Sequence record: CP132210.1
Source: a plasmid
Length of the DNA: 64,000 bases
Reading direction: 5' to 3' (one strand)
Of the stretch, positions 1-64,000 are shown one piece after another. A program made the position numbers and the translations under genes. Within the stretch, counting starts at the first letter, position 1, and every line of letters starts with the position of its first letter. Under the pieces are notes generated by a model. It did no database searches and was not told the DNA's origin. It saw only the letters and a program-made list of their open reading frames with translations.

Positions 1-1101
1 ATGGACCACCAGCTAGAAAGTATTAACGGAACAATCATGAGTAAGAGAACCAAAGACAAAGACCTGGAGAAACTCGACGTTATCAAAGACTCACCGCAAA
101 TGAGCCTGTTTGAGATCATTGAATCTCCGGCCAAGAAAGACGACTACTCCAACACAATCGAGATCTACGATGCGTTACCTAAGTACATTTGGGACCAAAA
201 GCGCGAGCACGAAGACCTGTCCAACGCCGTAGTGACGCGACAATGCTCCATTAGAGGTCAGCAGTTCACGGTGAAGGTGAAACCAGCCATCATCGAGAAG
301 GACGACGGGAGAACCGTGCTGATCTACGCGGGACAGCGAGAGGAAATCCTTGAAGATGCTCTACGCAAGCTCGCAGTAAACGGGAAAGGCCATATCATAG
401 AAGGCAAGGCTGGGGTCATGTTCACTCTGTACGAACTCCAGAAGGAGCTCTCGAAGATGGGGCACGGGTACAACCTGACAGAGATCAAGGAGGCAATTCA
501 GGTTTGTCGTGGCGCAACACTAGAATGTATCAGTGATGACGGAGAAGCCTTCATCAGCTCCAGCTTCTTCCCGATGGTGGGATTGACCACCAGAGGTGAG
601 TTTAGGAAGAAAGGTGGGAACGCCAGATGCTATGTGCAGTTCAACCCACTGGTAAACGAATCGATCATGAATCTGTCGTTTCGCCAGTACAACTACAAAA
701 TCGGAATGCAAATCCGCTCCCCCCTTGCACGGTACATCTACAAGCGAATGAGCCACTACTGGACTCAAGCATCTCCAGATTCACCATACACTCCATCGCT
801 TATCAGCTTCCTAACCCAGAGCCCTCGTGAATTGAGCCCACGAATGCCCGAGAACGTCAGAGCCATGAAGCTCGCCCTGGAGGCCCTCATCAAGCAAGAG
901 GTCATAAGCGACTACGACGCGAACCAGATCAAGGATGGCCGCAGAGTAATCGACGTGCGGTACGTCATAAGGCCTCATGAGAACTTCGTGAAGCAGGTGA
1001 TGGCATCCAACAAGCGTAAGCAGCAGACAGAGCTACGAGCTATCAAGCACGGTACAATTGACCACGACATCATTGATGAAAGGCAGAGTAAGGGTAGATA
1101 G
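1..1101 (+). CDS. repA: Plasmid replication initiator RepA (iteron-binding)
   Basis: Full-length 366-aa ORF starting at the window edge. It is immediately followed by an array of about 14 direct repeats (iterons). Size and arrangement match IncA/C-type RepA with downstream iterons. Confidence 0.75.
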   Translation: MDHQLESINGTIMSKRTKDKDLEKLDVIKDSPQMSLFEIIESPAKKDDYSNTIEIYDALPKYIWDQKREHEDLSNAVVTRQCSIRGQQFTVKVKPAIIEKDDGRTVLIYAGQREEILEDALRKLAVNGKGHIIEGKAGVMFTLYELQKELSKMGHGYNLTEIKEAIQVCRGATLECISDDGEAFISSSFFPMVGLTTRGEFRKKGGNARCYVQFNPLVNESIMNLSFRQYNYKIGMQIRSPLARYIYKRMSHYWTQASPDSPYTPSLISFLTQSPRELSPRMPENVRAMKLALEALIKQEVISDYDANQIKDGRRVIDVRYVIRPHENFVKQVMASNKRKQQTELRAIKHGTIDHDIIDERQSKGR

Positions 1102-1131
1102 CCCCTAGAAGCTCCCGATCCCCCAGAGAAA

Positions 1132-1155
1132 AGAAGGCGCGTCAGCGCCTTTTTT
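1132..1155 (+). terminator. Intrinsic terminator after repA
   Basis: AAGGCGCgtcaGCGCC stem followed by a T7 run directly after the repA stop. Confidence 0.6.
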
Positions 1156-1206
1156 TATGCCAAGAGGAACGCACCACCAGGTAGGGCCACAAGCGGAATG
1201 TCTCCG

Positions 1207-1964
1207 TATGTGGGTGCTCTGCACGGATAGAGTGAATTGAGCCCAGATACAGCCGGGGTGGGACTCTATATATGGGGTCGTTGCACGGTAGGTGCAAACG
1301 GAGTCTCTTTATCGTGCAAGTGGAAGCCATGATGAAGGAGAAGCGCAATGTTGCCTCAGCGGTTCCCGTAGAGTGGTTCCCGTAAACCATTGATAGTTAA
1401 GGGTACGGAATGTGGGGGGCTTGCACGTTATGAGGTTTGATATGTGGGAACGTTGCACGAAAGCAGGTCGCCAACCAGTAGATATGTGGGAAGCCTGCAC
1501 GGTTGACTAAGCAGAACAAAGATTGACAGATCAGGACAAAGCCAAAAAGGTAGTCAAACTGACCCCACCAGCCAAAAAGGTGATCACGCTCACACCGGAA
1601 GAGGCTAAAAGTTATCCACATTTTCTGTGCATAAACTGGGTTTTGGTATGTGGGTACACTGCACGATCACATATGGGTACGCTGCACGGTGCAAAAAACG
1701 ACCAAAATTGATATGTGGGTACGTTGCACGTTAAGGAAGTGGTATATGGGGCGACTGCACGAATAGCCTCAAATATATGGGGATGCTGCACGGATACCAG
1801 ATCTGATATGTGGGAACGCTGCACGAAAGCTCTGTTTTGTAAGGATTTTGTGGGTAAAACAGAGGTCCGGTGTGGATAACATCTAACAAGATCCTGGGGG
1901 ATATGGGAACGCTGCACGGCAACCTATGGGAACGCTGCACGTAACTATATGGGGTTGCTGCACG
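1207..1964. repeat. oriV iteron array: about 14 copies of (T)ATGTGGG(A/T)ACG(C/T)TGCACG(G)
   Basis: Direct repeats seen starting at about 1207, 1268, 1409, 1441, 1482, 1647, 1670, 1711, 1743, 1773, 1806, 1901, 1924 and 1945. Spacing is irregular (2-60 bp) and all copies are in the same orientation. The array sits immediately downstream of repA. Confidence 0.85.
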
Positions 1965-1965
1965 G

Positions 1966-2100
1966 AAGAAAGATGAAAAGATCTTTAGTATCAATCTGTT
2001 GAGACACAATTAAGTGCTCCTAACCTGTATTTAACCGCTTTTATCCTTTATACGAAGATCTAAAGATCTTTATATTTATCCTATGGATCGTTGAACAGAA
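1966..2100. promoter_or_regulatory. AT-rich DNA-unwinding region of oriV with GATC clusters and partial DnaA boxes
   Basis: A/T-rich tract next to the iterons. It contains four GATC sites (agatct repeated) and two TTATCC(T/A) partial DnaA-box matches (about 2041 and 2083). Confidence 0.45.
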
Positions 2101-2118
2101 AACAGTCCGCGCTGTTTT

Positions 2119-2574
2119 TTAGAAAAAAGTCTCGTATGCGATCCCAAAAAGGATGAGTATCACCAACAAGGTGATCATCGACAGCACAAAGTAACCAGAC
2201 TCGTACATGATCGTTTTGATCAGGGAGGCTGCGCTGACGGATCTTCCAGAGATCCTCCCAACGATCCACTGAAACGCAACAAACGAACCAAGCCCACAAA
2301 ACAGCACTACCACCACAGAGACCAGAGTATGCTCTCTTAGAACTGACTCACTCAGGAAGCCATGCTGTATCCCCAGCAAGGCGAGCCTACCAATGCCAAA
2401 CCCCAGACCCAATGCAACAACTCCACGTACCAGCACGACTTTCAGCGACTGGAACCATGTCAGCTCTAGATCCATCCCCTTCCGGGAAGACCGGCGCACA
2501 AGCACCATAGATATTCCCAAACCCACAAACACCAAAAGAACAAAATCCAACATTGACACCTCTGCACAAATCAA
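2119..2574 (-). CDS. Small integral membrane protein (about 4 TM), translationally coupled to the upstream PP-loop gene
   Basis: Hydrophobic 151-aa ORF. Its ATG overlaps the TGA of the 2571..3686 gene in an ATGA arrangement. Confidence 0.5.
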   Translation of the reverse strand: MICAEVSMLDFVLLVFVGLGISMVLVRRSSRKGMDLELTWFQSLKVVLVRGVVALGLGFGIGRLALLGIQHGFLSESVLREHTLVSVVVVLFCGLGSFVAFQWIVGRISGRSVSAASLIKTIMYESGYFVLSMITLLVILILFGIAYETFF

Positions 2575-3686
2575 TCAGAACCACAGGCCTCACGGCCAAA
2601 TGCGCCACCAGGGAGAAACCACTTTTGCCCCTCAGGCACAAAAATCGGGAGCGTGTAATCGCCTCTGGATACCTGCTCTAACGCCTCCACATCACTAATT
2701 TGTATCGGCGCAACAGCGGAACCTAAATCCATTACGTCGATTCTTTTTCTTGATACCGTTACCCCAAAGGTTTGTTCATACAGTGCAATCTTCCCAGCTC
2801 TATCAGGCCAGTAGTGCCGGATCGTGGACCAGATACGCTGTGAGTTGTAAATGCAGGTCATGCACGACGACCGGTTCCAACCAAGACGATAAGGGACTGG
2901 AGCCAAGATGCGGTGACGTTCGATCACTTCCCATACTTCCTCCTCAGTCCAGTGAAGAACTGGCCTCCAGGCATCCACTAACCGTGCAGTATTCCCATAT
3001 CTTCTGTCACAGGCGTGGGCCTCAAGTTGGTTGTACCTGGATCGATTTGCACTCTCCTCTCTGCGCTCACCAGTGATGAAAAGGATCTTCTTCCCCTTGA
3101 AGCGATCCTGGTTGTTGAGAGCTCTGCGGCCAACATCAATCTTCAAGGCTGATGAGCACCACCTTGTTTGCAATGATGGCGACTGTTGAGGGAAACGAAG
3201 GCGAGTACCCGGCTTAGAACGCTTATGGTCTCTAGGCAGCACCAGGAGCCCCTCAGGAGTTTCTACGCGATGGGGGTGGCTGTAAGCATTCTCCTTGAGC
3301 ATTTCGCCCTCAAAACCGCCCTCAAGCCACGAGAAGAACATTGGTATGCCCAGTTCCTGCCCAAGCTGACGGCAGTAGTCACGCATGAAGGCCCAATCCA
3401 TCAACGAACTACCCTCCTGACCATCAACATCATGATGCCAGAACTCCACCTTTGACTTATCAACTCCCATGTCCACCAGCCGCAAATACGCAGCTATTGA
3501 GTCTTTGCCACCAGATAGGCACACAATGATGTGGTCATATCGACTCAAATCCACATCCGGCGCTGAGAAGTACGTAGTTCTATCGTCACAACGCTGACCG
3601 GAAGGTCTGCCGGTCAGTACCGACTCCAGGGATGGCAGCACCACTTGGTCATCAAACAAATCCCCTTGGTTTTCTCGTCTCAACAT
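2571..3686 (-). CDS. PAPS-reductase-family (PP-loop ATP pyrophosphatase fold) protein, orphan
   Basis: SGGKDS PP-loop motif near the N-terminus (CLSGGKDSIA). C-terminal Cys pair (SCMTC). 371 aa. No dnd or cys partner genes nearby. Confidence 0.75.
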   Translation of the reverse strand: MLRRENQGDLFDDQVVLPSLESVLTGRPSGQRCDDRTTYFSAPDVDLSRYDHIIVCLSGGKDSIAAYLRLVDMGVDKSKVEFWHHDVDGQEGSSLMDWAFMRDYCRQLGQELGIPMFFSWLEGGFEGEMLKENAYSHPHRVETPEGLLVLPRDHKRSKPGTRLRFPQQSPSLQTRWCSSALKIDVGRRALNNQDRFKGKKILFITGERREESANRSRYNQLEAHACDRRYGNTARLVDAWRPVLHWTEEEVWEVIERHRILAPVPYRLGWNRSSCMTCIYNSQRIWSTIRHYWPDRAGKIALYEQTFGVTVSRKRIDVMDLGSAVAPIQISDVEALEQVSRGDYTLPIFVPEGQKWFLPGGAFGREACGSD

Positions 3687-3734
3687 AGGTCGCTCATTTT
3701 TCTTTACTGGGTTGTTTTTATGTTTTACAGTATT

Positions 3735-3754
3735 ATAAAGTGATGCTGTAAAAG
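3735..3754 (-). promoter_or_regulatory. Conserved promoter motif ATAAAGTGATGCTGTAAAAG (minus-oriented copy of CAGCATCAtTTTAT), upstream of the PP-loop gene
   Basis: 18 of 20 identical to the copy at 17943..17962. Reverse-complement copies at 14351 (parA promoter) and 17735. Confidence 0.45.
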
Positions 3755-3914
3755 TAAAGTATTCAGAGCGACTAATTACTCAGGATGAACTTGGTAGGCA
3801 CCAGAAAGCAATTCAAAGGTGGTTTTTCGGTGAGTTGTGTTCGGGGCGGCGTGTTGCTGTTGACTGAAAAACACCAATAGATGGCATTTGGGTGGAGTTT
3901 GAGTTTAAGGGGTG

Positions 3915-3936
3915 GATATGTGGGAACGTTGCACGG
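3915..3936 (+). repeat. Solitary iteron copy about 2 kb from the oriV array, overlapping the leader of the 3953 operon
   Basis: ATATGTGGGAACGTTGCACGG is identical in pattern to the oriV iterons. It lies 17 bp upstream of the RBS/ATG of the 3953 ORF. Confidence 0.7.
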
Positions 3937-3952
3937 TTAAAGGGAGCCGCAC

Positions 3953-4561
3953 ATGAAAACGATAAAGCGGTTCATCGTGTGGGTGAATTATGGCCTTGAG
4001 GGGTGGAGCATTTTCGGATCGAGTGATGACTGGGATGAGGCGTTATCTATCCGTTCGGAAGCGATCGACGAATGCAATATTGATGAGGATGACATCATCT
4101 TGGCGGAAAACAAAAACGAGCTGGTGGTGAAGCCAGCGGCCAAGCAAATGACGGAATGGCACCGGGAGCTGGAAGCCGTCCTAATGACCTTGGATGACTG
4201 CCAGATGGAATGTGACGGGATGACATGGGCAGTTAGTCACCTACTCAATGAAGCCGGTGTCCCGCATAACTGCATGTATGGCTTTGTACGAAACGAACAG
4301 ACCAAGGACATCGTGACACCGCATTTCTGGGTTGTCCTGGATGATGGGTGGTTGGTGGATCTGAGGCTGCGCATGTGGCTTGGCGATCACAACAACATTC
4401 CTCACGGGGTATTCCATCCCGATAACGAGCCTGGATTCTTCTACAAGGGGGATCCGGTTCAAAACCATAAAGGGATGAGACTGGGCAAGGCGGTCCTGGA
4501 CATTATGACCGAAGGAAAACTTTCACATGTGAAAGTTCCTGAACGACAAGACGGAGAGTGA
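3953..4561 (+). CDS. Hypothetical protein (202 aa, acidic N-terminus); first gene of a 6-7 gene same-strand cluster
   Basis: RBS AAGGGAG 6 nt before the ATG. No recognisable motifs. The 3' end contains a copy of the dispersed palindrome. Confidence 0.55.
   Translation: MKTIKRFIVWVNYGLEGWSIFGSSDDWDEALSIRSEAIDECNIDEDDIILAENKNELVVKPAAKQMTEWHRELEAVLMTLDDCQMECDGMTWAVSHLLNEAGVPHNCMYGFVRNEQTKDIVTPHFWVVLDDGWLVDLRLRMWLGDHNNIPHGVFHPDNEPGFFYKGDPVQNHKGMRLGKAVLDIMTEGKLSHVKVPERQDGE
4518..4537. promoter_or_regulatory. Dispersed palindrome copy 1 (AACTTTCACATGTGAAAGTT), intragenic
   Basis: Perfect 20-bp palindrome, one of 7 copies in the window. It encodes LSHVKV in the host ORF. Confidence 0.6.
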
Positions 4562-4565
4562 CAGC

Positions 4566-5087
4566 GTGGAACTGGATTACGACAAGTTAGTATCAAACAC
4601 ACATCTGGAGGCTGCTGGCTGGGGTATGGATGCCTTCAACCACTCCAACCCATTTGAGAGCCATGTCATCTATGTACGTGACTATCGTAACGATCACATC
4701 CGCCTGTTCACTATCAAGCAGGCTGATTTCGACACGATAAAGCAGCCACCCCACCTTACCTCCGACATGCTGGCCTCAGTGATTGCTGAGTTCATCTCAA
4801 AGGCAGCAAAAGGGACGTTGAATACGAAGGAGTCAAATACGCTGGCCCCCGCCTTGGTTGGTTATGCCAAATCAACAGAAACCTACCGGAGCTGGCGGAG
4901 AATGTCAGAGGTAGGAGAGCGACTGCATATGGTCATCAACATTTACGCCGGTTCTGGGCTGTTGAGGCCTTTCATTGCTCGTGCTCAGGAGACTGTACTG
5001 ACTACCCAAGAGGTGTTGGTCTTCTCATCGCAGGTTAAAGACCTGGATGTATCCAATCATCCTGAGTGGTTTAGGGGCCGGAGGTAG
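4566..5087 (+). CDS. Hypothetical protein (173 aa)
   Basis: GTG start with GGAGAG RBS. Tightly spaced after the upstream gene. Confidence 0.45.
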   Translation: MELDYDKLVSNTHLEAAGWGMDAFNHSNPFESHVIYVRDYRNDHIRLFTIKQADFDTIKQPPHLTSDMLASVIAEFISKAAKGTLNTKESNTLAPALVGYAKSTETYRSWRRMSEVGERLHMVINIYAGSGLLRPFIARAQETVLTTQEVLVFSSQVKDLDVSNHPEWFRGRR

Positions 5088-5089
5088 TC

Positions 5090-5611
5090 ATGAAGGCTGT
5101 TCTCTGGATATTCGTCTTGATCATCGCCCCTTTCGTCATTGCGAAAGTGGACCAGTGGCGCAAACGCGGCATTGGTGACACCTGGGCGTGGTGGAAATCA
5201 GAGAACATGCCTTATGAGCTGCGCTCGGCAACGCTGTTTTTGTCCGAACAGGACGTATCGACCACCCTGCCTGTGCCCATGCACGGCAGGGTTGACCAGG
5301 TGTATCAAACCAAAGGTGGGGTTCTCATCCCCCTGGACACAAAGCTGCGCCAAGCAAACCACATCTTTGAGTCGGACATTATCCAGCTCTCGGTTTACCG
5401 GGTAATTCTGTCACACAAGTACAAGGCTCCCGTTGCCAAGTACGGCTATGTCCGAACCGTTGTTGAAACAGCGGACGGGGATAGAGTCCGTTACATCAAG
5501 ACAAACCTTCTCAGTGAAAGAGAAGTGATCAAGCTGTGGCACCGCTACCAATCCATCCGCTATCGCAAGGTAAAACCTACCTGTTCCTGTGGCGGAAAGT
5601 TTCACATGTGA
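5090..5611 (+). CDS. Membrane-anchored NERD-like / PD-(D/E)xK nuclease-fold protein
   Basis: N-terminal TM helix. HGRVDQVYQTKGGVLIPLDTK fits the NERD/PD-(D/E)xK pattern (G-x-V-D ... hhhhh-D/E-x-K). C-terminal CSCGG. RBS GGAGG. Confidence 0.5.
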   Translation: MKAVLWIFVLIIAPFVIAKVDQWRKRGIGDTWAWWKSENMPYELRSATLFLSEQDVSTTLPVPMHGRVDQVYQTKGGVLIPLDTKLRQANHIFESDIIQLSVYRVILSHKYKAPVAKYGYVRTVVETADGDRVRYIKTNLLSEREVIKLWHRYQSIRYRKVKPTCSCGGKFHM

Positions 5612-5613
5612 AA
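5600..5613. promoter_or_regulatory. Dispersed palindrome copy 2 (TTTCACATGTGAAA core, 14-bp perfect), at the stop codon of the 5090 gene
   Basis: Same core as the other six copies. The flanks are imperfect. Confidence 0.5.
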
Positions 5614-5632
5614 GCTCTGGGTTGAATTAGGG

Positions 5633-5649
5633 TTGCCCGAATTGGGCAG
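5633..5649. promoter_or_regulatory. Activator-box-like inverted repeat copy 1 (TTGCCCGAATTGGGCAG)
   Basis: Member of the 7-copy TGCCCAAAATGGGCA family. It lies about 75 bp upstream of the 5708 start codon. Confidence 0.5.
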
Positions 5650-5707
5650 TTCGGCGGGGTTGCATTTTTGAGGAGTCCTGTAGGCTGGTTGCTATAGGAG
5701 GTGAATA

Positions 5708-6181
5708 GTGGCCCAGCTTAAACATAACCGCTTCGTCATGTTGGGTGCCTTGGTAGCGACTGTTGTAGCTGCCGCCAATGGTTTGAGTTTTATCACCCTT
5801 ATGGCTGGTGGAATAACCCTTCTCCAGTTCGTGGCATGGAAGCAACAAGATGCGATCCGGAGCCGGTTTAAAGCCGCGAAGGATGCGTTTGAAGCGTTGA
5901 ATGTCATAGCGTTTGACAAGCACTGGGTAGGCTCAACCGCGAAGGTCGCCAAGGTGTCGAGCACGAGCACCCCTCCCGAACGACTGGATAAGCCTTGGGC
6001 GGTGCAAGTTCTGGCCGTAACCAGTGGTGGGGCGTGGTTCGCAGTGGACCTGCAAGTGACCTGCACCGACAAGGTTCAGATGCTTTACCTCCACCGCCTT
6101 AGTGAAAAGACAGCAAAGACAATGCTGGCCTTCGATCTCGAAGTGTATGAGCGATTTTTCGGAAAACCTGATGTTGCATGA
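5708..6181 (+). CDS. Hypothetical membrane protein (157 aa)
   Basis: GTG start with AGGAGGTG RBS. N-terminal hydrophobic segment. Confidence 0.45.
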   Translation: MAQLKHNRFVMLGALVATVVAAANGLSFITLMAGGITLLQFVAWKQQDAIRSRFKAAKDAFEALNVIAFDKHWVGSTAKVAKVSSTSTPPERLDKPWAVQVLAVTSGGAWFAVDLQVTCTDKVQMLYLHRLSEKTAKTMLAFDLEVYERFFGKPDVA

Positions 6182-6192
6182 GGACAATGTGA

Positions 6193-6485
6193 TGGAAAAA
6201 GTCAAAAACGTAGATGCCGTTGAATTCACGGCAGCAGATAAGAAGGCGATGACCCATGCGGCTTACGCCCAGTGCTTCTTTGTTCTGGCCCAAGCAATAG
6301 CGTTTCCTTCCTTGGGGATGGCTGGCGCTATGGTTGCAGCTATGTGCGGCATGATGCCGTGGTTGACCAAGTTTGCCAAAGAGGCCCCCTCGAAAGCCTT
6401 TGGCATGGTGATGGCCTCGCTCGGCTTGGCACCTGTGTACGGAAAGCTCTGTGAGCTGGTGGTCAGTGCGATTCAGGGAGCTTGA
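6193..6485 (+). CDS. Small hydrophobic protein (about 97 aa)
   Basis: ATG at 6193. The product is Ala/Met-rich and hydrophobic. The start is uncertain. Confidence 0.35.
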
Positions 6486-7344
6486 GTTTATGGGGGTAGT
6501 ACGAGTTCCCTACCTCTTGGCTGAGCTGAAAGAACGCGGATGTGCTGATGAATCTGCTCTGGCGAAGGTTATGCAGCCAGGATGCCGGATTGAAGGGGAA
6601 GATCTGCGAAAGTTGGCCGCCAAGTTAGGGGTTGAAGTGTCCGAACTGGCACCTGCACCAGAGAACGAGGCCAATACCCGGTTCAAAGCAAAACTGAGAG
6701 GAGGTTTGGCCTCCTTTCTTTTTGAGTACGACGGCTGTTTCCGACATGCCGAAGGCTCCAGTCATGCAGAAATGTTGGGGATCGAGCAAGAAGACGATAT
6801 TGGCCTTCCGAGTAGAGCTGCGGACGCCATGCTCCTGGAGAAGACGCTTTATCAAGTAATCGCTCGGGCTAAGTACATGCTTGGCAAAATCGACGGCAAG
6901 TTTGTCAGGTCAGAACAGGCAATCGAGTTCCGTGAGCAGCTTGCTCCTGGGATCTTCAAGCCAGGTTATAGAGGCTTCCGATTTAAGGAGGCTGCTGCTG
7001 GTGATCTGCCTACTGTCATGATTGACGGTAGGAAGTTCAATTGCATTGCCAGCATAGCCAGAGCACATGGACTTGATCCGGTAACGGTGCGTAGGCGCAT
7101 TGCGGACACCGGGAAGGACGCAGACAAACTCACCAATGATGAGTGGAAACTCATCCTCGCCAAGAAGAAAGGTAAAGGGAAGCCCTTCACCTATCTGGAC
7201 AGGACCTACAGCAACATTGCTCAGTTCTGTCGTGAGCATCAGCTCAACACCAACCTTGTTTACCAGAAAGTCAAAGACCGGGCTGATAGCGCTGATGAAG
7301 AGTTCTGGGGACTGATAATCGAAACATGCAAAAGGAAAATCTAA
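6451..7344 (+). CDS. Hypothetical protein with C-terminal HTH-like segment (start uncertain: 6451 or 6490)
   Basis: Long ORF. GRKFNCIASIARAHGLDPVTVRRRI resembles an HTH. The stop abuts the sppA RBS. Confidence 0.45.
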   Translation: MSWWSVRFRELEFMGVVRVPYLLAELKERGCADESALAKVMQPGCRIEGEDLRKLAAKLGVEVSELAPAPENEANTRFKAKLRGGLASFLFEYDGCFRHAEGSSHAEMLGIEQEDDIGLPSRAADAMLLEKTLYQVIARAKYMLGKIDGKFVRSEQAIEFREQLAPGIFKPGYRGFRFKEAAAGDLPTVMIDGRKFNCIASIARAHGLDPVTVRRRIADTGKDADKLTNDEWKLILAKKKGKGKPFTYLDRTYSNIAQFCREHQLNTNLVYQKVKDRADSADEEFWGLIIETCKRKI

Positions 7345-8303
7345 TGGCAGAAAGCAAAGAGCTCCCCTGGGAGAGAGAGCTTATTGAGAAGTACATGTTC
7401 ACCCTGCATAAGGAGCAGGTGAAAGATCGCCGCTGGCGGGCTCTGTTGCGTGTGCTTCGCGCATCAGGTTTCGTGCTTCTCATGATCGGCTTCATCATCT
7501 TAGCGTCTAATCCGGGCGGGATGCCGTGGCAAAGCACCAAAGCAGGAGCCCCTCACACCGCGTATATCAACATCCGTGGTGAAATTGCTGCCGGTACACT
7601 GGCAGATGCTGATCACCTTATCCCGTCTATCCAAGCCGCATTCGACAACCCGAACTCCCAAGCCGTTGTACTTCGCATAAACAGCCCTGGCGGTAGCCCC
7701 GTTCAAGCTGGGCGGATTTATGAAGAAGTTAAAGCGCTGCGAGCGCTTCACCCAGAAAAAAAGGTCTACGCCATCATTGATGACATCGGTGCGTCTGGCG
7801 GCTACTACATCGCCTCTGCTGCGGACGAGATCTATGCTGACCGCGCAAGTCTGGTCGGCTCTATCGGCGTCATCAGCTCAGGGTTCGGATTCACTGGCCT
7901 GATGGACAAGCTCGGCATCGAGCGCCGGGCGATCACTTCCGGAGAGCACAAAGCTCTTCTCGATCCATTCTCCCCTCTTACCTCTGACATGAAGACATTT
8001 TGGGAGGGCGTTCTATCAAAAACCCACCAGCAGTTCATCGAGCGAGTGAAGGCTGGTCGAGGTGATCGACTGAAAGGCGACCAAGAGGTGTTTTCTGGGT
8101 TGCTTTGGAATGGGGAGCAGGCCAAAGACATTGGGTTGATTGATGGCTTGGGGAGTTTGAACTCCGTGGCGCGAGACGTCATCCACCAGAGCAACCTAGT
8201 GGACTACACCCCAACCGAAGACATCATCCGGCGACTGACCCAACGAGCGAAGCTCGAAGCCAGTTCCTTCGTGCAAGAACTCAGTGCTGTGAAAGTTTAC
8301 TGA
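7345..8303 (+). CDS. sppA: Signal peptide peptidase SppA (S49 family, short 36K-type)
   Basis: S49 protease core (INSPGGSP..., GASGGYYIA..., SLVGSIGV) after an N-terminal TM segment. AAGGAA RBS 7 nt upstream of the ATG at 7345. Confidence 0.8.
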
Positions 8304-8318
8304 TAGGAGAAGTTTGAC

Positions 8319-9179
8319 ATGCCAGAACAAAATACCAAATCGCTACGCCTCGGGGTTATTGCCGCCATTATTTTGGGACTCGCAGGAACCGGGTTCGGCA
8401 TTTACCAGTTCGTGAAAGAGAAGGAGCTGGCGCAAGAGATCGCTAACGTGAAGTCCACGGTCAACCAGGTGAAGGGCACCGAAGGTGTCACTTTCAAAAG
8501 CAAAGCAGAGTTTGAAGCTGCGGTGGCCGAAAGCATCAACAAGTTTGTCGCGCAGAAACAACAAGCCGACATCGATCAGAAGTATGCCAAGTTTGAGGCA
8601 GCTCCTGAGAAGGTCGATGACGGTAAACACATCTACGGGGCCCCTGGTGCTAGGTTCACACTGGTGGAGTTCTCCGATATGGAATGTCCGTTCTGCAAGC
8701 AATTCCACGACACACCCAAGCAAATTGTTGATGCCAGCAAAGGGAATGTGAATTGGCAGTGGAAGCATATGCCTCTCGATTTCCATAATCCGACAGCTCA
8801 CAGAGAAGCATTGGCCGCTGAGTGTATTGCTGAGCAGAAAGGCAACCGAGGCTTCTGGGTCTTCGTGAATGACATTTTCCATCACAGCCAAGGTAACGGT
8901 GCTGGGGTTGCTGACTTGGCCTCTGTTGTTACTGGTGTTGGCGCTGATCTGGATGAGTTCCGGGACTGCCTCGGTTCTGGCAAGCATGAAGACAAGGTTG
9001 AGGCTGACATCCAGAAGGCCAAGAGCTATGGCGTTAACGGGACTCCGGCCACATTTGTAGTGGACAACCAAACCGGCAAGAGTCAGCTCCTCGGCGGCGC
9101 TCAACCGGCACAAGCCATCATGGCTGTGATGCGAAAAATGATGATTGAGTCGCAGCCAGACGACTCAGCAAGCCAATAA
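8319..9179 (+). CDS. Membrane-anchored DsbA-like thiol:disulfide oxidoreductase
   Basis: N-terminal TM helix, coiled segment, then a thioredoxin fold with CPFC active site. Confidence 0.7.
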   Translation: MPEQNTKSLRLGVIAAIILGLAGTGFGIYQFVKEKELAQEIANVKSTVNQVKGTEGVTFKSKAEFEAAVAESINKFVAQKQQADIDQKYAKFEAAPEKVDDGKHIYGAPGARFTLVEFSDMECPFCKQFHDTPKQIVDASKGNVNWQWKHMPLDFHNPTAHREALAAECIAEQKGNRGFWVFVNDIFHHSQGNGAGVADLASVVTGVGADLDEFRDCLGSGKHEDKVEADIQKAKSYGVNGTPATFVVDNQTGKSQLLGGAQPAQAIMAVMRKMMIESQPDDSASQ

Positions 9180-9180
9180 G

Positions 9181-9198
9181 ACTTTCACATGTGAAAGT
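9181..9198. promoter_or_regulatory. Dispersed palindrome copy 3 (ACTTTCACATGTGAAAGT), intergenic
   Basis: Perfect 18-bp palindrome 2 bp after the dsbA-like stop. Confidence 0.6.
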
Positions 9199-9395
9199 CG
9201 GGTTCCTAAGGGGCCTGACTTTCGCTATGAGGTGTACCAATGGAGTTACAAAAAGCAAAAGAGGCTCTCGATAGCCATTACCCTCACAAGGCGTCAGCCT
9301 CTTTGAGGCTTGTCTTCCACCAGCCTGGAGGGATTGGTGAAACCCCTACCGTAGGGGGGAAAGCAATTCATGCTGGGTTTGATAGGGAGTGAGAA

Positions 9396-9842
9396 ATGCT
9401 AAAACGCGGAATTATCAATCTTGCTGCGAGTTACATCATTGTCGATGCCCTACTCCGTAGTGCAGCAATTTGGATCTTTGGCTTGCCCTTCTCGGTTGGT
9501 AGCGCTTACGCCACTGGTGAGGCAAGTTCATGGGTCGTCTACCTAGCCATATCTGGCGCAATGACACTCTGTTCCATCGTAACAGCCTACCTGCTCGTGA
9601 CCTATCACAGATGGGGGTTAATGACAGCCAGGGTCTGGTTGCTATTGAGTGCATGTCTAAACGGCTATGCCGTCTACCTGAGTAGCCACAACACCCAGTT
9701 TGTGGTGGCACTGCTTTCCAGCCTGTTTATTGCTTTGTGGATGCTCAAGACCCTTGAACAACCAGCAGTGAAGGGGACGTACAAGGTAATCGCAGATCTT
9801 CACCATCAGCTATGGGGAATGTTGAAGGGGCAAACACAATGA
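9396..9842 (+). CDS. Integral membrane protein (148 aa, about 4 TM)
   Basis: Hydrophobic profile. Coupled to the next gene by an ATGA overlap. Confidence 0.45.
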
Positions 9843-10357
9843 CGACGAATACTCAAAACGCGAACACCAACCGGGATATGTCTTTACGCAACATGCTCGT
9901 CCCCGCTCTTTTGTTCTACGTGATGATGACGGCCATGTTTCTGGGACTTGACGCATTCATGGATCAGACCACCAGCATGAACCTGCCATTCATGCCGTTC
10001 CTTGTTTCGATGGTGTGCTTTACCAGTGATGCACGTCGAGCGTGGGACTGGCGAAACGGGCTCAAAGTTGTGGTCGTATTGACTGTGGTAGCCATGCTGT
10101 TTGCATTCGCCTATCAGCTCGCGGTCGGAAAGGTGAGTCTCTTTGGGGTTGGTATATACCCGGTCACAGCCTTCCTTTTGTTGGCAATCACCTGGGTGAT
10201 TCGCGCTATCGGAAAGACGGCACCATTCCAGTTCCTTGGGAGGCGCTTGGCGCGAATTGGTGCATCGAAGTGGGTCCAACGCACCGTCGCAGTCATGGTG
10301 CTCGCTGGGGGGCTTGCCATCACCGTTTATGCGTACTGGCTTAACCAAGGTAGCTAA
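9839..10357 (+). CDS. Integral membrane protein (172 aa, about 5 TM)
   Basis: ATG overlaps the upstream TGA. Hydrophobic profile. Confidence 0.45.
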
Positions 10358-10587
10358 TGATGATTATTGCAACTAAGGGCGGCTTGCTGGTGGCCGCAGA
10401 ACTAATCAAGGAAGAGGCCGGGTACTGGCTACTAAAGCCTCGTGACCAAAAGATGCCGATCAGGGTGAATAAGCAGGATCACAATAAACGTGCGTTCACG
10501 CATATGGGCGACGCCCTTCGCTGGGCCGGTGATCCTGAGCTTGCCAAGCAGTTCGATGCTGAGGGGGAAATACATGCAAATTCGTGA
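10357..10587 (+). CDS. Small hypothetical protein (76 aa)
   Basis: TAATG overlap with the upstream stop. No motifs. Confidence 0.3.
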   Translation: MMIIATKGGLLVAAELIKEEAGYWLLKPRDQKMPIRVNKQDHNKRAFTHMGDALRWAGDPELAKQFDAEGEIHANS

Positions 10588-11431
10588 CGACATGACAAAG
10601 TTGTTTGAGGCATTCGGTGATCCAGAAGAAGTCACCCGAGAAATGCTTCTGGGACAGGCGGAACTCATTCATACGATCAGCGATAAGTGTCAGAGCACAG
10701 GCCTGTTTCTGGATAGTCAGAAGCGTTTCAACCAGTTCGTTCAAGAGATCGAGGCTGACGACAAGGTTGAGGATCGGTTGCTTCATGCTTGGTGCTGGGT
10801 GCTGGACCGAATAGTGAAGGCTCCAACATCCTTTCACATGGATGGTGCTGTAATTTTGACAATGCCTCTGGTTGCCAGATACCTACCTCCGGTTGAACGT
10901 GAGCCGGAAACTATCGTGGTGAATCTCGATGAGGACTACAAGGCTCCTGTTGGCAACCAAACGCTCTGCGAGCTCATTATGGAACGGCGGCATTGGCCGC
11001 GAGGGGCAACGTGTGCGACCCAAGAAGCGGACGGGGCAGTTCTCTACTGGGACGCCCCGGTTGATGTCGTTGAGGAAGGCAGAAAGGTCGCCGGTAAGCA
11101 CGGCATGATGGCCGAAGTCGGGTTAAAGCATCAGGTCGATGCTTGGTATGCAGACATGGATGAGACTCGGCTCGCAACCGACTGGAACTCCGCCGTCATC
11201 ACGCCCCACTGCTTGTTGCTTTCCTACCTGGATATGCTTCAAAGGAACAACGTTCCATTTTGTGAAGGAGTTCAACTGGCTGCTCAATGGGTGAAGCAAC
11301 TTGGAGGGGAGTCTCGTGAAGGCACCGAGGATGCGCCGGGAACTGAGGTTACGGTGCTTTCCCTGGGAAGAGCCACCGCTCATTGTTTTAAACCGTATCC
11401 AGACACAAAAAACTTCTATTACGAGGCCTAG
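10574..11431 (+). CDS. Hypothetical protein (285 aa)
   Basis: ATG preceded by GAGGGGGA. The longer upstream extension lacks an RBS. Confidence 0.4.
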   Translation: MQIRDDMTKLFEAFGDPEEVTREMLLGQAELIHTISDKCQSTGLFLDSQKRFNQFVQEIEADDKVEDRLLHAWCWVLDRIVKAPTSFHMDGAVILTMPLVARYLPPVEREPETIVVNLDEDYKAPVGNQTLCELIMERRHWPRGATCATQEADGAVLYWDAPVDVVEEGRKVAGKHGMMAEVGLKHQVDAWYADMDETRLATDWNSAVITPHCLLLSYLDMLQRNNVPFCEGVQLAAQWVKQLGGESREGTEDAPGTEVTVLSLGRATAHCFKPYPDTKNFYYEA

Positions 11432-11480
11432 GCCAAAGCTCTACCTACTGGGGGGAGCAAGTAATTTGGATGGAGTGATT

Positions 11481-11999
11481 ATGAGGTTAGGTATTTTTGG
11501 GGTGGCAGCCTCCCTAGCAGCAATGCTGGTGGTTGCCCCTCAGGTATGGGCAGAAACCTTCAATGCGAGGGTTGTGGGCGTTTCTGACGGTGATACAGTC
11601 ACGGTTTTGACTGAACGAGACTGTGACTCAGGGGAAGATTGCCAGAGTGGCAAAGTCCAGTACCGGGTAAGGCTGGCGGAAATCGACACCCCTGAGAAGA
11701 AGCAACCCTACGGCTCTAAGGCGAAACAAGTATTGTCCGATCTGGTGTTTGGTCGAATGCTCAAGGTTGAGAGGATCGACAAAGACCGTTATGGCCGCTT
11801 GGTAGCCAACCTTTATGTTGATGGCAAATGGGTCAATGCCGAAATGGTCCGCTCTGGGAGTGCGTGGGTATACCGGCAGTACGCCAAAACACCAGAGCTG
11901 TTCCAGCTAGAAGCCGAGGCTAAAGCCGATAAGCGAGGCCTTTGGGCATTACCGGAATCAGAGAGAACTCCCCCTTGGGAGTGGCGAAGAAAGCACTAA
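11481..11999 (+). CDS. nuc: Secreted thermonuclease (staphylococcal-nuclease/SNase fold)
   Basis: Signal peptide MRLGIFGVAASLAAMLVVAPQVWA. SNase motifs VSDGDTV, LAEIDTPE and RYGRLVA. Confidence 0.8.
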   Translation: MRLGIFGVAASLAAMLVVAPQVWAETFNARVVGVSDGDTVTVLTERDCDSGEDCQSGKVQYRVRLAEIDTPEKKQPYGSKAKQVLSDLVFGRMLKVERIDKDRYGRLVANLYVDGKWVNAEMVRSGSAWVYRQYAKTPELFQLEAEAKADKRGLWALPESERTPPWEWRRKH

Positions 12000-12056
12000 C
12001 CACACACCAGTGTATACGGGTGTAAATAGTAACCAAGAAACCAAACAGGAATAACG

Positions 12057-12329
12057 ATGAACAAAAGCGAACTGATTATGAAAGTGGCCGAAGACGCAGA
12101 CATCAGCAAAGCACAGGCCGAAGCTGCGGTGAATGCGCTGATCAACTCTGTGACTGAGGAGCTTAAATCAGGTGGGACTGTAGCGCTCACAGGGTTTGGT
12201 ACTTTCCACGTTAAGTCGCGGGCAGCGAGAACCGGGCGGAATCCCCAGACTGGAGAGAACATCCAGATCGCCGCTGCTAACATCCCTGGGTTCAAAGCTG
12301 GTAAGGGGTTGAAAGACACCGTGAATTAG
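12057..12329 (+). CDS. HU/IHF-family DNA-binding protein
   Basis: MNKSELI...GFGTF...RNPQTGE signature of the HU-beta family. 90 aa. Confidence 0.85.
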
Positions 12330-12332
12330 TTG

Positions 12333-12411
12333 TTATTCATGTGTCACATGAATAAGGTTTACATAAGGCTCCCTTCGTGGGAGCCTTATTCATGTCTGAC
12401 ATGAATAAGGG
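12333..12411. promoter_or_regulatory. Twin palindromic operators flanking a hairpin: TTATTCATGTG-T-CACATGAATAA (12333..12355) and CCTTATTCATGTC-T-GACATGAATAAGG (12385..12411)
   Basis: Two perfect palindromes of 23 and 27 bp share the half-site TTATTCATGT. They flank the GGCTCCC/GGGAGCC hairpin and overlap the start of the 12392 ORF. Confidence 0.6.
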
Positions 12412-12715
12412 GGTGGGGGTGAGGTTGTCATCAACTCAGAAGGATGTTTTGTTCATTCTATATGCAATTGAAGTCGGTGGAAAAGCCGAGCCTGTACCAG
12501 GTATGAAAATGCTGTCGATGATCAACTCAGCTCGCCAGAGCTGTATTCATGGAACGAACTTCCGAACGTCATGCCACACGCTGGTGGATAATGGCTTATT
12601 GGACAAGTACCGGGACGAAACTTCTCTAAAGCTGGCCTTTAAGCTGACCGACGAGGGCAGGGGGCGTGCAGGAGAGATATACCGCAAAAGGTTGGAAGAA
12701 GAGCTGGAGAAGTAA
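12392..12715 (+). CDS. Putative small winged-helix transcriptional regulator
   Basis: 112-aa ORF downstream of the twin operators. The start is uncertain (12377, 12392 or 12401). Confidence 0.35.
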   Translation: MSDMNKGVGVRLSSTQKDVLFILYAIEVGGKAEPVPGMKMLSMINSARQSCIHGTNFRTSCHTLVDNGLLDKYRDETSLKLAFKLTDEGRGRAGEIYRKRLEEELEK

Positions 12716-13023
12716 TACGTCCCATAACGGGGAGTATCGAGTTAGTGTCATCCCTTAAAATAGAGTTTCATCCTTGCAAATAAAGTCTCACCCTACGTGG
12801 CTGGGCGAGCGAGTATGAGGCTGGCGAGTACAGGCTGCTGTGATCGCCGCAGCAAGCAACTGATCGAGGAAAAAATATGCCGATGAGTAACGACTTAAAG
12901 AAGGAAATTGAGCGTGGAATTCAGTTGCTCGAACTGCTGACTACGGCCAGGTTATCGAGTTTGAATGTGATCTTGGTGTCGTGACAGTAGAACCCAAGCA
13001 GCAACCGCTGCAAAGTTGAGGGG

Positions 13024-13398
13024 ATGTTTGTGGAACACACAGAAGGCACTTGGGTCGTCAACGAAAAGCACCCTGCTCGTAGCAACGACGCTGAGGTTAT
13101 CATCGAGCAGAAGGGGGGGAGCGCCCCTATCGCGATCTGCCCACCTATTTATGGTAGCCAGCAGAAAGCTAACGCCCGGCGCATCGTGGTCTGTCAGAAA
13201 ATCTGCCGAGGTTACTCGACAGATGAACTCGAACAGAGAGGGCTCGTTGCCCTCGTCGGTGACGAGCTGCTGAAACAGGAAGGACTGCTCAAGAGCATCA
13301 GGGAGAGAATCCGCGACTGGTCTTCGATGACCCCAGCGGACATGAAAGCCGCTCTGTCTGACATTGAGGACGAGATCTCCGCAGCCGAACTGCTGTGA
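13024..13398 (+). CDS. Hypothetical protein (124 aa)
   Basis: ORF only. Confidence 0.35.
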   Translation: MFVEHTEGTWVVNEKHPARSNDAEVIIEQKGGSAPIAICPPIYGSQQKANARRIVVCQKICRGYSTDELEQRGLVALVGDELLKQEGLLKSIRERIRDWSSMTPADMKAALSDIEDEISAAELL

Positions 13399-13527
13399 GC
13401 GCGATATACGACCTATGGCTGAGGCAAAGCTTAGGGAGTTGCAGAAAGGAATAACCGGCGCTGGATAGCCTGTGACATCTTTCTTGTACTGTGGGTGGTG
13501 GAACGCTCAATTAAGAGAAGAATACCT

Positions 13528-13977
13528 ATGAGTTTAAGTTTTATAGCAAGAGTCTTGCGCCAATTGGCAATTATGTTTGTCTTCACCGTGCTGGTGGGGG
13601 CCGGTTTTATCTACTATGTCGGTAAACAGCATCAGCAGGCAGCAATTGACTTTTGGGGGGAGCAATACCAGCCTGATGCCATCTCTACCCAAATTGATTG
13701 GGGGTTTATCGGTAACTTGGTTATTCCTCGCGGGGGGCCAATTATTTCTCCGAGCATTGCTGGAGTGTGCCCTAATACACCACTTCCCGTAGTGCCTCTT
13801 AAAATCGGTCCTGATGGCCGGAGCTACGTTCTTTGCGGCATTGGAAGTGAGGCCGTAGCTACCAGCTTTGATGTCAATGCCATCGAAGATGAAGAGATGC
13901 GGAAAACATTAAGAACGATGTTTGAGGAAGAATTAGAGAACGGCGTTAAGGGGGATAGATGGACGTCCAAGAGCTGA
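13528..13977 (+). CDS. Membrane-anchored hypothetical protein
   Basis: ATG at 13528 with a purine-rich RBS. TM helix LAIMFVFTVLVGAGFIYYV. Confidence 0.4.
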   Translation: MSLSFIARVLRQLAIMFVFTVLVGAGFIYYVGKQHQQAAIDFWGEQYQPDAISTQIDWGFIGNLVIPRGGPIISPSIAGVCPNTPLPVVPLKIGPDGRSYVLCGIGSEAVATSFDVNAIEDEEMRKTLRTMFEEELENGVKGDRWTSKS

Positions 13978-14267
13978 ACCGGATGATAGCTGAGGCCTAC
14001 AGCCGAGATCAGCAAAAGCCTGAGCTGGTTTCGTTCAAAGAAGTGAGTCGCTGGGGGCGTAAGTACGGTTTCCCCGTCGTATGCACACTAGCCGATCAAA
14101 GTGAGGAAAAGCAGATTCACTGGGCTGCCAGTTTGCTCATTCAAGTCGCCGGTACTTGGCCGCGTGAAGATATGCCGGAATTGCTAACACCGGAACGGGG
14201 GTCCGCCCTATTCAACGATGCCGAGCAGTTATTGGCGAACGGGCTTGGGGCAGCAAATCAATTGTAA
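13959..14267 (+). CDS. Hypothetical protein (102 aa)
   Basis: ORF, followed by an intrinsic terminator. Confidence 0.35.
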   Translation: MDVQELNRMIAEAYSRDQQKPELVSFKEVSRWGRKYGFPVVCTLADQSEEKQIHWAASLLIQVAGTWPREDMPELLTPERGSALFNDAEQLLANGLGAANQL

Positions 14268-14293
14268 TGACAGCACAAACCTTGTCATCAAGC

Positions 14294-14320
14294 GGCCTTT
14301 ATGGCCGTTTTTTTGTTTCA
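14294..14320 (+). terminator. Intrinsic terminator
   Basis: AAGCGGCCtttatGGCCG followed by T7. Confidence 0.55.
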
Positions 14321-14350
14321 AGTTTGTTTTGACAGAACCATAATTAGATA

Positions 14351-14395
14351 TTGCAGCATCATTTTATGATCGCTACAATCTTTCACATGTGAAAG
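14351..14395 (+). promoter_or_regulatory. parA promoter (TTGCAG-N17-TACAAT) with dispersed palindrome copy 4 (CTTTCACATGTGAAAG, 14380..14395) at the +1 region
   Basis: Good sigma70 hexamers with 17-bp spacing. The 16-bp perfect palindrome lies immediately downstream of the -10, about 45 bp before the parA start. The spacer carries the CAGCATCATTTTATGA motif. Confidence 0.6.
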
Positions 14396-14443
14396 TTTGG
14401 GGGTGGTCTGGATCACCTGCGAGAAACCAAAATAGAGGTGGGT

Positions 14444-15229
14444 ATGGCAAAAGTAATCAGCTTCGCCAACCAGAAAGGCGGGGTGGGTAAGAGTACCCTC
14501 TGTATCCAGCAGGCCTTTTATCTGGCGTTACAGAAGAAAAAGAAAGTGCTGGTCTTGGATATGGATGGTCAGGGGAACACATCCTCTCGACTGGCCCCCA
14601 GACGAGAGCTTGAGGATGACGACTATGAACCAATCCTCACTGGAACCAAAACCGCAGAGCTGTTCGCTTACGAGCTGGATGGTATTGAGGTCATGCACTG
14701 TCCTTGCGGGGCTGACCTCATTCACACGCCGAAGAACGATCCGGATCTGTTTGAGATGGAGGCTGTGCCTCTTGACCAGGCTATGAATCCGGCTCGCCAT
14801 TTGGCTGAGCTGTTTGAGAACTACGACTACGTGCTGATTGATTGCCCGCCTAGCCTTGGCAGAAAGCTGGTGGCTGCATTGGTGATGTCTACCCATGTGG
14901 CATGTCCAGTAAAACTCTCTGGCTTCGCTGTGGACGGCGTAGAAGGTCTCCTAAACACGATTATCGGTGTGCGCGAGGCATACAACCAGGATTTGGAGAT
15001 CCTGGGCATTGTGATCAACGACATGGATCGCTCTGTCAATCACGACAAGGCCCTCAAGGCGCTGGAGAACACAGTTCCGGATCTGCTGTTTGAGAACAAA
15101 ATTATGCACCGGCCTCCGCTCGATACGGCGACCACGGATGGCGTCCCTGTCTGGGAGCTTCGCTATGGACATGTCGCGGCCAAAGAGGTTGAGGCGGTGT
15201 TGGAAGAACTATTAGAGAAGGTGGGCTAA
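14444..15229 (+). CDS. parA: Partition ATPase ParA (Walker-type)
   Basis: KGGVGKST deviant Walker A. 261 aa. Immediately upstream of parB. Confidence 0.85.
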   Translation: MAKVISFANQKGGVGKSTLCIQQAFYLALQKKKKVLVLDMDGQGNTSSRLAPRRELEDDDYEPILTGTKTAELFAYELDGIEVMHCPCGADLIHTPKNDPDLFEMEAVPLDQAMNPARHLAELFENYDYVLIDCPPSLGRKLVAALVMSTHVACPVKLSGFAVDGVEGLLNTIIGVREAYNQDLEILGIVINDMDRSVNHDKALKALENTVPDLLFENKIMHRPPLDTATTDGVPVWELRYGHVAAKEVEAVLEELLEKVG

Positions 15230-15232
15230 GCG

Positions 15233-16411
15233 ATGGCATTGAACAATTTAAAAGGCCTGTCCGAACTTGCTAAAGCCGCCAAAGGCAAGAAAGGCAAAGA
15301 GGTTCTTACCGTCCCTGTTGACGACGTTGTTTCCAAGGTACAGGTGCGTAAGCGCTTCCGTAACATTGAAGATCTGGCGGCCACCTTGCTGACCGAAGGG
15401 CAGCAGTCTCCGATCATCGTGTTTCCGAAGAACGAAGAAGGCAAGTTCGTTATCCAGAAAGGGGAGCGGCGTTGGAGGGCTTGTAAACACGCTGGTATTG
15501 AGACTATCGACCTGGTGGTTAATGATAAGGTCCAGAACAACCTGGACGAGACTGCTGGTGAGTTGATCGAAAACATCCAGCGGGATGATTTGACTCCGGT
15601 AGAGATTGCCGAGGCGTTAAACCTGTTTGTTGAAGAAGGTTGGAAACAAAAGGATATTGCTGATCGTCTTGGTAAGAATATCACTTTCGTATCTACGCAT
15701 CTGTCGTTGCTCAAGCTACCTGACTGTGTGCGCGAGTTGTACGATAATGAAGTATGTTCTGATACAGAAACCTTGAACAATCTCCGTCTTCTGTTTGAGC
15801 TTAACGAAGAAAGATGTCGCGCCGTCTGCGCTGTAGCTATGTCTGACGGGATTACCCGTAAACAAAGCCGTGAGATGTTGAATGATGCCAAACGCATCAA
15901 AGAAGAAATGGAAAAAGGTCCTCTGACGGGCTCCGACCAGAATGATAAACCTGGCGCTGGTAACACCGACGAGCAAGCCATTAACTCTGGGAGTGGCACA
16001 TCGGTACATATCGGAAATGGCGACCAGAGCCCTGCCAACATGGAACTGGAAGGGGGGGCAAATCTCGGTGGTCAGGGCGATGATGACCAAGACCATTTTC
16101 TTGACGAAGAGGGTAAGGGCAAAACTCCTGTCCGGCAGCCAGTTAACAATGGTAAGAGCAAAGATGAAGAAGGTGGCGATGCTCTTCCTCCTCTGCCGAA
16201 GGATAAGGAATGGAAGAACGTCAGGGCTGATAGTTTGATTTTTGCTGTCAACGTTAATCTGGATGGCGAGACCAAACGTGGAGTCATCATGACCGACCGT
16301 GTTGCTCTGGTTCCGGCTACAGTCTGGGTTAAAACGCTCGATGGCGAAGGCAAGGAAAAGCACGTTCATGTGCCTGTGTCAGACATTGAACTTCTGAGTG
16401 TTGAAGGCTAA
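15233..16411 (+). CDS. parB: Partition protein ParB (ParB/Srx N-domain plus HTH)
   Basis: GQQSPIIVF...GERRWRA ParB box II-type motif. 392 aa. Follows parA. Confidence 0.85.
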   Translation: MALNNLKGLSELAKAAKGKKGKEVLTVPVDDVVSKVQVRKRFRNIEDLAATLLTEGQQSPIIVFPKNEEGKFVIQKGERRWRACKHAGIETIDLVVNDKVQNNLDETAGELIENIQRDDLTPVEIAEALNLFVEEGWKQKDIADRLGKNITFVSTHLSLLKLPDCVRELYDNEVCSDTETLNNLRLLFELNEERCRAVCAVAMSDGITRKQSREMLNDAKRIKEEMEKGPLTGSDQNDKPGAGNTDEQAINSGSGTSVHIGNGDQSPANMELEGGANLGGQGDDDQDHFLDEEGKGKTPVRQPVNNGKSKDEEGGDALPPLPKDKEWKNVRADSLIFAVNVNLDGETKRGVIMTDRVALVPATVWVKTLDGEGKEKHVHVPVSDIELLSVEG

Positions 16412-16459
16412 TGAAGGAGGCTCAGCCGGATAGGTTGGGCCTGTCAAGAACAGGTGAAT

Positions 16460-16732
16460 ATGAAGATCTCACAGGACATGAAAAGAAAATTTGCTTTGGT
16501 GAATGCCCTGTCTAAAACGGAGAAGCCAAGTCTCCAGGACCTTCACAAGGCAACAGAAATTCCTGAATCAACGATCAAGAGACAGTTGTCTGCTCTGCGT
16601 GATGAGTTCGGAATGAATATATTGTTCGTCAGGGAGTCTACCGGCGAACGGGGGGCCACCGGCTACTATATGCTGACAGACTGGGGGATCTTAGACAGGT
16701 CTTCGTTCTTGAACCGGTACGGAAAGATGTAA
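16460..16732 (+). CDS. Small winged-helix DNA-binding protein following parAB (third partition-operon gene)
   Basis: HTH-like LQDLHKATEIPESTIKRQLSALRDE. About 90 aa. Same operon as parAB. Confidence 0.5.
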   Translation: MKISQDMKRKFALVNALSKTEKPSLQDLHKATEIPESTIKRQLSALRDEFGMNILFVRESTGERGATGYYMLTDWGILDRSSFLNRYGKM

Positions 16733-16759
16733 GTTGCCATTGGGCTGCGCATTGAATGG

Positions 16760-16788
16760 AAAACCCGCCATCTGGCGGGTTTTTTTTA
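16760..16788. terminator. Bidirectional intrinsic terminator between convergent genes
   Basis: AAAACCCGCCatctGGCGGGTTTTTTTT. Confidence 0.65.
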
Positions 16789-17454
16789 TGCGGCTACGGT
16801 TGCGGCGGATACGGAGTGTTTCTCTGCGTAGTAGGCGATGTTCTTGGTTCGTCTGCTAAGTGTGTCTATGCCGACGATGCTCAGCATGTTGGGAGTGGTA
16901 TTACGGGACTCGAAGTAATGGAATAGCTGGATCATGCAGCATTTAACCATAAGCGGATCGATGTCTTCCAGGTAGATTGAGGCTTCTCTCAATGCTTCTG
17001 GGCCGTGGTTCTCGATCAGGTTTTCCATCCAGTGAATGGCGTTGATGCCGGAGCCACAGCAGGGCTCATAGAAGTTTGCCGAGGACTGTGAGCCAATAAT
17101 GAGTGACATCAAGCGCCCAATCTCTGGAGGAGTGGGAAAGTAATTGGTGCCCTTTTTATGGAAGCCAGACATGCTGAGGACGTAGCCCAAAACATCGCTG
17201 GTGGGGTCTCGCTTCATGGCGGCAGACAGGACATGAGAGAGCTCGAAGGCGACCGGTTGAAGTTCTGCCGGGATCTCCTCCTTGGCCGGGTATAGGCCAG
17301 TCTGTAAGTATGCCCATCGGTCAATAAAGGCCTCAACAAACCGAGAAGTGCCCATGCGGAATCGGGACTGCTCAATGAGAGATAAAGCCTTGGATATAAG
17401 TTGTTGTGTTTCTGGTGACATAAGCGCTCCAGTTTGTTCTGACGAAACATTCAA
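16786..17454 (-). CDS. Truncated N6-DNA-methyltransferase-like protein (motif X and motif I present, no NPPY/F catalytic motif)
   Basis: NYFPTPPEIGRLM (motif X-like) and FYEPCCGSGINAI (motif I, D/EPxCGSG). 222 aa. No NPPY or DPPY motif. Confidence 0.55.
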   Translation of the reverse strand: MNVSSEQTGALMSPETQQLISKALSLIEQSRFRMGTSRFVEAFIDRWAYLQTGLYPAKEEIPAELQPVAFELSHVLSAAMKRDPTSDVLGYVLSMSGFHKKGTNYFPTPPEIGRLMSLIIGSQSSANFYEPCCGSGINAIHWMENLIENHGPEALREASIYLEDIDPLMVKCCMIQLFHYFESRNTTPNMLSIVGIDTLSRRTKNIAYYAEKHSVSAATVAA

Positions 17455-17508
17455 GAGGTAGAAACGAAGAACCCCGCCGAAGCGAGGTTCTTTGCTTTCC
17501 TGATCACC

Positions 17509-17652
17509 TTAATGGCGAAGCAAAGATGTCTTGATAAAGTCGGGGCAACCGGACATTTCCCGGTTGATGAAGTCCTGACGTTTCGCCAGCGGCCATTTCA
17601 TGAACGCCGCGAGCGGGATGCGCTTATTCGTGTTAGCATTGCCTTGCAGCAT
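17509..17652 (-). CDS. Small ORF (48 aa) with strong RBS
   Basis: AAGGAG 8 nt upstream of the ATG on the minus strand. Below the 60-aa ORF-track cutoff. Confidence 0.25.
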   Translation of the reverse strand: MLQGNANTNKRIPLAAFMKWPLAKRQDFINREMSGCPDFIKTSLLRH

Positions 17653-17787
17653 AACAAAGCTCCTTAATTGCTTGATTGTGTTGTAAGGGCTGCAACGAAG
17701 GTCGAAGAGCGATGCGGCCCTTATTTATGATTATTACAGCATCATAAAGTAATATCAACAGATAATAAAATGGTGTCTAGAATCAAA

Positions 17788-17805
17788 ACTTTCACATGTG
17801 AAAGT
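17788..17805. promoter_or_regulatory. Dispersed palindrome copy 5 (ACTTTCACATGTGAAAGT)
   Basis: Perfect 18-bp palindrome in the divergent promoter region between the MTase-like gene and the 17970 operon. Confidence 0.6.
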
Positions 17806-17856
17806 CTCTGCGCAGCTCACTACGGGCACCCCAACCTCCCAAATAACTTTCCAATC

Positions 17857-17871
17857 TGCCCAAAATGGGAA
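17857..17871. promoter_or_regulatory. Activator-box-like inverted repeat copy 2 (TGCCCAAAATGGGAA)
   Basis: About 100 bp upstream of the 17970 start. Confidence 0.45.
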
Positions 17872-17942
17872 CGCAAGCGCCCGATAGAAAGTAATTGTCA
17901 GTGAGATATTGACTGAGCGTAATATGGTTATATCATGGGGTC

Positions 17943-17962
17943 ATAAAATGATGCTGTAAAGT
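17943..17962 (-). promoter_or_regulatory. Conserved promoter motif copy ATAAAATGATGCTGTAAAGT
   Basis: Same motif. Lies in the divergent region 17455..17969. Confidence 0.45.
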
Positions 17963-17969
17963 GGTGCGT

Positions 17970-18404
17970 ATGCCAAAGCCAAAGCAAGAGAATCACCTCC
18001 GTTTGAAGAAACCTTGCGCCAACTGTCCATTCAAGAAGGAAGGCGCTATCGAGCTGGCCCCTGGGCGATTAGAAGGCATCATCAACGACATTGTTGAAAA
18101 CGACATGACGACGTTTCATTGCCACAAGACAGTGCATTCAAAGTCAGGTGGTGAATGGGATGAAGAGGGTAACTATGCGCCGTCTGGACAAGAGTCTATG
18201 TGTGCCGGTGCTGCGGCCTACTTGATGAAAATAGGCAGGCCGACAGTGGCGATGCGAATTGCCTTTGCGTTGGGTTATGCAAAGGTGTCCGACTGGGACG
18301 AGGCTCAAGCGCAGGTGATCGAACCTTTGGTACAAGGGGGCGGAGATGAGTCGGCGATATGCGGTAGTGCCGCATCCGAAACTGATCAGCATGGAATCCA
18401 TTGA
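17970..18404 (+). CDS. Cys-rich hypothetical protein (CxxC...HCH)
   Basis: KPCANCPF and FHCHKT clusters. The start may be the GTG at 17961 or the ATG at 17970. Confidence 0.45.
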   Translation: MPKPKQENHLRLKKPCANCPFKKEGAIELAPGRLEGIINDIVENDMTTFHCHKTVHSKSGGEWDEEGNYAPSGQESMCAGAAAYLMKIGRPTVAMRIAFALGYAKVSDWDEAQAQVIEPLVQGGGDESAICGSAASETDQHGIH

Positions 18405-18433
18405 ATTTATCGAACCTATCACTGAGGAAGAAA

Positions 18434-19108
18434 ATGGACGAGAACAAGCTCAACATTGAGACGGTCGATGGGCACAACGAGCTGGTAGTCAGCATTCTGT
18501 CCAGAATGGTAGGCCTGAGTGACGAGGAGAAGCAGACAATGTTGTCCTGCCTTCCGGACACCGGCAAACAAACAATCACCCAACTCTATGAGACGCTGCG
18601 TTCTCAAGGGCACCTGGAGCTGGCTGAGAAAATCGAACCATGCGTCCAGCAGGGTGCCTATGGGCCGATCTTCGATAACGCTAACGCGAAGGTGTTCGTT
18701 CGGGACGAAGCGCCTTTTTTCTGTATGGATGAAAATCCGCTGAGCTGGAATGACGCTAAAGCAATCCATCGCTTACGGATGAGCGTGACATGTGTCTCAG
18801 GGGCAGGCGGCTGGATCATCGGTGAGCGCTTTGATGACCGCTTTGATACCGAAGTAGGCGGAACACAGCTTATCGTCACCCAGTCGCTCAATGAAAAAGG
18901 TGAGATCGAAGGCGGCCTTCCCTCCTCGATGTCGCTGAATGGCCTTGCCGCGTTCCCTAAACGGCCAAGGACTCCTCAAATCGTCGATTACCAAGAAGAC
19001 AAGCGATACACGCTTGAGGAAGCGGAGGCTATCCCTGAGCTCGCTCCAGTTGTTCAGCGGCTGAAAGAGCGTGTTGCAGAGTATGAAGAGAGACGCGCCC
19101 ATGATTGA
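18434..19108 (+). CDS. Hypothetical protein (224 aa)
   Basis: ATG with GAGGAAG RBS. Confidence 0.45.
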   Translation: MDENKLNIETVDGHNELVVSILSRMVGLSDEEKQTMLSCLPDTGKQTITQLYETLRSQGHLELAEKIEPCVQQGAYGPIFDNANAKVFVRDEAPFFCMDENPLSWNDAKAIHRLRMSVTCVSGAGGWIIGERFDDRFDTEVGGTQLIVTQSLNEKGEIEGGLPSSMSLNGLAAFPKRPRTPQIVDYQEDKRYTLEEAEAIPELAPVVQRLKERVAEYEERRAHD

Positions 19109-19607
19109 CCTGACGTGCCGCCGCTGTGCTGGTTCCGGTGTTTATGACTTGTCCCCTTCCAAAGAAACCTGCGGTATGTGCCAGGGGCATCGGAGATTTA
19201 CTGATGCCAAGGCAATGCTGGTTGCTGCCATCGAGCTGGCGAAGAAGCAACGCGAACCTGTTATTGAAGTCGTGGTGGGGCTGGTACTCAAAGGGGTTGA
19301 TGTTAGAGGGAAGGAGCCTGGAGAGCTGTTCAAAGCTGCACAGGCCTTTAATGCCCCAGGGCACAACTTATTGCGATACGGGTGGGATGCCTGGGAGCTC
19401 TATGCCCTCCATGAAGGAGTAAGCCCTGATCTTGCCTCACTTGGCCGAAGTGTGATGCGCGAGTGGTATAGCCATTCATGGGGCCGATTCAGTGAGGAAG
19501 TAGGTTTTAGCGCAGCCGAGAGCATGATCAAACAGGCCAAAGACAACCCGGAAAAAGCAGAAGAGCGCTGGGAGTTCCTACTTAGTGAAGAATGGATGGT
19601 GGAGTAA
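19101..19607 (+). CDS. Protein with DnaJ-CR-type zinc-finger repeats (CxxCxGxG x2)
   Basis: CRRCAGSG and CGMCQGHR near the N-terminus. Confidence 0.45.
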   Translation: MIDLTCRRCAGSGVYDLSPSKETCGMCQGHRRFTDAKAMLVAAIELAKKQREPVIEVVVGLVLKGVDVRGKEPGELFKAAQAFNAPGHNLLRYGWDAWELYALHEGVSPDLASLGRSVMREWYSHSWGRFSEEVGFSAAESMIKQAKDNPEKAEERWEFLLSEEWMVE

Positions 19608-19613
19608 TTGTCG

Positions 19614-19936
19614 TGACAGAACAAACCAATAAGAAGTTGATGCTGGATGAATCTCCAGATATGACCCTGCAATTCAAGTGGAGAAAGTTTGGTGGTGCGA
19701 TTTTTACTGCCACGCAAGCAATGGAACACATCAGGGAAGGGCGTAAGATCGGGCCGACTCCAGCAGGGATGCTGCCCCAAGATGTGTGGCTGAATCGGCT
19801 GATCGCTATGGAAGAGACCCTGCCACGAGGGAAATTTTTCGACAGGTTCCGCCGCCGCGACAAGAGTGAGCAGTATGACTTGGCCGCCGATCATCTCCGC
19901 CTTGTCGGACAGAAAAGCGATAGAGGGGGGAGATGA
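19614..19936 (+). CDS. Hypothetical protein (start uncertain)
   Basis: GTG with GGTGGAG RBS. ATGA-coupled to the MTase gene downstream. Confidence 0.3.
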
Positions 19937-21378
19937 AAGCCCAAGCGTTACCGATCGTCTCCCCCTCCGTAGTGACCAAACAACTTGCGTTCAATCGAGT
20001 AGGTGATAAACGCAAGGTTAGAGTTTCGTCCAACTTTTTGGATGTTATGGGGTTCAAGCCTGGGATGGGTATAGCCGTTGAGCCGGGGGAGAGAATGAGC
20101 GGTTTTTCGGTGATCCCGGCGACCGATGAACTACAGACACACCTGGTTTATCAGCGCCGGTATCAACCAAAGAGTCGCTCCAACAACCCGCTGGAAACCG
20201 TTATTGAGTTTTCGGGACAAGGGCTCATAGATAAGTGCTTCCCTCGCTATACAGAGCGTTTCCACGTCGAAATGCGAAAAGGCCGAGTAGTCTTCACTCC
20301 TGTCGCAAACAGGGTCTTTGCCATTGCGGATCGGTTCAGAAAAACCAGTCCTTTCCGTGCCTTTGTGGCATTGACTGGCGGGGTAGACATTCATGTTATG
20401 GAAGCGCTTGGCTGGAAGGCTGAGATTGTTCTGGAGCATCGTCCAGTTGAAGCCAGAGACAGAGCATCCGGGCGGAACCTGAGTGAAGTACATGCGCTCA
20501 ATACGCTGGTGAACAGCTCCCCGCGTATCCTGCTGAATGAAGACATTCATCACCTGGAGCTGGATCGCCTTGGAGACTTGCTGGCGGAGTGCCCACCAAT
20601 TGGTTTGGCCCATTACTCGTTGGGGTGTGATGACCACTCAAACGCCAAAAGTCCAAGGGACAAAGAGCGTTCTCTTGAAGATCTTTCCACCATGCTCGAC
20701 ATGGTTTACCCGGCACTAAAACAGATCGAGGTCATGAACCCTGCCGTCGTGCTGGTGGAAAACGTCCCGAACTTCAAAGCATCCGGGGCTGGGGCGATGA
20801 TGGGAACGACACTGCGGCGGATGGGGTACTTCCTCACTGAGATGGTTTTGAACGGTCTGGATTTCGGCGCTTACCAGGGGCGAGAACGCTATTACATGGT
20901 GGCGTCGGTCTTCCCTGGGTTCGTTCCACCGAAACCTGAGCAGAGAGCTGGTGGAAGATTGTGGCCGGTGATCGAGAAGCACCTCGGGGATTGTGCAGAC
21001 GTCACAGCGTTGAAGTCAATTCAGGCCAGAGAGTCAACTTCTCGCAGGATGCCTGCGTTCTTGACGAGAGAAAGCACCAGTTGCCCGACCATCCTCAAGT
21101 CTCAGGATCGTGGGGTAAAGGATGCAGTGTACATCCAAGACGGTGGCCGCATTTACAAGCCATCGGTCGATCTGGTTCAGGAGCTGATGTCGATCCCTGA
21201 TAGCTTTGATGTTTCGTGGATGGCAAAAGAACAAGCGACAGAAACGCTTGGACAGAGTGTGGATTACAGATTGCATTCAGCGGTCATGGCCGCAGTTCGG
21301 GATCACCTGAATGTGAATTGCGGTCGCCATACCGTGGTGCAGCACGGTATCAGAAGTAAGGGGAGTATATTGCCGTGA
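19933..21378 (+). CDS. DNA (cytosine-5)-methyltransferase-like protein with atypical motif IV
   Basis: Motif I-like FVALTGGVD, motif VI ENVPNF, motif VIII QGRERYYMV and motif X GQSVDYRLHSAV. The catalytic region reads SLGCDD rather than the canonical PCQ. There is a roughly 140-aa N-terminal extension. Confidence 0.7.
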   Translation: MKAQALPIVSPSVVTKQLAFNRVGDKRKVRVSSNFLDVMGFKPGMGIAVEPGERMSGFSVIPATDELQTHLVYQRRYQPKSRSNNPLETVIEFSGQGLIDKCFPRYTERFHVEMRKGRVVFTPVANRVFAIADRFRKTSPFRAFVALTGGVDIHVMEALGWKAEIVLEHRPVEARDRASGRNLSEVHALNTLVNSSPRILLNEDIHHLELDRLGDLLAECPPIGLAHYSLGCDDHSNAKSPRDKERSLEDLSTMLDMVYPALKQIEVMNPAVVLVENVPNFKASGAGAMMGTTLRRMGYFLTEMVLNGLDFGAYQGRERYYMVASVFPGFVPPKPEQRAGGRLWPVIEKHLGDCADVTALKSIQARESTSRRMPAFLTRESTSCPTILKSQDRGVKDAVYIQDGGRIYKPSVDLVQELMSIPDSFDVSWMAKEQATETLGQSVDYRLHSAVMAAVRDHLNVNCGRHTVVQHGIRSKGSILP

Positions 21379-21432
21379 AATTGCGGATGTTCAAACCATG
21401 CTTTACAGCGGCACCTTTTGGGGAGCGGAATT

Positions 21433-22050
21433 ATGCTTTTTGATAAAAATGTAGAATGTCACTCGTTCGTAATGGGAGCCAGTGGTAAGGGTAAGTCTGT
21501 CTTCTCCGAACAAGTACGGAAGAATGCGAGACTACGCGGAGATCTGCTGGTGGATACTGATATGCTCCGGGAAGGGCGGGGGTTGAGACCATACGAGCAT
21601 GAGTACGCTCGCCGCTTAGTTCTGGGGCTAAGTGGACCCTTGCCGCGTGAACTGCGTGGGAAGCTGGTGACGCTTATCTCTGATGTATCCAGGCCTAAGA
21701 AGGTAAAACGTCAGCCAAATCAATTTGTTAAGACTGCGAATGGAGTCGCCCTTGACCGCCAATTGGTGGCTGATGCAAGAGAACAGTTGGAAATGCAAAC
21801 AGGCATCTGGCTCAAACAGCCGGAGCTCATCGCGCTGATGGAAGAATCTGGCATAGATGAAACATTGGCCGAGTTTGGTGAGGCTGAGACGCAGATCAGA
21901 GAAATGTTGGCGGATGCGTTGGCTATGAAACTGGTGGGCCGCTCCTGGCCTATGTGTGGCGCTCTTTGTAATGCAGCAGATAAGTCCAACGTCAGTTTCT
22001 CCGCCGAACTTGATGTTGCTGCCAAAAAAGCTGGATACATGGTTCGTTAA
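21433..22050 (+). CDS. Small P-loop NTPase-like protein
   Basis: Walker A GASGKGKS 15 aa from the N-terminus. GGAGCGG RBS. Confidence 0.45.
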   Translation: MLFDKNVECHSFVMGASGKGKSVFSEQVRKNARLRGDLLVDTDMLREGRGLRPYEHEYARRLVLGLSGPLPRELRGKLVTLISDVSRPKKVKRQPNQFVKTANGVALDRQLVADAREQLEMQTGIWLKQPELIALMEESGIDETLAEFGEAETQIREMLADALAMKLVGRSWPMCGALCNAADKSNVSFSAELDVAAKKAGYMVR

Positions 22051-22093
22051 ATGGGATTTGGTGTGGACAAAATAGATCGGCAAAGTTGGCTTG

Positions 22094-23288
<1,195 letters not shown>

Positions 23289-23512
23289 CTAGGCAAGCTC
23301 GATGGTCGGCATTCGTGGTCGTGTGGAGATGACTGCTTCTATTGGACTGATGGGGCCAACATTGTGACCAGTGATCTTGCTGGTACAATTCCGTTTTGTC
23401 GTGTCACTCTCGCCCCACGACAGAGCTTTAGACCCAGAACTATCAAAGCCTTGACTAGGACGGACGCAAAGCGGGCGATTGTCGAGGCGTTGTGTTGATC
23501 GAGGAGAAACGG

Positions 23513-23818
23513 CAAGTGCAAGAATTCACAACAGACCCCATTGAGGGCGAAGTATGCGAGGCGCTTGCAGCCTACAAATGGGCGTTGATACAGACAAGCT
23601 ACAGAAGCCTTTGGCATCGCCTACTGTGTAGCTTGGGCGACAAGGTGGCTATCAGCCATGCTGCCGCGCTTGAACGAGCAGAAAAACACGCTCAGCAAGT
23701 TGTCAGCAAAACACCTGGGCATCGTGCAGCGTTAGAGAGGATTGTTAGGCAGCAGCCAGAATACGTGGCTCGAAAGGATCGCCTTCTCGACCTACTCAAC
23801 AAAACGTTCCAACCATAG
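23513..23818 (+). CDS. Hypothetical protein (start uncertain)
   Basis: GTG 8 nt after GAGGAG. Confidence 0.3.
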   Translation, partial: QVQEFTTDPIEGEVCEALAAYKWALIQTSYRSLWHRLLCSLGDKVAISHAAALERAEKHAQQVVSKTPGHRAALERIVRQQPEYVARKDRLLDLLNKTFQP

Positions 23819-24097
23819 GAATGACAGATGACCCGTGAAAGAAAAATGCTTGTTGCCTCCATCATTGTTTCCGCAGCGGCCTGAGGGAGGGGAAAAGCGT
23901 GGTAGCGACAAGGCGTATGCGATGGCAGGGGGATAATGCAGTTGATGTGGCAGACCTTCTACCAGACCATAATTTTCACCATAAAGATGGAGAACTGATC
24001 ATTCACCAGAACTGCGGTGAAGTCAGGATACCGAAAGGGGGATGGTTCATCGTCGATGATGCTGGCTATGCCCATAAAGATGATTAAGGAAAACAGC

Positions 24098-24388
24098 ATG
24101 GCCGCTCATATAGAGGTAATCAAGACGCTCACCATCCCAGACTATGACGTTGAAATGTGCATTGTGTCTGTGAGTGGCGAGCTGTTTATCATGTCACCTG
24201 ATTTTGATACACGCATCCCCTATTGCGGGACACTGGATCTTGATGATGGCGTCATCGCGGTGATCATGGCTGAGGCATACGAAAAGGTTCTTGAACTGTC
24301 TATGGCTGAGTTTGAACTCCAGCGCATTTCCATTTTCGGGGCGCTAGAAAACGCACTCGGGTCTGCTGACCAGTGCATCAAGCACTGA
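24098..24388 (+). CDS. Hypothetical protein (96 aa)
   Basis: AAGGAAAA RBS before the ATG at 24098. Confidence 0.4.
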   Translation: MAAHIEVIKTLTIPDYDVEMCIVSVSGELFIMSPDFDTRIPYCGTLDLDDGVIAVIMAEAYEKVLELSMAEFELQRISIFGALENALGSADQCIKH

Positions 24389-24404
24389 GATAGGTAAAAC
24401 GACC

Positions 24405-24620
24405 ATGAAGGTAAGGGATCTGAAAGCTCTGCTTGAAACAATGCCAGGTGAAGCAGATGTGGTTTGGCAAAACGATGATAGCACTGAGGATGTCATTCGC
24501 TGTGAGAGTGGCATGTACTCAATCGTGGATAGCGTTGAAAAGATCACCAACTCCAGACTCACGCAGGTTTTTTGGGGCCCTGTTGTGGTCCTAGGTAAGC
24601 AAAGGAAAAACACCCCATGA
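24405..24620 (+). CDS. Small protein (71 aa) coupled to the downstream AP2 gene
   Basis: ATGA overlap with the 24617 gene. Confidence 0.35.
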   Translation: MKVRDLKALLETMPGEADVVWQNDDSTEDVIRCESGMYSIVDSVEKITNSRLTQVFWGPVVVLGKQRKNTP

Positions 24621-25033
24621 GTAAAGAGCTTTCTCTGGCGGCGGAGAACGGGGCAGAAGTGAGCGAGCTCCCTAATGGACTATCCTTTAATGCCTCAACA
24701 GGCCAGTGGCGGGCGCAGTACAAGGGTCAGAGGATCACTTACAGCACTGCCCGCTATGGGGACATGGCTAAGGATTTGGCGCATAGTGCGCTGAAACGGA
24801 TGCTGGCCGGGAATTTTGACCCAGTAGCTGATGATCTACTTCTCAAGTATTCATGGCGCATGGACGATGCGGCTACGCAGTTGGGCCTATCGCTTGGTCA
24901 GCTTAGACAGTGGATGCTGACGGGGATAGTCAACGGTAAGGAGATTCGCTCCCCCAAACGTGATGTTCAGGGGGTAGACCGGATCAGCGGGCATGAGCTA
25001 ATGATGGCACAAGAGCGTTTGCGGCTTGAGTAA
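24617..25033 (+). CDS. AP2-domain DNA-binding protein
   Basis: QWRAQYKGQRITYSTARYGDMAKDLAHSALKRM fits the AP2/ERF-type beta-sheet DNA-binding domain pattern. Confidence 0.5.
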   Translation: MSKELSLAAENGAEVSELPNGLSFNASTGQWRAQYKGQRITYSTARYGDMAKDLAHSALKRMLAGNFDPVADDLLLKYSWRMDDAATQLGLSLGQLRQWMLTGIVNGKEIRSPKRDVQGVDRISGHELMMAQERLRLE

Positions 25034-25046
25034 GAGGAAAATACAG

Positions 25047-25073
25047 GGGCCGTCATAAGCCCCCCCTTTTTTA
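25047..25073. terminator. Bidirectional terminator between convergent genes
   Basis: GGGGCcgtcataaGCCCC followed by T6. Confidence 0.55.
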
Positions 25074-25472
25074 ATTTTCTAAAAGCGAGCAGTCGAGATC
25101 GGATAGCGCCTTTTCATAGGCGCTTTTTTCATTTGCCTTCCGCAGCTCTGCCATTTCAACAATGAATGGGGTTAGGGCCAATGATTGTGGCTCCCAAACA
25201 CGATTACACATATCGGCCATACGGGCATTCACATCAGTAATGACATAAATATATTCAGGAAGATCTTTTAGGCTTCCCAAAGCCTTAGCCATCTCAACTG
25301 CTTCCGTGGTCTGATAGCTATGGATACTTTTCAGTCCCAGGGTAAGAGGCATTATGTTTTGTGCCAAATAACTTGCTGACGTAGCCATTAATCCAGATGA
25401 AATACCGCTACTGGTATTTTGGGTAATGGCTGAGGTTGTTAATATGGAGGCCAATAATATTGATCCAAACAT
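25071..25472 (-). CDS. Exported hypothetical protein (133 aa)
   Basis: Signal-peptide-like N-terminus MFGSILLASILTTSAI. Last gene of the topB operon. Confidence 0.4.
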   Translation of the reverse strand: MFGSILLASILTTSAITQNTSSGISSGLMATSASYLAQNIMPLTLGLKSIHSYQTTEAVEMAKALGSLKDLPEYIYVITDVNARMADMCNRVWEPQSLALTPFIVEMAELRKANEKSAYEKALSDLDCSLLEN

Positions 25473-25482
25473 GGTTAATACC

Positions 25483-27672
25483 TCATTCTAAGTCTGATTT
25501 TTTGAATGGCATTGTGCCTTTGCAGTCTGGATAAGCGGTACAACCCCAAAACTTAGATGCTCGTTTTTTACCTGGAGCTTTCCCTTTTCTAAGGCGCATC
25601 GGGCTGCCGCAATCCGGGCAGTCTGGGCAATCCTCAGCAGCGATACGCTTCTCAGGTTTGCCCCTGTTGTCTGGGAATGTCTTTTTGCAAGCCTCATTCT
25701 GACAACCCCAGAAGAAGCCGTTCTTCCCTTTGATTCTGTGGATCTCTCCACCACAGTTGAAGCATTCATGCGAGGGCGGTTTTGCGCCTTCAAATGCTTT
25801 AGCCATTGCACCACCTTCTTTGGTCAGAACTGGTGCCGCCACTTTGAGCTGTTCAACCATTTGGCAGATCCATGTCGAAATCTGTTTCATGAAGACAGAC
25901 ATGTTTCCTGAGCCTGTGGCAACCTTCTCAAGCTCCTGCTCCCAAGCCGCAGTCATGCCTGGTGATTTGATGGCTTGTGGAAGAACTGCAATGAGTGCAT
26001 GAGCCTTATCGGTGGCAAGTAACACCTTCTTCTGGCGTTTGAAATACCCTTTATCAACTGCGCCCTGGATGATGCTTGCGCGTGTTGCCGGAGTGCCCAA
26101 ACCGGCTGTGTCTTTGAGGATTTGCTTGAACTTCTCCTCAGTCACGAATCGGGCGATATTCTCCATTGCAGCGAGCAATGTGGCTTCGGTGAAGTGCGGT
26201 GGTGGCCGCGTCATTTTGTTCGCCAGTTCTGCGCCATTAAGCAAAGCTGGTTCGCCTTGGCTAACCCTGGGGAGCTTCTCTTGTTCAACCGGCGCATCGG
26301 TGTCTTCCCACTCATCCTTAGGGCTGCTTTCGCTGTCAGAGGAAAACAGAACCTTCCAGCCTTGTTTGGCCGGGGTCTTACCAGAAGCTGCAAAGAGGTG
26401 ACGCCCACACTGCACTTCGATAGCGGTTTTGGTGAACTCGAACTCGCTGTAGAACTGGGCGATGTAGAAGCGACGGATGGCGTCGTAAAGATTGAGCTCG
26501 ATCTCAGACATGGCATTTATGTCTGTTCTGGCCGGAGTGGGAATGATCGCGTGGTGCGCGGTCACTTTTGAGTCATTGAATACCCTGGCCTTGCGATGAG
26601 GGTCAGCACCAGCCACCAGCCCTGAGACGTTCTGATCGGAAAAAATGAGCGCCTGGAGAATGTCCGGAATGTCTTCCTTTTGGCTCTCTGGCAGATAGCG
26701 GCTATCGGTGCGAGGGTAGGTTGTCGCTTTGTGTGTCTCGTATAGAGCTTGGGCTGCATCCAGTACCTGCTGGGCGGTATACCCCCATCGTTTGCTCGCA
26801 TATTGTTGCAGCGACGTCAGATCGAAGGGGAGGGGCGCTGACTCTTTACCTGGTTTGGTTTCTGCTTTGCTGACAACCGCACTGGCACCCTTGACCTGCG
26901 ACGCTACCTGCTCGGCATAGGCCTTATTGACGCACCGGCCTAGCGCGTCACTGCACTCTTCTGGTGGTATCCATTGGGCGGCAAATTGCCCATTCTGGAC
27001 GGACACGTTCACTCCTAGTGTCCAGTATGGTGAGGGAGTGAAACCGGCGATCTCTCTGTCACGTTGACACACCAGCGCAACGGTTGGCGTGATAACCCGT
27101 CCAACGTGAAGAGTGTGTTGGAAACCTACATTTCGGGCCAGCACAGTGTAAAGGCGGCTCACGTTCATCCCAACGAGCCAGTCAGCGCGTTGTCGAGCCA
27201 AAGCGGCATAGTAGAGTGAGACCGTATCCTTGCCGTCCTTAACGTTGCTCAGCGCTTTCTTGATGCTTGACTCATCGAGTGCTGTCAAGCAAACCCGACG
27301 AATAGGGCCTGCGTAGCGGAAACGATCCAGAAGCGAGCGGGCGATAGCCTCACCTTCGCGGTCATAGTCCGTGGAGATGTAAATGGTGCTCGCCTTTTTG
27401 ACCAGTCCTTCAATGATTTTGTACTGTTTGAACACACTCTTGCGAACGTTGTACCGCCATGACTCTGGTGCAATAGGGAGGGTGTCCAGTGACCATGACT
27501 TGTAGCGTTCGTCATAATCGTCTGGCATATATAATTCCAGGAGGTGGCCGAACGCCCAGGTAATTACTCGGCTTCCTCCATCATGGAGAAACCCATCACC
27601 TCTTTGAGAGGCCTTCATTACGCCAGCCAGATCTTTGGCCTGAGAAGGCTTCTCACAGATATAAAGGTCCAT
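25483..27672 (-). CDS. topB: DNA topoisomerase III
   Basis: TOPRIM N-terminus (MDLYICEKPSQAKD...), type IA topoisomerase core, C-terminal zinc-ribbon repeats (CxxC x4). 729 aa. Confidence 0.85.
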   Translation of the reverse strand: MDLYICEKPSQAKDLAGVMKASQRGDGFLHDGGSRVITWAFGHLLELYMPDDYDERYKSWSLDTLPIAPESWRYNVRKSVFKQYKIIEGLVKKASTIYISTDYDREGEAIARSLLDRFRYAGPIRRVCLTALDESSIKKALSNVKDGKDTVSLYYAALARQRADWLVGMNVSRLYTVLARNVGFQHTLHVGRVITPTVALVCQRDREIAGFTPSPYWTLGVNVSVQNGQFAAQWIPPEECSDALGRCVNKAYAEQVASQVKGASAVVSKAETKPGKESAPLPFDLTSLQQYASKRWGYTAQQVLDAAQALYETHKATTYPRTDSRYLPESQKEDIPDILQALIFSDQNVSGLVAGADPHRKARVFNDSKVTAHHAIIPTPARTDINAMSEIELNLYDAIRRFYIAQFYSEFEFTKTAIEVQCGRHLFAASGKTPAKQGWKVLFSSDSESSPKDEWEDTDAPVEQEKLPRVSQGEPALLNGAELANKMTRPPPHFTEATLLAAMENIARFVTEEKFKQILKDTAGLGTPATRASIIQGAVDKGYFKRQKKVLLATDKAHALIAVLPQAIKSPGMTAAWEQELEKVATGSGNMSVFMKQISTWICQMVEQLKVAAPVLTKEGGAMAKAFEGAKPPSHECFNCGGEIHRIKGKNGFFWGCQNEACKKTFPDNRGKPEKRIAAEDCPDCPDCGSPMRLRKGKAPGKKRASKFWGCTAYPDCKGTMPFKKSDLE

Positions 27673-27905
27673 TAAGCAGCTCCTTTCATCTTTAATTCCA
27701 GATTCGCCAGCTCAGTCCAGCTTTGTGCCATAACTTTTACCTCGGGGTAGTCTCTGGAAAGGTTATTCAGGACTCCAGAAATGACATAGGCCGCTTCGCG
27801 GGAATTACCCCTCGAACCGGCCTCCTGGAGCATGATTGATAAAGCGTCGAAGAGCTCAGCCTTACGGTCTGGCTCTGTGTAGTTTTTTATTTCAGAGCTT
27901 TGCAT
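27672..27905 (-). CDS. Small hypothetical protein (78 aa) in the topB operon
   Basis: Internal ATG start (MQSSEIK...). Overlaps the neighbouring stops. Confidence 0.3.
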   Translation of the reverse strand: MQSSEIKNYTEPDRKAELFDALSIMLQEAGSRGNSREAAYVISGVLNNLSRDYPEVKVMAQSWTELANLELKMKGAA

Positions 27906-28504
27906 GGGTTCACCACTGAATAGGGACGCACTGATTCGCGCACAATGCGGCGGTCTGCGTCGGTTACAGACTGGCTGGTGCAAAAATGCGTCCAGGCATT
28001 CAGATAACCTTGATAGGTATGGGTGGGTGGAATGCAACCGGTCACAACGTCCTTGGGGATGTTTGTGGCCCCCTCGGCTTCTACAAAACGCCAGTCGTGC
28101 TCATCCATACCTTTGCCGCCATTGCAATAGCGTTCCCAGCGTGACAACTCGTACAGCGAATAGCCTTTGCCTTTATTCATGGACTTGAAGGTATTGATGG
28201 CTTCGTTCACATCCTCGTTCTGGTTGATCCACACTGGAGCCTTATCTGAACCAGTGGAGTCATCTTTGACCTTGTTCACCATTGCGCTGACATTACCGTC
28301 GCCCAGCACATGGATATAACCAGGTTGGCGTAATGCAGCGCCACCGCGCCCCATGTTGTCCCATGACATAGACAGTTCACGGCTAACTCGGGCCGGTTTG
28401 TCATTTTCGGCAGAGGCGATCTGGGGCTGAGTTTTTGGCTCGGAAGTGTTAGAGGCACACCCGGCCATAAGTGCCACTCCCAGAACTGCTATCAGTTGTC
28501 TCAT
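27887..28504 (-). CDS. Lipoprotein (first gene of the topB operon)
   Basis: MRQLIAVLGVALMAGC lipobox signal peptide. The longer upstream extension has no signal peptide or RBS. Confidence 0.55.
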   Translation of the reverse strand: MRQLIAVLGVALMAGCASNTSEPKTQPQIASAENDKPARVSRELSMSWDNMGRGGAALRQPGYIHVLGDGNVSAMVNKVKDDSTGSDKAPVWINQNEDVNEAINTFKSMNKGKGYSLYELSRWERYCNGGKGMDEHDWRFVEAEGATNIPKDVVTGCIPPTHTYQGYLNAWTHFCTSQSVTDADRRIVRESVRPYSVVNPCKALK

Positions 28505-28578
28505 CGTGTCGTTCCTCATCAAACATTGGCGATGAGCCCATTCTAAAAGGGGGGGAGTGGAAAGCTGGTTTCTCAAAC

Positions 28579-28594
28579 TGCCCAAATTGGACAG
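28579..28594. promoter_or_regulatory. Activator-box-like inverted repeat copy 3 (TGCCCAAATTGGACAG) in the traI/topB-operon divergent region
   Basis: About 90 bp upstream of the traI start and about 75 bp from the lipoprotein start. Confidence 0.5.
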
Positions 28595-28671
28595 ATAGGC
28601 GTGTGTGAGATTTAAAGGTGTTTTGAGAGCATGTAGCGACGAGAAATACGATAGGAATATGGTCAACCTAC

Positions 28672-31635
28672 ATGCTGAAAGCCCTGCACAAATTATTTGG
28701 TGGGCGAAGTGGAGCGATCGAAACCGCGCCAAGCGCCAGAGTGTTGCCGCTTAAAGACGTGGAAGATGAAGAAATCCCTCGATACCCGCCTTTCGCCAAG
28801 GGCCTGCCAGTGGCCCCATTAGACAAGATACTGGCAACCCAAGCCGAACTGATTGAGAAAGTGCGGAACTCCCTCGGTTTCACAGTGGACGACTTCAACC
28901 GGCTTGTTTTGCCGGTGATTCAGCGGTATGCCGCGTTTGTTCACCTGCTACCTGCTTCCGAATCACACCACCACCGTGGTGCTGGTGGCCTATTCCGGCA
29001 TGGGCTTGAAGTAGCCTTTTGGGCAACTCAGGCATCTGAGTCGGTAATTTTTTCAATCGAAGGGACGCCTCGGGAACGCCGCGACAATGAACCTCGTTGG
29101 CGACTGGCGAGCTGTTTCTCCGGGCTGCTGCATGACGTGGGTAAACCTCTCTCAGATGTGTCTATTACAGATAAAGACGGTTCGATCACATGGAATCCTT
29201 ATTCAGAATCACTTCATGACTGGGCGTACCGTCACGGAATAGATCGTTACTTTATCCGGTGGCGCGATAAGAGACACAAAAGGCATGAGCAATTTTCCCT
29301 GCTGGCTTGGCATCGAATTATTCCGGCTGAGACGCAAGAGTTTCTTTCCAAGTCAGGTCCTTCCATCATCGAGGCAATGCTGGAGGCGATCTCGGGAACC
29401 AGCGTTAATCAGCCTGTGACCAAGCTGATGCTTCGTGCTGACCAAGAGAGCGTCTCTCGGGACCTTCGCCAGAGTCGTCTCGATGTAAACGAGTTCTCTT
29501 ATGGTGTGCCTGTCGAACGGTACGTTTTCGATGCCATCCGCCGCTTGGTTAAAACCGGAAAATGGAAGGTCAATGAGCCAGGTGCGAAAGTTTGGCACCT
29601 GAACCAAGGTGTTTTCATCGCCTGGAAACAACTTGGCGACCTCTACGACTTGATCAGCCAAGACAAGATCCCCGGTATTCCACGAGACCCTGACACGCTG
29701 GCTGACATTCTCATCGAGCGTGGTTTTGCTGTACCAAACACGGTGCAGGAGAAGGGGGAGCGTGCGTATTACCGCTACTGGGAAGTTTTGCCTGAGATGC
29801 TCCAGGAAGCTGCTGGTCCGGTGAAGATCTTGATGCTCCGTCTCGAATCAAACGACCTGGTGTTTACGACTGAGCCTCCTGCGGCTGTTACTGGGGAAGT
29901 TGTTGGCGATGTTGAAGACGCTGAGATTGAGTTCGTTGACCCAGAGGAAGCTGACGAGGACCAAGCAGAAGGTGACGCTGGTCTGAACAATGACATGTTG
30001 GCCGCAGAGCTTGAAGCTGAGAAGGCTTTAGCTGGCCTTGGCTTTGGTGATGCGATGGCGATGCTGAAAAGCACCTCAGACATAGCCGAGGAAAAGCCAG
30101 AGCAAGAGGATACAGAATCAACTGAATTGCCTAAGCCTGACGCAAGCAAGAAGGGCAAGCAGCAGAGTAAACCGGGTAAAGCAAGAGCGGAGAAACAACC
30201 CCAGAAACCTGAGGTAAAAGAAGATTTGTCCCCTCAGGACATTGCCAAAAACGCACCTCCGTTGGCGAATGACGATCCGTTGCAAGCACTCAAGGATGTT
30301 GGGGGCGGGCTGGGAGACATCGACTTCCCATTTGACGTATTCAACGCATCGGCAGAAACAGCTTGCACTGACGCAACAAACCTTGCAATCCCAGATATAA
30401 CAGAGCCCGTAAAGCAAGAGGAACAACCAAAACCGGACTTCGTTCCACAAGAACAAAACTCCCTGCAGAACGGTGACTTCCCAATATTCAGTGATTCTGA
30501 TGAACCGCCATCGTGGGCAATTGAGCCGCTCCCGATGCTGACTGATACACCAGAACAAACAATACCCGCGCCAGATATGCAACATGCGGGCAAACCTAAG
30601 GAGCTTGAGAAAGACGCAAAGACCTTGCTCTCTGAGATGTTGGCTGGGTACGGGGAAGCATCGACGTTGCTTGAACAGGCGATCATGCCTGTTCTGGAAG
30701 GCAAAACGACGTTGGGAGAAGTCCTATGCCTGATGAAGGGGCAGGCAGTTATTTTGTACCCAGAAGGTGCCCGGTCGCTGGGGGCTCCGTCAGAGGTTCT
30801 CTCTAAGCTGTCCCACGCCAATGCGATTGTTCCTGACCCGATTATGCCAGGTCGCAAAGTTCGTGATTTCAGCGGGGTGAAAGCAATTGTGCTGGTGGAT
30901 CAGCTTTCAGATGCGGTCGTGGCGGCCATTAAGGATGCTGAGGCTTCAATGGGGGGATACCAGGAGGCCTTTGAGCTTGTCTCTCCCCCTGGCTCGGGCG
31001 TAAGCAAGAACAAATCAGCCCCGAAACAGCAGAGCAGAAAAAAGACGCAGCAACAGAAGCCAGAGGTTGATGCCGGAGCCGGGTCTGAACAAAAGACGAA
31101 AGACAAGAGCCTCCAGCAACAGCCGAAAGAAAAGCAGGGCAACGTTGCTTCTTTGGTTGAAGAGCAGAAGCGCAAACCGGTCCAAGACCAAGAAAAACAG
31201 AACGTGGCTCGCCTTCCTAAGCGGGAAGCTCAGCCAGTGGCTTCTAAGCCAAAAGTTGAGCACGAGAGGGAATTGGGGCACGTCGAGGTGCGAGAAAGGG
31301 ACGAGCCCGAGGTTAGGGAGTTTGAGCCGCCGAAGGCGAAAACAAACCCGAAAGACATCAACGAGGAAGATTTCTTGCCGTCTGGTGTTACCCCTGAAAA
31401 AGCGCTCCTGATGCTCAAGGATATGATCCAAAAACGCTCTGGAAGATGGCTCGTTACTCCGGTCTTGGAAGAAGACGGCTGCTTGGTCACTAGCGTCAAA
31501 GCCTTTGACATGATTGCCGGGGAAAACGTCGGGATCAGTAAACACATCCTCTATGGATTGCTGAGCAGGGCACAAAGACGCCCTTTGCTCAAGAAACGTC
31601 AAGGGAAATTGTATTTAGAGGTAGATAAAGCATGA
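28672..31635 (+). CDS. traI: MobH-family relaxase TraI
   Basis: HD-type metal site HHHRGAGGLFRHGLEV. 987 aa with a long acidic/Lys-rich C-terminal low-complexity region. Followed by traD. Confidence 0.85.
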   Translation: MLKALHKLFGGRSGAIETAPSARVLPLKDVEDEEIPRYPPFAKGLPVAPLDKILATQAELIEKVRNSLGFTVDDFNRLVLPVIQRYAAFVHLLPASESHHHRGAGGLFRHGLEVAFWATQASESVIFSIEGTPRERRDNEPRWRLASCFSGLLHDVGKPLSDVSITDKDGSITWNPYSESLHDWAYRHGIDRYFIRWRDKRHKRHEQFSLLAWHRIIPAETQEFLSKSGPSIIEAMLEAISGTSVNQPVTKLMLRADQESVSRDLRQSRLDVNEFSYGVPVERYVFDAIRRLVKTGKWKVNEPGAKVWHLNQGVFIAWKQLGDLYDLISQDKIPGIPRDPDTLADILIERGFAVPNTVQEKGERAYYRYWEVLPEMLQEAAGPVKILMLRLESNDLVFTTEPPAAVTGEVVGDVEDAEIEFVDPEEADEDQAEGDAGLNNDMLAAELEAEKALAGLGFGDAMAMLKSTSDIAEEKPEQEDTESTELPKPDASKKGKQQSKPGKARAEKQPQKPEVKEDLSPQDIAKNAPPLANDDPLQALKDVGGGLGDIDFPFDVFNASAETACTDATNLAIPDITEPVKQEEQPKPDFVPQEQNSLQNGDFPIFSDSDEPPSWAIEPLPMLTDTPEQTIPAPDMQHAGKPKELEKDAKTLLSEMLAGYGEASTLLEQAIMPVLEGKTTLGEVLCLMKGQAVILYPEGARSLGAPSEVLSKLSHANAIVPDPIMPGRKVRDFSGVKAIVLVDQLSDAVVAAIKDAEASMGGYQEAFELVSPPGSGVSKNKSAPKQQSRKKTQQQKPEVDAGAGSEQKTKDKSLQQQPKEKQGNVASLVEEQKRKPVQDQEKQNVARLPKREAQPVASKPKVEHERELGHVEVRERDEPEVREFEPPKAKTNPKDINEEDFLPSGVTPEKALLMLKDMIQKRSGRWLVTPVLEEDGCLVTSVKAFDMIAGENVGISKHILYGLLSRAQRRPLLKKRQGKLYLEVDKA

Positions 31636-33497
31636 CAATGAGTTATGACCCGCTCGCCTACGAGATGCCGTGGCGGCCCAACTATGAAAAAAATGCTGTA
31701 GCAGGCTGGATGGCAGCTTCCTGCGCCGCTTTGGCCGTAGAGCAAGTCAGCACTATGCCTTCGGAACCCTTCTATTGGATGACCGGGATCTGTGGCGTGA
31801 TGGCAATGGCTCGTTTGCCCAAGGCTATCAAACTTCACCTGCTCCAAAAGCATTTGAAAGGCCGCGACTTGGAGTTCATTTCCATAGCGGAGCTCCAGAA
31901 GTACATCAAGGACACGCCGGAGGATATGTGGCTTGGTAGTGGATTCCTGTGGGAAAACCGCCATGCTCAGCGCGTTTTTGAAATCCTGAAACGCGACTGG
32001 ACTTCTATCGTAGGCAAAGAGTCTACGGTCAAGAAGGTTGTCCGGAAGATACAGGGTAAGAAAAAGGAACTGCCAATCGGACAGCCCTGGATTCACGGGG
32101 TAGAGCCAAAAGAAGAGAAGTTGATGCAGCCGCTCAAGCACACCGAGGGGCATTCGCTGATCGTTGGGACCACTGGCTCGGGCAAGACCCGTATGTTCGA
32201 CATCCTGATTTCACAGGCCATTCTCCGTGGTGAGGCCGTAATAATCATAGACCCGAAAGGGGATAAAGAGATGCGGGACAATGCTCGACGTGCCTGTGAA
32301 GCTATGGGACAGCCGGAAAGGTTCGTCTCATTTCATCCGGCATTTCCAGAAGAATCGGTGCGTATTGACCCTCTGCGTAACTTCACCCGAGTGACTGAAA
32401 TCGCTAGTCGTTTGGCCGCACTGATCCCGTCAGAAGCTGGGGCTGACCCGTTCAAGTCATTTGGCTGGCAAGCACTAAATAACATCGCGCAGGGTTTGGT
32501 TCTTACTCATGATCGCCCCAACCTGACAAAGCTCCGCCGCTTCCTTGAGGGAGGTGCTGCTGGCCTGGTTATCAAGGCTGTTCAGGCCTACTCCGAACGA
32601 GTGAAACCTGACTGGGAGGCAGAAGCAGCGGCCTATCTGGAGAAAGCGAAAAACGGTTCGCGTGAGAAGATTGCTTTCGCGTTGATGAAGTTCTACTACG
32701 ACATCATCCAGCCTGAGCACCCGAACTCTGATCTGGAAGGCTTGCTGTCGATGTTCCAGCATGACCAAACCCACTTCTCCAAGATGGTGGCGAACCTTCT
32801 GCCGATCATGAATATGCTGACGTCCGGGGAGCTCGGCCCTCTGCTATCTCCAGACTCATCTGATCTGAGTGACGAACGCCAGATCACCGACTCCGCAAAA
32901 ATCATCAACAACGCTCAAGTAGCTTATCTGGGGCTCGACTCCCTGACAGACAACATGGTTGGTAGTGCTATGGGGTCCATCTTCCTGTCAGATCTGACAG
33001 CGGTTGCCGGTGACAGATACAACTACGGCGTCAACAACAGACCCGTAAACATCTTTGTGGATGAGGCTGCTGAGGTGATCAACGACCCATTCATTCAGCT
33101 TCTGAACAAAGGTCGCGGGGCGAAACTTCGTCTCTTCGTGGCGACTCAGACTTTTGCCGACTTCGCTGCCAGATTGGGCAGCAAAGACAAAGCGCTCCAG
33201 GTGCTGGGGAACATCAACAACACTTTTGCTCTGCGTATTGTCGATGGTGAAACCCAGGAATATATCGCGGATAACCTGCCAAAGACCCGGCTCAAGTACG
33301 TCATGCGGACTCAAGGCCAGAACACGGATGGTAAGGAGCCCATCATGCACGGAGGCAACCAAGGTGAGCGTTTGATGGAGGAGGAGGCGGATCTGTTCCC
33401 TGCCCAGTTGCTGGGGATGCTTCCGAACCTGGAATACATAGCCAAGATTTCAGGCGGAACAATCGTAAAAGGCCGTCTGCCCATATTGACCCAGTAA
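31632..33497 (+). CDS. traD: Type IV coupling protein TraD
   Basis: Walker A GTTGSGKT. N-terminal TM segments. 621 aa. Confidence 0.85.
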   Translation: MTMSYDPLAYEMPWRPNYEKNAVAGWMAASCAALAVEQVSTMPSEPFYWMTGICGVMAMARLPKAIKLHLLQKHLKGRDLEFISIAELQKYIKDTPEDMWLGSGFLWENRHAQRVFEILKRDWTSIVGKESTVKKVVRKIQGKKKELPIGQPWIHGVEPKEEKLMQPLKHTEGHSLIVGTTGSGKTRMFDILISQAILRGEAVIIIDPKGDKEMRDNARRACEAMGQPERFVSFHPAFPEESVRIDPLRNFTRVTEIASRLAALIPSEAGADPFKSFGWQALNNIAQGLVLTHDRPNLTKLRRFLEGGAAGLVIKAVQAYSERVKPDWEAEAAAYLEKAKNGSREKIAFALMKFYYDIIQPEHPNSDLEGLLSMFQHDQTHFSKMVANLLPIMNMLTSGELGPLLSPDSSDLSDERQITDSAKIINNAQVAYLGLDSLTDNMVGSAMGSIFLSDLTAVAGDRYNYGVNNRPVNIFVDEAAEVINDPFIQLLNKGRGAKLRLFVATQTFADFAARLGSKDKALQVLGNINNTFALRIVDGETQEYIADNLPKTRLKYVMRTQGQNTDGKEPIMHGGNQGERLMEEEADLFPAQLLGMLPNLEYIAKISGGTIVKGRLPILTQ

Positions 33498-33507
33498 GAG
33501 CAGAGCT

Positions 33508-34092
33508 ATGTGTGACAAGAAGTATAGAGATTATGAGGTAGCCATCATGGTCGATGTGAACCCGTTTGACCGGGTTATGAATGAGTTGAAAAGTCGTGGC
33601 CGCAAGAACGCTCATATCCTGAGCATCCTTCAATTCGACTGGCCCGCATCGGAGGTCATCATCGAGAAGCTGAGCTGTTACATCACAGATGGGATTAAGG
33701 CCAATCAGCAGCCTGTGATTTACCCGATCATTGAAGAAGCTCTGCATCGCTACAGCCAGCTCGTGTTTCATGAGCAGAGAGAAAAGTATGAGGACCCGGC
33801 CAGAATAGGGGCATTTCTGGAAACCCTGATCACTGAAACTTGCCGGGCGTTGGAAGTGCAAATTGTCGATAGTGGTGGCGATTCATGGTCTGTCGATTCA
33901 GGAGAGTCGTTCTCACTTTGGCTTTCTTCCCATCCAGGAGAACTATCCATTAACCCGCAGCCTCATGAGGATGAGACCTCTTTGCGTGGCTTGCTGTATG
34001 AGCTCATCACCTGTGAGAGTGTGAAAACTGTTTTAAGGAGAACCGACTATGAAGAAGCCGTGGTTACTGGTCGCATGGCTGCTGGTTATTGA
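33508..34092 (+). CDS. Hypothetical protein (194 aa) downstream of traD
   Basis: ORF only. Confidence 0.45.
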   Translation: MCDKKYRDYEVAIMVDVNPFDRVMNELKSRGRKNAHILSILQFDWPASEVIIEKLSCYITDGIKANQQPVIYPIIEEALHRYSQLVFHEQREKYEDPARIGAFLETLITETCRALEVQIVDSGGDSWSVDSGESFSLWLSSHPGELSINPQPHEDETSLRGLLYELITCESVKTVLRRTDYEEAVVTGRMAAGY

Positions 34093-34678
34093 GCTGCTGG
34101 CGATATTGCTGTTGATCCCTGGCGACTGGACAGACAAAGCCATCAAAAGGGAATCCGTGCTGGTGGAGCAGAGTCTTGGGGTCGAAGCAAGAGACTGGAT
34201 ACAGAGCAAAGCATCTACCTGGTTTAGATCGAGCGTTATTGATTCCGGTTTCTATGAGGGGATGTACCAAACGCTGATCCCATCAGAAGAGGAACGCCAG
34301 AAGTCCAAGGGAATGCAGGATATGGGGCAGGGCTGGTTTGTTTGGGTCAAAGGCCGCATGGAAGCTTTTGTCAACGTCATTTACCAGTTCTACACACGGT
34401 TAGCGCTATTGTCCGCGTGGGCTCCCTATATGCTGATCCTGTTCGCGCCTGCGGTATATGACGGGATGATGACATGGCGAATTAAGCGGACCAACTTCGA
34501 TTATGCGAGTCCGGTTCTCCATCGTTATAGCGTTCGCGGAACGATGTACCTGATGGTCGGATTGTTCATCGCGTTCTTCATCCCCATAGCGCTCGATCCG
34601 GTTGTCATTCCGATAACAATGATGACGTGCTGTGTCCTCATTGGCCTGACGTTCGGCAACCTCCAGAAACGGGTATAG
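34049..34678 (+). CDS. Integral membrane protein (209 aa)
   Basis: MKKPWLLVAWLLVIELLAILLL TM helix and further TM segments. Confidence 0.5.
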   Translation: MKKPWLLVAWLLVIELLAILLLIPGDWTDKAIKRESVLVEQSLGVEARDWIQSKASTWFRSSVIDSGFYEGMYQTLIPSEEERQKSKGMQDMGQGWFVWVKGRMEAFVNVIYQFYTRLALLSAWAPYMLILFAPAVYDGMMTWRIKRTNFDYASPVLHRYSVRGTMYLMVGLFIAFFIPIALDPVVIPITMMTCCVLIGLTFGNLQKRV

Positions 34679-34688
34679 GGAGGGGGAG

Positions 34689-35135
34689 ATGAGCTACTCC
34701 GTTATGAATCAAGATGGGGTGCATATGTGCGACATCCCATTGAGCGTCTACCAGGTGATACGTCGCCAATCCCTATCTGCGGGGTGGCTTTACTGGGAGC
34801 AGGGCTTGAATTTGGTGAAGGTGCTCATTGCTTGCGTCGTCAAAATGTTCTTTGTGATGCCGGTGATCTGGTTCTGGGTGCTGGTGGCGTGCCGCCTAAT
34901 TGAACCTGAACGCATCTCTGACGTGTCAGGACTTTTATCTCCGGACGTGATCGGGTGGGCCGCTGGCGCGGCCATCACCCTCATTATCTTTTCCGTTTTT
35001 ACACGCCCTGCTATGTACGGATACCACAACTATTTCAAGCAGCATATTTGCTCAAGAATAAAGCAAGTAACGCCGGAACTCAGGACAGTCACTGGGCCAC
35101 TGTTCTTCTACCGAAACGAAATTGGAACGATATAG
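34689..35135 (+). CDS. Integral membrane protein (148 aa)
   Basis: Hydrophobic profile. Confidence 0.45.
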   Translation: MSYSVMNQDGVHMCDIPLSVYQVIRRQSLSAGWLYWEQGLNLVKVLIACVVKMFFVMPVIWFWVLVACRLIEPERISDVSGLLSPDVIGWAAGAAITLIIFSVFTRPAMYGYHNYFKQHICSRIKQVTPELRTVTGPLFFYRNEIGTI

Positions 35136-35144
35136 AGAGGAACC

Positions 35145-35522
35145 ATGAAAGTAACCAATAAATTCCAACTGCTGGCACTGGGGCTGTTTATGGCCGGTAG
35201 TGCCATAGCATCTCCCGATGTACTGAATGACGACGCAAAGCTCAAGAACCTTGAGAAGGTGTGTCCTGACTGTGAGATGGTTGCAAGAGATGTACTCAAC
35301 CTTCGGGTTGAAAACTGCCAGCTAAAAAACACCTCCAGTGCAATGATGATAGCCACTATGCAAAGTGATCCCATGTTTTCGTTTATGCTGGCGGTACACA
35401 CGGCGGCTGGTGGAGATGCCTATAAAACAGTGCTGGGGGCTGCTGCCGCCCATGTTGACTGCGAAAACCCGTTGAGCTGGGTCAAGTTGACCCAACAAGC
35501 AATTAAAGGAGGCAAAGCCTAA
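35145..35522 (+). CDS. Exported protein (125 aa, signal peptide)
   Basis: MKVTNKFQLLALGLFMAGSAIA signal peptide. Confidence 0.45.
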   Translation: MKVTNKFQLLALGLFMAGSAIASPDVLNDDAKLKNLEKVCPDCEMVARDVLNLRVENCQLKNTSSAMMIATMQSDPMFSFMLAVHTAAGGDAYKTVLGAAAAHVDCENPLSWVKLTQQAIKGGKA

Positions 35523-36184
35523 TGAGCAAAAGCGATTTCTTTTTTGGCAAAGTGTATAACGGAAGCGATGGAGCCACTCTAGGACTTAGTGATTTGGAAC
35601 CTCTGACGCGAAAGGTGTCAGCAGCGTTCTTCACCGCACAACTGAATAGAATGTTGAAAGAGCATGGTGGCCGGTTAACGATCAGCGATGGAACCTCATA
35701 TCCCCGCTTTTGGAGCTTCATCGACAAGGTTGATCCGGAGCAGGTTGGTTTCGTCGAGATCTACGCTCGTCAGGATGTTAACGATAGTGTTGAAGCAACA
35801 CTGGCGTGTGACATCGTTTTGGTAAATGGTGTAATAACCGTTAAATCTCACTGGTGTGCCTACAAAGACGTCCGAGCTGGCGAAGTGATCTCCACATTAC
35901 TCGTCCCTTTGCATTTGAAAGCCCTACAGGACAAGGCTTATATCCGTTGGGATAATGGCGAAACGGAACCGCTGCTTCAAGATGACGATCACAAGGCTGA
36001 GCTTGAGAGGGTATTTAAGGTTTCCAAGTACCCATCGGCTATGACCTGGGGCGATACGGTTGACCAAAATGCCAAGGCGTACATGATGGACCTTGAGTGC
36101 GCTACGGACGTTGGTCGTCGCGGTGTCTCGTCAGAACAAGCATGGGATGCTTATCAGGAACTCCGACACAACAAAACAATGTGA
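35522..36184 (+). CDS. Hypothetical protein (220 aa)
   Basis: ORF, followed by a hairpin and a palindrome copy. Confidence 0.45.
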   Translation: MSKSDFFFGKVYNGSDGATLGLSDLEPLTRKVSAAFFTAQLNRMLKEHGGRLTISDGTSYPRFWSFIDKVDPEQVGFVEIYARQDVNDSVEATLACDIVLVNGVITVKSHWCAYKDVRAGEVISTLLVPLHLKALQDKAYIRWDNGETEPLLQDDDHKAELERVFKVSKYPSAMTWGDTVDQNAKAYMMDLECATDVGRRGVSSEQAWDAYQELRHNKTM

Positions 36185-36207
36185 AACAAGCGGCCATTGG
36201 CCGCTTT

Positions 36208-36229
36208 AAACTTTCACATGTGAAAGTTT
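36208..36229. promoter_or_regulatory. Dispersed palindrome copy 6 (AAACTTTCACATGTGAAAGTTT, 22-bp perfect)
   Basis: Follows the GCGGCCAttGGCCGC hairpin. It is the longest copy. Confidence 0.6.
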
Positions 36230-36272
36230 TTCGCCCTTCTTTCCTACCCCGCACGAATAAACCTTATCGCGG

Positions 36273-36288
36273 TGCCCAAAATGGGCAG
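36273..36288. promoter_or_regulatory. Activator-box-like inverted repeat copy 4 (TGCCCAAAATGGGCAG) upstream of the traL operon
   Basis: 90 bp upstream of the small ORF at 36363 that leads the traL-traA operon. Confidence 0.5.
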
Positions 36289-36362
36289 CAACAGCACTGT
36301 GCCAAGATTGTTCAATTAAGAGACGATTGCTCCGGGATAATGACAAGTTATTTGGAGGGTCT

Positions 36363-36506
36363 ATGTCCGCACATGCTCATGCCAGAGAAAGTGAAAGCTC
36401 ATCTGGTTCATTCGTCTCCTGGCAACTCCTTGTCTGGCAGGTGATGTTCGCTATCGGTGTCGTTGCTGGGGTTAACCTGGAACACACCTACAATTTTCTT
36501 GGTTAA
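36363..36506 (+). CDS. Small membrane protein (47 aa)
   Basis: GGAGGG RBS. Hydrophobic C-terminal half. Below the ORF-track cutoff. Confidence 0.3.
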   Translation: MSAHAHARESESSSGSFVSWQLLVWQVMFAIGVVAGVNLEHTYNFLG

Positions 36507-36518
36507 GGGGAGGGTGGT

Positions 36519-36866
36519 GTGAACGTAAATAAACAGTTTTTTTGGTTCCTGATGAATGCGGTACTGATGTGCATCTTCATCATTCCTGTAGCAGTCGCGT
36601 TTTGGTTGTCAGCTTTTGCGGCAGGTTTCGACTGGGGTCAGTGGGTTAACCTGGCTGCTGATGCAGCCAGCCGAGCTGCAAGTGACCCGGCCAAGGCTTT
36701 GGGAACGGTTCAGACCTACTGGGGCATCCTCAGTTTCTTCCTATTGGCTGCGTACAGTCTGCTGTTCAAGTTTAGAGCCAATGCCAACGAGTCAGTCGAG
36801 CTTGCTGCTGTGGTTGGCGTTTCGGCTTCGAGAAAAGACTCGGAAGCAACTCCTCAAAATCAATAA
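36519..36866 (+). CDS. Membrane protein (115 aa)
   Basis: GTG with GGGGAGGG RBS. Two TM helices. Confidence 0.45.
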   Translation: MNVNKQFFWFLMNAVLMCIFIIPVAVAFWLSAFAAGFDWGQWVNLAADAASRAASDPAKALGTVQTYWGILSFFLLAAYSLLFKFRANANESVELAAVVGVSASRKDSEATPQNQ

Positions 36867-37008
36867 CCGCTCCAGTAAACGCAAAAGAGGTGGCTCAGGC
36901 CGCCTTTTTTATTTGTCGCTGGAAGTGCCCGAAAAGGGCGCGAAGCCGTGGCAGAAAATCAGTGACCCTGAATGAAAATACAGGCCACAAGGAAAAAAGA
37001 GGGTTGCT

Positions 37009-37290
37009 ATGAAGCCTGTAAAGATACCGCGTCGGGTCGATGAGCCCCCGCATCTGCTGTTGTGGAGCGCAGATGAGCTGGCCCCGATGCTTTTGGGGCT
37101 AACGATAGGAGTCGTCATCGGTAAAGCTCTGGTCTGCTTTTTAGGGGGGTTGCTTGTAACCAACCTTTATCGCCGGTTCAGAGATAACCATCCGGATGGA
37201 TACCTGCTCCACATGATCTACTGGGCCGGGTTTATCGTGACCAAGGCCAAATCTCTCAAGAACCCGTTTGTCCGGAGGTATTTGCCTTGA
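37009..37290 (+). CDS. traL: Type IV secretion pilus-assembly protein TraL
   Basis: IPRRVDEPPHLLLWSADEL motif typical of F/H-type TraL. 93 aa. Confidence 0.75.
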   Translation: MKPVKIPRRVDEPPHLLLWSADELAPMLLGLTIGVVIGKALVCFLGGLLVTNLYRRFRDNHPDGYLLHMIYWAGFIVTKAKSLKNPFVRRYLP

Positions 37291-37913
37291 ACCTGAAAAA
37301 GTATCTCAAGACCTGGGAAGGAACCCAAACAGAAAATAAGTGGGGTCGAATCTTCCAGGGTGGTCTTATCGTTATCGTTTTCCTGCTGGTGATCCAAGTA
37401 TTTAGCAAGGAAACCATCGTCACTCTCCAGCCTTTCACGCTTACGGAAGAAGCCTGGGTGACGAAAAGCAATGCCTCTCAGTCATACAAGGAGGCTTGGG
37501 CCTTCGCTTTTGCTCAGCTCCTTGGCAACGTGACTCCCGGAACCGTGGACTTTGTGAAGGAGCGGATCACCCCGCTACTCTCCCCGAGCATCTATCAGGA
37601 CGTGATTGATGCCATCGAAATTCAAGCTCAACAAATCAAGAACGACCGCGTAACTATGCGGTTCGAGCCTCGTTTTGTTGAGTACGAGCCCAAGAGCGAC
37701 AAAGTGTTTGTCTACGGATATTCCTATGTCAAGGGGGCTTCTTCTAATGAAGATCGTAGCGAACGCACCTATGAGTTCGCTCTCAAGATTTCAAACTACG
37801 CGCCAGTGCTGGACTACATCGAAACCTATGTGGGAAAGCCACGCACCAAAACTGTTTTGGAGCAACTCCAGCGTAAAGAAGAGAATCGGAGAAAGCATGA
37901 AGAGCAACGCTAA
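37287..37913 (+). CDS. traE: TraE
   Basis: 208 aa with a single N-terminal TM. Positioned between traL and traK. Confidence 0.75.
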   Translation: MNLKKYLKTWEGTQTENKWGRIFQGGLIVIVFLLVIQVFSKETIVTLQPFTLTEEAWVTKSNASQSYKEAWAFAFAQLLGNVTPGTVDFVKERITPLLSPSIYQDVIDAIEIQAQQIKNDRVTMRFEPRFVEYEPKSDKVFVYGYSYVKGASSNEDRSERTYEFALKISNYAPVLDYIETYVGKPRTKTVLEQLQRKEENRRKHEEQR

Positions 37914-38814
37914 ACTTTCGCTCCTGGCGCTGTCCTTGGCGCTCGGAACATCACTGGCTTATGCCTCGGATGACATTCCTATTGTTCCGGCAAGCGTTAT
38001 GAAAAAAGACGTCCCAGCATATGTTTCGTCAGGGCAAGTCACAAATGAAGTAATGGGGAGTGTGAATGAAAACCCCGTGCTGACCATGAAGCCTGGAGTG
38101 AACCAAATAATCCCGATTGCAATTGGTCATCCGAATCGTGTGGTCACACCGTTTGGCAATCCGGAGATTGTATCCACTTCACTGACTGGAGGAACCGATG
38201 CCGGTCAATGTGGGGAAGTCTGTATCAAAGAAAACGTGGTCTATGTCGCTACGGATAAGCAATATCCCGTGACAATGTTCATTACAGAAAAAGGCTCAGA
38301 AGCTCAGGCGCTAAGCCTAACGATGGTTCCTCGTCGGATTCCACCGCGAGAAGTATTTCTCAGACTCGATGGGAATGTAGGAATCAGCGGCGCATTAGCT
38401 AACTCCAAGGCGGAGAGTTGGGAACAGAGTCAGCCTTATGTTGAAACGATTCGCTCGGTGTTTCGTAAGGTTGCCCTTGGTGAAATCCCCCAAGGTTACA
38501 CGATGAACCGTATCCCTACTGGAGCCGCAGTGCCTAGCTGTTCTCATCCGGGGATTAAGGTGGATTTCAGCAAGGGGCAATACATGATGGGCCACCACCT
38601 GAACGTCTTCATTGGCGTGGCCCAGAACGTTTCTAGTCAGCCCATCGAGTTCAAGGAGGCCTTGTGCGGAAGCTGGGATGTGGCTGCGGTGACTACATGG
38701 CCGCTTAACGTACTTGAACCAGGCCAGAAGACTGAACTGTATGTAGCGAAGAAGCAAATGCGTGGCATCTCGTCTACTTCTAAGCGCCCATCGCTGCTGG
38801 GGGGTGCCCAATGA
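37897..38814 (+). CDS. traK: TraK (secretin-like)
   Basis: Signal peptide MKSNAKLSLLALSLALGTSLAYA. Gene order. Confidence 0.7.
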   Translation: MKSNAKLSLLALSLALGTSLAYASDDIPIVPASVMKKDVPAYVSSGQVTNEVMGSVNENPVLTMKPGVNQIIPIAIGHPNRVVTPFGNPEIVSTSLTGGTDAGQCGEVCIKENVVYVATDKQYPVTMFITEKGSEAQALSLTMVPRRIPPREVFLRLDGNVGISGALANSKAESWEQSQPYVETIRSVFRKVALGEIPQGYTMNRIPTGAAVPSCSHPGIKVDFSKGQYMMGHHLNVFIGVAQNVSSQPIEFKEALCGSWDVAAVTTWPLNVLEPGQKTELYVAKKQMRGISSTSKRPSLLGGAQ

Positions 38815-40127
38815 TTAAGCAGTTTTGGACAGGATTAGATCCCAACAAAAAGCGGTGGGTTGCTATTTCTGGTGGCGTTTTCGTTCTTTTTACTGTCGTA
38901 ACAATCTTCTCTGGAGAATCGAAGCAAGAAGAGAAGCGCGGTCGGCAAGAAACTATCAAGCATGTCCTTACTGACAAAAATACCCGTGAGATCGGCATAG
39001 ATTCGCTTTCTGCCGATGTGAAAATGGTGTCTCGTGAAAATTCGGATCTGAAAAAGGAGCTGGAGAGAGTTAAAAGAGAGCTGGGGGAAACGAAGGAAAC
39101 TGCCGGTAAATCCAGCGATGTCGGTAGGGAGATTTCTCGCTTACGCCAAGACCTTGAGAGCTTGACGCAGAAAAATATTGAGCTTGCCAAGAAGGTTGAT
39201 AGCGGTGCTTCTGGTGGAAAAAAAGCTTCACCATCAGGGGATACCAGATCCGATGTCAATGGCACACCTGGCGGTGATGCTCAGTTCGTAGAGAAAAAGT
39301 TGGACTACAAAGACCCGGCATCTTTCTTCCGAGAAGCACCGCTCCCGGACTCGAAAGGTGGCGCTCCTGCAACTGGAAAAGGTGATGGCCGCGATGCCAC
39401 CAAGCCCGGCATCCAGATTGTGAGCTACTCACAGAAAACTCCAGAAGTTGATGTGAAAGAGGGAAAAGATGATGAGTCCCTCTACCTGCCATCAGGCTCG
39501 ATTATGACGGGTGTGCTTATCAATGGTATGGATGCGCCAACTTCCCAGGGAGCGAGGAGAGACCCATTCCCATCAACCCTTAGGATTCAAAAAGAAGCCA
39601 TATTGCCTAATCGTTTCCGTGCGGATGTCAGAGAGTGTTTCCTGATTGTTTCGGGCTATGGCGACCTTAGTTCTGAACGGGCATACCTACGTGGTGAGAC
39701 ATTTTCTTGTGTCAGGGAAGACGGAGGGGTGATTGAAGCAAGGCTTGACTCTTATGCGGTGGGTGAAGACGGAAAGGCAGGTGTTCGAGGCCGTGTTGTG
39801 TCGAAGCAAGGGCAAATTATCGCCAAGAGCCTGATGGCGGGATTCCTCGGTGGCGTGTCGGAGGCCTTTGATGTCAACCCTGTGCCTGTCGTTAACACCA
39901 ACCCAGGGTCAACTACACAGTATCAATCTGTGTTCTCTAACCAGATGTTGCAGGGGGCTGCCGTGAAGGGGGCGAGTAAAGCTCTGGATCGTATCGCTCA
40001 ATTCTATATCGACATGGCAGAGGGCATTTTCCCTGTAATAGAAGTCGATGCTGGCCGTCAGGTGGACATCATTGTGACAAAGGGAACCAATCTACAAATT
40101 CGTTCCACCGGGGGCGCTAAGAAATGA
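38811..40127 (+). CDS. traB: TraB (VirB10-like)
   Basis: N-terminal TM, coiled coil and a Pro/Gly-rich linker. 438 aa. Confidence 0.75.
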   Translation: MIKQFWTGLDPNKKRWVAISGGVFVLFTVVTIFSGESKQEEKRGRQETIKHVLTDKNTREIGIDSLSADVKMVSRENSDLKKELERVKRELGETKETAGKSSDVGREISRLRQDLESLTQKNIELAKKVDSGASGGKKASPSGDTRSDVNGTPGGDAQFVEKKLDYKDPASFFREAPLPDSKGGAPATGKGDGRDATKPGIQIVSYSQKTPEVDVKEGKDDESLYLPSGSIMTGVLINGMDAPTSQGARRDPFPSTLRIQKEAILPNRFRADVRECFLIVSGYGDLSSERAYLRGETFSCVREDGGVIEARLDSYAVGEDGKAGVRGRVVSKQGQIIAKSLMAGFLGGVSEAFDVNPVPVVNTNPGSTTQYQSVFSNQMLQGAAVKGASKALDRIAQFYIDMAEGIFPVIEVDAGRQVDIIVTKGTNLQIRSTGGAKK

Positions 40128-40702
40128 AAAATCTGAACATTTTGACCAGAAAGGGCAGTTACAGAGGCGAGGCTCAAAAGGAGCAGGCAGTAAGATCCGC
40201 AAAGATGTTGGGAATGGGAGCAGTTCTTCTTGTTCTGTCGGGTTGCTCCTCTTTCAACATCGGTAGCGATGAGTATGGCTGTCCGGGAATGCCGAGTGGC
40301 GTTCAGTGTATGTCAGCGAGAGATGTTTATTCCGCAACTAATGACGGAAACGTCCCTCGCCCAATGAAGCCTGAGGAAGTCAAGGCCAAAGCGGAAGCGG
40401 ATGGCGGAGGTTCCTCTGACGTTTCAGTGAGCTCATCTAACTCCGGGGATTCAGTTATCGACAATTATGTCGCGCCGCGTCTTCCGGATCGCCCAATTCC
40501 AATTCGCACACCTGCGCAGGTTATGCGGATTTGGGTAGCTCCCTGGGAGGACACCAATGGTGATCTCATCGTGACAGGGTATGTCTACACCGAAATTGAG
40601 CCTCGCAGGTGGGTAATTGGGGATGGCGCGCCGCAAAGTGAGCCAGTTTTGAGACCGCTGCAAACGGTAACACACGAACCGAAGTCTGAAACAACTAAAT
40701 AG
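40124..40702 (+). CDS. traV: TraV lipoprotein
   Basis: LVLSGCSS lipobox. 192 aa. Confidence 0.7.
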   Translation: MKNLNILTRKGSYRGEAQKEQAVRSAKMLGMGAVLLVLSGCSSFNIGSDEYGCPGMPSGVQCMSARDVYSATNDGNVPRPMKPEEVKAKAEADGGGSSDVSVSSSNSGDSVIDNYVAPRLPDRPIPIRTPAQVMRIWVAPWEDTNGDLIVTGYVYTEIEPRRWVIGDGAPQSEPVLRPLQTVTHEPKSETTK

Positions 40703-40714
40703 GAGATGTTCTTG

Positions 40715-41098
40715 ATGAACGAAAATCAGTTGGCGAATGCCTCAAGTAAAAAAAATGCACTCTTCCTCTTGTTGGGGGTGATGGTCGTCGCCTTTCTGCT
40801 GGTGCCTGATCAGGCACACGCAGGCAATGGTGGTGGAGCGTTTGAAGACGTATGGGTAACTCTCAAAGATTGGACTCAAGGTACTTTGGGTCGAATCGTT
40901 GCGGGTTCGATGATCTTGGTCGGCATTGTCGGCGGTATCGCTCGCCAGAGCCTCATGGCTTTTGCTATGGGTATCGGTGGTGGTATGGGCCTGTACAACT
41001 CTCCGACCGTAGTGGAGTCCATCATGTCTGCCACCCTGGAAAATGCGGAGAAGGTTATCCCGACGGTTGTACAACTCAGCAATGGCTTGGGCCTGTAA
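40715..41098 (+). CDS. traA: Pilin subunit TraA
   Basis: Long leader, then two hydrophobic segments with a Gly-rich C-terminus. AGGAG RBS 9 nt before the ATG at 40715. Confidence 0.65.
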   Translation: MNENQLANASSKKNALFLLLGVMVVAFLLVPDQAHAGNGGGAFEDVWVTLKDWTQGTLGRIVAGSMILVGIVGGIARQSLMAFAMGIGGGMGLYNSPTVVESIMSATLENAEKVIPTVVQLSNGLGL

Positions 41099-41131
41099 AA
41101 GCCACTTCGCCATTAATGGTCGATTGATATG

Positions 41132-41160
41132 GGCAGCCTAAACGCTGCCCTTATTTTTTG
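41132..41160 (+). terminator. Intrinsic terminator after the pilin gene
   Basis: GGGCAGCctaaacGCTGCCC followed by TTATTTTTT. Confidence 0.6.
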
Positions 41161-41286
41161 GGAAAAAATCTAGTCATAACAAATTTCAACTCTTTCCTCA
41201 TTTGCTCAAAAAGGGCACTTTCACAGCCCATGTTTATGCACTCCTTCCCGTAACCTCCAGCATTGGGTTCTTGTAACTCAAAACGA

Positions 41287-44200
41287 ATGGAGAATGCGAT
41301 GATCAATTTCAAGCCTAAACTTCCGGCGTTGCTTGGCGCTCTGGCGGTTCTTACCGCTGGTGCTGCTCATGCAGAGCTGCTGGAGTACACCTTTAAGGCT
41401 CCAGATGGTGCTCAGCGGTCTCTGCCTCCGAATGCCAACTATGCCAACCCGACGGGCAACGTTTCGTTTGCTCTGAGTGCAGGTATTGATCGCAAGGTCA
41501 AAGTATCGGTGCGTCGGTCTGATGGCACGGTGGTTTCAACGGCGACCAGCCACCTTCTTGGTGCTACGGATCGCATCACAGTGGGTGGAAAGTCTTACTA
41601 TGGTGCGGAACTACAACTAGCGGCTCCTGCTGCTGGCTCATATACAATCAGAGCGGAAATTCTTGCATCTGACGGTTCTACCGTTCAGAGCGATGATTAC
41701 CCTCTGACCGTGGATGTGACCCCTCCCAAGTACACCTCACTTGCGCCAGTCTATGGTTCATACGGACAGGTTATTAGCGGTGATGTATGGAAACTCGGCA
41801 CTGGGGGCGCAGAGGAGAATGCCTTTTTAATTTCAGGCATCTCTGATGATTCTCCAGTTAAAGAGGTTAAAGCTAAGCTGTACCGCCAAGATGGTTCACT
41901 CTACAAAGATGTATCAGTGAACTACGATGATGCCAACAAACAAGCCAGACAGTATTTTGAAAGTGGCTTTTTCCCTGCGTCTGATTTGGATGAAGTGTTC
42001 ACTCTTCAATTCCAGCTCAGTGATAGCGCAGGGAATAGTTACCTTTCACCACCGCAAAAGGTGATGTTTGACAACCTAACAAATGCACCGTCTTCGCCGT
42101 TTGGTGTCTATGACCCGGCCAGCTCAAGCACATTGGGGCCAGGGTTATCTGGGTTTGTTGCCTATAAGGCTGGAATGACGGTTAAAACCAACCCGATCAA
42201 GTTGGCATGGCGCGTTCCGCGTAATAATTGGCATGAATACCGCGAGGGCGGCATCAACATGGTCAACTCTTTGGGAGAAATGACCAAGGTTGGTGAAGAT
42301 GGTAACTACGTTTACCTCGTCACAACGGCACCTTATGGAAATACAGATGGAAACTATTGGCGGTGGGTGAATTTTGGTCAGTGGGGTGGCGGGGTCATAA
42401 CTTATGACCTTTCGCTGTCTCCATCTGCACCCCAGAGTCCCAAGTTGCTTGGTGTTGATTACAACTACAGCGACATAGGGTGGTCGAACATGTACCGCTA
42501 TTGGGTAGACAGCTCCGTTCTGCCCGTCACAGTGAGCAGCATCCGGGTTAAAGTAGAACCAAGGCCTTACGTTCAAACTGCGGTGCATCGGGGAAGCTGT
42601 GAAGTGCCTGTCGGTCAAGATAGCTGTGTGATTGCTAACAGCTTCACTATGTCAAAGGGAACGACAGGGTATATCCACGACAATGCAACAGTCTTCAATG
42701 CAGATCAGTCTCTTCGCTCAAACCCTCTTTGGGCAGAAGTAAACTGGAACGATCAGCATTATCCTCAGTTAAGCCAGCAGTACGACCAAAACAATAAGGT
42801 ATTTACCTTATTCGTTAACCAACCTGGACGAGGCGCGTACTTTGATAGGCTGCGTCTGCGCAGTGCCTGGATCGAAGATAGCAAAGGCAACAAGCTGTCT
42901 CCGACCGGGGGGCTAATTGCCAATAACTGGGAGAACTACACCTATCAGTGGGATCTCAAAACTCTCCCCGAGGGGCAATACAGTCTTGTTGCCGCAGCAG
43001 AGGAAATGCACGGACCTTTAACTCGGCAACCCATGTTCCAGATTACGTCCGATAAAACGGCCCCAACACTGACGATCAGTGTTGCAGATGGGGCTGCGAT
43101 TCAGACACTGGACGATGTGGTCATTACTTTGGCTGATGCTATTGACCCGTCACCTAAGCTGACCTCTATTGCCCTTGTTGGAGGCCCGGCGAATGACAAA
43201 GTTCAGTTGTCCTGGCGTGAAGAATCGAAAGGGCGATTCCGTCTTGAGTATCCGGTAATGTTCCCGTCGTTGAAGGAAGGGGAGTCATACAGGCTGACTG
43301 TTTCCGGGGCGGATGCGCAGGGCAATGCGGTTAAAAAGGTGGTTGGTTTCGAGTACAAGCCTCGCCAAGTAATGCTGGCAGATGGTATGGATGGCAAGGT
43401 AATGGTCCCCGCTGTCACTCATGAATTTGTTCATGCAGATGGCAAGCGGATCATCGAGACCAAGCCGCTGACGCTCAGTGATGGTGCTATCGTGACAGGT
43501 TCATACGACGTGTTTGCGACCCTCCGTTCTGATGCGAAAGTGCCGCTGGTGGTGAATGGGGTGCGAATCGAGCCGGGCCAGACAATGGGGATCATGAGCC
43601 AACATGACTTCGGTGCATCAGGGGGACGTTTGAGTATCCCTGTCAAACCGGCTATCCCTGATGTGGTCGGTTCATCCAGCCTTCTTGTCATGACTTCTGC
43701 GCCTAACTCACCAATCCTCGTTGTGGACATTAATACCTGGAAAGGGGCGGCTAAACTCTCTGCTGAGTCGTGGACAATTCGCCAGGTTATCGACCCGGTG
43801 AAAATCTATGCCTTGCCGGAAACAGGGGTTCCTTGCCGGTTCACCACGAAGGCAGATGTTGCTATGGCCGCAGATCCGATTCGTGACCCAGTATGTTTGC
43901 TACAGTGGGACAGAACTCCGGATGAAGCTGAACAAACCACCCAAGACACCAACGGTATGAAGGTGGCAGGGCTGGTGGGGCAAGCAGTAAGCATTGGGGA
44001 GCAACCTGTCGAATACAGCTTATACCTGTTCAGTGGTGACGGTTCCAAGGTGAAAGTTGGCTCAGGCTCACAGAACCTGACTGTAACTACAGCCTATGGC
44101 TCCGTTGGCTACACCCCGATTGATGACATTGCACAAGTGAATCGTGTCATTGAAAACTTTAATGTGAACCTCAAGCAGAACAAGGGGCCAGACTGCTCTA

Positions 44201-46785
44201 TAACCCTCAGTGCAGACCGGGCGAAGAAAGAGGCCGCAAGCAAGGGGGCCGGGAGTGCCAGTAGAACCTGTCTGTTTGAGTGGCAGCAGATCCCTGATGG
44301 GTTGCTCCAGGAACAGCTATCGGAATCCCCTTCGCTTTCTGGTTCATTGGCCTCCAACGGCAATCATCCACTGGGATGGCGGGTAAGCATTTTCACCCGT
44401 AATGGTACACGGGTGACGTTGAACGACCAGACGTTCAACATCGAAGCTGTTGATCCACCAGCTCCGACTGTTGAACTGTCATCTAAATTCAACTTCAAAG
44501 ACAACATCTACATGGTGCCGATGACAGGTAACTACCTGGGGGATGCCATAATCAGCTCTGAACGCGCTGATCTGGATATTGCCATCTCGCGCAACTCTGG
44601 TGTCCTGGAGTCTGAAACTTTCGCTCCAGGATGGGGAGCCACCAATAAGGTGTATCGTCGCATAAATACTGATGAGCGAGCTTTGTGGGAGGAGACTACT
44701 TACAAGGTGAATGCGGCGTACAACAAGGTCCCTGATGTGAAAACGGAGGCGATCTATCGGGCTATCGCAGCACCTTCTGACAGCATCCGTCCTGTCGTTG
44801 AAGTTGATGGTGATAACGCGATTGACACTCAGGCATTGCCTGTTCGCGTCCTCATTCGTGATCAGTACAAACCTGATGGTGGTTATGACGCCAACACAAT
44901 GGGTGTGTGGAAAGTACGTCTGATTCAGCAAAAGGCCTACAACGAGACGGTTGCTCTCACTGATTATGCGGAAGCATCAAACGGAGAAGCTCAGTTCTCG
45001 GTCGATCTGTCTGGCGTGGATACTTCCTCTGTCCGCATAGCGGCTGAGGCTGTTTTGGACAGCCCCGTTGAAGGTTACAACAGAACAGAGCTGTCCATCA
45101 GGCCTGCTTTCTTAACTGTGCTTCGTGGTGGAGCCATCGCTGCTGGAGTAGAGGCTCGCAAGTTGTCTGGTGAAGCCCCGTTCACCGCTGTGTTCAAGCT
45201 GGCTCTGGATAACCGTCAAGATCTCCGTGCTACCGGCCAGGTGGTGTGGGAAACCACGAAGGATGACGGTAAAACTTGGGAGCAGTTCATCCCGGAAGAG
45301 CGTTACAAGTATCAGCTTGTGAAGACCTTCGACAAGGGGGAGTACCAGGTTCGAGCCAAAGTGGTGAACGTAAACTCAGGCGCGGAAAAATACACCGAAG
45401 CGGTCAGTGTTGTCGCTTACGACAAACCGGATATTGCTGTTGTCGGCCCGACCACGTTGTTTGTGGGAAGTGAAGGCAAGTACACGGCGAGTCTGGCGCT
45501 GAACGATGAGCCGATCACGGATGGCAATGCCGTTGTTGAGTGGTCCACTGACGGTGGAAAAACCTACTCACATAAAGGGAACAGCATCACGCTTTCAAGT
45601 GATGAAGAAACCCGATACCGCCTGTGGGCTCGTGTGCGTTCTGCTAATGCACCGGCTGATGACGACTATGCCTATGACGTTGCTAAAACGGCGGTTGACT
45701 TCCGAGCTGTGAAGGCACCCCGCCCTTATGTGGTAGGGCCTCAAGTCATTGAGACGGGCAAGAAGTATGTGTTCAGTGCCAAAACCAGCCTGCCTTACCG
45801 TGGTATGGACGTGAAGCTGAACGGGTTCTTCACGCTGCCTGATGGCTCGATTGTGGAGGGTGATACCGCTGAGTACGTGCCTTCGGACAATGACCTCAAC
45901 CAGGCAACTGTAGAAACGAAGTACACCACCTGGATCGAAGGATACCGCGATAAGGGTGCAGAAGCCTCGCATAGTCTACGCTCCCGCGTTTGGCAGTATG
46001 TGTGGCCGGGCTTCGCAATGCAGGTCCGGAAGAGCGCGGACGCGGCTCCTGCGACGATCACTGCGTCAGTACGGCCAATTGCCTTCAACGGTAAGCTGGA
46101 AGAGCCTACCTACGAATGGGAGTTGCCGGAAGGGGCCGTGATTCAGGATAAGAAGCAAGATATTGTCAGGTCCTTTGTGGTCAATGAGCCGGGCGATTAC
46201 AACATCAAGGTGACTGTTCGTGATGCTCGCGGGCATGAGGCTGTGATCGAGAAATCGTTCAAGATCGACCAGTCCAAGCCCTACGCCATTGACCTGCAAT
46301 ACTCTGGCTCGAATAAATACGAGCGTGAGCCTTTGGATGTACTGTTGAGACCGTACATTTCTGGCGGCCACCCACGCGACCGTATTTTGACTCATGTTTA
46401 CTCGGTCGATGGCACACCGTTGGAAAACAGCGGTTACTACGGCAAAGCAACTCTTCGCGCTGGTGAGCACAGCATCAAGCTGAAAATAACCTCAGAGATG
46501 GGGCATGAAGCTGAGGGTGAGGTGAGCATCAATGTGGCAGAGAACAAGTTGCCCGTGTGTAGCCTGAAATCACGAGAGACCGTTGGATCGTGGATCGTCT
46601 ATGCGAACTGCGAAGATACCGATGGACGCATGAAGTCCTACGAATGGACCATTGCCGGTGAGTTGAAGAGCATCAGCTCTGATCGAGTAACTATCAGCAA
46701 GGGACCCAATAAAACGATGCCGACCATATCTCTGGTTGGAGTCGATGACTCAGGTGGCAGATCCGAAGCTGTTACGATGAACTAA
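41287..46785 (+). CDS. Giant exported Ig-like/beta-rich repeat protein (orf1832-type IncA/C backbone gene)
   Basis: Signal peptide KPKLPALLGALAVLTAGAAHA. About 1830 aa of beta-rich repetitive sequence with no enzymatic motifs. Positioned between traA and dsbC. Confidence 0.75.
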   Translation: MENAMINFKPKLPALLGALAVLTAGAAHAELLEYTFKAPDGAQRSLPPNANYANPTGNVSFALSAGIDRKVKVSVRRSDGTVVSTATSHLLGATDRITVGGKSYYGAELQLAAPAAGSYTIRAEILASDGSTVQSDDYPLTVDVTPPKYTSLAPVYGSYGQVISGDVWKLGTGGAEENAFLISGISDDSPVKEVKAKLYRQDGSLYKDVSVNYDDANKQARQYFESGFFPASDLDEVFTLQFQLSDSAGNSYLSPPQKVMFDNLTNAPSSPFGVYDPASSSTLGPGLSGFVAYKAGMTVKTNPIKLAWRVPRNNWHEYREGGINMVNSLGEMTKVGEDGNYVYLVTTAPYGNTDGNYWRWVNFGQWGGGVITYDLSLSPSAPQSPKLLGVDYNYSDIGWSNMYRYWVDSSVLPVTVSSIRVKVEPRPYVQTAVHRGSCEVPVGQDSCVIANSFTMSKGTTGYIHDNATVFNADQSLRSNPLWAEVNWNDQHYPQLSQQYDQNNKVFTLFVNQPGRGAYFDRLRLRSAWIEDSKGNKLSPTGGLIANNWENYTYQWDLKTLPEGQYSLVAAAEEMHGPLTRQPMFQITSDKTAPTLTISVADGAAIQTLDDVVITLADAIDPSPKLTSIALVGGPANDKVQLSWREESKGRFRLEYPVMFPSLKEGESYRLTVSGADAQGNAVKKVVGFEYKPRQVMLADGMDGKVMVPAVTHEFVHADGKRIIETKPLTLSDGAIVTGSYDVFATLRSDAKVPLVVNGVRIEPGQTMGIMSQHDFGASGGRLSIPVKPAIPDVVGSSSLLVMTSAPNSPILVVDINTWKGAAKLSAESWTIRQVIDPVKIYALPETGVPCRFTTKADVAMAADPIRDPVCLLQWDRTPDEAEQTTQDTNGMKVAGLVGQAVSIGEQPVEYSLYLFSGDGSKVKVGSGSQNLTVTTAYGSVGYTPIDDIAQVNRVIENFNVNLKQNKGPDCSITLSADRAKKEAASKGAGSASRTCLFEWQQIPDGLLQEQLSESPSLSGSLASNGNHPLGWRVSIFTRNGTRVTLNDQTFNIEAVDPPAPTVELSSKFNFKDNIYMVPMTGNYLGDAIISSERADLDIAISRNSGVLESETFAPGWGATNKVYRRINTDERALWEETTYKVNAAYNKVPDVKTEAIYRAIAAPSDSIRPVVEVDGDNAIDTQALPVRVLIRDQYKPDGGYDANTMGVWKVRLIQQKAYNETVALTDYAEASNGEAQFSVDLSGVDTSSVRIAAEAVLDSPVEGYNRTELSIRPAFLTVLRGGAIAAGVEARKLSGEAPFTAVFKLALDNRQDLRATGQVVWETTKDDGKTWEQFIPEERYKYQLVKTFDKGEYQVRAKVVNVNSGAEKYTEAVSVVAYDKPDIAVVGPTTLFVGSEGKYTASLALNDEPITDGNAVVEWSTDGGKTYSHKGNSITLSSDEETRYRLWARVRSANAPADDDYAYDVAKTAVDFRAVKAPRPYVVGPQVIETGKKYVFSAKTSLPYRGMDVKLNGFFTLPDGSIVEGDTAEYVPSDNDLNQATVETKYTTWIEGYRDKGAEASHSLRSRVWQYVWPGFAMQVRKSADAAPATITASVRPIAFNGKLEEPTYEWELPEGAVIQDKKQDIVRSFVVNEPGDYNIKVTVRDARGHEAVIEKSFKIDQSKPYAIDLQYSGSNKYEREPLDVLLRPYISGGHPRDRILTHVYSVDGTPLENSGYYGKATLRAGEHSIKLKITSEMGHEAEGEVSINVAENKLPVCSLKSRETVGSWIVYANCEDTDGRMKSYEWTIAGELKSISSDRVTISKGPNKTMPTISLVGVDDSGGRSEAVTMN

Positions 46786-46800
46786 GGTTCACACCTCTCA

Positions 46801-46828
46801 AAGCCCGGCTCAGTCCGGGCTTTTTTTT
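46801..46828 (+). terminator. Intrinsic terminator after the giant ORF
   Basis: AAGCCCGGctcagtCCGGGC followed by T8. Confidence 0.7.
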
Positions 46829-46844
46829 GTATCGCGCTGGAGTT

Positions 46845-46860
46845 GTCCAAATTGGGCTAT
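46845..46860. promoter_or_regulatory. Activator-box-like inverted repeat copy 5 (TGTCCAAATTGGGCTA) upstream of dsbC-traC
   Basis: About 89 bp upstream of the dsbC start. Confidence 0.45.
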
Positions 46861-46933
46861 TACAGAGGCGAGTCTGTTTCCATCCCCCAGATAAACTGCC
46901 CAGCATCGAGTAATCCAATCTTAGGGGAGAGAC

Positions 46934-47641
46934 ATGCGGACAAAATTACTTGGGGCGCTGATGGTGTTCGGAATTATTACCGGCCCGGCTCATGCGTCGT
47001 CGAAATTGGAAATCACGGATCCCAGGGCTGCAAAGATAGAGGACATCGTAAAACTACCCATCAATGGGGTCCGGGCCGTCCAGAGTGATGGGCAAATCAT
47101 GTTCCTCTCTGAAAACGGGCGATTTGTTATTTCAGGACAAATCTACGACCTGTGGAGCAAGAAGCCACTCAATACGATGTCACAGATGCGAGATGTGGCG
47201 GAACGCCTTCACTTCAAGAGTATGGGGATGGACGTTGACACTCTGAATACCATTTCAATGGGGCGTGGGGGCAAAGAGGTCGTGGTTTTTGTTGATCCTC
47301 GCTGCACCGTCTGCCACAAGCTCATGGACGAATCAAAGTCTCTGGTCGATGAGTACACCTTCAAATTTGTCGTGATCCCTGCCCTTGGGGCTGAGTCCAA
47401 CCGCCTTGCAAAAGGCTTGTACTGCGCGAAAGACAAAACAAACGCGCTCGATGCGTTCATGAACAACACCCTGGCTTCGCTTCCTTCAAAAGAAACCTGT
47501 GACCCCGCTCAATATGACCAAACGCTGCTCACGGCCCACTTCATTGGGATTGAAGGCGTTCCGTTCGTAGTTGCTCCGGATGGCCGCGTCAGCAAAGGGC
47601 GTCCGAAGAACCTGAAATCATGGTTGGAGAGTGCTGAATGA
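46934..47641 (+). CDS. dsbC: Periplasmic thiol:disulfide isomerase DsbC-like
   Basis: Signal peptide. CTVCHK active site within a thioredoxin fold. 235 aa. Confidence 0.8.
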   Translation: MRTKLLGALMVFGIITGPAHASSKLEITDPRAAKIEDIVKLPINGVRAVQSDGQIMFLSENGRFVISGQIYDLWSKKPLNTMSQMRDVAERLHFKSMGMDVDTLNTISMGRGGKEVVVFVDPRCTVCHKLMDESKSLVDEYTFKFVVIPALGAESNRLAKGLYCAKDKTNALDAFMNNTLASLPSKETCDPAQYDQTLLTAHFIGIEGVPFVVAPDGRVSKGRPKNLKSWLESAE

Positions 47642-50085
47642 TCATAACCATCAAAAAGAAACTCGAAGAAACGTTGATCCCGGAGCACTTGCGAGCAGCC
47701 GGGATTATTCCTGTCTTGGCCTATGACGAAGACGATCATGTCTTCCTTATGGATGACCAAAGTGTAGGCTTTGGTTTCATGTGTGAGCCCCTGTGCGGTG
47801 CCGATGAGAAAGTGCAGGAGCGAATGAATGGCTTCCTGAATCAGGAATTTCCGTCGAAGACTTCGCTCCAGTTTGTTCTGTTCCGCTCACCGGACATTAA
47901 TCAGGAGATGTACCGGATGATGGGGTTGCGTGATGGTTTTCGTCACGAACTGCTGACATCTGTCATCAAGGAACGAATCAACTTCCTCCAGCACCACACG
48001 ACAGATCGCATCTTTGCTAAGACCAGCAAAGGTATCTACGACAATGGCTTGATACAAGACCTCAAACTGTTCGTTACGTGCAAAGTACCTATAAAGAACA
48101 ACAACCCGACGGAGAGCGAACTCCAGCATCTCGCACAAATCCGCACGAAGGTCGAGTCATCGCTTCAAACTGTTGGCCTGCGTCCCCGAACAATGACGGC
48201 GGTGAACTACATCCGGATCATGAGCACCATACTGAATTGGGGGCCGGATGCTTCATGGCGACATGACTCTGTGGATTGGGAGATGGATAAGCCTATCTGC
48301 GAGCAAATCTTCGATTACGGCACCGACGTGGAAGTCAGTAAGAACGGCATCAGGCTGGGTGACTATCACGCGAAAGTGATGTCCGCTAAAAAGCTACCTG
48401 ATGTTTTCTATTTTGGTGATGCGTTGACCTATGCAGGGGATCTCAGCGGAGGTAACTCCAGCATCAAAGAAAACTACATGGTTGTGACCAATGTATTTTT
48501 CCCTGAGGCCGAAAGCACGAAAAATACTCTGGAGCGCAAACGCCAGTTCACTGTAAACCAAGCCTACGGGCCAATGCTCAAATTCGTGCCGGTGTTGGCG
48601 GACAAAAAGGAGAGTTTCGACACTCTCTATGAGTCCATGAAAGAGGGGGCCAAGCCAGTCAAGATCACCTACTCGGTGGTTTTATTTGCCCCAACCAAAG
48701 AACGTGTTGAAGCGGCAGCGATGGCCGCACGAAACATCTGGCGTGAGTCTCGGTTTGAACTTATGGAGGATAAGTTCGTTGCTCTGCCAATGTTCCTCAA
48801 CTGCCTGCCATTCTGTACCGACCGAGATGCAGTACGAGACCTATTCCGCTACAAGACCATGACAACCGAACAGGCGGCTGTGGTCCTGCCAGTGTTTGGG
48901 GAGTGGAAGGGGACCGGGACCTATCATGCGGCGCTGATTTCCCGCAACGGCCAGCTCATGAGTCTGTCTCTTCACGACAGTAATACCAACAAGAACCTTG
49001 TGATCGCAGCCGAATCGGGCTCGGGTAAATCCTTCCTTACCAACGAACTGATTTTTTCCTATCTGTCTGAGGGGGCCCAAGTCTGGGTCATTGATGCTGG
49101 GAAGTCTTATCAGAAGTTGTCGGAAATGCTCAATGGCGACTTCGTTCACTTTGAAGAAGGAACGCACGTCTGCCTCAACCCGTTCGAGCTCATACAGAAC
49201 TACGATGACGAAGAAGACGCGATTGTCAGCCTCGTTTGTGCAATGGCCTCGGCCAAGGGCTTGCTGGATGAATGGCAAATCTCTGCGCTGAAACAGGTCC
49301 TTTCTCGTCTGTGGGAAGAGAAAGGTAAAGAGATGAAGGTTGACGACATCGCTGAGCGCTGCCTGGAGGAAGAAAACGATCAGCGCCTCAAGGATATTGG
49401 TCAGCAGCTCTACGCCTTTACATCGAAGGGGAGCTACGGGAAATACTTCTCTCAAAAGAACAACGTCAGCTTCCAGAACCAGTTCACTGTACTGGAGCTC
49501 GATGAATTGCAAGGACGTAAACACCTGCGTCAGGTTGTTCTCCTCCAGCTCATCTACCAGATCCAGCAAGAAGTCTTCCTGGGTGAACGAAACCGCAAAA
49601 AGGTCGTCATCGTGGATGAAGCATGGGACTTGCTCAAAGAAGGTGAAGTTTCCACGTTTATGGAACACGCCTACCGTAAGTTTCGTAAATATGGTGGCTC
49701 CGTTGTTATTGCAACTCAGTCCATCAACGACCTCTATGAAAACGCCGTGGGTCGTGCCATAGCGGAGAACTCGGCCAGCATGTACTTGCTCGGCCAAACC
49801 GAAGAAACAGTTGAATCTGTTAAGCGCAGCGGTCGTCTGACCCTTTCAGATGGCGGGTTCCACACCCTTAAAACCGTACACACCATCCAAGGCGTGTACT
49901 CAGAAATCTTTATCAAATCGAAGAGCGGTATGGGCGTCGGGCGTTTGATCGTGGGCGACTTCCAGAAGCTGCTTTATTCGACTGACCCGGTGGACGTCAA
50001 CGCCATCGACCAATTTGTGAAACAAGGCATGAGCATCCCTGAGGCTATCAAGGCTGTGATGCGAAGCCGTAAACAGGCTGCATAA
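47638..50085 (+). CDS. traC: Type IV secretion ATPase TraC (VirB4-like)
   Basis: Walker A ESGSGKSF. Walker B VVIVDEAW. 815 aa. Confidence 0.85.
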   Translation: MIITIKKKLEETLIPEHLRAAGIIPVLAYDEDDHVFLMDDQSVGFGFMCEPLCGADEKVQERMNGFLNQEFPSKTSLQFVLFRSPDINQEMYRMMGLRDGFRHELLTSVIKERINFLQHHTTDRIFAKTSKGIYDNGLIQDLKLFVTCKVPIKNNNPTESELQHLAQIRTKVESSLQTVGLRPRTMTAVNYIRIMSTILNWGPDASWRHDSVDWEMDKPICEQIFDYGTDVEVSKNGIRLGDYHAKVMSAKKLPDVFYFGDALTYAGDLSGGNSSIKENYMVVTNVFFPEAESTKNTLERKRQFTVNQAYGPMLKFVPVLADKKESFDTLYESMKEGAKPVKITYSVVLFAPTKERVEAAAMAARNIWRESRFELMEDKFVALPMFLNCLPFCTDRDAVRDLFRYKTMTTEQAAVVLPVFGEWKGTGTYHAALISRNGQLMSLSLHDSNTNKNLVIAAESGSGKSFLTNELIFSYLSEGAQVWVIDAGKSYQKLSEMLNGDFVHFEEGTHVCLNPFELIQNYDDEEDAIVSLVCAMASAKGLLDEWQISALKQVLSRLWEEKGKEMKVDDIAERCLEEENDQRLKDIGQQLYAFTSKGSYGKYFSQKNNVSFQNQFTVLELDELQGRKHLRQVVLLQLIYQIQQEVFLGERNRKKVVIVDEAWDLLKEGEVSTFMEHAYRKFRKYGGSVVIATQSINDLYENAVGRAIAENSASMYLLGQTEETVESVKRSGRLTLSDGGFHTLKTVHTIQGVYSEIFIKSKSGMGVGRLIVGDFQKLLYSTDPVDVNAIDQFVKQGMSIPEAIKAVMRSRKQAA

Positions 50086-50099
50086 CCAGGGAGACTGTA

Positions 50100-50417
50100 A
50101 TGGACCTTAAAATCATCGCAATTGCCTCCATTCTTGGTGCTGCTGGTGGCTTCGGTGCCAGCTATTACGTGATGAGCGAACAAACGGCAAACATCCAGCA
50201 GCGTTTGAATCAAACCCCGCCAGTGGTTGTGGTGGACTTCGCTAAAGTGGCATCGGCATATCCTGCCGGTGCCTCTCAGGCGGAAGTGGAAAAGCTGATG
50301 GTCAAGACCAATGACGCAATTTTGAAGTTGAAGGACGCAGGTTACTTGGTGCTTGACGCAAGTGCTGTAGTCGGTGCGCCAAGTGACGTGTACCTCCCTG
50401 AGGAGGTGCTGAAATGA
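50100..50417 (+). CDS. Small exported/membrane protein (105 aa)
   Basis: N-terminal hydrophobic helix. Confidence 0.4.
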   Translation: MDLKIIAIASILGAAGGFGASYYVMSEQTANIQQRLNQTPPVVVVDFAKVASAYPAGASQAEVEKLMVKTNDAILKLKDAGYLVLDASAVVGAPSDVYLPEEVLK

Positions 50418-50944
50418 AATTCTCATTCAAGACGTATTTCGTCAAAAAGGAATCCTGGAAGCGTTTCGGGCTTAAAGCCGGTGTGACGCTGCTGGTTCTC
50501 TGGGGGGCTGGTGCGGCTTTTGCCAGCCGCTACCGTATTGGTATTGACCCTCAACAGGAGAAGTGCCTGCCGGGTTACACCTTCTTCCTCATTGATCTGA
50601 AAGACCAATCTCTGGAGAGGGGGGCTGTTTACGCCTTCCACGCTAAGAACATGCAACCTTTCTACAAGGACGGAACTCGCATGGTAAAAATCCTCACCGG
50701 TATGCCGGGGGATAAAGTCGAGATCAACGATAAGTGGAAGATCACCGTCAATGGTGATGTCGTCGGGGAGGGGCTCCAGCTTGCAGGGAAACTACATCTG
50801 CCCGAGAGCCACTTTTACGGCAAGGCCACACTGAAAGAGAACAACTACTGGTTTATGGGCAAAAGCCTATTCAGCTTCGACTCACGCTACTGGGGGACTG
50901 TGAAAAATGATCAGATCATTGGCCGCGCATATCCCCTGTTCTAA
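50414..50944 (+). CDS. traF: TraF/TrhF signal-peptidase-like (S26 family)
   Basis: S26 peptidase-like beta-rich core. Positioned before traW. Confidence 0.65.
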   Translation: MKFSFKTYFVKKESWKRFGLKAGVTLLVLWGAGAAFASRYRIGIDPQQEKCLPGYTFFLIDLKDQSLERGAVYAFHAKNMQPFYKDGTRMVKILTGMPGDKVEINDKWKITVNGDVVGEGLQLAGKLHLPESHFYGKATLKENNYWFMGKSLFSFDSRYWGTVKNDQIIGRAYPLF

Positions 50945-52175
50945 GAGCGTTATTGTGGCGCTGATCTTCTCTGTGGCTGGCGGAGGGGCATCCGCTCAAG
51001 AGTCTCCGCTGTCAGAACAAGATAGGGCGTTTATTGAGCAAGGAAAGCAAATTGCCCAAAAGGCCCAGAGGATGGAAATGCCATCTCTGTTGCAGAACCA
51101 ACACATGGATGATGCTCAGGCCGAAGCTAAGGCGTTGTTCAATCAGCTCCAATCTACTAACCCGACGCTCAAGGAGATGCACCGTAAGCAGGCTGAAAAA
51201 GGCATCTACTCCGACCATCGGATATTGGTTTTCGCGTCTTTGTCGCTTGGCGAACAGGGGTTGGATGATGTCCTAACCGCTGTGTCGGGTCAGTCTGATG
51301 CGGTGATTGTGTTCCGTGGTGTTCCAGAAGGCATGAATCTGGGGCAGGGGGTTAAGTCTATTCAGGCTCTGGCGGCCAAAAAAGACCCTGTGCCAAACGT
51401 CATCATCAACCCAACTTTGTTCAAAACGTACAAAATCACAGCCGTTCCCACGATTGTGATGCTTGAGGATGAGCCGTTGCCCGGCGAGCAACCAAATGTC
51501 GTTGCCCAAGTTTCCGGTTTGTCCGACCCAGTATGGTTGGCTCGGGAAGTGGATAACGGAGAAAAAGGCGATCTCGGCGTTAAGGGGCCGGTGGAGAAAA
51601 TTAGCGAGCCAGACCTCATTGAGGTTGCCAAGAAACGCCTTGCCAATATCGACTGGGAAGAGAAGAAGAAGCTCGCTGTTGAGCGGTTCTGGACCAAGCA
51701 AAACTTCAATGAGCTACCCAGAGCGCCCAAATTTCGAACCAGAGAAATTGACCCCAGTGTCATGATCACCAGTGACATCAGCACTCCAGATGGCACAGTG
51801 TTCGCTCACGCGGGTGACGTGATCAACCCGTTGTGCGATCCGAAAGAAGTCTGCAAACCTGGAACACGGCCATTTACCCAAGCTGTCGTTGTCTTCGACC
51901 CGTTGGACAAAAAGCAGATGGAGCTGCTCGCCAAGAAACTGCCTGAAATTAAGAAGGAGCCTGGAGTTCAGCGGATCACCTATATCGCTACAAAGTTCGA
52001 TAAAGACAAAGGCTGGGACTCCTACAAGAGTGTTACCGACAGCTTTGATGCGCCGGTATATCTACTGACCCCTGATCTGATTACCAGGTTCGAGCTGGAG
52101 CACACTCCAAGCGTGATTACAGCCAGAGGCAAGAAGTTTCTCATCCGCGAATTTGCTGAGGAGGGCGGTGAATGA
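50907..52175 (+). CDS. traW: TraW
   Basis: Signal peptide. 422 aa. Gene order. Confidence 0.7.
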   Translation: MIRSLAAHIPCSKSVIVALIFSVAGGGASAQESPLSEQDRAFIEQGKQIAQKAQRMEMPSLLQNQHMDDAQAEAKALFNQLQSTNPTLKEMHRKQAEKGIYSDHRILVFASLSLGEQGLDDVLTAVSGQSDAVIVFRGVPEGMNLGQGVKSIQALAAKKDPVPNVIINPTLFKTYKITAVPTIVMLEDEPLPGEQPNVVAQVSGLSDPVWLAREVDNGEKGDLGVKGPVEKISEPDLIEVAKKRLANIDWEEKKKLAVERFWTKQNFNELPRAPKFRTREIDPSVMITSDISTPDGTVFAHAGDVINPLCDPKEVCKPGTRPFTQAVVVFDPLDKKQMELLAKKLPEIKKEPGVQRITYIATKFDKDKGWDSYKSVTDSFDAPVYLLTPDLITRFELEHTPSVITARGKKFLIREFAEEGGE

Positions 52176-52849
52176 TTTTTTCCCCGGCTTTACAGCAAAT
52201 TAAGGACGTCGGAACAGGCTCGTTTGTTGCGGCTGAGGTTTTGGCTCGTTGGTGCTGCGAAGGCCAGATGCTTACTCCATCGGAGTTGTCATCACCTCCT
52301 AATTGGGGCTTGGTAGATATTGAGATTGCCAGGTTCATTCAAGATAACCTTTGCCATTGCAGTGAGGAATATCAGGCTATTTTTGTTAATGTGTCAGAGC
52401 AGACTTTGAAATCTGACATCATCTTTCATACGTGGGCTCAGATAATTAGGGCAATCACGAAGAATTATCCATTAAGGCTTGTCATCGAGATCACTGAGGG
52501 GGTTCAAGACAAATCTCTAGCATTTAGATGGAGCTCTCTTACTGCGATGGGGGTTAATCTAGCTCTTGATGATTATGGAGACAAAAACTCTTCAATGGCT
52601 CGCTTGCTTAGCTACGACTGGAATTATTGCAAATTCGATGCGAGAAAACTGAGTTCATTTGAAGATTATTCAGCCATTCTTCATTGCCGACGTAAAGGCA
52701 TCCATCTTATTGCGGAACAGGTTGAGACACCACCATTGGAAGAGAATGCCAAATTACTTGGTTTGGTATGGCAACAAGGTTTCCTTCATGGGAAGCCGAC
52801 TGTTATAGAGAAAAGTTTGAATCGAGCAAAGGTCTTACCATTATGCTGA
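52172..52849 (+). CDS. Stand-alone EAL-domain protein (putative c-di-GMP phosphodiesterase)
   Basis: EVLARW (EAL signature variant), EITE, DDYG, KFD and AEQVET...QGFLHGKP motifs in canonical order. 225 aa. Embedded between traW and traU. Confidence 0.7.
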   Translation: MIFSPALQQIKDVGTGSFVAAEVLARWCCEGQMLTPSELSSPPNWGLVDIEIARFIQDNLCHCSEEYQAIFVNVSEQTLKSDIIFHTWAQIIRAITKNYPLRLVIEITEGVQDKSLAFRWSSLTAMGVNLALDDYGDKNSSMARLLSYDWNYCKFDARKLSSFEDYSAILHCRRKGIHLIAEQVETPPLEENAKLLGLVWQQGFLHGKPTVIEKSLNRAKVLPLC

Positions 52850-53847
52850 AATTCATGAAATTAACTGTGTTTGCACTTGCACTGTTTAGTGGGGTAGTGA
52901 AAGCAGAGCCGGGTTGCCAGAATGCCGAGGTGATTGGTGGGAAGCTGATAACAGATATATGTTGGAGTTGCCTATTCCCTATAAAAATTGCAGGGGTGTC
53001 AATTAGTGGTGGAGGCGGTGTTGTGCCTAGTGATGCGGTTACATCACCCCTATGTGCCTGCAATGATAATCTGGGTGTTCCAAGGCCAGGGGTAACTACG
53101 TCTATGTGGGAGCCTGCAAGGCTTATTGAGTTCCAAAGAGTCCCAGGATGCTCCTCTGTGTTGAATGGCACTCGTTTCCCATTTGATCGAACAAATCAAG
53201 GTCATCATGGAATGGGGGATATGGATGGGGGTGATGGCTCTTTTATGCACTACCACTATTATGCGTTCCCCCTGCTTATTATGCTCGATATGTTCATAAA
53301 AGAGAGCTGTAATGCGGATGGGTACATGGATCTAGACATCATGTATCTTTCTGAGGTGGACCCGACTTGGAACAATGACGAGCTCGCTTTTTTTACTAAC
53401 CCAGAGGCTGCGGCAGTAGCAAATCCAATCGCCGCAACAGCCTGCACTGCCGATGCTATTTCTTCTACGGCAGGAAAACCACTCAAGCAGCTTTTTTGGT
53501 GCGCTGGTTCATGGGGGGCGCTATACCCCCTAAGTGGAAACCAAAATGGCGGTAAGGGGGTTATACGTGACAGCAGCCTTCTAACTACTCGTGTTTTGGC
53601 CGCGTTGCACCGGAGAGGGTTGGCGTGGAAGACTATGGGCTCAGATGCAATGTGTCGTGGAGTGATAAGCCCGACACTTCCAAAAACACAATACAAGTTC
53701 ACGTTGTTACATCCAGTTCCTGAGACAAACTCATCTCATGTGATAGGGGAGTCGGCCTTGACTTGGGGGCTATCGAGGACAATTCCATCAATAGGCCAAG
53801 ACCCTATCTATACCATTTGGAGGTGGAACGACTGCTGCAATAATTGA
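52843..53847 (+). CDS. traU: TraU
   Basis: Signal peptide MLKFMKLTVFALALFSGVVKA. Conserved CWSCLFPIKIAGV. Overlaps the EAL gene stop. Confidence 0.75.
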   Translation: MLKFMKLTVFALALFSGVVKAEPGCQNAEVIGGKLITDICWSCLFPIKIAGVSISGGGGVVPSDAVTSPLCACNDNLGVPRPGVTTSMWEPARLIEFQRVPGCSSVLNGTRFPFDRTNQGHHGMGDMDGGDGSFMHYHYYAFPLLIMLDMFIKESCNADGYMDLDIMYLSEVDPTWNNDELAFFTNPEAAAVANPIAATACTADAISSTAGKPLKQLFWCAGSWGALYPLSGNQNGGKGVIRDSSLLTTRVLAALHRRGLAWKTMGSDAMCRGVISPTLPKTQYKFTLLHPVPETNSSHVIGESALTWGLSRTIPSIGQDPIYTIWRWNDCCNN

Positions 53848-53864
53848 TCGTTAACTCCGTCAAT

Positions 53865-53889
53865 GAAAAGCCGTGCGTTGCACGGCTTT
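53865..53889 (+). terminator. Intrinsic terminator after traU
   Basis: AAAAGCCGTGCgttGCACGGC followed by TTTT. Confidence 0.55.
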
Positions 53890-53919
53890 TGCATTTCAAG
53901 ATGTATGTTTTACGCAGAG

Positions 53920-53935
53920 TGCCCAAAATGGGCCA
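53920..53935. promoter_or_regulatory. Activator-box-like inverted repeat copy 6 (TGCCCAAAATGGGCCA) upstream of traN
   Basis: About 70-80 bp upstream of the traN start. Confidence 0.5.
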
Positions 53936-53997
53936 CTAGGCATACTAACGTGGATTTCTCTCTGGGGTAGCATCTGAGTGTCAGAATGGAGATGAAT

Positions 53998-56736
53998 ATG
54001 CGAAGTCACACCCTAGTCATGAGAACCGTCGCCTCATTGCTTTCCATAACCATTTCCGCGTTGCCGGTACATGGTTATGCCAGTAGTTCGAGTGCGGCGG
54101 ATATAGCCACTGTAGGCAAAGATGCTCAATCATTTGGACAGAGCTTATCTAACTCATTCAAGTCAAACTCTGGAACTGTTCAGGATGGCACTATTTCAAT
54201 GCCTACGTTGAAAGATGGTCAGTTCCAAATGAATGGTGGTGAACAAGTTAATGTTAATGATCTGTTCCCAGGGACAAGTAGTAAAAATAACAAACCAGAC
54301 AGCTATTATTTCCCCGACGCCAATAAGCCAAGCGTTGATAACCTACAGGGCATGTATGATTCTGGTAGCGACATGGATAATGTTGGCAACTCTTCTCAGG
54401 GGACACTCTGGTCCGATGCTAATAGCTCTAATCCATCAATTTCGGGTGCTGCATATAAAGTCCTGCTTGATGCAACAAATCGTTCTCGCCCGGACTTTTC
54501 TAATGATCCAGTTTTGAATCTAAGTAAAAAAACCTATGAAAATATGGATCTTATTGCTGGTGGTTTTGGTGATTGTTCTGCTGAAACAACTATTAATGAA
54601 GGAACCATAAATGCTCACGTCCCTGAGTATGAGCGTTGTCAGCGAGTAGTAAAACCTGCTGGTGATTGCGATATTATCCATTCCTTGGGAATAACAAGTG
54701 ATGTTCAATATGTATATGTCGGTTCTGTAGGTCGAACTTGGGTCACTGTTAAATTTGACCTTAAAAATGGTACGTGGGAACCAATTGCACCCTCTGATGG
54801 TGCTCAAAAAGTCGCGCAAATACCAAAAGTAGATTTCAATGCCATGTGCAGTGGTGCCGTTAATTTTAAGACCGATCTTGTTGGTTCTTGGGATTGGGCT
54901 GAGCATGGCCTACCCGGAAAGATCGACTCGACTGTTATCTATAGAGTTAACCAATATCCAACTTGTGAGAATGGTTTGGTTGGGGTTGTACAGATCCAGG
55001 ACACTACGGAATCAGATGACCTAGAGTGGATTCTTGGTGGGAAGTTTGCTTTTCGATTCACCAAGCAAGTTGAGGACCAATGGACTCCGCAGACTTGTAT
55101 TGATGATGCAAAGAAATTGAATGATGGGTTTTGTAAGGGAACGATAAGTGTTACTGAGGGGGCCAGAAATGAAAACGACTGTATTACAGTTAATGGCTCC
55201 AGCATTTGCCCTGGTGATCCATTCTTCAATTCACTGAAACCATCGCCGTTGCCAGGTATTCCAAGGCTCGCACAGAAAGTCAGGGTATCAAAACTCCAGT
55301 GCGACTTTAATGTGGGGCAAATGGAATGCTGGACTGACCCTCAAGGGGTAAAACATTGCCCTAACAATGATGGTGGAAATGTAAACAGTTGCGCGGCACT
55401 AGAAGGCAATCCTAAATGTGGCTTCATCAGCTCTGAGTGTATTGGTGGTGCCCAAGGCCCATCGGGCCAATGTTATGTATTTAAGGATACTTACGATTGT
55501 GGTGTGGATGTCAAAGTCCCAACTCTCGATAAGAACACTGAGTACAAGTGTGGTGGTCCGATCCGTTGCATGGGGGATGATTGCTTAGCAATAAATAAAT
55601 CTCAGAGTACCGATTTCGCCAGAGCAACAGCCTTACTTAATGCTGCTCAGTTTTTGACACAAGATATGAAGTGTACCGATAGCGCAACCGAAGAGGGGGG
55701 GGATGGAAATATTGATCAAGGATGTACGGTTTTTGGCGGCGAATCCGGTGAATGTAAAATAGCTGTAGGTGGTGTATCGGATTGCTGTGAAAAGCCTTCA
55801 AATATATCTCTAGCTGATTACCTAAACTTGATCATGGCTGTTCCCAAGCTAGATGGTGCGGTAATGGGGTTACAAGATGGTAATGCCATGAAGGGCGCTT
55901 ATCAGGTTCTTCGAGATCCTGTAATGGAAGGTTGGACTGAGGTAACAAAGCCATTTACGAGCTATATTGAAAATATATCCGGTTCTGTGGACTCATTTAT
56001 GGAACCAGTGAACCAGGTGATGGATCAACTTATTGAGCAGCTAAAAGAGCAGGTTAAAGAAGTCATGATGGACGTCTTTAAATCTGCTGGGCAAGATGCC
56101 GCGACAGAGCAAGCTGCTGCTGCCGCATCGGAACAAGCCGCAGAACAGATGATGCAGACCGCAACGACATGGCTCAGTACAGCGATGACAATCTATACGG
56201 TCTATGTTGTCACAATGGTAATGATCCAAATGATTTATAAATGTGAGGAGTCTGAGTTCACAATGAACGCCAAAAGGGCGTTGAAGAATTGCACTTATGT
56301 TGGTTCTTATTGCAAATCCAAAGTATTGGGCGCTTGCATAGAGGAGCGTGAGGCTTATTGCTGCTTTAACTCTCCTCTTTCCAGAATAATTCAAGAGCAA
56401 ATTCGGCCACAACTCGGCCAATCTTTTGGTGATCCCAAAAGTCCCCAGTGTGGTGGTATTTCTCTGGAGAAAATTGCAGACATAGATTGGAACAAAGTTA
56501 ATTTGGATGAGTGGTTGGGGATTTTGCAGCAAAATGGCAAGTTCCCTACGCCTGGATCAATAAATATTGACTCGCTAACTGGCGCTGGTAGTGACTTCAA
56601 TATTAATGGGGATCGAAAGAATGCCCAAGAGAGAGCGTTACAGAGGCTTGATGGAATAGACATCGACGCCAAGAGGAAAGAGGCAACAAATCGCGTTAAT
56701 CCTCAAACAGGCGCGCCAAATAATAATGGTGGATAA
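53998..56736 (+). CDS. traN: TraN (Cys-rich mating-pair stabilisation protein)
   Basis: Signal peptide. Many Cys residues in the C-terminal half. About 912 aa. Confidence 0.8.
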   Translation: MRSHTLVMRTVASLLSITISALPVHGYASSSSAADIATVGKDAQSFGQSLSNSFKSNSGTVQDGTISMPTLKDGQFQMNGGEQVNVNDLFPGTSSKNNKPDSYYFPDANKPSVDNLQGMYDSGSDMDNVGNSSQGTLWSDANSSNPSISGAAYKVLLDATNRSRPDFSNDPVLNLSKKTYENMDLIAGGFGDCSAETTINEGTINAHVPEYERCQRVVKPAGDCDIIHSLGITSDVQYVYVGSVGRTWVTVKFDLKNGTWEPIAPSDGAQKVAQIPKVDFNAMCSGAVNFKTDLVGSWDWAEHGLPGKIDSTVIYRVNQYPTCENGLVGVVQIQDTTESDDLEWILGGKFAFRFTKQVEDQWTPQTCIDDAKKLNDGFCKGTISVTEGARNENDCITVNGSSICPGDPFFNSLKPSPLPGIPRLAQKVRVSKLQCDFNVGQMECWTDPQGVKHCPNNDGGNVNSCAALEGNPKCGFISSECIGGAQGPSGQCYVFKDTYDCGVDVKVPTLDKNTEYKCGGPIRCMGDDCLAINKSQSTDFARATALLNAAQFLTQDMKCTDSATEEGGDGNIDQGCTVFGGESGECKIAVGGVSDCCEKPSNISLADYLNLIMAVPKLDGAVMGLQDGNAMKGAYQVLRDPVMEGWTEVTKPFTSYIENISGSVDSFMEPVNQVMDQLIEQLKEQVKEVMMDVFKSAGQDAATEQAAAAASEQAAEQMMQTATTWLSTAMTIYTVYVVTMVMIQMIYKCEESEFTMNAKRALKNCTYVGSYCKSKVLGACIEEREAYCCFNSPLSRIIQEQIRPQLGQSFGDPKSPQCGGISLEKIADIDWNKVNLDEWLGILQQNGKFPTPGSINIDSLTGAGSDFNINGDRKNAQERALQRLDGIDIDAKRKEATNRVNPQTGAPNNNGG

Positions 56737-56739
56737 ACG

Positions 56740-56768
56740 AAGGGGCCCTAAAGGCCCCTTTTCTTTGT
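56740..56768. terminator. Bidirectional terminator between traN and the convergent lipoprotein gene
   Basis: GAAGGGGCCctaaaGGCCCC followed by TTTTCTTT. Confidence 0.6.
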
Positions 56769-56774
56769 CGCTGT

Positions 56775-57635
56775 TCATGCTTCTGGGTAAACAAATAACT
56801 CAGCCTTTCCCTGACCAAGAAGGTAAGGGAACCCAACTTTGTCGCCACTCTCCAGTTCCACTGATTTTGGAGCAAGGTAAAGATAGGACCAAGCTGGTAG
56901 CTGTTTGCTAATAGCGGCGTAGATCGCTTGCTGAGGAGCATGGCTTGCTGTTCCATTGCCGACTTTCACAAAGTTGTAGTCAGTCTCATGTCCTGATGTG
57001 AAGGCATACGCTGTGCCTTGGACACCAGAGACAAAATCAGGCGCGGTCCCAATGCGAGGCTCCACGATATTTACTTTGACTGAACACATGTCAGCCACCT
57101 TACTTTGTCCGTTCACCCACGTAGGGCAACCCCATTCGTTCTTGTAGAACTGATAGGTGAGACGACCGTCTTTGTCATACAGAAGTGTGAAATTCGCACC
57201 CAAGTCAGTCAGAGCTGACTCGATGGAAACTTTCACATGTGAAAGAAGTTTGCCCTGAGCATCTGCCGGTGACGCAGCTTCTTTAGCAGGCATCCAGGCG
57301 ATCAAGCTATTGCGAGCTCCGTGCTGTTTAGGACCGATGGCCCAGTTGGCAAGGTTGACTAAGCCACCTTGCCAGTCGGTCATACCAACCTGAGGGGACA
57401 TATAGCCAGACAGCACGTAGGCAGCACCAAACGTTTTGGTGTCGGTCAAGCGTTCCAGCTTGTCACGCGGAACCGAAGCGTCTTGAATGCCTGTTACCAG
57501 GCCACCGGCCTCTGCGATGTTGTAAGCGCGACTGTGATTGGTTTTGTACGCTGCGGGTTCGTAACTACTGGTGGATGCACAGCCAGACAGAGCTGCTACA
57601 ACTAGAGCCACAGTGGTGATTGAAGCATGTTTCAT
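56775..57635 (-). CDS. Lipoprotein (286 aa)
   Basis: VVAALSGCAST lipobox. Palindrome copy 7 lies inside the CDS. Confidence 0.55.
   Translation of the reverse strand: MKHASITTVALVVAALSGCASTSSYEPAAYKTNHSRAYNIAEAGGLVTGIQDASVPRDKLERLTDTKTFGAAYVLSGYMSPQVGMTDWQGGLVNLANWAIGPKQHGARNSLIAWMPAKEAASPADAQGKLLSHVKVSIESALTDLGANFTLLYDKDGRLTYQFYKNEWGCPTWVNGQSKVADMCSVKVNIVEPRIGTAPDFVSGVQGTAYAFTSGHETDYNFVKVGNGTASHAPQQAIYAAISKQLPAWSYLYLAPKSVELESGDKVGFPYLLGQGKAELFVYPEA
57231..57246. promoter_or_regulatory. Dispersed palindrome copy 7 (CTTTCACATGTGAAAG), intragenic
   Basis: Perfect 16-bp palindrome inside the lipoprotein CDS. It again encodes LSHVKV. Confidence 0.55.
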
Positions 57636-57707
57636 GTTGTTCTCCGTTCTTACCTGATTTGCTTCGATAATATCACGGCATCATAAAATGCAACCATAAA
57701 AGGCGTA

Positions 57708-57733
57708 AAAAAGCCCCTCCGGAGAGGGGCAAA
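57708..57733 (-). terminator. Intrinsic terminator (minus strand) after the 57747 gene
   Basis: On the minus strand: GCCCCTCtccgGAGGGGC followed by TTTTTT. Confidence 0.6.
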
Positions 57734-57746
57734 GGTTTGGGCAGGG

Positions 57747-58397
57747 TTATGCGGCTTTCTCGTCATCAGTTTTTGCAGCTTCGGCTGCGAGTTCGTTGTC
57801 GCCGGTTACAGATTCCGGGGCGGCCTGGGCTACTTCCCCTTCTTTGCCCTTGGTGTGGGCGGAAATGCGGGCTCGTTTCTCGATGCCGATGATGCGACCG
57901 GCCAGTTTAATAAGACGTTGCTGCCATTGATACGTGGCGTCGGTGCGCTGTTTGCTGGTCAGTACAGTGTTCAACCAGAGGGTATCAACGATCCCCATCA
58001 GGGTATCCAGCTTGCGGATCAGGTGTGCAAACTGGGCAACTTGGGGAGAGTTGATCTCGATGGTGTATTCGGTCGGGTTGGTGTAGCCGGGCATCATGTC
58101 GATGCCGTTGTCTTCCATCAGCTTGTTGAGCTGGGCGGTAGCTTTGTCCAAGTCTTCGGAAACCTTGGCGATGTGCTCCAGGATGACGGTTTCAACCTGG
58201 TCAATTTCGTCCTGCTCACCGATGATCCGAAGAATAACGTCGATGGAAAACAGGGAGTTGGATACTCGCTCAAAGCTGCGTTCCATGACGCGCTGGGCCT
58301 GGAGGCTGTTTACTTTCAGAGCTTGTTTGAAAACAGGGCGAGAGTAGTGGTTGTTGCGGTCGCTGCTTGTGCCTACTGCTGCTTGTGCTTCTGCCAT
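57747..58397 (-). CDS. Hypothetical antiparallel-helical protein (216 aa) between traN and the recombination module; candidate regulator
   Basis: Predicted all-helical with an acidic C-terminal tail. Its position corresponds to where IncC plasmids encode an accessory regulator (AcaB), but no motif confirms this. Confidence 0.45.
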   Translation of the reverse strand: MAEAQAAVGTSSDRNNHYSRPVFKQALKVNSLQAQRVMERSFERVSNSLFSIDVILRIIGEQDEIDQVETVILEHIAKVSEDLDKATAQLNKLMEDNGIDMMPGYTNPTEYTIEINSPQVAQFAHLIRKLDTLMGIVDTLWLNTVLTSKQRTDATYQWQQRLIKLAGRIIGIEKRARISAHTKGKEGEVAQAAPESVTGDNELAAEAAKTDDEKAA

Positions 58398-58477
58398 TAG
58401 AGATACTCCTAAGTTGAGGTACAGATAAACGCACAGAAAGGATAAATGCGGTCAATCTGTAACCTGACATCCCGAAG

Positions 58478-58493
58478 TGCCCAAAATGGACAG
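58478..58493. promoter_or_regulatory. Activator-box-like inverted repeat copy 7 (TGCCCAAAATGGACAG)
   Basis: In the divergent region, 80 bp from the start of the 57747 gene and about 200 bp from the 58689 gene. Confidence 0.45.
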
Positions 58494-58564
58494 TTACAGC
58501 GTTTTATGTTTAGTCAAGGTGAGCTATATTTAAGCCATCTTAGTCGCTCTGCGGCTATAAGTGA

Positions 58565-58688
58565 GATAGCTGGTCTCCGAAAACAAACAGCATCTAGTCT
58601 TATGCCGTATGGCATTTCTTAACCCCAAACCGGGGGCTTCTCCCGGTTTTTCGGGTGTTGCCCCTGCTTTAACTATAGGAGCAACACC
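58565..58688 (+). promoter_or_regulatory. Leader module U1: conserved GATAGCTGGTCTCCGAAAACAAACAGCA box, small palindrome, terminator-like hairpin, RBS-sequestering hairpin
   Basis: AAACCGGGggcttctCCCGGTTTTT hairpin. GGTGTTGC...GGAGCAACACC pairs across the RBS, ending 1 nt before the ATG. Confidence 0.5.
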
Positions 58689-59009
58689 ATGCACATCATC
58701 ACTTTCATTGTAGTTCTGCTTGCATCTCTGGGCGCATTGTACGTGGGCGCGAAGGCATTTGCTTATTCCTTCATCGTTCTCGCTAAAGTGTTCCAGCGTA
58801 TCGGTTTGTTCCTTTGGAACAAATTTGCAGTTCCTGCAATGCGGTCTGTGCAGGCCGTCATCAAAGAACGCGCTGCTAAGGCTAAACAAGCCAAAGCAGT
58901 CGTTGGGCCTGAGGTAACTCAAGCTCAAGAAGTCGCTAAACAAGAACCTGATTGGGATTATCTCGAAATTCCGACTTACCTGCGTAAAGGAAAGGACCTT
59001 GTTTGGTAA
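58689..59009 (+). CDS. Membrane protein carrying an FtsZ C-terminal-peptide mimic
   Basis: N-terminal TM helix or helices (MHIITFIVVLLASLGALYVGAKAFAYSFIVLAKVF), a Lys/Ala-rich linker, and C-terminal ...KQEPDWDYLEIPTYLRKGKDLVW. Compare the E. coli FtsZ tail KEPDYLDIPAFLRKQAD. Confidence 0.55.
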   Translation: MHIITFIVVLLASLGALYVGAKAFAYSFIVLAKVFQRIGLFLWNKFAVPAMRSVQAVIKERAAKAKQAKAVVGPEVTQAQEVAKQEPDWDYLEIPTYLRKGKDLVW

Positions 59010-59040
59010 TAACTGTCGCTGAGCAATCTTCGACACTTTC

Positions 59041-59103
59041 AAACCCATCGGGGCAATCATTCCCCGATGGGGATGTTGCCCCTTTTTAATTGGGAGCAAC
59101 ATC
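59041..59103 (+). promoter_or_regulatory. Leader module (short form): palindromic hairpin plus RBS-sequestering hairpin
   Basis: CCCATCGGGGcaatcattCCCCGATGGGG is a perfect 10-bp-arm hairpin. GATGTTGC...GGAGCAACATC pairs across the RBS. Confidence 0.5.
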
Positions 59104-59205
59104 ATGGAGATCATGGAGCTCGCTATCATCGTTTTGTGCATCCCTACAGGTTGGGCAATCTCTCGTCCTTTCGTGAGAATTGCTGAATCGTTCGGCTGCT
59201 GCTGA
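59104..59205 (+). CDS. Small hydrophobic peptide (33 aa)
   Basis: MEIMELAIIVLCIPTGWAISRPFVRIAESFGCC. Sits directly behind a leader module with the same RBS geometry as the neighbouring genes. Confidence 0.3.
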   Translation: MEIMELAIIVLCIPTGWAISRPFVRIAESFGCC

Positions 59206-59320
59206 TAGTCAACGCAAAGGGAGGGGGTCCCCTCTCTTTCTGGTCAAGCCTCTGTGGCTTGTCCTCCAAGCCTTCTGGTGTCAGTTGGCTTTGACGACAA
59301 GCTACAGGGGGAATGTCGAA

Positions 59321-59505
59321 TGCAACAGAATATTCATGTTTACGACGATCACGCTGGCATCATCTATCTATCTGATGGACGCGAGGTGAAATTTGATCCG
59401 AAACTGTACTCCAGCTCCTACCAGGCGCACAGCGAAGCAGTGAAGTGGGCCAAAGAAACCGGGGTCATTGGTCAAGACGACGATGTGGCGATGTTCGTCC
59501 ATTGA
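59321..59505 (+). CDS. Small protein (61 aa)
   Basis: Internal ATG (MQQNIHVYDD...). The longer ORF-track extension lacks an RBS. Confidence 0.3.
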
Positions 59506-59583
59506 GGGAGTAGCCTCCAGAGAGGGGCTACTCTCCTCGTTTCCTAAAAGTCTACTTACTCATGGTGAAGCCATCAGTAAGCA

Positions 59584-59724
59584 GATTTTGTCCTCTCTGA
59601 GGGCGAAAACGTGCGATAGCTGGTCGCCAAAAACAAACAGCAAATTAACGTTAATTTTACTAGCCCAACCGGGCGCATCCGCCCGGTTCGGGACGTGGTG
59701 CGCCTGTCAAAATAGGAGCGCACC
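59584..59724 (+). promoter_or_regulatory. Leader module U2 (95-bp core 59584..59678 repeated at 63906..64000), hairpin and RBS-sequestering hairpin
   Basis: Contains the GATAGCTGGTCGCCAAAAACAAACAGCA box, CCGGGCGcatccGCCCGG hairpin, and GGTGCGCC...GGAGCGCACC pairing across the RBS. Confidence 0.55.
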
Positions 59725-60694
59725 TATGTCTCAATACTCTCAATTTTCAGTAAGCAAGGTTTTCGGTATGCCAAGCATTCCGGAGAAGGTAACTGCCATC
59801 GGCTACGCTGACGGTTCAAACCCCTTCATCCCTGCCACTGATACAAACTACGTTTTCCGCAAAGAGTTTCTGCGAGAGGTCTTGGCCTATCTCAAAGAGC
59901 CTGGCGGTGACGCATTGTTCGTAACCGGACCTACCGGGTCCGGTAAAACCTCAGGTATCACCGAGATCGCTGGTCGTCTTAACTGGCCTGTTCAGCAAAT
60001 CACTGCCCACGGGCGGATGGAACTGACAGATCTGATTGGACATCATGCTCTGGTCGCGGAAAAACCGGGTCAACCGCCTGTCATGAAGTTCATGTATGGA
60101 CCTCTGGCAGTCGCTATGCGTGAAGGCCATCTTCTCCTCATCAACGAGGTTGATTTGGCTGACCCTGCCGAGCTGGCTGGTCTCAACGATGTTCTTGAAG
60201 GACGTCCTCTTGTGATCGCTCAGAATGGTGGGGAAATCATCAAGCCACACCCGATGTTTCGTGTGGTCGTTACTGGTAACTCTACGGGGTCCGGTGATGC
60301 TTCTGGTTTGTACCAGGGGGTGATGATGCAGAACCTCGCTGCTATGGATCGCTATCGTTTTACCAAAGTAGGGTATGCGGATGAGGAAGCTGAACTCAGC
60401 ATTCTTGGCCGTGTTACTCCGAAACTTCCGGAAAATGTGCGGAAGGGGATGGTTCGGATTGCTAATCAGGTCCGCAAACTGTTTCTTGGTGAAAACGGAG
60501 AAGATGGTCAGCTCAGCATCACCATGTCCACCCGGACGTTGGTACGTTGGGCAAAACTGTCTCTTGCGTTCCGTGGTGCCCCCAACGCCCTTGAATACGC
60601 TCTGGATCAAGCTCTGCTTATCCGGGCGGCCAAAGAGGAGCGTGAAGCCATCCTGCGTGTTGCGAAGGATGTGTTTGGGGATCAGTGGCGCTAA
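59725..60694 (+). CDS. CobS-like MoxR-family AAA+ ATPase
   Basis: Walker A GPTGSGKTS. Walker B LLLINEVD. Sensor TGN. 323 aa, typical of the phage/plasmid CobS-like family. Confidence 0.75.
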
Positions 60695-60705
60695 GGGGGG
60701 GACGC

Positions 60706-61611
60706 ATGAAGAAAAATGACTGTTTGTGCCGTCGTTACACATTCACGGATGCGTCAACGTCGGAAACATTCGAGGTATTTATTGGCTACAAAGTTCTCCG
60801 AGAACCCAGCCCCTCGGGGCCAGGCCAATTCACGATGGTGAAGCTAAACCGAACCGTCACGGATGGAAAAGCTGAAAACTGGTCTGAGACAAAGCTCGAA
60901 GTACCATTTGAAGCAAACGGCCCGGACACGATCCCAATGTCCTACAAGGACAAAGAAAGCCAGTATGTGTCACAGTTTCTCAGCCAGGGGTACACCTTTC
61001 TGGATGAGGTGCTGGTAAACGCAGAGACACAGACTGTGCTAGAAGGGGGGGGTGTTTCAGCCGGACAAGCAGCCAGCTTGGGGTCTATCAACTGGCTGTT
61101 ATCTCCGCCTTCTGAGTTACCTCCAGGTGACATAAACCTCTTCAAAGGTTTTGTTACTGGGGTTTTTGCCAAAGGAGCCAGTTTAATCGGCTTTGAGGTT
61201 GCTCGGAACGAAAGCTCAAACGACTTGCTACCCAGTGTGCTGATGCGTACTGACAGCGGTTATGAGCTTGGGGTTAGCACTGGGCTAGGCGAGAACACTA
61301 TCCATCCAGCCACGCTGGAAGGCGCTGGTGAACTCCGCCCGGAACATGGTCACAAACCCCTGCTGATGCTGATTTACCTGCAACAACGTTTCGCGGATGA
61401 CTTTTCAAACGTAGAGAAGCCGCTGGTGGCATTCTGTGATGAACAGGGTGATACCTTCGACTACGAGCGTTTTGATTCACTAAAACCCCTCATTGAACGG
61501 TTTGGTTTCAGCTATGACGAAGTAAGAGCAGATGCAGAAAGGCTTGGCCTTGTATCTGAGCTGATTCGCCTAGCAGAGATCGACGCCGAACAAGAGGATC
61601 TCTTTTTTTAA
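60706..61611 (+). CDS. Hypothetical partner protein downstream of the CobS-like ATPase (302 aa)
   Basis: No VWA/MIDAS motif recognised. Start at MKKND. Confidence 0.45.
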   Translation: MKKNDCLCRRYTFTDASTSETFEVFIGYKVLREPSPSGPGQFTMVKLNRTVTDGKAENWSETKLEVPFEANGPDTIPMSYKDKESQYVSQFLSQGYTFLDEVLVNAETQTVLEGGGVSAGQAASLGSINWLLSPPSELPPGDINLFKGFVTGVFAKGASLIGFEVARNESSNDLLPSVLMRTDSGYELGVSTGLGENTIHPATLEGAGELRPEHGHKPLLMLIYLQQRFADDFSNVEKPLVAFCDEQGDTFDYERFDSLKPLIERFGFSYDEVRADAERLGLVSELIRLAEIDAEQEDLFF

Positions 61612-61699
61612 CCCTTGCGGGGCTTACTCCCCAACATGGGCTTGGCCCTCTCCAAGTAATTTGGAAGTCAATTTGGTTGGCGGGTAACTCCGCCAACTC

Positions 61700-61780
61700 T
61701 TACTAAACCCCACGGGGGCACCAATGCCCCGATGGGGAATGGTGTCCTCTAAACGTTCATTCGTGAATTGGAGAAACACC
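61700..61780 (+). promoter_or_regulatory. Leader module upstream of bet (two hairpins)
   Basis: CCCCACGGGGgcaccaatgCCCCGATGGGG hairpin. TGGTGTCCTC...GAGAAACACCA imperfect pairing across the RBS. Confidence 0.45.
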
Positions 61781-62776
61781 ATGTCAACTGATAGCAAATC
61801 CCTTATAACCCGCATTGCCTCTCGGTACGGTGTTGATAGCACCAAGTTTTTTGAAACCTTGAAAGCAACTGCGTTTAAGCAACGTGATGGCTCCGCTCCA
61901 ACCAACGACCAAATGATGGTTCTTCTGGTTGTGGCAGAGCAATACAACCTTAATCCGTTTACTCGGGAGATCTATGCGTTTCCTGATAGACAAAACGGGA
62001 TCATCCCGGTAGTGGGTGTTGACGGTTGGAGCCGCATCATCAACGAGCATCCCCAGCATGATGGTGTCGAGTTCGTGTATGCGGACAAGATGGTCAGAAT
62101 GGAGGGAGCAAACGTTGATTGCCCTGAGTGGATAGAATGCGTGATTTACCGTAAGGACAGATCACGCCCTATCCGGATCAAGGAGTTCATTGACGAAGTT
62201 TACCGAGGGCCAGCGCATAAAAATGGGCAAAACGGCCCTTATGTTGTCAATGGCCCTTGGCAAACACACACCAAGCGTCAACTCCGGCACAAGTCACTGA
62301 TCCAGTGTTCTCGTGTCGCGTTCGGTTTCAGTGGTATTTACGACCAAGATGAAGCAGAACGTATCCGTGAAATGGAGCAGGCATCAGCCATTAACCCGGC
62401 CATTGCAAGCCTCCCTTCACCGGCACAAGTTCATAGCCAGGAGCCTTTGGCTATTGAGCACAAAGAGCTTGACCCGATCCTAATCAAACTCGCAAATCGC
62501 GCTATTGCTGAAAACGCATGGTCTGCGGCGCATGAGTATTTGAAGGGACGGTATGAGGGTTCGGAACTGCAATATGCGACTCAATTCCTTCGTGAGAAGG
62601 AGATGGATCAAATGGAGCCTCCGAAACCTGACTACCAGGAAGCGCACGAGCAAGCCTCCACTGCTGGTGGTTCTGCGAATGCCGAACCTGTTGCCGCCGA
62701 AGTCGTGCCACCTTTGAGTGACGAGGACATGCTCCTTGTTGCAGAAGAGGAGGGTGCGCAAGGCTGTTATTACTAA
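61781..62776 (+). CDS. bet: RecT/Red-beta family single-strand annealing protein Bet
   Basis: RecT-family core (...LNPFTREIYAFPDRQNGIIPVVGVDGW...). C-terminal acidic tail. Confidence 0.8.
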   Translation: MSTDSKSLITRIASRYGVDSTKFFETLKATAFKQRDGSAPTNDQMMVLLVVAEQYNLNPFTREIYAFPDRQNGIIPVVGVDGWSRIINEHPQHDGVEFVYADKMVRMEGANVDCPEWIECVIYRKDRSRPIRIKEFIDEVYRGPAHKNGQNGPYVVNGPWQTHTKRQLRHKSLIQCSRVAFGFSGIYDQDEAERIREMEQASAINPAIASLPSPAQVHSQEPLAIEHKELDPILIKLANRAIAENAWSAAHEYLKGRYEGSELQYATQFLREKEMDQMEPPKPDYQEAHEQASTAGGSANAEPVAAEVVPPLSDEDMLLVAEEEGAQGCYY

Positions 62777-62838
62777 CCCCAACGGGGGGGACTCCCCCGC
62801 AGGGGGAGGTCTCCCTCCTAACCACTGGAGAGAGGTCC
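62777..62838 (+). promoter_or_regulatory. Leader module upstream of exo
   Basis: CCCCAACGGGGGGGACTCCCCCGCAGGGGG G/C hairpin, then a partially self-complementary segment over the RBS. Confidence 0.4.
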
Positions 62839-63849
62839 ATGAAAATAGTCAACCTATCGCAACGCGAGGAAGATTGGCTTGCTTGGCGGCGTCAAGGTGT
62901 AACAGCCACTGACGCCGCTATCCTGCTCAATCGGTCTCCGTACAAAACCCGATGGAGGTTGTGGGCCGAGAAGACTGGGTATGCGCGTGAAGTCGATCTG
63001 AGTCTCAATCCGCTGGTTCGCCGGGGGATAGAAAACGAAGATGCTGCAAGACGCGCTTTCGAGGAGAAGTATGATGACATGCTGCTCCCCGTCTGTGTCG
63101 AATCGGTTCAATACCCGCTCATGAGGGCCTCCCTGGACGGCCTGAGAGACAACGGGGAACCCGTCGAGCTGAAAAGCCCGAGTGCGACTGTTTGGGAAGA
63201 TGTTTGTGCAGAGAAAGCAAACAGCAAGGCATATCAGCTTTATTACCCGCAGGTGCAACACCAGCTCCTGGTAACGGGTGCCAAGCAAGGCTGGCTAGTC
63301 TTCTACTTTGAAGGTCAGATTCAGGAGTATCCAATACTCCGAGACGAAGCCATGATTCAAGAAATCTTGGCCGAAGCTAAAAAGTTCTGGCAACAGGTAG
63401 TAGACAGGAAGGAGCCCGACAAAGATCCGGAAAGAGACCTCTACATACCGCAAGGTGAAGAGGTCAATCGCTGGATTGCTGCTGCTGAGGAATACCGCCT
63501 CTATGATGCAGAGATTCAGGAGCTGAAACAGCGACTGGCTGAGCTTCAAGAAAGGCAAAAACCTCATCTCGACACAATGAAGTTCCTCATGGGGGAATAC
63601 TTCCATGCCGACTATTGCGGTGTGATGGTGACGAGATACAAAGCGGCTGGCCGGGTAGACTACAAAAGGCTGTTGGCAGATAAGGCGTCGGGCGTGAAGC
63701 CTGAGGATGTTGACCAATACAGAGAGAAGTCATCAGAGCGGTGCCGCGTAACGGTTACTGGTTCGGTGAAGCCACGGTACATTGTTGATGAGGACGTATT
63801 GGCTCCTCTTGATGATTTGCCGGAAGAAGTAGAGACATTCTACTGGTGA
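62839..63849 (+). CDS. exo: YqaJ/lambda-Exo-family 5'-3' exonuclease
   Basis: WLAWRRQGVTATDAAILL...SLDG..ELKSP motif set of the YqaJ viral recombinase exonuclease family. 336 aa. Confidence 0.8.
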   Translation: MKIVNLSQREEDWLAWRRQGVTATDAAILLNRSPYKTRWRLWAEKTGYAREVDLSLNPLVRRGIENEDAARRAFEEKYDDMLLPVCVESVQYPLMRASLDGLRDNGEPVELKSPSATVWEDVCAEKANSKAYQLYYPQVQHQLLVTGAKQGWLVFYFEGQIQEYPILRDEAMIQEILAEAKKFWQQVVDRKEPDKDPERDLYIPQGEEVNRWIAAAEEYRLYDAEIQELKQRLAELQERQKPHLDTMKFLMGEYFHADYCGVMVTRYKAAGRVDYKRLLADKASGVKPEDVDQYREKSSERCRVTVTGSVKPRYIVDEDVLAPLDDLPEEVETFYW

Positions 63850-63905
63850 GTGGGGGGGTCCCCCGCTTTCCCTTGGTGATTCTGAGAGTCGCCAACGGAA
63901 AGCAA

Positions 63906-64000
63906 GATTTTGTCCTCTCTGAGGGCGAAAACGTGCGATAGCTGGTCGCCAAAAATAAACAGCAAATTAACGTTAATTTTACTAGCCCAACCGGGCGCAT
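63906..64000 (+). repeat. Leader module U3, a near-identical direct repeat of 59584..59678 (truncated by the window edge)
   Basis: 94 of 95 bp identical to U2 (one C/T difference). Confidence 0.9.

Follow-up and report, generated by a model that had tools for sequence, protein, structure and literature searches.

Seven dispersed palindromes in an IncA plasmid backbone are very probably parS centromere sites of the parAB053 partition system

The stretch of DNA analyzed here, a 64-kb window, is backbone sequence from a multidrug-resistance plasmid of the IncA lineage (IncA/C family) and carries a three-gene partition operon on the plus strand. The first gene, parA (14444..15229), encodes a short Soj-like Walker ATPase of 261 aa with an AAA_31 domain (residues 2–186) and the Walker A motif KGGVGKS at residues 11–17; an N-terminal DNA-binding domain is missing from the protein, and the solved structures nearest to it are Soj/ParA proteins of 255–276 aa. 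The second, parB (15233..16411), encodes a protein of 392 aa with ParB_N and HTH_ParB/KorB domains (PF02195, E = 2.2e-13; PF08535, the KorB DNA-binding domain, E = 4.3e-38), whose best PDB match is RK2 KorB (8qa8, E = 1.6e-20, query residues 44–199). Its GERRWRA and ENIQR motifs, which are invariant among the homologues, align to KorB and Noc (GxxRxxA and ENxQR). Judged by these motifs, ParB would be a member of the CTP-dependent ParB family (ParB/Spo0J/KorB/Noc), and CTP binding and sliding of the protein are predicted on the same grounds. The third gene, ORF 053 (16460..16732), encodes a 90-aa winged-helix protein (HTH_43). The gene order parA-parB-053 and a parS site over the -10 box of the parA promoter (PparA) identify the operon as the parAB053 operon of the IncA/C family.

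The preliminary description of this DNA had assigned the operon to the type Ia partition systems. These systems (P1 parABS, F sopABC) share with it a large HTH-type ParB and a Walker-type ParA. However, type Ia is defined by an N-terminal DNA-binding domain of ParA, through which autoregulation takes place there, and ParA of the present plasmid has none; nor do the centromere sites form one cluster 3' of parB. A promoter-located site, too, is characteristic of type Ib systems and KorB more than of type Ia. Since ParA is a short Soj-like protein by its length, the position of its Walker A motif and its nearest structures, the type Ia class was rejected.

The 14-bp core TTTCACATGTGAAA is present in seven exact copies in the 64-kb window, starting at positions 4521, 5600, 9183, 14381, 17790, 36212 and 57231 and spanning 53 kb. 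No match beyond these seven was found in the window when up to two mismatches were allowed, and shuffled sequences contained a mean of 0.44 such chance matches (maximum 2). The 18-mer ACTTTCACATGTGAAAGT is matched with 0–2 mismatches at all seven sites, against an expectation of 0.05. The seven dispersed palindromes noticed earlier are therefore real, with seven exact cores versus about 0.4 expected, and the division into four sites between genes and three within coding sequence was also correct. The palindrome extents given in the preliminary description hold for five sites, namely 4518–4537 (20 bp), 5600–5613 (14 bp), 14380–14395 (16 bp), 17788–17805 (18 bp) and 36208–36229 (22 bp), while the other two need correction: the palindrome at 9183 covers 9180–9199 (20 bp) and not 9181–9198, and the one at 57231 covers 57230–57245 (16 bp), one base off the earlier 57231–57246. 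In the right flank, the G next to the core is conserved at all seven sites and the following T at five. A sister IncA plasmid has five more sites in its other 50 kb, giving about 12 plasmid-wide.

Three of the 22-bp sites are located in coding sequence. The site at 4517..4538 (AAAC-core-GTTC) lies in the 3' end of ORF 3953-4561, where it codes for KLSHVKVP and ends 23 nt before the end of the ORF; it corresponds by gene order to the IncC R55_6 site, and its 22-mer is identical to that of the IncC plasmid pAR060302 (22/22). Homologues of this ORF from other genera (45–53% protein identity) have the site placed alike among the matches listed, all of these loci having been selected by an exact 18-mer match. 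The site at 5596..5617 (AAAG-core-GCTC) overlaps the stop codon of ORF 5090-5611 and codes for GKFHM*, with the stop TGA inside the palindrome. It has the poorest flank match of the seven, and its right flank reads GC in IncA versus GT in IncC. The site at 57227..57248 (AAAC-core-GAAG) codes for LLSHVKVS inside the minus-strand ORF 56775-57635, corresponds by order to the R55_91 site and is also without the right-flank T.

Among the intergenic sites, the one at 9179..9200 (AGAC-core-GTCG) is found directly 3' of the dsbA gene, its 22-mer beginning on the final base of the stop codon; this 22-mer matches IncC at 20/22 positions, while the surrounding flanks are just 60% identical. The site at 17786..17807 (AAAC-core-GTCT) is followed 180 bp downstream by ORF 17970 (by order R55_55/vcrx036). 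The site at 36208..36229, AAACTTTCACATGTGAAAGTTT, represents the perfect 22-bp consensus AAAC-core-GTTT and lies directly after a terminator-like hairpin, upstream of what is by order the vcrx068 promoter. The remaining site, at 14377..14398 (AATC-core-GTTT), overlaps the -10 box and the expected +1 of PparA.

The putative parA promoter (14351..14379, plus strand) consists of TTGCAG at 14351–14356, a 17-nt spacer and TACAAT at 14374–14379. The 22-bp site shares 3 nt with the -10 box and spans the expected +1, and the ATG of parA at 14444 is 49 bp downstream of the palindrome. The arrangement reported in the preliminary description, TTGCAG-N17-TACAAT upstream of parA with the palindrome at +1, can thus be read directly from the sequence. 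Its qualification as a textbook promoter overstates the case, since the -35 box agrees with TTGACA at only 3/6 positions and the promoter was not picked up in a scan for consensus promoters. Compared with IncC, the PparA region shows 95.5% identity, and its 22-mer is the same as in pAR060302 (22/22); the promoter is conserved in IncC as well as in diverged homologous loci.

The parS sites of the IncC plasmid R55 have been described previously (Murányi et al., 2024, Nucleic Acids Res; PMC10954446). They have the same 14-bp core with AAAC/GTTT flanks and occur in 14 dispersed copies, and 10–14 copies were counted in IncA plasmids (PMC10954446). In EMSA, ParB, the product of the second ORF of parAB053, specifically shifted 22-bp sites, among them the R55 PparA site, a consensus site and a parS-like site from SGI1 (PMC10954446); the probe is described as identical to the AAAC-core-GTTT consensus (PMC10954446), which is the sequence of our site 36212. 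Binding was abolished by a 4-bp central insertion, and the core by itself was not bound, the flanks being needed (PMC10954446). Because the left C and the right T are missing at site 5600, and because the core alone is unbound, this copy may work poorly or not at all. Stabilization of an unstable replicon with parS required both ParA and ParB, while 053 was needed for IncC stability and not for parS-mediated stabilization (PMC10954446). Reporter experiments demonstrated the activity and the repression of PparA in IncC, with 8–11-fold repression by IncC plasmids in trans (PMC10954446). Full repression required an additional backbone factor outside the par operon (PMC10954446), so that autoregulation by ParB alone would be incomplete.

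To relate these data to the present plasmid, we compared the window with the IncC plasmid pAR060302 and the IncA plasmid pRA1. Each of the seven sites has a positional counterpart in pAR060302; for the first five, pRA1 has one too. Between our IncA sequence and pAR060302, the cores are identical at 98/98 positions and the 22-mers at 149/154, whereas the 150-bp flanks on each side are 82% identical. The two sites present only in IncC (pAR060302 12490 and 17814) and the two present only in pRA1 (16772 and 19350) are missing from the window because the variable DNA bearing them is absent there. IncA and IncC ParB share 91% identity over their whole length, rising to about 98% for residues 1–230, which include the DNA-binding part. 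Since the sites share positions and cores and the DNA-binding region of ParB is nearly the same, we infer that ParB binding and the stability role carry over from IncC R55 to this IncA plasmid. The earlier proposal of plasmid-wide ParB loading sites is accordingly borne out by the IncC binding and stability data, and so is that of an autoregulatory operator at the parA promoter, where the site is identical and repression was demonstrated in IncC (PMC10954446). As the identical motif was shown to bind ParB in that work, the present observation is a correct rediscovery of a motif already published in 2024 for the sister IncC plasmids and nothing new.

The association of the core with ParB extends beyond the IncA/C plasmids. 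A tblastn search with ParB against 8-kb blocks around exact 18-mers detected parB in one block; because such blocks are too short for a test of co-occurrence, contigs reached through ParB homologues were used instead. ParB homologues with 62, 57, 51 and 46% identity are accompanied by 3–14 exact cores within about 21 kb, and at three of the four loci a core follows a -10-like box 50–63 bp upstream of parA. These homologues with the core, down to 46% identity, are found in Vibrio, Shewanella, Marinobacter and other marine genera, one of them on a replicon of a different type. Wherever the core is invariant, the DNA-binding segment of ParB is invariant or nearly so, and the 053 gene is also found directly downstream of diverged parB genes. 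A chromosomal ParB homologue without parA had no copy of the core.

The distribution of the motif was further assessed in complete E. coli genomes, of which 144/5,426 (2.7%) contain it. Plasmids account for 2,906 of the motif places and chromosomes for 118, i.e., 96% are plasmid-borne, and genomes with the motif have a median of 24 places, which corresponds to 12 palindromic sites with both strands counted. A scan of one genome per species yielded at least 120 blocks, all counts being lower bounds; among the matches listed, those with multiple copies are on contigs with IncA/C-like backbone genes, while single matches in archaea and Firmicutes are at about chance level. The preliminary description had held that a host-wide frequency would mark the palindrome as a REP-type element of the host, but 97% of the E. 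coli genomes are without it. A host REP-like element was rejected on the basis of this survey together with the species-wide scan.

Taken together, our results very strongly suggest that the seven palindromes are parS centromere sites of the parAB053 system of the IncA plasmid, acting by a mechanism of three steps. A KorB-like HTH-type ParB of the CTP-binding family would recognize the 22-bp repeat AAAC-TTTCACATGTGAAA-GTTT and would then assemble partition complexes from the dispersed loading sites, which the short Soj-like ParA ATPase would separate at cell division. Finally, the copy over the -10/+1 region of the parA promoter would double as an operator through which the operon is autoregulated.

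The system closest to the one described here is parAB053 of IncC R55, which has the same core and AAAC/GTTT flanks, the same dispersed layout and a copy over the -10 of PparA, and differs in that our plasmid is of the IncA lineage. Chromosomal ParABS systems (Spo0J, Soj) also have an HTH-type ParB with GxxRxxA and ENxQR motifs, a short Soj-like ParA and several dispersed parS sites. The half-site TTTCAC/GTGAAA equals that of the chromosomal parS TGTTTCACGTGAAACA, and the centre is 2 bp larger, as had been remarked earlier and as inspection confirms. However, these two extra central base pairs (AT) alter the half-site spacing, the flanks differ, the plasmid sites are distributed around the whole replicon whereas chromosomal ones cluster near the origin, and the plasmid operon has 053 as a third gene. 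The KorB-OB/IncC(ParA) system of RK2/RP4 is similar in its ParB-family protein with a KorB DNA-binding domain and CTP-binding motifs, its short ParA partner and its about a dozen dispersed palindromic sites, some of them at promoters; in both, a second factor is likely needed for tight repression. In contrast to the 14-bp core and 22-bp full site found here, the RK2 operator OB is the 13-bp sequence TTTAGCSGCTAAA. Alignable similarity to KorB is limited to part of the N-terminal half of ParB (residues 44–199), and regulation by the present system has been demonstrated at PparA only, in IncC.

The resemblance to KorB raises the question of whether the sites serve mainly or additionally as operators of a global transcription network, with which a role in partition would be compatible. 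Loaded ParB would then repress or gate nearby promoters, especially the AcaCD-activated conjugation promoters, perhaps with a KorA-like partner as in RK2. The KorB domain of ParB with RK2 KorB as its closest solved structure, the multiple dispersed operators and the site overlapping PparA are consistent with such a network. Moreover, three of the seven sites lie 20–53 bp upstream of AcaCD-like boxes (permutation p ~0.001–0.002 under a uniform null): the palindrome TGCCCGAATTGGGCA (5634..5648, plus strand), which is conserved in IncC, is 20 bp downstream of site 5600, the motif TGCCCAAAATGGGAA (17857..17871, plus strand) 53 bp downstream of site 17790, and the palindrome TGCCCAAAATGGGCA (36273..36287, plus strand) 47 bp downstream of site 36212. 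In diverged elements, an AcaCD-like box adjoins 20/193 sites, where the box density predicts about 4.4; in 12 of these 20 cases it is 13–28 bp from the core. These enrichment statistics are inflated, since intergenic DNA is preferred by parS sites as well as by AcaCD boxes, and orthologous promoters may account for the recurring juxtapositions.

Published data bear on this question as well. The position of parS next to AcaCD-activated promoters was remarked, and a KorB-like global regulatory role proposed, by the 2024 authors themselves (PMC10954446). In SGI1, knock-out of the parS beside the AcaCD box in the S004-rep promoter reduces the copy number of the island, and full PparA repression requires an extra backbone factor (PMC10954446), both of which would fit such a network. 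On the other hand, published repression is confined to PparA (PMC10954446), three of the seven sites are within coding sequence, and one site is 213 bp from the next gene. The gene for the IncC 'ParB-like regulator', considered as the missing co-repressor, is absent from the 64-kb window and thus, as far as these 64 kb go, does not qualify as a universal partner. A global silencing network of the KorB type, as put forward in the preliminary description, remains a hypothesis that had been raised before by the 2024 authors, and we regard operators of this kind as possible but not probable. A more specific version, in which the IncA/C ParB is a KorB-style CTP clamp and parS sites 20–50 bp upstream gate AcaCD-activated conjugation and maintenance promoters together with the PparA co-factor, is offered as a tentative idea that we consider rather unlikely.

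It is very unlikely that another plasmid protein, 053 or another HTH regulator, binds the palindrome and that ParB is incidental. Although 053 is always encoded beside parB and is required for IncC stability, and an additional factor is required for full repression of PparA, purified ParB alone gives a specific EMSA shift and 053 makes no contribution to parS-dependent stabilization (PMC10954446), and the conservation of the ParB DNA-binding segment wherever the invariant core is found likewise points to ParB. A host-wide or structural repeat, be it REP-like, an RNA hairpin/terminator or a restriction/modification target with ACATGT, is least probable of all and hardly credible despite the perfect palindrome, the T run after site 36212 and the two sites directly after stop codons, given the nearly always plasmid-borne distribution and the near-chance single matches described above, the one copy at a promoter +1, a conserved stretch of 14–22 bp that goes well beyond a 6-bp enzyme site, and RNA hairpins that were rejected as weak (-4 to -10 kcal/mol) and inconsistent between sites, with sites 5600, 17790 and 57231 being unremarkable relative to shuffled sequences (z +0.19, -1.32 and -0.22, respectively).

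IncA/C plasmids are important vehicles of carbapenemase and multidrug-resistance genes, and parS is a handle for their stable inheritance, which genomic islands of the SGI1 type use to hijack and expel the plasmids. Knowledge of parS, as published in 2024, serves incompatibility-based plasmid curing and the understanding of the conflict between plasmids and islands. Our comparative data add a wider host range and modest support for a regulatory role and leave the overall picture unchanged. If clamping and gating by ParB were true, segregation, copy state and transfer would be linked to one another in a family that extends well beyond IncA/C.

We conclude that the seven palindromes of the window are dispersed parS sites, centromeric binding sites of ParB, with an operator copy at the parA promoter (PparA). 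The preliminary description had been right in proposing this, in agreement with experiments on IncC plasmids (PMC10954446), although the published binding and stability experiments were carried out with the IncC plasmid R55. An exact search recovered all seven copies of the 14-bp palindrome TTTCACATGTGAAA, with cores starting at 4521, 5600, 9183, 14381, 17790, 36212 and 57231, and no additional match in the window when up to two mismatches were allowed. Dinucleotide-preserving shuffles of the window gave a mean of 0.44 matches and a maximum of 2, and the 18-mer ACTTTCACATGTGAAAGT matched 7/7 sites with at most two mismatches (0.05 expected). The perfect palindrome measures 14 to 22 bp depending on the site, and the coordinates first assigned were correct except for 9181-9198 and 57231-57246, which should read 9180-9199 and 57230-57245. 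The proposed division into four intergenic and three coding copies was also found, the latter being site 4521 (peptide KLSHVKVP), site 57231 (minus strand, peptide LLSHVKVS) and site 5600, where the peptide GKFHM is followed by a stop codon inside the palindrome.

A full-text search with the core led to a single paper, a study of IncC plasmids (Murányi, Szabó, Acsai and Kiss, Nucleic Acids Res 2024; PMC10954446), which started from two repeats of Salmonella genomic island 1 (SGI1) that destabilise these plasmids and recognised an inverted repeat of 22 bp, in which the core TTTCACATGTGAAA is fully conserved and lies between AAAC and GTTT flanks. [quoted passage not shown] Purified ParB specifically bound three such sites in EMSA, one probe being given as identical to the AAAC-core-GTTT consensus, while neither the 14-bp core alone nor a site whose centre carried a 4-bp insertion was bound, and an unstable parS replicon was stabilised only when ParA and ParB were both supplied (PMC10954446). 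The window sites repeat a published and experimentally supported IncA/C result; our literature search found no later paper on IncA/C parS. Site 36212 is a perfect match to the AAAC-core-GTTT consensus. Site 5600 (5596-5617, flanks AAAG..GCTC) alone has an incomplete AC/GT dinucleotide on both sides, and IncC has GT at the flank position altered here. Since ParB does not bind the core alone in vitro, the IncA copy at this position may be a weakened site.

The ParB of the window (392 aa) combines a ParB N-terminal domain with a KorB/HTH_ParB DNA-binding domain and contains the nucleotide-binding motifs GERRWRA and ENIQR. Of the solved structures, RK2 KorB (8qa8, E = 1.6e-20) matches it best, ahead of Noc and Spo0J. 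Compared with IncC ParB, it shows 91% identity, residues 1-230 being almost identical and the differences being concentrated in an acidic linker. ParA (261 aa, Walker A motif at residues 11-17) is closest to solved Soj proteins of 255-276 aa. Because it has no N-terminal DNA-binding domain, the system is not of type Ia, contrary to what had been suggested; it is more like chromosomal ParABS and the KorB/IncC2 pair. Gene 053, the third in the operon, encodes a 90-aa winged-helix protein; IncC plasmids reportedly require it for stability, though parS-mediated stabilisation does not depend on it (PMC10954446). It lies directly 3' of parB throughout the ParB homologues of 46-100% identity (window 16460-16732; L127 11288-11560; L129 11190-11483; L130 11209-11487; L020 7313-7582).

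Upstream of parA, the window reads TTGCAG, 17 nt, TACAAT. The 22-bp site at PparA starts within the -10 box and spans the expected +1, and the parA ATG follows 49 bp beyond the end of the perfect palindrome. The site lies over the expected +1, as described, but the promoter is hardly the textbook one envisaged, as its -35 hexamer matches the consensus at only 3/6 positions and a simple promoter scan of the window did not call it. The 22-mer is the same in IncC pAR060302. Terminator-like GC-rich hairpins lie directly 5' of PparA (14290-14310, AAGCGGCC...GGCCGTTTTTTT) and of parS 36212 (36184-36207, GCGGCCATTGGCCGCTTT), and these may insulate the sites and promoters from read-through transcription.

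The window begins with a repA gene, followed by a maintenance region and MOBH/MPF-F transfer genes. A set of plasmids typed IncA shares the parA-parB region of the window at 100% identity, and about 1000 others do so at 90-95%, including plasmids typed IncC such as pAR060302. Same-position counterparts were found for 7/7 sites in pAR060302 and for the first five in the IncA reference pRA1. The IncA and IncC cores agree at 98/98 positions and the 22-mers at 149/154, whereas the 150 bp on each side are 82% identical overall (lowest at site 9183, 60%), indicating that the sites are held constant while their surroundings change. A sister IncA plasmid carries five further copies in the remaining 50 kb, giving about 12 per plasmid. 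In contrast to IncC and pRA1, the window lacks two IncC-only sites (12490 and 17814 in the pAR060302 locus) and two pRA1-only sites (16772 and 19350 in the pRA1 locus; compare window about 12715-13030 in both cases), because the variable DNA bearing them is absent. This DNA includes the IncC 'ParB-like regulator' gene and higBA genes, and the number of parS sites therefore tracks accessory-region content.

A REP-type repeat of the host would be equally frequent on unrelated replicons. Among 5,426 complete E. coli genomes searched with a 30-mer centred on the consensus site, only 144 (2.7%) gave any match, with 2,906 plasmid and 118 chromosomal places, which rules this explanation out. Positive genomes have a median of 24 places, corresponding to 12 palindromic sites, both strands being counted. 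The few chromosomal cases, with 1-6 sites each, fit integrated SGI1-type islands or plasmid segments (PMC10954446). A role as RNA hairpins was rejected as well, since the folds are weak (-4 to -10 kcal/mol), those of 3/7 sites (5600, 17790 and 57231) do not stand out from shuffled sequence and only 1/7 has a T run after it. Nor can conservation over 14-22 bp be explained by a 6-bp enzyme site such as ACATGT.

Whole IncC plasmids repress PparA 8-11-fold and parAB053 alone does so more weakly, implying an extra backbone factor; parS also lies just 5' of AcaCD boxes at four IncC backbone promoters, and the authors suggested that ParB may be a KorB-like global regulator (PMC10954446). In the window, AcaCD-box-like palindromes (TGCCCAAAATGGGCA type) follow parS 5600 by 20 bp (5634-5648), parS 17790 by 53 bp (17857-17871) and parS 36212 by 47 bp (36273-36287), and further such boxes lie at 28579, 36926, 41203, 53920 and 58478. 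The pairing recurs in diverged elements of other genera, where boxes lie within 140 bp of 20 out of 193 unique sites (about 4.4 expected from box density) and show a preferred spacing of 13-28 bp from the core (12 of the 20). This pairing is suggestive only, because both motifs are found preferentially between genes and many of the pairs could belong to orthologous promoters. A KorB-like regulatory role for ParB, exercised together with a missing partner, is less likely than not; it would be of moderate interest if correct, and the question had already been raised by the IncC authors.

We scanned one genome per species (596 Gb) for the exact 18-mer and matched at least 120 blocks of 8 kb. Among the matches listed, Heimdallarchaeota, Roseburia, Bacillus and Clostridia gave single matches, about the level estimated by chance for an 18-mer palindrome (roughly nine), and the remainder were overwhelmingly Gammaproteobacteria, often with several per contig (including Vibrio mytili, V. 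albus, V. sinensis, Shewanella profunda, Marinobacter, Idiomarina and Photorhabdus), many of the listed blocks containing diverged homologues of IncA/C backbone genes. Homologues of ORF 3953-4561 with 45-53% protein identity carry the palindrome at the same 3'-end position. Within about 21 kb, the loci of ParB homologues of 62, 57, 51 and 46% identity contain 3, 14, 3 and 4 exact cores, respectively, and in 3/4 of these loci a core lies 50-63 bp 5' of parA, directly after a -10-like box. Across the homologues compared, the helix-turn-helix segment and CTP motifs vary little or not at all. Judged by these comparisons, this ParB clade is linked to this palindrome, independently of the literature.

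A replicon of the Rep_3 type (L130) also carries the parA-parB-053 module. In Marinobacter sp. G11 (L129, ParB 51% identical), three exact cores are present within 5 kb but the parA promoter (about 9080-9212) has no palindrome, so that not all members of the family autoregulate through a site overlapping the promoter. A Pseudohongiella MAG (L131, 10001-11041) carries an orphan chromosomal ParB/KorB homologue in a metabolic context, which keeps the conserved DNA-binding segment, with no parA, 053 or palindrome copy within 21 kb. Two relatives of IncA/C, Edwardsiella anguillarum contig_17 (L112, 5065-5462) and the E. coli plasmid CP100851 (L127, 5001-5395), contain tandem arrays in which a unit of about 48 bp with the parS core recurs eight to ten times, the flanks being GGTC..CACG instead of AAAC..GTTT. 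Placed as site 5600 is, at the end of the orf5090 homologue, each array has the appearance of a clustered centromere of the sopC kind that has grown out of one dispersed site.

Overall, the invariant core is present on at least 90 contigs outside IncA/C, mostly from marine Gammaproteobacteria (Vibrio, Shewanella, Marinobacter, Idiomarina, Pseudoalteromonas and Photorhabdus among the scan loci L007-L126 and loci L127-L130), with a few Betaproteobacteria (Cupriavidus pampae, a Limnohabitans MAG and Paenalcaligenes). This wide range suggests a larger pool of elements able to cross-react in partition or to be hijacked.

Follow-up and report, generated by a model that had tools for sequence, protein, structure and literature searches.

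The AcaCD regulon of the IncC plasmid pVCR94 was mapped in 2014 by ChIP-exo, 5'-RACE, and RNA-seq (Carraro et al. 2014, PLoS Genet, PMC4207636), and all of the pVCR94 AcaCD promoters were assayed by lacZ fusions (Durand et al. 2021, NAR, PMC8373056). EMSA, footprinting, and deletion analysis showed that the 13-bp inverted repeat is required and the -35 is not, and a half site in Pxis gave residual activity only (PMC4605294). AcaCD boxes mark the genes that IncA/IncC multidrug-resistance plasmids turn on for transfer, and genomic islands such as SGI1 copy these boxes to hitch a ride.

The window (the whole stretch of 64,000 nucleotides analysed here) corresponds to bases 1-64000 of a blaVIM-1 IncA plasmid, with 100% identity to CP132325.1. 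Its recurrent palindromes are very probably AcaCD boxes, i.e., operators of an FlhDC-like heteromeric activator encoded on the same plasmid. This reading is based on how well the sites match the motif and how enriched they are, on their positional orthology, on the activator genes carried by the replicon, and on the retention of boxes in distant relatives. Ten loci in the window correspond one-to-one and in the same order to ten pVCR94 AcaCD peaks (vcrx012, vcrx035/036, vcrx059/traI, vcrx068, traL, traV, vcrx076, dsbC, traN, and acaB/vcrx087) and lie upstream of orthologous genes; five more boxes occupy orthologous places outside the window (vcrx098, vcrx114, vcrx140, traF, and vcrx152). An earlier note on this DNA had read seven inverted repeats as boxes of an AcaCD-type master activator, and the pVCR94 matrix scores, the positional orthology, and the presence of acaDC on the replicon bear this out; the AcaCD regulon was already known, and the box finding is correct, not new. 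Experimental mapping was performed on pVCR94, and function on the IncA plasmid is carried over from there; by this analogy, we infer AcaCD binding, transcription start sites (TSSs), and AcaCD-dependent transcription on the IncA plasmid.

Palindromes and box loci in the window

A 28-bp matrix was trained solely on 18 oriented AcaCD ChIP-exo sites (Carraro 2014, Table S3) of pVCR94, an IncC plasmid independent of the window sequences scored. A matrix built from the seven sites first reported was avoided because scoring the window with it would have been circular. The matrix background came from 100 Markov controls, which showed a mean maximum score of 11.8 and chance expectations of 0.57 matches scoring >= 12 and 3.07 scoring >= 8 per 64 kb. 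Palindrome enrichment was assessed against 100 dinucleotide shuffles.

All seven reported palindromes exist (Table 1), although two were placed 1 bp off (5633 and 46845, corrected to 5634 and 46844), and the list was not complete: three more palindromes of the same family, at 36926, 40143, and 41203, had been overlooked. With up to 3 mismatches allowed, TGCCCAAAATGGGCA matched 17 times in the window, compared with 2.84 +/- 1.72 times in shuffled sequence, and 0 of the 100 shuffles reached 17; TGCCC-N5-GGGCA with at most 1 mismatch gave 14 matches against 2.76 expected. The approximately six-fold enrichment of the motif (17 vs 2.8) is real. The pVCR94-trained matrix recovered ten box loci, nine of which scored 21.8-33.5. 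Nine of the ten loci thus match the published 28-bp ChIP-exo-derived motif; the locus at 17853-17880, at 10.9, falls short of it on its own.

The sites had been described as lying 60-110 bp upstream of operon starts, at a constant distance and always ahead of plus-strand operons. The range holds for five of the seven sites but not for the other two, the overall span from palindrome start to start codon being 74-211 nt. The distance is not constant to the start codon but to the transcription start, with the palindrome centre at -52/-53 in pVCR94. The limitation to the plus strand does not hold for the boxes at 28579 and 58478, which are bidirectional; at the latter, the next plus-strand ORF is 211 nt away and the minus-strand acaB start is ~88 nt from the site centre. 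A match inside topB (26978-27005, minus strand) that scored 14.3 and also occurs in pRA1 was taken as chance, as it lies in coding sequence and ~0.6 such matches are expected per window; weak matches (scores 9-10) within the ORF 5232-5264 were likewise taken as chance.

Table 1. Predicted AcaCD boxes and associated features in the window. Mismatches are relative to TGCCCAAAATGGGCA; distances run from palindrome start to start codon.
Feature	Coordinates	Strand	Matrix score	Palindrome	Mismatches	Distance (nt)	Remarks
Predicted AcaCD box	5630..5657	+	22.5	5634-5648 TGCCCGAATTGGGCA	2	74	Orthologous to pVCR94 peak 6466-6494 (TSS 6529-6531)
vcrx012-type operon	5708..12715 (3' end approximate)	+					Downstream of 5634 box; first start codon GTG 5708; Pfam matches, pVCR94 orthologues
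Degenerate box	17853..17880	+	10.9	17857-17871 TGCCCAAAATGGGAA	1	113	
vcrx036-type operon	17970-22050	+					Downstream of 17857 box; includes C5 methyltransferase 19933-21378
Predicted AcaCD box, bidirectional	28570..28602	.	26.4 (+), 27.4 (-)	28579-28593	2	93	
Predicted AcaCD box	36269..36296	+	22.0	36273-36287, perfect TGCCCAAAATGGGCA	0	90	Orthologous to pVCR94 vcrx068 peak
Predicted AcaCD box	36922..36949	+	21.8	36926-36940 TGCCCGAAAAGGGCG			28-mer identical to pVCR94 traL box (TSS 43460-43462)
Predicted AcaCD box	40139..40166	+	28.0	40143-40157 TGACCAGAAAGGGCA			Predicted traV-traA promoter; orthologous to pVCR94's strongest peak (traV)
Predicted AcaCD box	41199..41226	+	25.7	41203-41217 TGCTCAAAAAGGGCA			Orthologous to pVCR94 vcrx076 peak
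Predicted AcaCD box	46840..46867	+	27.3	46844-46858	3	90	Orthologous to pVCR94 dsbC peak
Predicted AcaCD box	53916..53943	+	26.3	53920-53934	1	78	Predicted traN promoter
acaB homologue	57747..58397	-					93.5% amino-acid identity to pVCR94 vcrx086
Predicted AcaCD box, bidirectional	58469..58501	.	33.5 (+), 24.4 (-)	58478-58492	1	211	Orthologous to pVCR94 vcrx086/vcrx087 peak, with divergent TSSs

Promoter geometry and downstream genes

The AcaCD box is an asymmetric 28-bp motif, with the inverted repeat GCCC-N5-GGGC as its core and a conserved extension, roughly GTTACAGNG, on the promoter side. In the proposed mechanism, the palindrome centre would lie ~52 bp upstream of the TSS and the motif would end at approximately -36. 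Box promoters would carry a -10-like TAnnnT hexamer and no -35, and bound AcaCD is thought to recruit sigma-70 RNA polymerase, replacing the -35 contact, a mode of activation that the authors of the pVCR94/AcaCD work termed class-II-type. A TAnnnT hexamer was found at a fixed distance in all 12 window promoters, the TSS geometry here being taken from alignment to the pVCR94 5'-RACE data, and no sigma-70 consensus match was found at any box promoter in the 35.5-54.5 kb interval. The ten loci would serve twelve promoters in the window, those of the vcrx012-type operon, the vcrx036-type operon, lipoprotein-topB, traI, two small ORFs, traLEKB, traVA, the Ig-like gene, dsbC-traCWU, traN, acaB, and vcrx087 to bet/exo, with lipoprotein-topB/traI and acaB/vcrx087-to-bet/exo as predicted divergent pairs.

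The box at 5634 is the predicted promoter of the vcrx012-type operon, which contains unknown ORFs and genes for an S49 peptidase (7344-8303), DsbA (8319-9179), an SNase-type nuclease (11481-11999), and HU (12057-12329). Pfam scans of this operon and of the 17970 and topB operons returned S49 peptidase, DsbA, SNase, and C5 methyltransferase as the sole matches, with none for AcaB or the other scanned proteins. In pVCR94, expression of vcrx013-vcrx025 rose from ~0 to hundreds or thousands of units once AcaCD was supplied (PMC4207636), and by analogy with this published RNA-seq, the proposed membership of the 5708 operon in the transfer regulon is likely sound. The vcrx012-type box keeps its spacing in two other plasmids, one from A. 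salmonicida, whose first-gene protein is 48% identical, and a MOBH plasmid from Pseudoalteromonas, where that protein is 35% identical and the box precedes the start codon by 71 nt. At traN (53998-56736), the promoter and TraN are 56% and 64.5% identical to pVCR94, respectively, and the box and a TAGCAT -10 still stand at the same spacing. Retention of these two boxes amid such divergence points to selection on the box.

The plus orientation of the 28579 box faces traI/mobH (28672), and the minus orientation faces the lipoprotein-topB operon (28504 down to 25071), where the 27887-28504 product opens with the lipoprotein signal LMAGC. The identical box sequence occurs at vcrx059/traI in pVCR94, where the TSSs are divergent. 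The earlier idea that topB shares control with traI agrees with the scores in both orientations and, by analogy, with pVCR94 RNA-seq, in which topB rose from 0 to 854 with AcaCD (PMC4207636). The traL operon had been placed behind the 36273 box; this box instead appears to drive two small ORFs (36363-36506 and 36519-36866, vcrx068/069 homologues), and that at 36926 is predicted to be the true traL-traE-traK-traB promoter (traL start 37009). A GC hairpin with a T-run, read from the sequence and missed by a simple terminator scan, lies ahead of the traL box at ~36889-36915. The 40143 box lies within the annotated traV ORF (40124), and the lipoprotein signal starts at 40205/40214, past the inferred TSS. 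The boxes at 41203 and 46844 are the predicted promoters of a gene for a 1829-aa protein with Ig-like domains (41299-46785, vcrx076 homologue) and of the dsbC-traC-trhF-traW-traU operon (46934-53847), respectively, with terminator-like hairpins just 5' of each (41131-41150 and 46800-46823).

The 58478 box had been assigned to the region after traN, which fits the plus-strand side, where it faces the vcrx087 homologue (58689) and probably drives genes through bet/exo (to 63849), but its minus orientation, which faces acaB, had gone unnoticed. With AcaCD, pVCR94 vcrx086 rose from 17 to 1093 and vcrx087-089 from ~3 to ~3400 (PMC4207636); vcrx086 is acaB, a member of the AcaCD regulon, and AcaB is an activator of the acaDC promoter (PMC8373056). 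The box may close a positive-feedback switch for conjugation, because AcaCD would activate acaB and AcaB would activate acaDC. As anticipated, the acaCD-like genes lie beyond the window, with acaDC at 169227-170383 of CP132325.1 (acaD 169227-169835 and acaC 169832-170383), flanked by acr1 and acr2; Acr1, Acr2, and AcaB are all encoded on the replicon. AcaD and AcaC show 96.5 and 98.4% amino-acid identity to their pVCR94 counterparts, respectively, and AcaC is annotated as FlhC family.

The degenerate vcrx036-type box and alternative readings

The vcrx036-type operon encodes Cys-rich small proteins and a C5 cytosine methyltransferase. Its box scores 10.9, compared with 27.3 for the pVCR94 orthologue under the same matrix, a value in the range of chance matches (3.07 at >= 8 expected per window). 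The difference is a C-to-A change in the promoter-proximal GGGC arm, at a position where C is invariant in 18/18 matrix sites; pRA1 has a perfect palindrome at the equivalent place (GGGCA vs GGGAA here), and 25 PLSDB records carry the same variant as an exact sequence. The earlier note had included this operon in the transfer regulon on condition that its box is real, in line with the AcaCD dependence of the pVCR94 orthologue by RNA-seq, but it is the least secure member because the box is degenerate here and lacZ fusions showed constitutive activity of the IncC vcrx036 promoter (PMC8373056). The IncC vcrx035 and vcrx087 promoters were likewise constitutive (PMC8373056), so a bound box at these three is no proof of AcaCD dependence. 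A literature search for point-mutation data on single box positions found only deletion and half-site data. It is conceivable, albeit doubtful, that in the blaVIM-1 IncA sublineage this single C-to-A change has released the vcrx036-type operon from control by the conjugation switch; if true, the AcaCD regulon would have been rewired naturally in one lineage, with the perfect palindrome retained in pRA1-type IncA plasmids. As a negative control, we searched upstream of a vcrx036-like gene, 69% identical, from a MOBF plasmid of Pseudomonas and found no box, which fits the view that the box goes with A/C-like backbones rather than with the gene.

The box promoters are 78-97% identical between the window and pVCR94 (lower, at 56%, for traN), and part of the conservation could therefore reflect shared ancestry alone. 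Pursued further, this would mean that the boxes are conserved merely by recent IncA/IncC divergence and that some or all are no longer AcaCD operators here; the 17857 box would then have decayed, leaving the 17970 operon constitutive or silent and outside the transfer regulon. Conservation at such identities is weak evidence by itself, and the substitution at an invariant position, the constitutive IncC vcrx036 promoter, and the residual activity of the Pxis half site (PMC4605294) all suit this explanation. We nevertheless consider it improbable, given that the other nine boxes are preserved at least as well as their flanks, the traN box is retained where the flanks are not, and the vcrx012 box persists at 35-48% protein identity, while AcaC and AcaD, at 98 and 96% identity, should have unchanged DNA specificity. 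Even at 17857, the -10 region downstream is retained, and a single arm mismatch is tolerated in several natural boxes that AcaCD activates (traI GGAC, traV GACC, and vcrx098/114/128 ACCC).

There is very little room for the sites being operators of SetCD (SXT/R391) or SgaCD (SGI1-type islands) instead of AcaCD. The earlier note had grouped AcaCD with SetCD, but this part of its grouping does not stand: the replicon has acaDC, not setCD, the 19-bp SetCD motif, according to the published statement, 'drastically differs' (PMC4344509), and neither activator can substitute for the other. All AcaCD-responsive promoters of pVCR94 are indeed bound and activated by SgaCD (PMC8373056); no SGI1 is in evidence, however, and SgaCD would be an extra cross-activator in trans, not an alternative. 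Short inverted repeats in intergenic DNA could also arise by chance or have a structural role, for example as small hairpin terminators, repeat elements, or partition sites of the ParB/KorB type. This is extremely unlikely for palindromes whose count was reached by no shuffle and whose arms of 4-5 bp surround an A/T core without a T-run. The motif also has an orientation, its 3' extension being conserved and its distance to a -10 fixed; moreover, several boxes have a separate terminator hairpin upstream, and ChIP-exo places AcaCD on the orthologous pVCR94 sites. AcaCD boxes remain the preferred reading.

Comparison with known activator systems

The practical value of this result is annotation: it allows confident labels for ten box loci, twelve transcription units, and the acaB feedback gene, and a correction of one mis-called traV start. 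Understanding of the system is unchanged, the sole new detail being the weakened box in a clinically successful IncA sublineage.

FlhDC belongs to the same protein family as AcaCD, and both activate sigma-70 promoters with a poor -35, whereas the AcaCD motif reportedly bears no relation to the FlhDC box (PMC4207636). SetCD of SXT/R391 is likewise an FlhDC-like heteromer with a box abutting the missing -35 (Poulin-Laprade et al. 2015, PMC4344509), and it also controls the traI, traL, traV, dsbC, and traF operons and divergent promoters; its 19-bp motif, in contrast, is unrelated in sequence to that of AcaCD (PMC4344509), and SetC and SetD share 34 and 23% identity with AcaC and AcaD, respectively. 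The AcaCD boxes of genomic islands (PMC4605294) have the GCCC-N5-GGGC core and the 3' extension in common with the window boxes, and the core of the SGI1 trhH/trhG box TGCCCAAATTGGACAG, for instance, is also that of the traI box in the window; the island boxes are decoy operators that hijack the plasmid's activator, whereas those in the window are the plasmid's own. The IncA plasmid differs from pVCR94 in the degenerate vcrx036 box (GGGAA), in the strongly diverged traN promoter flanks and TraN, and in lacking the vcrx128 (RHS toxin) promoter and box. Overall, pVCR94 resembles the window in the 28-bp motif, the order and spacing of the ten loci, the divergent pairs, the downstream genes, and an activator that is 96-98% identical, and the traI/vcrx059, traL, and vcrx087 boxes of the two plasmids are identical over the 28-mer.

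AcaCD boxes in the window

The window was identical (100%) to bases 1–64000 of CP132325.1, a 173,479-bp Citrobacter freundii plasmid (IncA, MOBH, MPF_F) carrying blaVIM-1 and other resistance genes, and the repA start lies at position 1. The 28–46 kb transfer region was present at an identity of at least 99% in ~39 PLSDB plasmids and at 80–90% in ~900 IncC plasmids. Carraro et al. (2014, PMC4207636) previously combined ChIP-exo, 5'-RACE, and RNA-seq to map binding of AcaCD, the master activator of conjugation, on pVCR94deltaX, an IncC plasmid; the motif coordinates of the 17 peaks in Table S3 of that study (PMC4207636) landed exactly on GCCC-N5-GGGC sites in the pVCR94deltaX sequence (NC_023291.1). 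A 28-bp log-odds matrix was built from 18 pVCR94 sites oriented towards a gene, using zero window sequence. The likeness to the AcaCD motif proposed in the earlier note was borne out, with nine window loci scoring 21.8–33.5. Across 100 first-order Markov controls of window length, the top score was 11.8 on average, the largest single score was 22.7, and 0.57 hits scoring at least 12 were expected per sequence.

AcaCD boxes in the window, scored with the pVCR94-only matrix, and the matched pVCR94 peaks
Palindrome start	Box	Strand	Matrix score	pVCR94 peak
5634	5630	+	22.5	vcrx012
17857	17853-17880		10.9	vcrx035/036
28579	28570 / 28575	- / +	27.4 / 26.4	vcrx059/traI
36273	36269	+	22.0	vcrx068
36926	36922	+	21.8	traL
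40143	40139	+	28.0	traV
41203	41199	+	25.7	vcrx076
46844	46840	+	27.3	dsbC
53920	53916	+	26.3	traN
58478	58469 / 58474	- / +	24.4 / 33.5	vcrx086/087

Motif counts were likewise elevated, with 17 window matches to TGCCCAAAATGGGCA at up to 3 mismatches (2.84 ± 1.72 in shuffles) and 14 to TGCCC-N5-GGGCA at up to 1 mismatch (versus 2.76). All seven inverted repeats listed in the earlier note were present, two of them misplaced by one base (correct: 5634 and 46844), but the list was incomplete, as the same motif searches also returned 36926, 40143, and 41203. A box does precede the traL operon, as claimed, but it is the one at 36926 and not the copy originally assigned; the 36273 box is predicted to drive two small ORFs (36363–36506 and 36519–36866, homologues of vcrx068/069). 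Separate boxes would serve traV-traA (40143) and a gene for a 1829-aa Ig-like protein (41203). A further candidate inside topB (26978–27005, minus strand, TGTCCGTCCAGAATGGGCAATTTGCCGC) scored 14.3 and was rejected, given its position within a coding region and the ~0.6 hits of this kind that chance alone should yield. This candidate is conserved in the IncA comparison plasmid pRA1 (position 42081), scores in pVCR94 below the cut-off of 12 used for listing, and is probably not functional.

Promoter layout and orthology with pVCR94

The ten window loci corresponded to ten pVCR94 peaks in matching order and spacing, and pairwise promoter alignments showed 78–97% identity, except for traN (56%). 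The pVCR94 transcription starts all lie 51–53 bp 3' of the centre of the palindrome. When the window promoters were anchored on the palindrome, a TAnnnT-like hexamer (e.g., TAGGCT, TAGAAT, GAGCAT, TAAGAT, TAACCT, TAAACT, TAGCAT, and TATCCT) was equidistant from it in all 12, and a -35 element was found in none of them. A sigma-70 consensus scan of 35.5–54.5 kb picked up none of the box promoters there. Terminator-like hairpins stand directly 5' of the 41203 and 46844 boxes, and another, read from the sequence, stands 5' of the 36926 box; thus, these boxes mark genuine operon starts. For traV, the annotated start (40124) precedes its own box (40143–40157) and the inferred transcription start (~40202), while the lipoprotein signal (MLGMGAVLLVLSGC) starts at ATG 40205 or 40214. 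Because this signal begins 3' of both, the annotated ORF is probably ~27–30 codons too long; in pVCR94, too, the annotated traV start (46600) precedes the TSS (46677–46679).

AcaC and AcaD co-purify (PMC4207636, PMC4605294) and form a heteromeric FlhDC-like complex, which binds the asymmetric 28-bp box at approximately -63 to -36. The ChIP-exo footprint reaches across the polymerase-bound region (PMC4207636), and deleting the putative -35 of Pxis had no effect (PMC4605294); those authors therefore deduce that AcaCD would recruit sigma-70 RNA polymerase directly. For the IncA plasmid CP132325.1, we infer every step by orthology.

Box conservation and the weak site at 17857

Observations at traN and at the vcrx012-type operon suggest that box conservation exceeds shared ancestry. 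At traN, the flanks are 56% and the TraN proteins 64.5% identical between the window and pVCR94, but the box (TGCCCAAAATGGGCC vs TGCCCCAAAAGGGCC) and the TAGCAT -10 remain in register. Both the traN promoter flanks and TraN itself (53880–56736) have drifted from pVCR94 much further than the remaining backbone has (TraI 88.5%, AcaC 98.4%), consistent with a role for TraN in determining the specificity of mating-pair and surface-exclusion functions. The vcrx012-type box persists in MOBH/MPF_F plasmids that are far less closely related. The box of Aeromonas salmonicida pAsmA (first-gene protein 48% identical), TGCCCAATCCGGGCA, scores 16.9 when read in the gene's direction and 25.3 in reverse; in a Pseudoalteromonas agarivorans plasmid (35% identical), CGCCCAATTTGGGCA scores 25.6 and lies 71 nt 5' of an in-frame ATG (74 nt in the window). 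No box was found on a MOBF Pseudomonas plasmid merely carrying a vcrx036-like gene.

The weak box reads TGCCCAAAATGGGAA in the window and TGCCCAAAATGGGCG in pVCR94, whereas the palindrome is perfect (TGCCCAAAATGGGCA) in pRA1 (33544–33558) and in a Salmonella IncA plasmid. Relative to these pRA1-type plasmids, the window palindrome (17857–17871) has GGGAA, a C-to-A change at a base invariant in 18/18 matrix sites. The window's exact 61 bp are common to 25 PLSDB records (the window and 24 others) from Citrobacter, Klebsiella, Enterobacter, Serratia, Raoultella, and E. coli; the pRA1 form occurs in ~17 IncA-type PLSDB records. The 13-bp inverted repeat is essential according to EMSA, footprinting, and deletions, and a half site retains residual activity only (Kiss et al. 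2015, PMC4605294). Single arm mismatches are tolerated in other natural AcaCD-activated boxes, and the IncC vcrx035 and vcrx036 promoters were constitutive in lacZ fusions (Durand et al. 2021, PMC8373056). The 17970 operon is therefore only a candidate member of the AcaCD regulon in this sublineage. At this promoter, pRA1 lacks 13 bp just 3' of the -10 that the window and pVCR94 have. An IS5-family transposase (22162–23142), absent from pRA1 there, lies just 3' of the vcrx036-type operon (after 21433–22050).

Activator genes, regulon, and known systems

The activator genes were expected outside the window, and CP132325.1 indeed carries acaD (169227–169835) and acaC (169832–170383; annotated FlhC family), with acr1, transglycosylase, acaD, acaC, and acr2 (H-NS family) arranged as in pVCR94 and with 96.5% (AcaD) and 98.4% (AcaC) identity. 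The 58478 box, originally given a plus-strand operon only, is present but bidirectional; its minus orientation would drive acaB (57747–58397; 93.5% identical to vcrx086). AcaB activates the acaDC promoter and AcaCD activates acaB, a positive-feedback switch (PMC8373056). The adjacent sfx gene (56775–57635) is a constitutive, separate transcript in IncC (PMC11493245). Only ~170 bp (61611–61781) separate the vcrx090 homologue from bet, with no ssb annotated; pVCR94 has ssb (68208–68738) there.

The earlier note also placed three operons in the transfer regulon, and expression of their pVCR94 counterparts in an acaCD deletion and with AcaCD supplied points the same way: vcrx013-vcrx025 for the 5708 operon (~0 and 19–2999), vcrx036-vcrx040 for the 17970 operon (0–70 and 117–988), and vcrx059-vcrx056 for lipoprotein-topB (0 and 180–854). 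The product of 27887–28504, upstream of topB, does begin with a lipoprotein signal (MRQLIAVLGVALMAGC); pVCR94 topB is vcrx057, reaching 854 with AcaCD from a divergent TSS (PMC4207636). The note had lumped AcaCD with SetCD, but the two motifs should be kept apart: the SetCD box is 19 bp and 'drastically differs' (PMC4344509), and the activators are not exchangeable (PMC4207636, PMC4344509).

Scanning beyond the window located boxes at the remaining pVCR94-peak orthologues (vcrx098, vcrx114, vcrx140, traF, and vcrx152), except vcrx128, whose box is absent from CP132325.1 along with its RHS gene. The AcaCD-controlled RHS toxin/MafI immunity module of pVCR94 (vcrx128-129, 94587–99434) is missing at ~87062–87118 of CP132325.1; therefore, the IncA regulon is one promoter smaller. 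An extra AcaCD-like box in pRA1 (19253–19285, TGCCCAAAATGGGCT, score 18.0), without a window counterpart, lies ~100 bp 5' of a pRA1-specific gene block starting at 19379, possibly cargo that was brought under AcaCD control. Overall, the observation was real and its AcaCD interpretation essentially right, and the finding is of use for annotation; it is not novel. All three operon predictions are already published for IncC, and knowledge of the AcaCD system dates back to 2014, with later refinements.

Follow-up and report, generated by a model that had tools for sequence, protein, structure and literature searches.

A covarying H-type pseudoknot and predicted RBS-locking hairpins as candidate cis-acting mRNA modules in the AcaCD-dependent accessory operons of an IncA plasmid

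The 64-kb window analyzed here is part of an IncA resistance plasmid with an AcaCD-dependent accessory array of 34 genes (~27 kb). The promoter heading this array carries an AcaCD-type activator box (GTGCCCAAAATGGACAGTTACAGCG, 58477..58501, on the + strand like all features described below), which belongs to repeat family D14 and agrees with the corresponding sites in pVCR94 and SGI1. It is followed by a -10 element (TATATT, 58525-58530) and a predicted transcription start at ~58536-58538; in pVCR94, transcription starts 34-36 nt downstream of the AcaCD motif.

The leader behind this promoter (U1) comprises hpA, a hairpin of variable sequence a few nucleotides from the predicted 5' end (58541..58557), and a pseudoknot (58563..58591; covariance-model match of 55.2 bits) supported by covariation and by compensatory loop-tail variants. 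The latter is made of stem S1 (GAGA/TCTC), loop TAGCTGG, L3 (CGAAAACAAA) and the S2 partner CAGC (58588-58591). Next comes a module that recurs along the array, consisting of a GC-rich hairpin (HP1) and then a hairpin (HP2) predicted to pair the Shine-Dalgarno sequence (SD), the spacer and often the AUG. In front of the 106-aa gene, HP1 (CCCCAAACCGGGGGCTTCTCCCGGTTTTTCGGG, 58623..58655) precedes an HP2 (58654..58688) of 12 pairs and -18 kcal/mol, with arms GGTGTTGC-CCTG ... TAGG-A-GCAACACC, in which SD and spacer are paired up to the ATG at 58689; the Comamonas ortholog has compensatory arms (GGTATTGC/GCAATACC). An unannotated 33-aa ORF (ATG at 59104) is likewise preceded by an HP1 (59044..59071) and an HP2 (59072..59103, GATGTTGC-CCC ... 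GGG-A-GCAACATC).

Two further leader copies lie inside the array. The upstream part of U2 (59506..59590), whose layout is kept from Vibrio to Sulfuritalea, contains a GC hairpin that follows the 61-aa gene (59506-59536), a helix named hp0 (59555-59581) and an RNase-E-consensus-like sequence, AG|AUUUUG (59583-59590), at which cleavage may occur. Then follow hpA (GTCCTCtctGAGGGC, 59590..59604), the pseudoknot (GCGA TAGCTGG TCGC CAAAAACAAA CAGC, 59613..59641; 55.7 bits) and, in the A/U-rich linker 3' of it, a perfect 14-bp palindrome (AATTAACGTTAATT, 59643..59656) that U3 also has. The cbbQ-like gene vcrx089 (ATG at 59726) comes next, with its HP1 (59664..59692) and an HP2 of -19.6 kcal/mol (GGTGCGC ... 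GCGCACC, 59697..59724) in which the SD GGAG is partly paired. At 61612..61699, an HP1-like hairpin directly 3' of the 302-aa gene (61612-61640) and a second hairpin (61675-61699) occupy the position, between vcrx090 and bet, where IncC plasmids carry ssb, which is absent there from the IncA array. The bet leader consists of HP1 (61708..61737) and an HP2 (61739..61782; start codon at 61781) that pairs AUGGUGU with ACACCAU, including the A and U of the start codon, and CCUC with the SD GGAG; these pairing residues are invariant in five plasmids. The HP1 of exo (62777..62805) begins right after the bet stop codon, and its HP2 (GGTCTC-CTCC ... GGAG-GAGGTCC, 62808..62838) abuts the ATG at 62839. 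Finally, the upstream part of U3 (63852..63926) includes a GC hairpin followed by CTTTCC (63852-63871), the CUUUCC/GGAAAG helix hp0 (63865-63903), AG|AUUUUG (63905-63912) and hpA (63912-63926). It leads to a pseudoknot (63935..63963; 54.4 bits) and to the HP1 of the DUF3150 gene vcrx094 (63986..64000), which the window end cuts; the corresponding HP2 and ATG lie beyond it, at window-equivalent ~64015-64047.

The elements listed in the initial annotation all lay where it had placed them, and its observation proved both real and understated, while its interpretation is supported in part. The two-hairpin design it had described at five genes is present at each of them and is not confined there: defined strictly, as a hairpin with its end at the AUG and the SD paired, the module precedes 22 of the 34 array genes, compared with 7 of the 42 other backbone genes in the full plasmid (Fisher p = 3.6e-5). 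Over positions -45..+3, median dG is -16.3 kcal/mol for the array against -7.35 kcal/mol for the other backbone genes (p = 4e-8). Four of the five leaders fold far more stably than dinucleotide shuffles, with z = -5.1, -7.1 (33-aa ORF), -4.2 and -5.5, and that of exo with z = -1.8 only. Leaders from distant taxa, whether orthologous or not, keep SD locking of the HP2 type with differing sequences. These data support an HP2 that, on folding predictions, sequesters SD and spacer, often together with the AUG, and that shows statistical specificity for this array. A precedent exists in SXT, where a "strong translational attenuator upstream of bet" was demonstrated and noted to be present in IncA/C (PMC4542580); the HP2 of bet is its counterpart in the IncA window. 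An RBS-sequestering structure was also predicted for vcrx089 of IncC (Roy 2020, PMC7498323).

HP1 has a conserved base (AACCC...GGG), and the gaps between cistrons are base-paired over almost their whole length. Of the perfect stems and two T-runs reported earlier, one each remains: only 59044-59071 is perfect (10 bp), the other HP1s having bulges or internal loops, and a true T-run follows the first HP1 alone (58623-58655). Attenuation by HP1s acting as intrinsic terminators, as had been suggested, is not supported: a terminator scan found 7 against 5.9 expected, HP1s other than the first have no U-tract, and bet shares one mRNA with vcrx094.

The "box" initially annotated as a shared sequence is a true repeat, with exactly three copies in the window (58565, 59615 and 63937), all on the + strand, and 0 expected in shuffles; what had been missed is its covarying nature and its spread beyond IncA/C. 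From comparative sequence analysis, it is a covarying stem-loop/pseudoknot and not a plain sequence repeat. A 4-bp stem (S1) encloses an invariant loop, UAGCUGG, the GCUG of which pairs with the downstream CAGC (S2), so that an H-type pseudoknot forms whose loop 3 is A-rich; it is flanked 5' by hpA and 3' by an A/U-rich single-stranded linker. S1 is paired in 94% of 115 distinct sequences, with double-sided changes in all four pairs, a level of covariation matched by 0/500 shuffles, and a perfect stem occurs in 102 of ~139 pattern matches versus 2% by chance. The loop-tail pairing is indicated by variants: three of three independent G6->A loop changes with an intact stem bear a compensating C->U in the tail, a change seen in ~2/115 canonical copies, and the other end of S2 shows 11 G.U pairs. 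Odd pairs are mostly G.T (10, versus 2 C.A), pointing to folding of the sense strand. The junction nucleotides (L1 UA, L2 G) are invariant, as are 17 nucleotides overall across three proteobacterial classes. The 40 nt 5' of true pseudoknots have a median of -10.2 kcal/mol versus -4.0 for chance matches, and the linker is 79% A+U with an unpaired probability of 0.72. Identification of the box as an ops site (recruiting RfaH), a promoter or an operator was rejected; it shows no similarity to ops and no promoter-like sites.

A covariance model retrieved those three copies in the window, at 54-56 bits, and no other; all its matches lie on the gene strand. The whole plasmid contains eight (seven full, one short variant), spaced 1-4.4 kb, and a leader sits at the head of each of the array's three AcaCD promoters; the same search found none in the tightly packed tra operons. 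The pseudoknot is widespread in mobile elements of many Alpha-, Beta- and Gammaproteobacteria and matches no Rfam family, PreQ1 and other aptamers included. The SGI1 S018 leader shares with U2, at 100% identity, the 32 nt (59611-59642) that contain the pseudoknot. Distances to the start codon cluster at 94-98, 103-111 and 120-132 nt, and the RBS is locked in 55 of 67 pseudoknot leaders (34 of 42 from unrelated genomes). One Pseudovibrio contig has two convergent copies, each of them 96-98 nt away from its own ORF. Genes of various kinds lie downstream, among them ssb and RecT/exonuclease modules in Sulfuritalea, Comamonas and IncA/C. Most cistrons of the array have HP1/HP2 and no pseudoknot.

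The internal leader copies are not independent constitutive promoters, since expression of vcrx087-096 is ~0 in the acaCD deletion mutant and a sequence scan found no sigma-70-like or promoter-like sites at these copies on either strand. Regulation by an antisense RNA, proposed initially, is disfavoured by the same scan, and no complementary sequence occurs elsewhere in the ~129 of 144 kb examined. One mRNA carries vcrx087, vcrx089 and bet together with vcrx094 (PMC7498323), and RNA levels remain high as far as vcrx096. Rockhopper operon calls for pVCR94 place breaks exactly at the box-bearing gaps.

Our preferred reading, which we hold tentatively and at slightly less than an even chance, is that these elements are cis-acting mRNA modules of AcaCD-dependent accessory ("establishment") operons, combining RBS-locking attenuators with a 5'-proximal standby site for S1 and the ribosome, of the tisB type. 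HP2 would lock each cistron, allowing sparing translation of a strongly transcribed polycistronic RNA, and HP1 would be a structural or insulating hairpin filling the remainder of the short intercistronic gap. The hpA-pseudoknot-linker leader stands behind an AcaCD promoter at each transcript head and recurs within transcripts at intervals of 1-4.4 kb, there behind an RNase-E-like site. Pseudoknot and single-stranded region may offer a docking place for ribosomal protein S1 and the 30S subunit, which would then unwind toward the sequestered RBS ~94-130 nt downstream. This is suggested by the position of the pseudoknot (~+29 from the predicted start), the unpaired A/U linker, the clustered start-codon distances, the locked RBS and the precedent of tisB: to bind S1 and the 30S subunit, its +42 mRNA needs a 5' H-type pseudoknot and a single-stranded region ~100 nt upstream of the sequestered RBS. 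H-type pseudoknots are bound by S1, and that of preQ1-I is one of them (PMC7708055). We infer that cistrons behind short gaps may be supplied by terminating ribosomes, which is conjectural, as HP2 stays closed when 13 nt after the stop codon are blocked in silico. Against the standby site, the pseudoknot stems have 4+4 bp here versus 9+5 in tisB, the proposed site is separated from the RBS by two stable hairpins, most cistrons have no pseudoknot, and the near-total invariance of S2 and loops seems beyond the needs of S1, a fairly unspecific binder. The model also leaves the conserved AACCC base of HP1 and the conserved CUUUCC/GGAAAG helix 5' of internal copies without explanation, and the association with RecT, exonuclease and SSB genes could instead mean a nucleic-acid-binding protein partner or a role at the DNA level.

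A conserved partner such as RNA polymerase would account for the invariance across classes, if the leader were a processive antitermination or anti-Rho RNA, like put of HK022. Binding in cis the elongating polymerase or a Nus/Rho factor, it would let long, poorly translated, hairpin-rich operons be transcribed to the end, internal copies re-arming the polymerase. The placement at all three AcaCD promoters, the periodic recurrence and the absence from tra operons fit this, as does the weak terminator-like element (GC hairpin plus CUUUCC) before each internal copy; moreover, RBS locking predicts weak coupling and thus Rho sensitivity, yet the vcrx087/vcrx089/bet mRNA reaches vcrx094 and RNA stays high to vcrx096. 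We regard this as unlikely, given that HP1s and upstream hairpins are non-canonical terminators, that neither the regular 94-130-nt spacing to a start codon nor an association with locked RBSs would be expected, and that the leader resembles none of put, nut/boxA and ops. It is likewise unlikely that the leader only defines and stabilises mRNA units, with no part in initiation. On that view, RNase E would cleave AG|AUUUU just before hpA, decay or scanning that depends on the 5' end would be impeded by the 5' hairpin together with the pseudoknot, and 3' ends would be guarded by HP1/T0 hairpins. Most internal copies do have an RN|WUU-like site in the single-stranded gap just 5' of hpA, at the position of the transcription start in promoter-type copies, and both the Rockhopper breaks and the almost wholly paired gaps agree with it. 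However, any stable structure protects, leaving the 17 invariant nucleotides unexplained, and a subclass in which GGAAAG runs directly into hpA (e.g. U6) lacks the AUUUU site.

The compact pseudoknot, with its invariant L1 UA and L2 G, A-rich L3 and riboswitch-typical conservation, could also be a sensor or operator switching the downstream genes, either an aptamer of preQ1-I-like architecture or an SSB/RecT nucleation site as in the T4 gene 32 mRNA pseudoknot; its place 5' of ssb and RecT/exonuclease modules agrees with this. Such a role appears quite improbable: no alternative pairing connects the pseudoknot with HP1 or HP2, hence no expression platform, the downstream genes are heterogeneous, no Rfam aptamer matches, and the IncA array has the leaders yet not the ssb of IncC. 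SD-sequestering hairpins are the classical design of RNA thermometers, and IncA has a fish pathogen background; nevertheless, melting at host temperature, the thermosensor first envisaged, is extremely unlikely, as predicted SD accessibility is essentially the same at 25, 37 and 42 C and the HP2 stems (-10 to -20 kcal/mol) have few mismatches. A primary function in DNA, with incidental RNA structures, seems very unlikely. The sense strand would form ssDNA hairpins for priming or Chi-like nuclease pausing, or the repeats would be kept as Bet/Exo annealing substrates. The pseudoknot loop does contain CTG, the DnaG start triplet, the repeats co-occur with RecT/exonuclease modules, and in rescued IncC plasmids rptI repeats are the actual recombination points, with palindromes that may pause Exo according to the authors. 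However, the element tracks gene orientation even in the two converging copies, keeps its distance to the start codon and its ~+29 position in mapped transcripts, and is linked to RBS hairpins; annealing needs identity only, not a covarying stem or loop-tail pairing, and the differing stems carried by copies of one plasmid lower their value as repeats.

Under the preferred reading of RBS locks and standby sites, recombination would be a by-product, the repeated leaders serving as rptI direct repeats annealed by Bet/Exo in plasmid rescue after double-strand breaks. Parts of the leader are already known, as rptI recombination repeats and as the "translational attenuator". The near-identical U2/U3 repeat noted initially (59583..59678 and 63905-64000, of rptI type) is real, with 95/96 identities inside the window, and is longer in the complete plasmid, where it extends to ~125 nt with 121 identities. 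Its proposed role as a deletion substrate is borne out in IncC, where Bet/Exo use rptI repeats for single-strand-annealing repair: the published deletions of 10,310 and 9,268 bp equal exactly the U1-U4 and U2-U4 distances.

The 5.6-kb region that holds the leaders matches IncA plasmids such as pR210-2-VIM (MOBH, MPF_F) at 100% identity and about 750 IncC plasmids at 90-95%; in the latter, the corresponding genes form the hde (host defence evasion) operon (PMC7498323). It codes for a 106-aa membrane protein homologous to vcrx087 (58689-59009), an unannotated hydrophobic ORF of 33 aa (59104-59205, MEIMELAIIVLCIPTGWAISRPFVRIAESFGCC), a 61-aa ORF, the CbbQ/AAA_5 ATPase homologous to vcrx089, a 302-aa homologue of vcrx090, Bet (RecT family), and Exo (YqaJ family). 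The 106-aa protein has no Pfam or NCBIfam match, and its C-terminus is DWDYLEIPTYLRKGK, which we take to resemble the conserved C-terminal peptide of FtsZ. The 61-aa gene, located between the 33-aa ORF and the vcrx089 homologue, is preceded by a nearly perfect long hairpin of ~30 bp (59240-59315), for which Rfam returned spurious miRNA-like matches alone.

A Pvcrx087-type promoter is present, with an AcaCD box at 58477-58501, a -10 element at 58525-58530, and a predicted transcription start site (TSS) at ~58536-58538. In the acaCD deletion mutant of pVCR94, the genes vcrx087 through vcrx096 are all silent (~0). A single IncC mRNA was shown to carry vcrx087, vcrx089, bet and vcrx094 (PMC7498323); it most likely starts at the AcaCD-dependent promoter Pvcrx087.

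The initial annotation described, in front of five genes, leaders composed of a GC-rich hairpin (HP1) and a second hairpin (HP2) that pairs the Shine-Dalgarno (SD) region, and proposed that they gate translation or attenuate transcription gene by gene. The described elements are indeed present: four of the five leaders fold well beyond dinucleotide shuffles (z = -4.2 to -7.1), that of exo being weaker (z = -1.8), and the more stable strand is usually the + strand. When every intergenic region of the complete plasmid was folded, this architecture proved real but not limited to five genes, as the two-hairpin module precedes nearly every gene of a + strand array extending from 58.4 kb to ~85 kb (in window-equivalent coordinates, which continue past position 64000). 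The median folding energy from -45 to +3 is -16.3 kcal/mol for array genes versus -7.35 kcal/mol for other backbone genes (p = 4e-8). A locked ribosome-binding site (RBS), defined as a helix of at least 7 pairs ending within 4 nt of the AUG and pairing at least half of the SD, is predicted for 22 of 34 array genes versus 7 of 42 other backbone genes (p = 3.6e-5), which speaks for the proposed translational gating. In having a stable predicted helix that pairs the SD and/or start codon, these structures resemble RBS-sequestering attenuators; the bet helix takes in the AUG and is invariant across five plasmids. With the low power for HP1/HP2 covariation that five plasmids afford, the alignment of bet orthologues contained no double changes, and the consensus fold of exo orthologues did not recover HP1/HP2.

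Precedents for such structures exist. A predicted RBS-sequestering structure of vcrx089 was mentioned for IncC (Roy et al. 2020, PMC7498323), and a review passage reports a strong translational attenuator shown upstream of bet in SXT, stating that IncA/C has one too (PMC4542580). The SXT attenuator strongly limits translation of a highly transcribed operon, as HP2 would in the array, and it is probably identical to the structure before bet in the array; it is described there for one gene, whereas the leader design precedes most of ~34 genes.

Other details of the initial description did not survive closer analysis. Only one HP1 has a perfect stem, and a T-run follows the first HP1 (58623-58655, TTTTT) alone and not two of them. 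Since terminator-like sites are not enriched in a scan and vcrx087, vcrx089 and bet share an mRNA with vcrx094, we reject both intrinsic termination and attenuation by it. A thermosensor is likewise rejected, because predicted SD accessibility by partition-function folding in silico is the same at 25, 37 and 42 C.

In short gaps lacking the pseudoknot described below, HP1 often abuts the upstream stop codon. In the record containing the continuation of the array (L001), an identical HP1 and an identical HP2, down to the final 13 nt ahead of the ATG, occur at 13840-13905 and 23085-23150 (window-equivalent ~63984-64049 and 73229-73294), in front of a DUF3150 gene and a gene for a 100-aa hypothetical protein. 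One HP1/HP2 before two different genes indicates that junction modules were duplicated from cistron to cistron. The 33-aa ORF carries a complete HP1/HP2/SD module, which suggests that it is a genuine gene. The IncC gene ssb, located between vcrx090 and bet, is missing from IncA, and the 172-nt IncA gap (61612-61783) contains an HP1-like hairpin and a second hairpin that look like remnants of a lost cistron junction.

A 28-nt box occurs in three copies in the window (U1, U2 and U3, at 58565, 59615 and 63937) against zero expected. We compared it with relatives in the IncC plasmid pYR1, Aeromonas pKAM497_1, Vibrio pVAS19, an Edwardsiella plasmid, and an SGI1-type island. The heptamer TAGCTGG is invariant in all of them, and its 4-nt flanks are always paired although their sequence differs (GAGA/TCTC, GCGA/TCGC, GAGG/CCTC, GCGG/CTGC, ACGT/ACGT). 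Scanning one genome per species for the pattern, with no pairing required, gave ~139 matches, 102 of them with a perfect 4-bp stem (chance 2%) and more than 20 distinct stem sequences among these. Hosts include Vibrio, Shewanella, Photorhabdus, Marinobacterium, Idiomarina and Comamonas, as well as Sulfuritalea, Sulfuricella, Gallionella, Lautropia, Stutzerimonas and Pseudovibrio. Among 115 distinct sequences, this stem is 94% paired, with double-sided changes at all four pairs, a result equalled in 0 of 500 shuffles.

The loop GCUG can pair with the invariant CAGC at the end of the A-rich tail, with G.U variants at one end of the helix in 11 cases and at the other in one. Where the rare loop TAGCTAG occurs with an intact stem, the tail is TAGC in 3/3 independent elements (one in pVAS19, two from a metagenome scan), a tail found in just ~2 of 115 canonical copies. 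The lone exception to loop-tail compensation is TAACTGG with CAGC, in Comamonas. Stem covariation and loop-tail pairing together argue that the box is an H-type pseudoknot, with a predicted stem 1 of 4 bp, loop 1 UA, stem 2 GCUG/CAGC, loop 2 G, and loop 3 NNNAAAYAAA. Searches against Rfam (PreQ1, STAXI, pistol etc.) gave no relevant match at gathering score or E <= 10.

A variable hairpin (hpA) ends 2-6 nt 5' of the pseudoknot, with a median of -10.2 kcal/mol versus -4.0 kcal/mol at chance matches, and the linker that follows is 79% A+U with an unpaired probability of 0.72. As the odd pair G.T is five times commoner than C.A, all covariance-model matches lie on the gene strand, and two convergent copies on a Pseudovibrio contig are each 96-98 nt from their own ORF, the predicted structure appears to form on the sense strand, following transcription.

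The order of elements is the same across all taxa: hpA, pseudoknot, A/U linker, HP1 with a conserved AACCC...GGG base, and HP2 with its anti-SD arm, SD and AUG. The distance from loop to start codon clusters at 94-98, 103-111 and 120-132 nt, and the RBS is locked in 55 of 67 non-redundant leaders (82%; 34 of 42 in unrelated genomes). Two contexts can be distinguished. Promoter-type leaders, such as U1 and that of the SGI1 S018 promoter, whose published AcaCD site is the one we found upstream of its box, follow an AcaCD/SetCD-like activator box at a distance of ~66 nt; the pseudoknot starts at about +29 from the predicted TSS. The first gene behind them in many taxa, SGI1 S018 included, codes for a small protein with a hydrophobic N-terminus. 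Upstream of internal-type leaders (U2 and U3) come a GC hairpin with CUUUCC, then a helix that CUUUCC/GGAAAG closes, and in most cases AG|AUUUU, which sits at the TSS position of promoter-type copies and fits the RNase E consensus. Because vcrx087-vcrx096 are silent without AcaCD and no sigma-70-like promoter sites were found on either strand (0 versus 4.7 expected), internal copies do not act as constitutive promoters in their own right. A leader follows each of the three AcaCD promoters of the array, whereas the tra operons have none.

The initial annotation also saw in the direct repeat of U2 and U3 a substrate for deletion or amplification. The two copies are 95/96 identical in the window and share 121 identities over ~125 nt in the whole plasmid. 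The IncC plasmid pVCR94 carries conserved intergenic repeats, rptIa-f (Roy et al. 2020, PMC7498323), that are recombined by Bet/Exo single-strand annealing, rescuing plasmids cut by CRISPR-Cas, with published deletions of 10,310 bp (rptIb-rptIc) and 9,268 bp (rptIa-rptIc) (PMC7498323). From published gene starts minus the leader distances measured here, we obtained pVCR94 spacings of 10,310 bp for U1-U4 and 9,268 bp for U2-U4, an exact match to these two deletions. Moreover, a 32-bp piece of rptI is identical in SGI1 (PMC7498323); window 59611-59642 is 100% identical to the SGI1-type record, downstream of the published S018 AcaCD site, and this piece corresponds to the pseudoknot plus two nt before and one after. 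Like the leaders, rptI repeats lie upstream of vcrx087, vcrx089, vcrx098 and others. Judged by sequence and spacing, leaders and rptI repeats are the same elements, and the role of the repeats as deletion substrates is already proven in the sister family IncC. However, rptI is known from IncC whereas the window is IncA, and it was described solely as DNA repeats for Bet/Exo annealing; the description does not cover RNA structure, covariation, distribution outside IncC/SGI1, or the link with RBS hairpins.

Concerning the function of the pseudoknot leader, the closest precedent is ribosome standby as known from the mRNAs of type I toxins (tisB, also zorO, shoB and timP). In tisB +42, a 5'-proximal H-type pseudoknot and an adjacent single strand, ~100 nt upstream of a sequestered RBS, are required for binding of ribosomal protein S1/30S, S1 then unwinding the RNA as far as the RBS, and activity is confined to the RNA processed at its 5' end (PMC6690012, PMC7708055, PMC11228461). 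S1 binds H-type pseudoknots, including preQ1-I, with nanomolar affinity (PMC7708055). The leaders match this design in their location a few nucleotides from a 5' end, be it primary or putatively processed, in a 5'-proximal pseudoknot with compensatory changes, in an A/U-rich single strand, and in an RBS 94-132 nt downstream, predicted to be locked in 55/67. In tisB the 5' end has to be processed or correctly folded for activity, and its partner S1/30S is universal; such a partner would explain why 17 nt are invariant over three proteobacterial classes. On the other hand, tisB stems are of 9+5 bp versus 4+4 bp, the sequences are unrelated, tisB standby serves a single toxin gene whereas the leaders are repeated many times in mobile-element operons, and no antitoxin sRNA was found for them.

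We put forward tentatively, and with rather less than even confidence, that the hairpin-pseudoknot leader is a portable, previously unrecognised RNA module recruiting conserved host machinery, most likely S1/30S for long-range standby, alternatively RNA polymerase or Rho, by which conjugative elements of the AcaCD/SetCD/BisDC type across the Alpha-, Beta- and Gammaproteobacteria would achieve expression of establishment genes with a locked RBS (anti-restriction, SSB, RecT/exonuclease). With folding energies of -10 to -20 kcal/mol, HP2 hairpins would strongly depress initiation, as the review passage reports for the SXT bet attenuator and as may by analogy hold for other array genes. We speculate that cistrons behind short pseudoknot-less gaps could be served by terminating ribosomes. 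Opening of HP2 coupled to termination was rejected, as a ribosome parked at the upstream stop codon had no effect in silico. The HP1 AACCC...GGG base and the CUUUCC/GGAAAG helix, both conserved, are left unexplained by every model.

Four other roles are possible, at lower probability than recruitment of S1/30S. Antitermination or anti-Rho activity would make sense of leaders standing at all three AcaCD promoters of the array and at no tra operon, and locked RBSs should leave the RNA open to Rho, but it does not explain the fixed distance to the start codon. The leaders resemble ops/RfaH and nut/put in acting in cis close to the beginning of long operons acquired by horizontal transfer; they contain no boxA or boxB. 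The box core of two copies (GCGGTAGC) does resemble ops (GGCGGTAGCGTG), in which RfaH-ops work points to C3, G4 and G5 as the positions that matter. An ops site would require a conserved GGCGGTAGnnTG with invariant G5 and T6, yet the equivalents of C3, G4 and G5 lie in the covarying stem and vary freely (GAGA, ACGT, TTCC...) over more than 20 variants, and we reject it.

A role in stability or processing alone, for which the AG|AUUUU of internal leaders could be taken, would not explain the sequence invariance. A riboswitch or protein operator would have to act without an expression platform. The pseudoknot shares with preQ1-I an H-type architecture of ~33 nt, a short P1, a P2 of 3-4 bp between loop and 3' tail, and an A-rich L3, and preQ1-I is bound and unfolded by S1 (PMC7708055); however, Rfam PreQ1 does not match it, the SD lies outside the pseudoknot, and the genes are unrelated to queuosine. 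A dimeric-protein operator is disfavoured by half-site covariation, which argues for base pairing, and the sole annotation of an element-encoded RNA-binding regulator is a 92-aa protein (21490-21768) that has no Pfam or NCBIfam match and looks ASCH-like by eye. A DNA-level role, as known for rptI, is at odds with the orientation and spacing data; an Frpo-type ssDNA promoter or transfer-strand signal, which calls for a long hairpin imitating -35/-10 and a strand set by the direction of transfer, was rejected because stems are only 4-14 bp and convergent copies on one contig follow their own genes. STAXI (RF01728; Weinberg 2010, PMC2864571), a small Enterobacteriales pseudoknot near mobile-element ssb, topoisomerase, anti-restriction and integrase genes whose RNA or ssDNA function is debated (PMC2864571), consists of 2-3 tandem pseudoknots, while leader copies are single and kilobases apart.

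Several further candidates were discarded. A sigma-70, sigma-54 or sigma-28 promoter in the box had no match by eye or scan, and expression needs AcaCD. A conserved upstream ORF with the TAA of TAACCC as its stop codon exists in U1 and is missing in orthologous leaders. For the antisense regulation proposed initially, or a trans-acting sRNA, no complement of loop or tail was found elsewhere in the ~129 of 144 kb of plasmid examined. A phage origin is disfavoured, as the motif is in no phage record at BLAST sensitivity. The RecHS recombination site (Hegyi 2017) is different and a single locus. Overall, the initial observation is confirmed and extended, and its interpretation was partly right: gating of translation and the repeats as a deletion substrate stand, whereas a thermosensor, terminators and antisense control do not.

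In the literature located and in Rfam, the pseudoknot structure, its spread far beyond IncC/SGI1, the fixed linkage to a locked RBS, and the generality of the HP1/HP2 module are apparently undescribed, and a literature search by sequence strings returned nothing relevant; the novelty is lowered by the components already published. The leader would thus add to the catalogue of structured bacterial RNAs a well-supported, apparently undescribed motif with a concrete and testable mechanism. IncA/IncC plasmids and SGI1 are among the main vehicles of multidrug resistance, and the genes behind the leaders (vcrx089-090 anti-restriction, Bet/Exo break repair, methylases) decide plasmid survival on arrival in a new host. 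Should the leader indeed be a ribosome-standby module, or another module binding host machinery, it would be a common control point of all these genes and a defined target, its invariant 33-nt RNA being accessible to antisense or CRISPR tools. It would also carry standby beyond a handful of toxin mRNAs into a large class of mobile elements, as the first standby-type family outside type I toxins, and one with a defined near-invariant consensus, and provide a functional reason for the conservation of rptI repeats, which shape plasmid deletion and evolution.

Some additional sequence elements were observed around the leaders. In Sulfuritalea (record L063, 381-3931, minus strand) and in record L010, pseudoknot leaders precede SSB and a DUF3799 (PDDEXK) exonuclease-RecT pair; these betaproteobacterial genes adjoin an integrase, and the exonuclease family differs while the leader is the same. 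A short box variant, ACGG TAGCTGG CCC AAAACAGCA, with a 2-bp stem and a 4-5-nt loop 3, scores 15-18 bits with the model (L001 29543-29577; in the compared records L002 1844-1876, L005 30188-30222 and L006 31733-31767) and shows conservation behind the AcaCD promoter of vcrx114 type; the SGI1-type island has it too. Directly 3' of the pseudoknot, a perfect 14-bp palindrome, AATTAACGTTAATT (59643-59656 and 63965-63978), is present in U2, U3 and the eighth box copy on the plasmid. IncC, Shewanella, Photorhabdus and pVAS19 retain its core TAACGTTA, and the palindrome may serve as an operator or form a weak RNA hairpin. Another perfect palindrome, (C)TTTCACATGTGAAAG (repeat family D1), has seven copies in the window (4511-4541, 5590-5620, 9173-9203, 14371-14401, 17780-17810, 36202-36232 and 57221-57251) and others at L001 ~22575 and in leaders of records L003, L004 and L005, forming a hairpin inside the CUUUCC/GGAAAG helix in several internal leaders of relatives. 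It is probably a protein-binding site and is distinct from RecHS (Hegyi 2017). Finally, iterons of ~23 nt (TATGTGGGnnnnCTGCACG; repeat families D2-D9) form an array at 1207-1966 and 3917-3939, which marks the IncA replication origin region.
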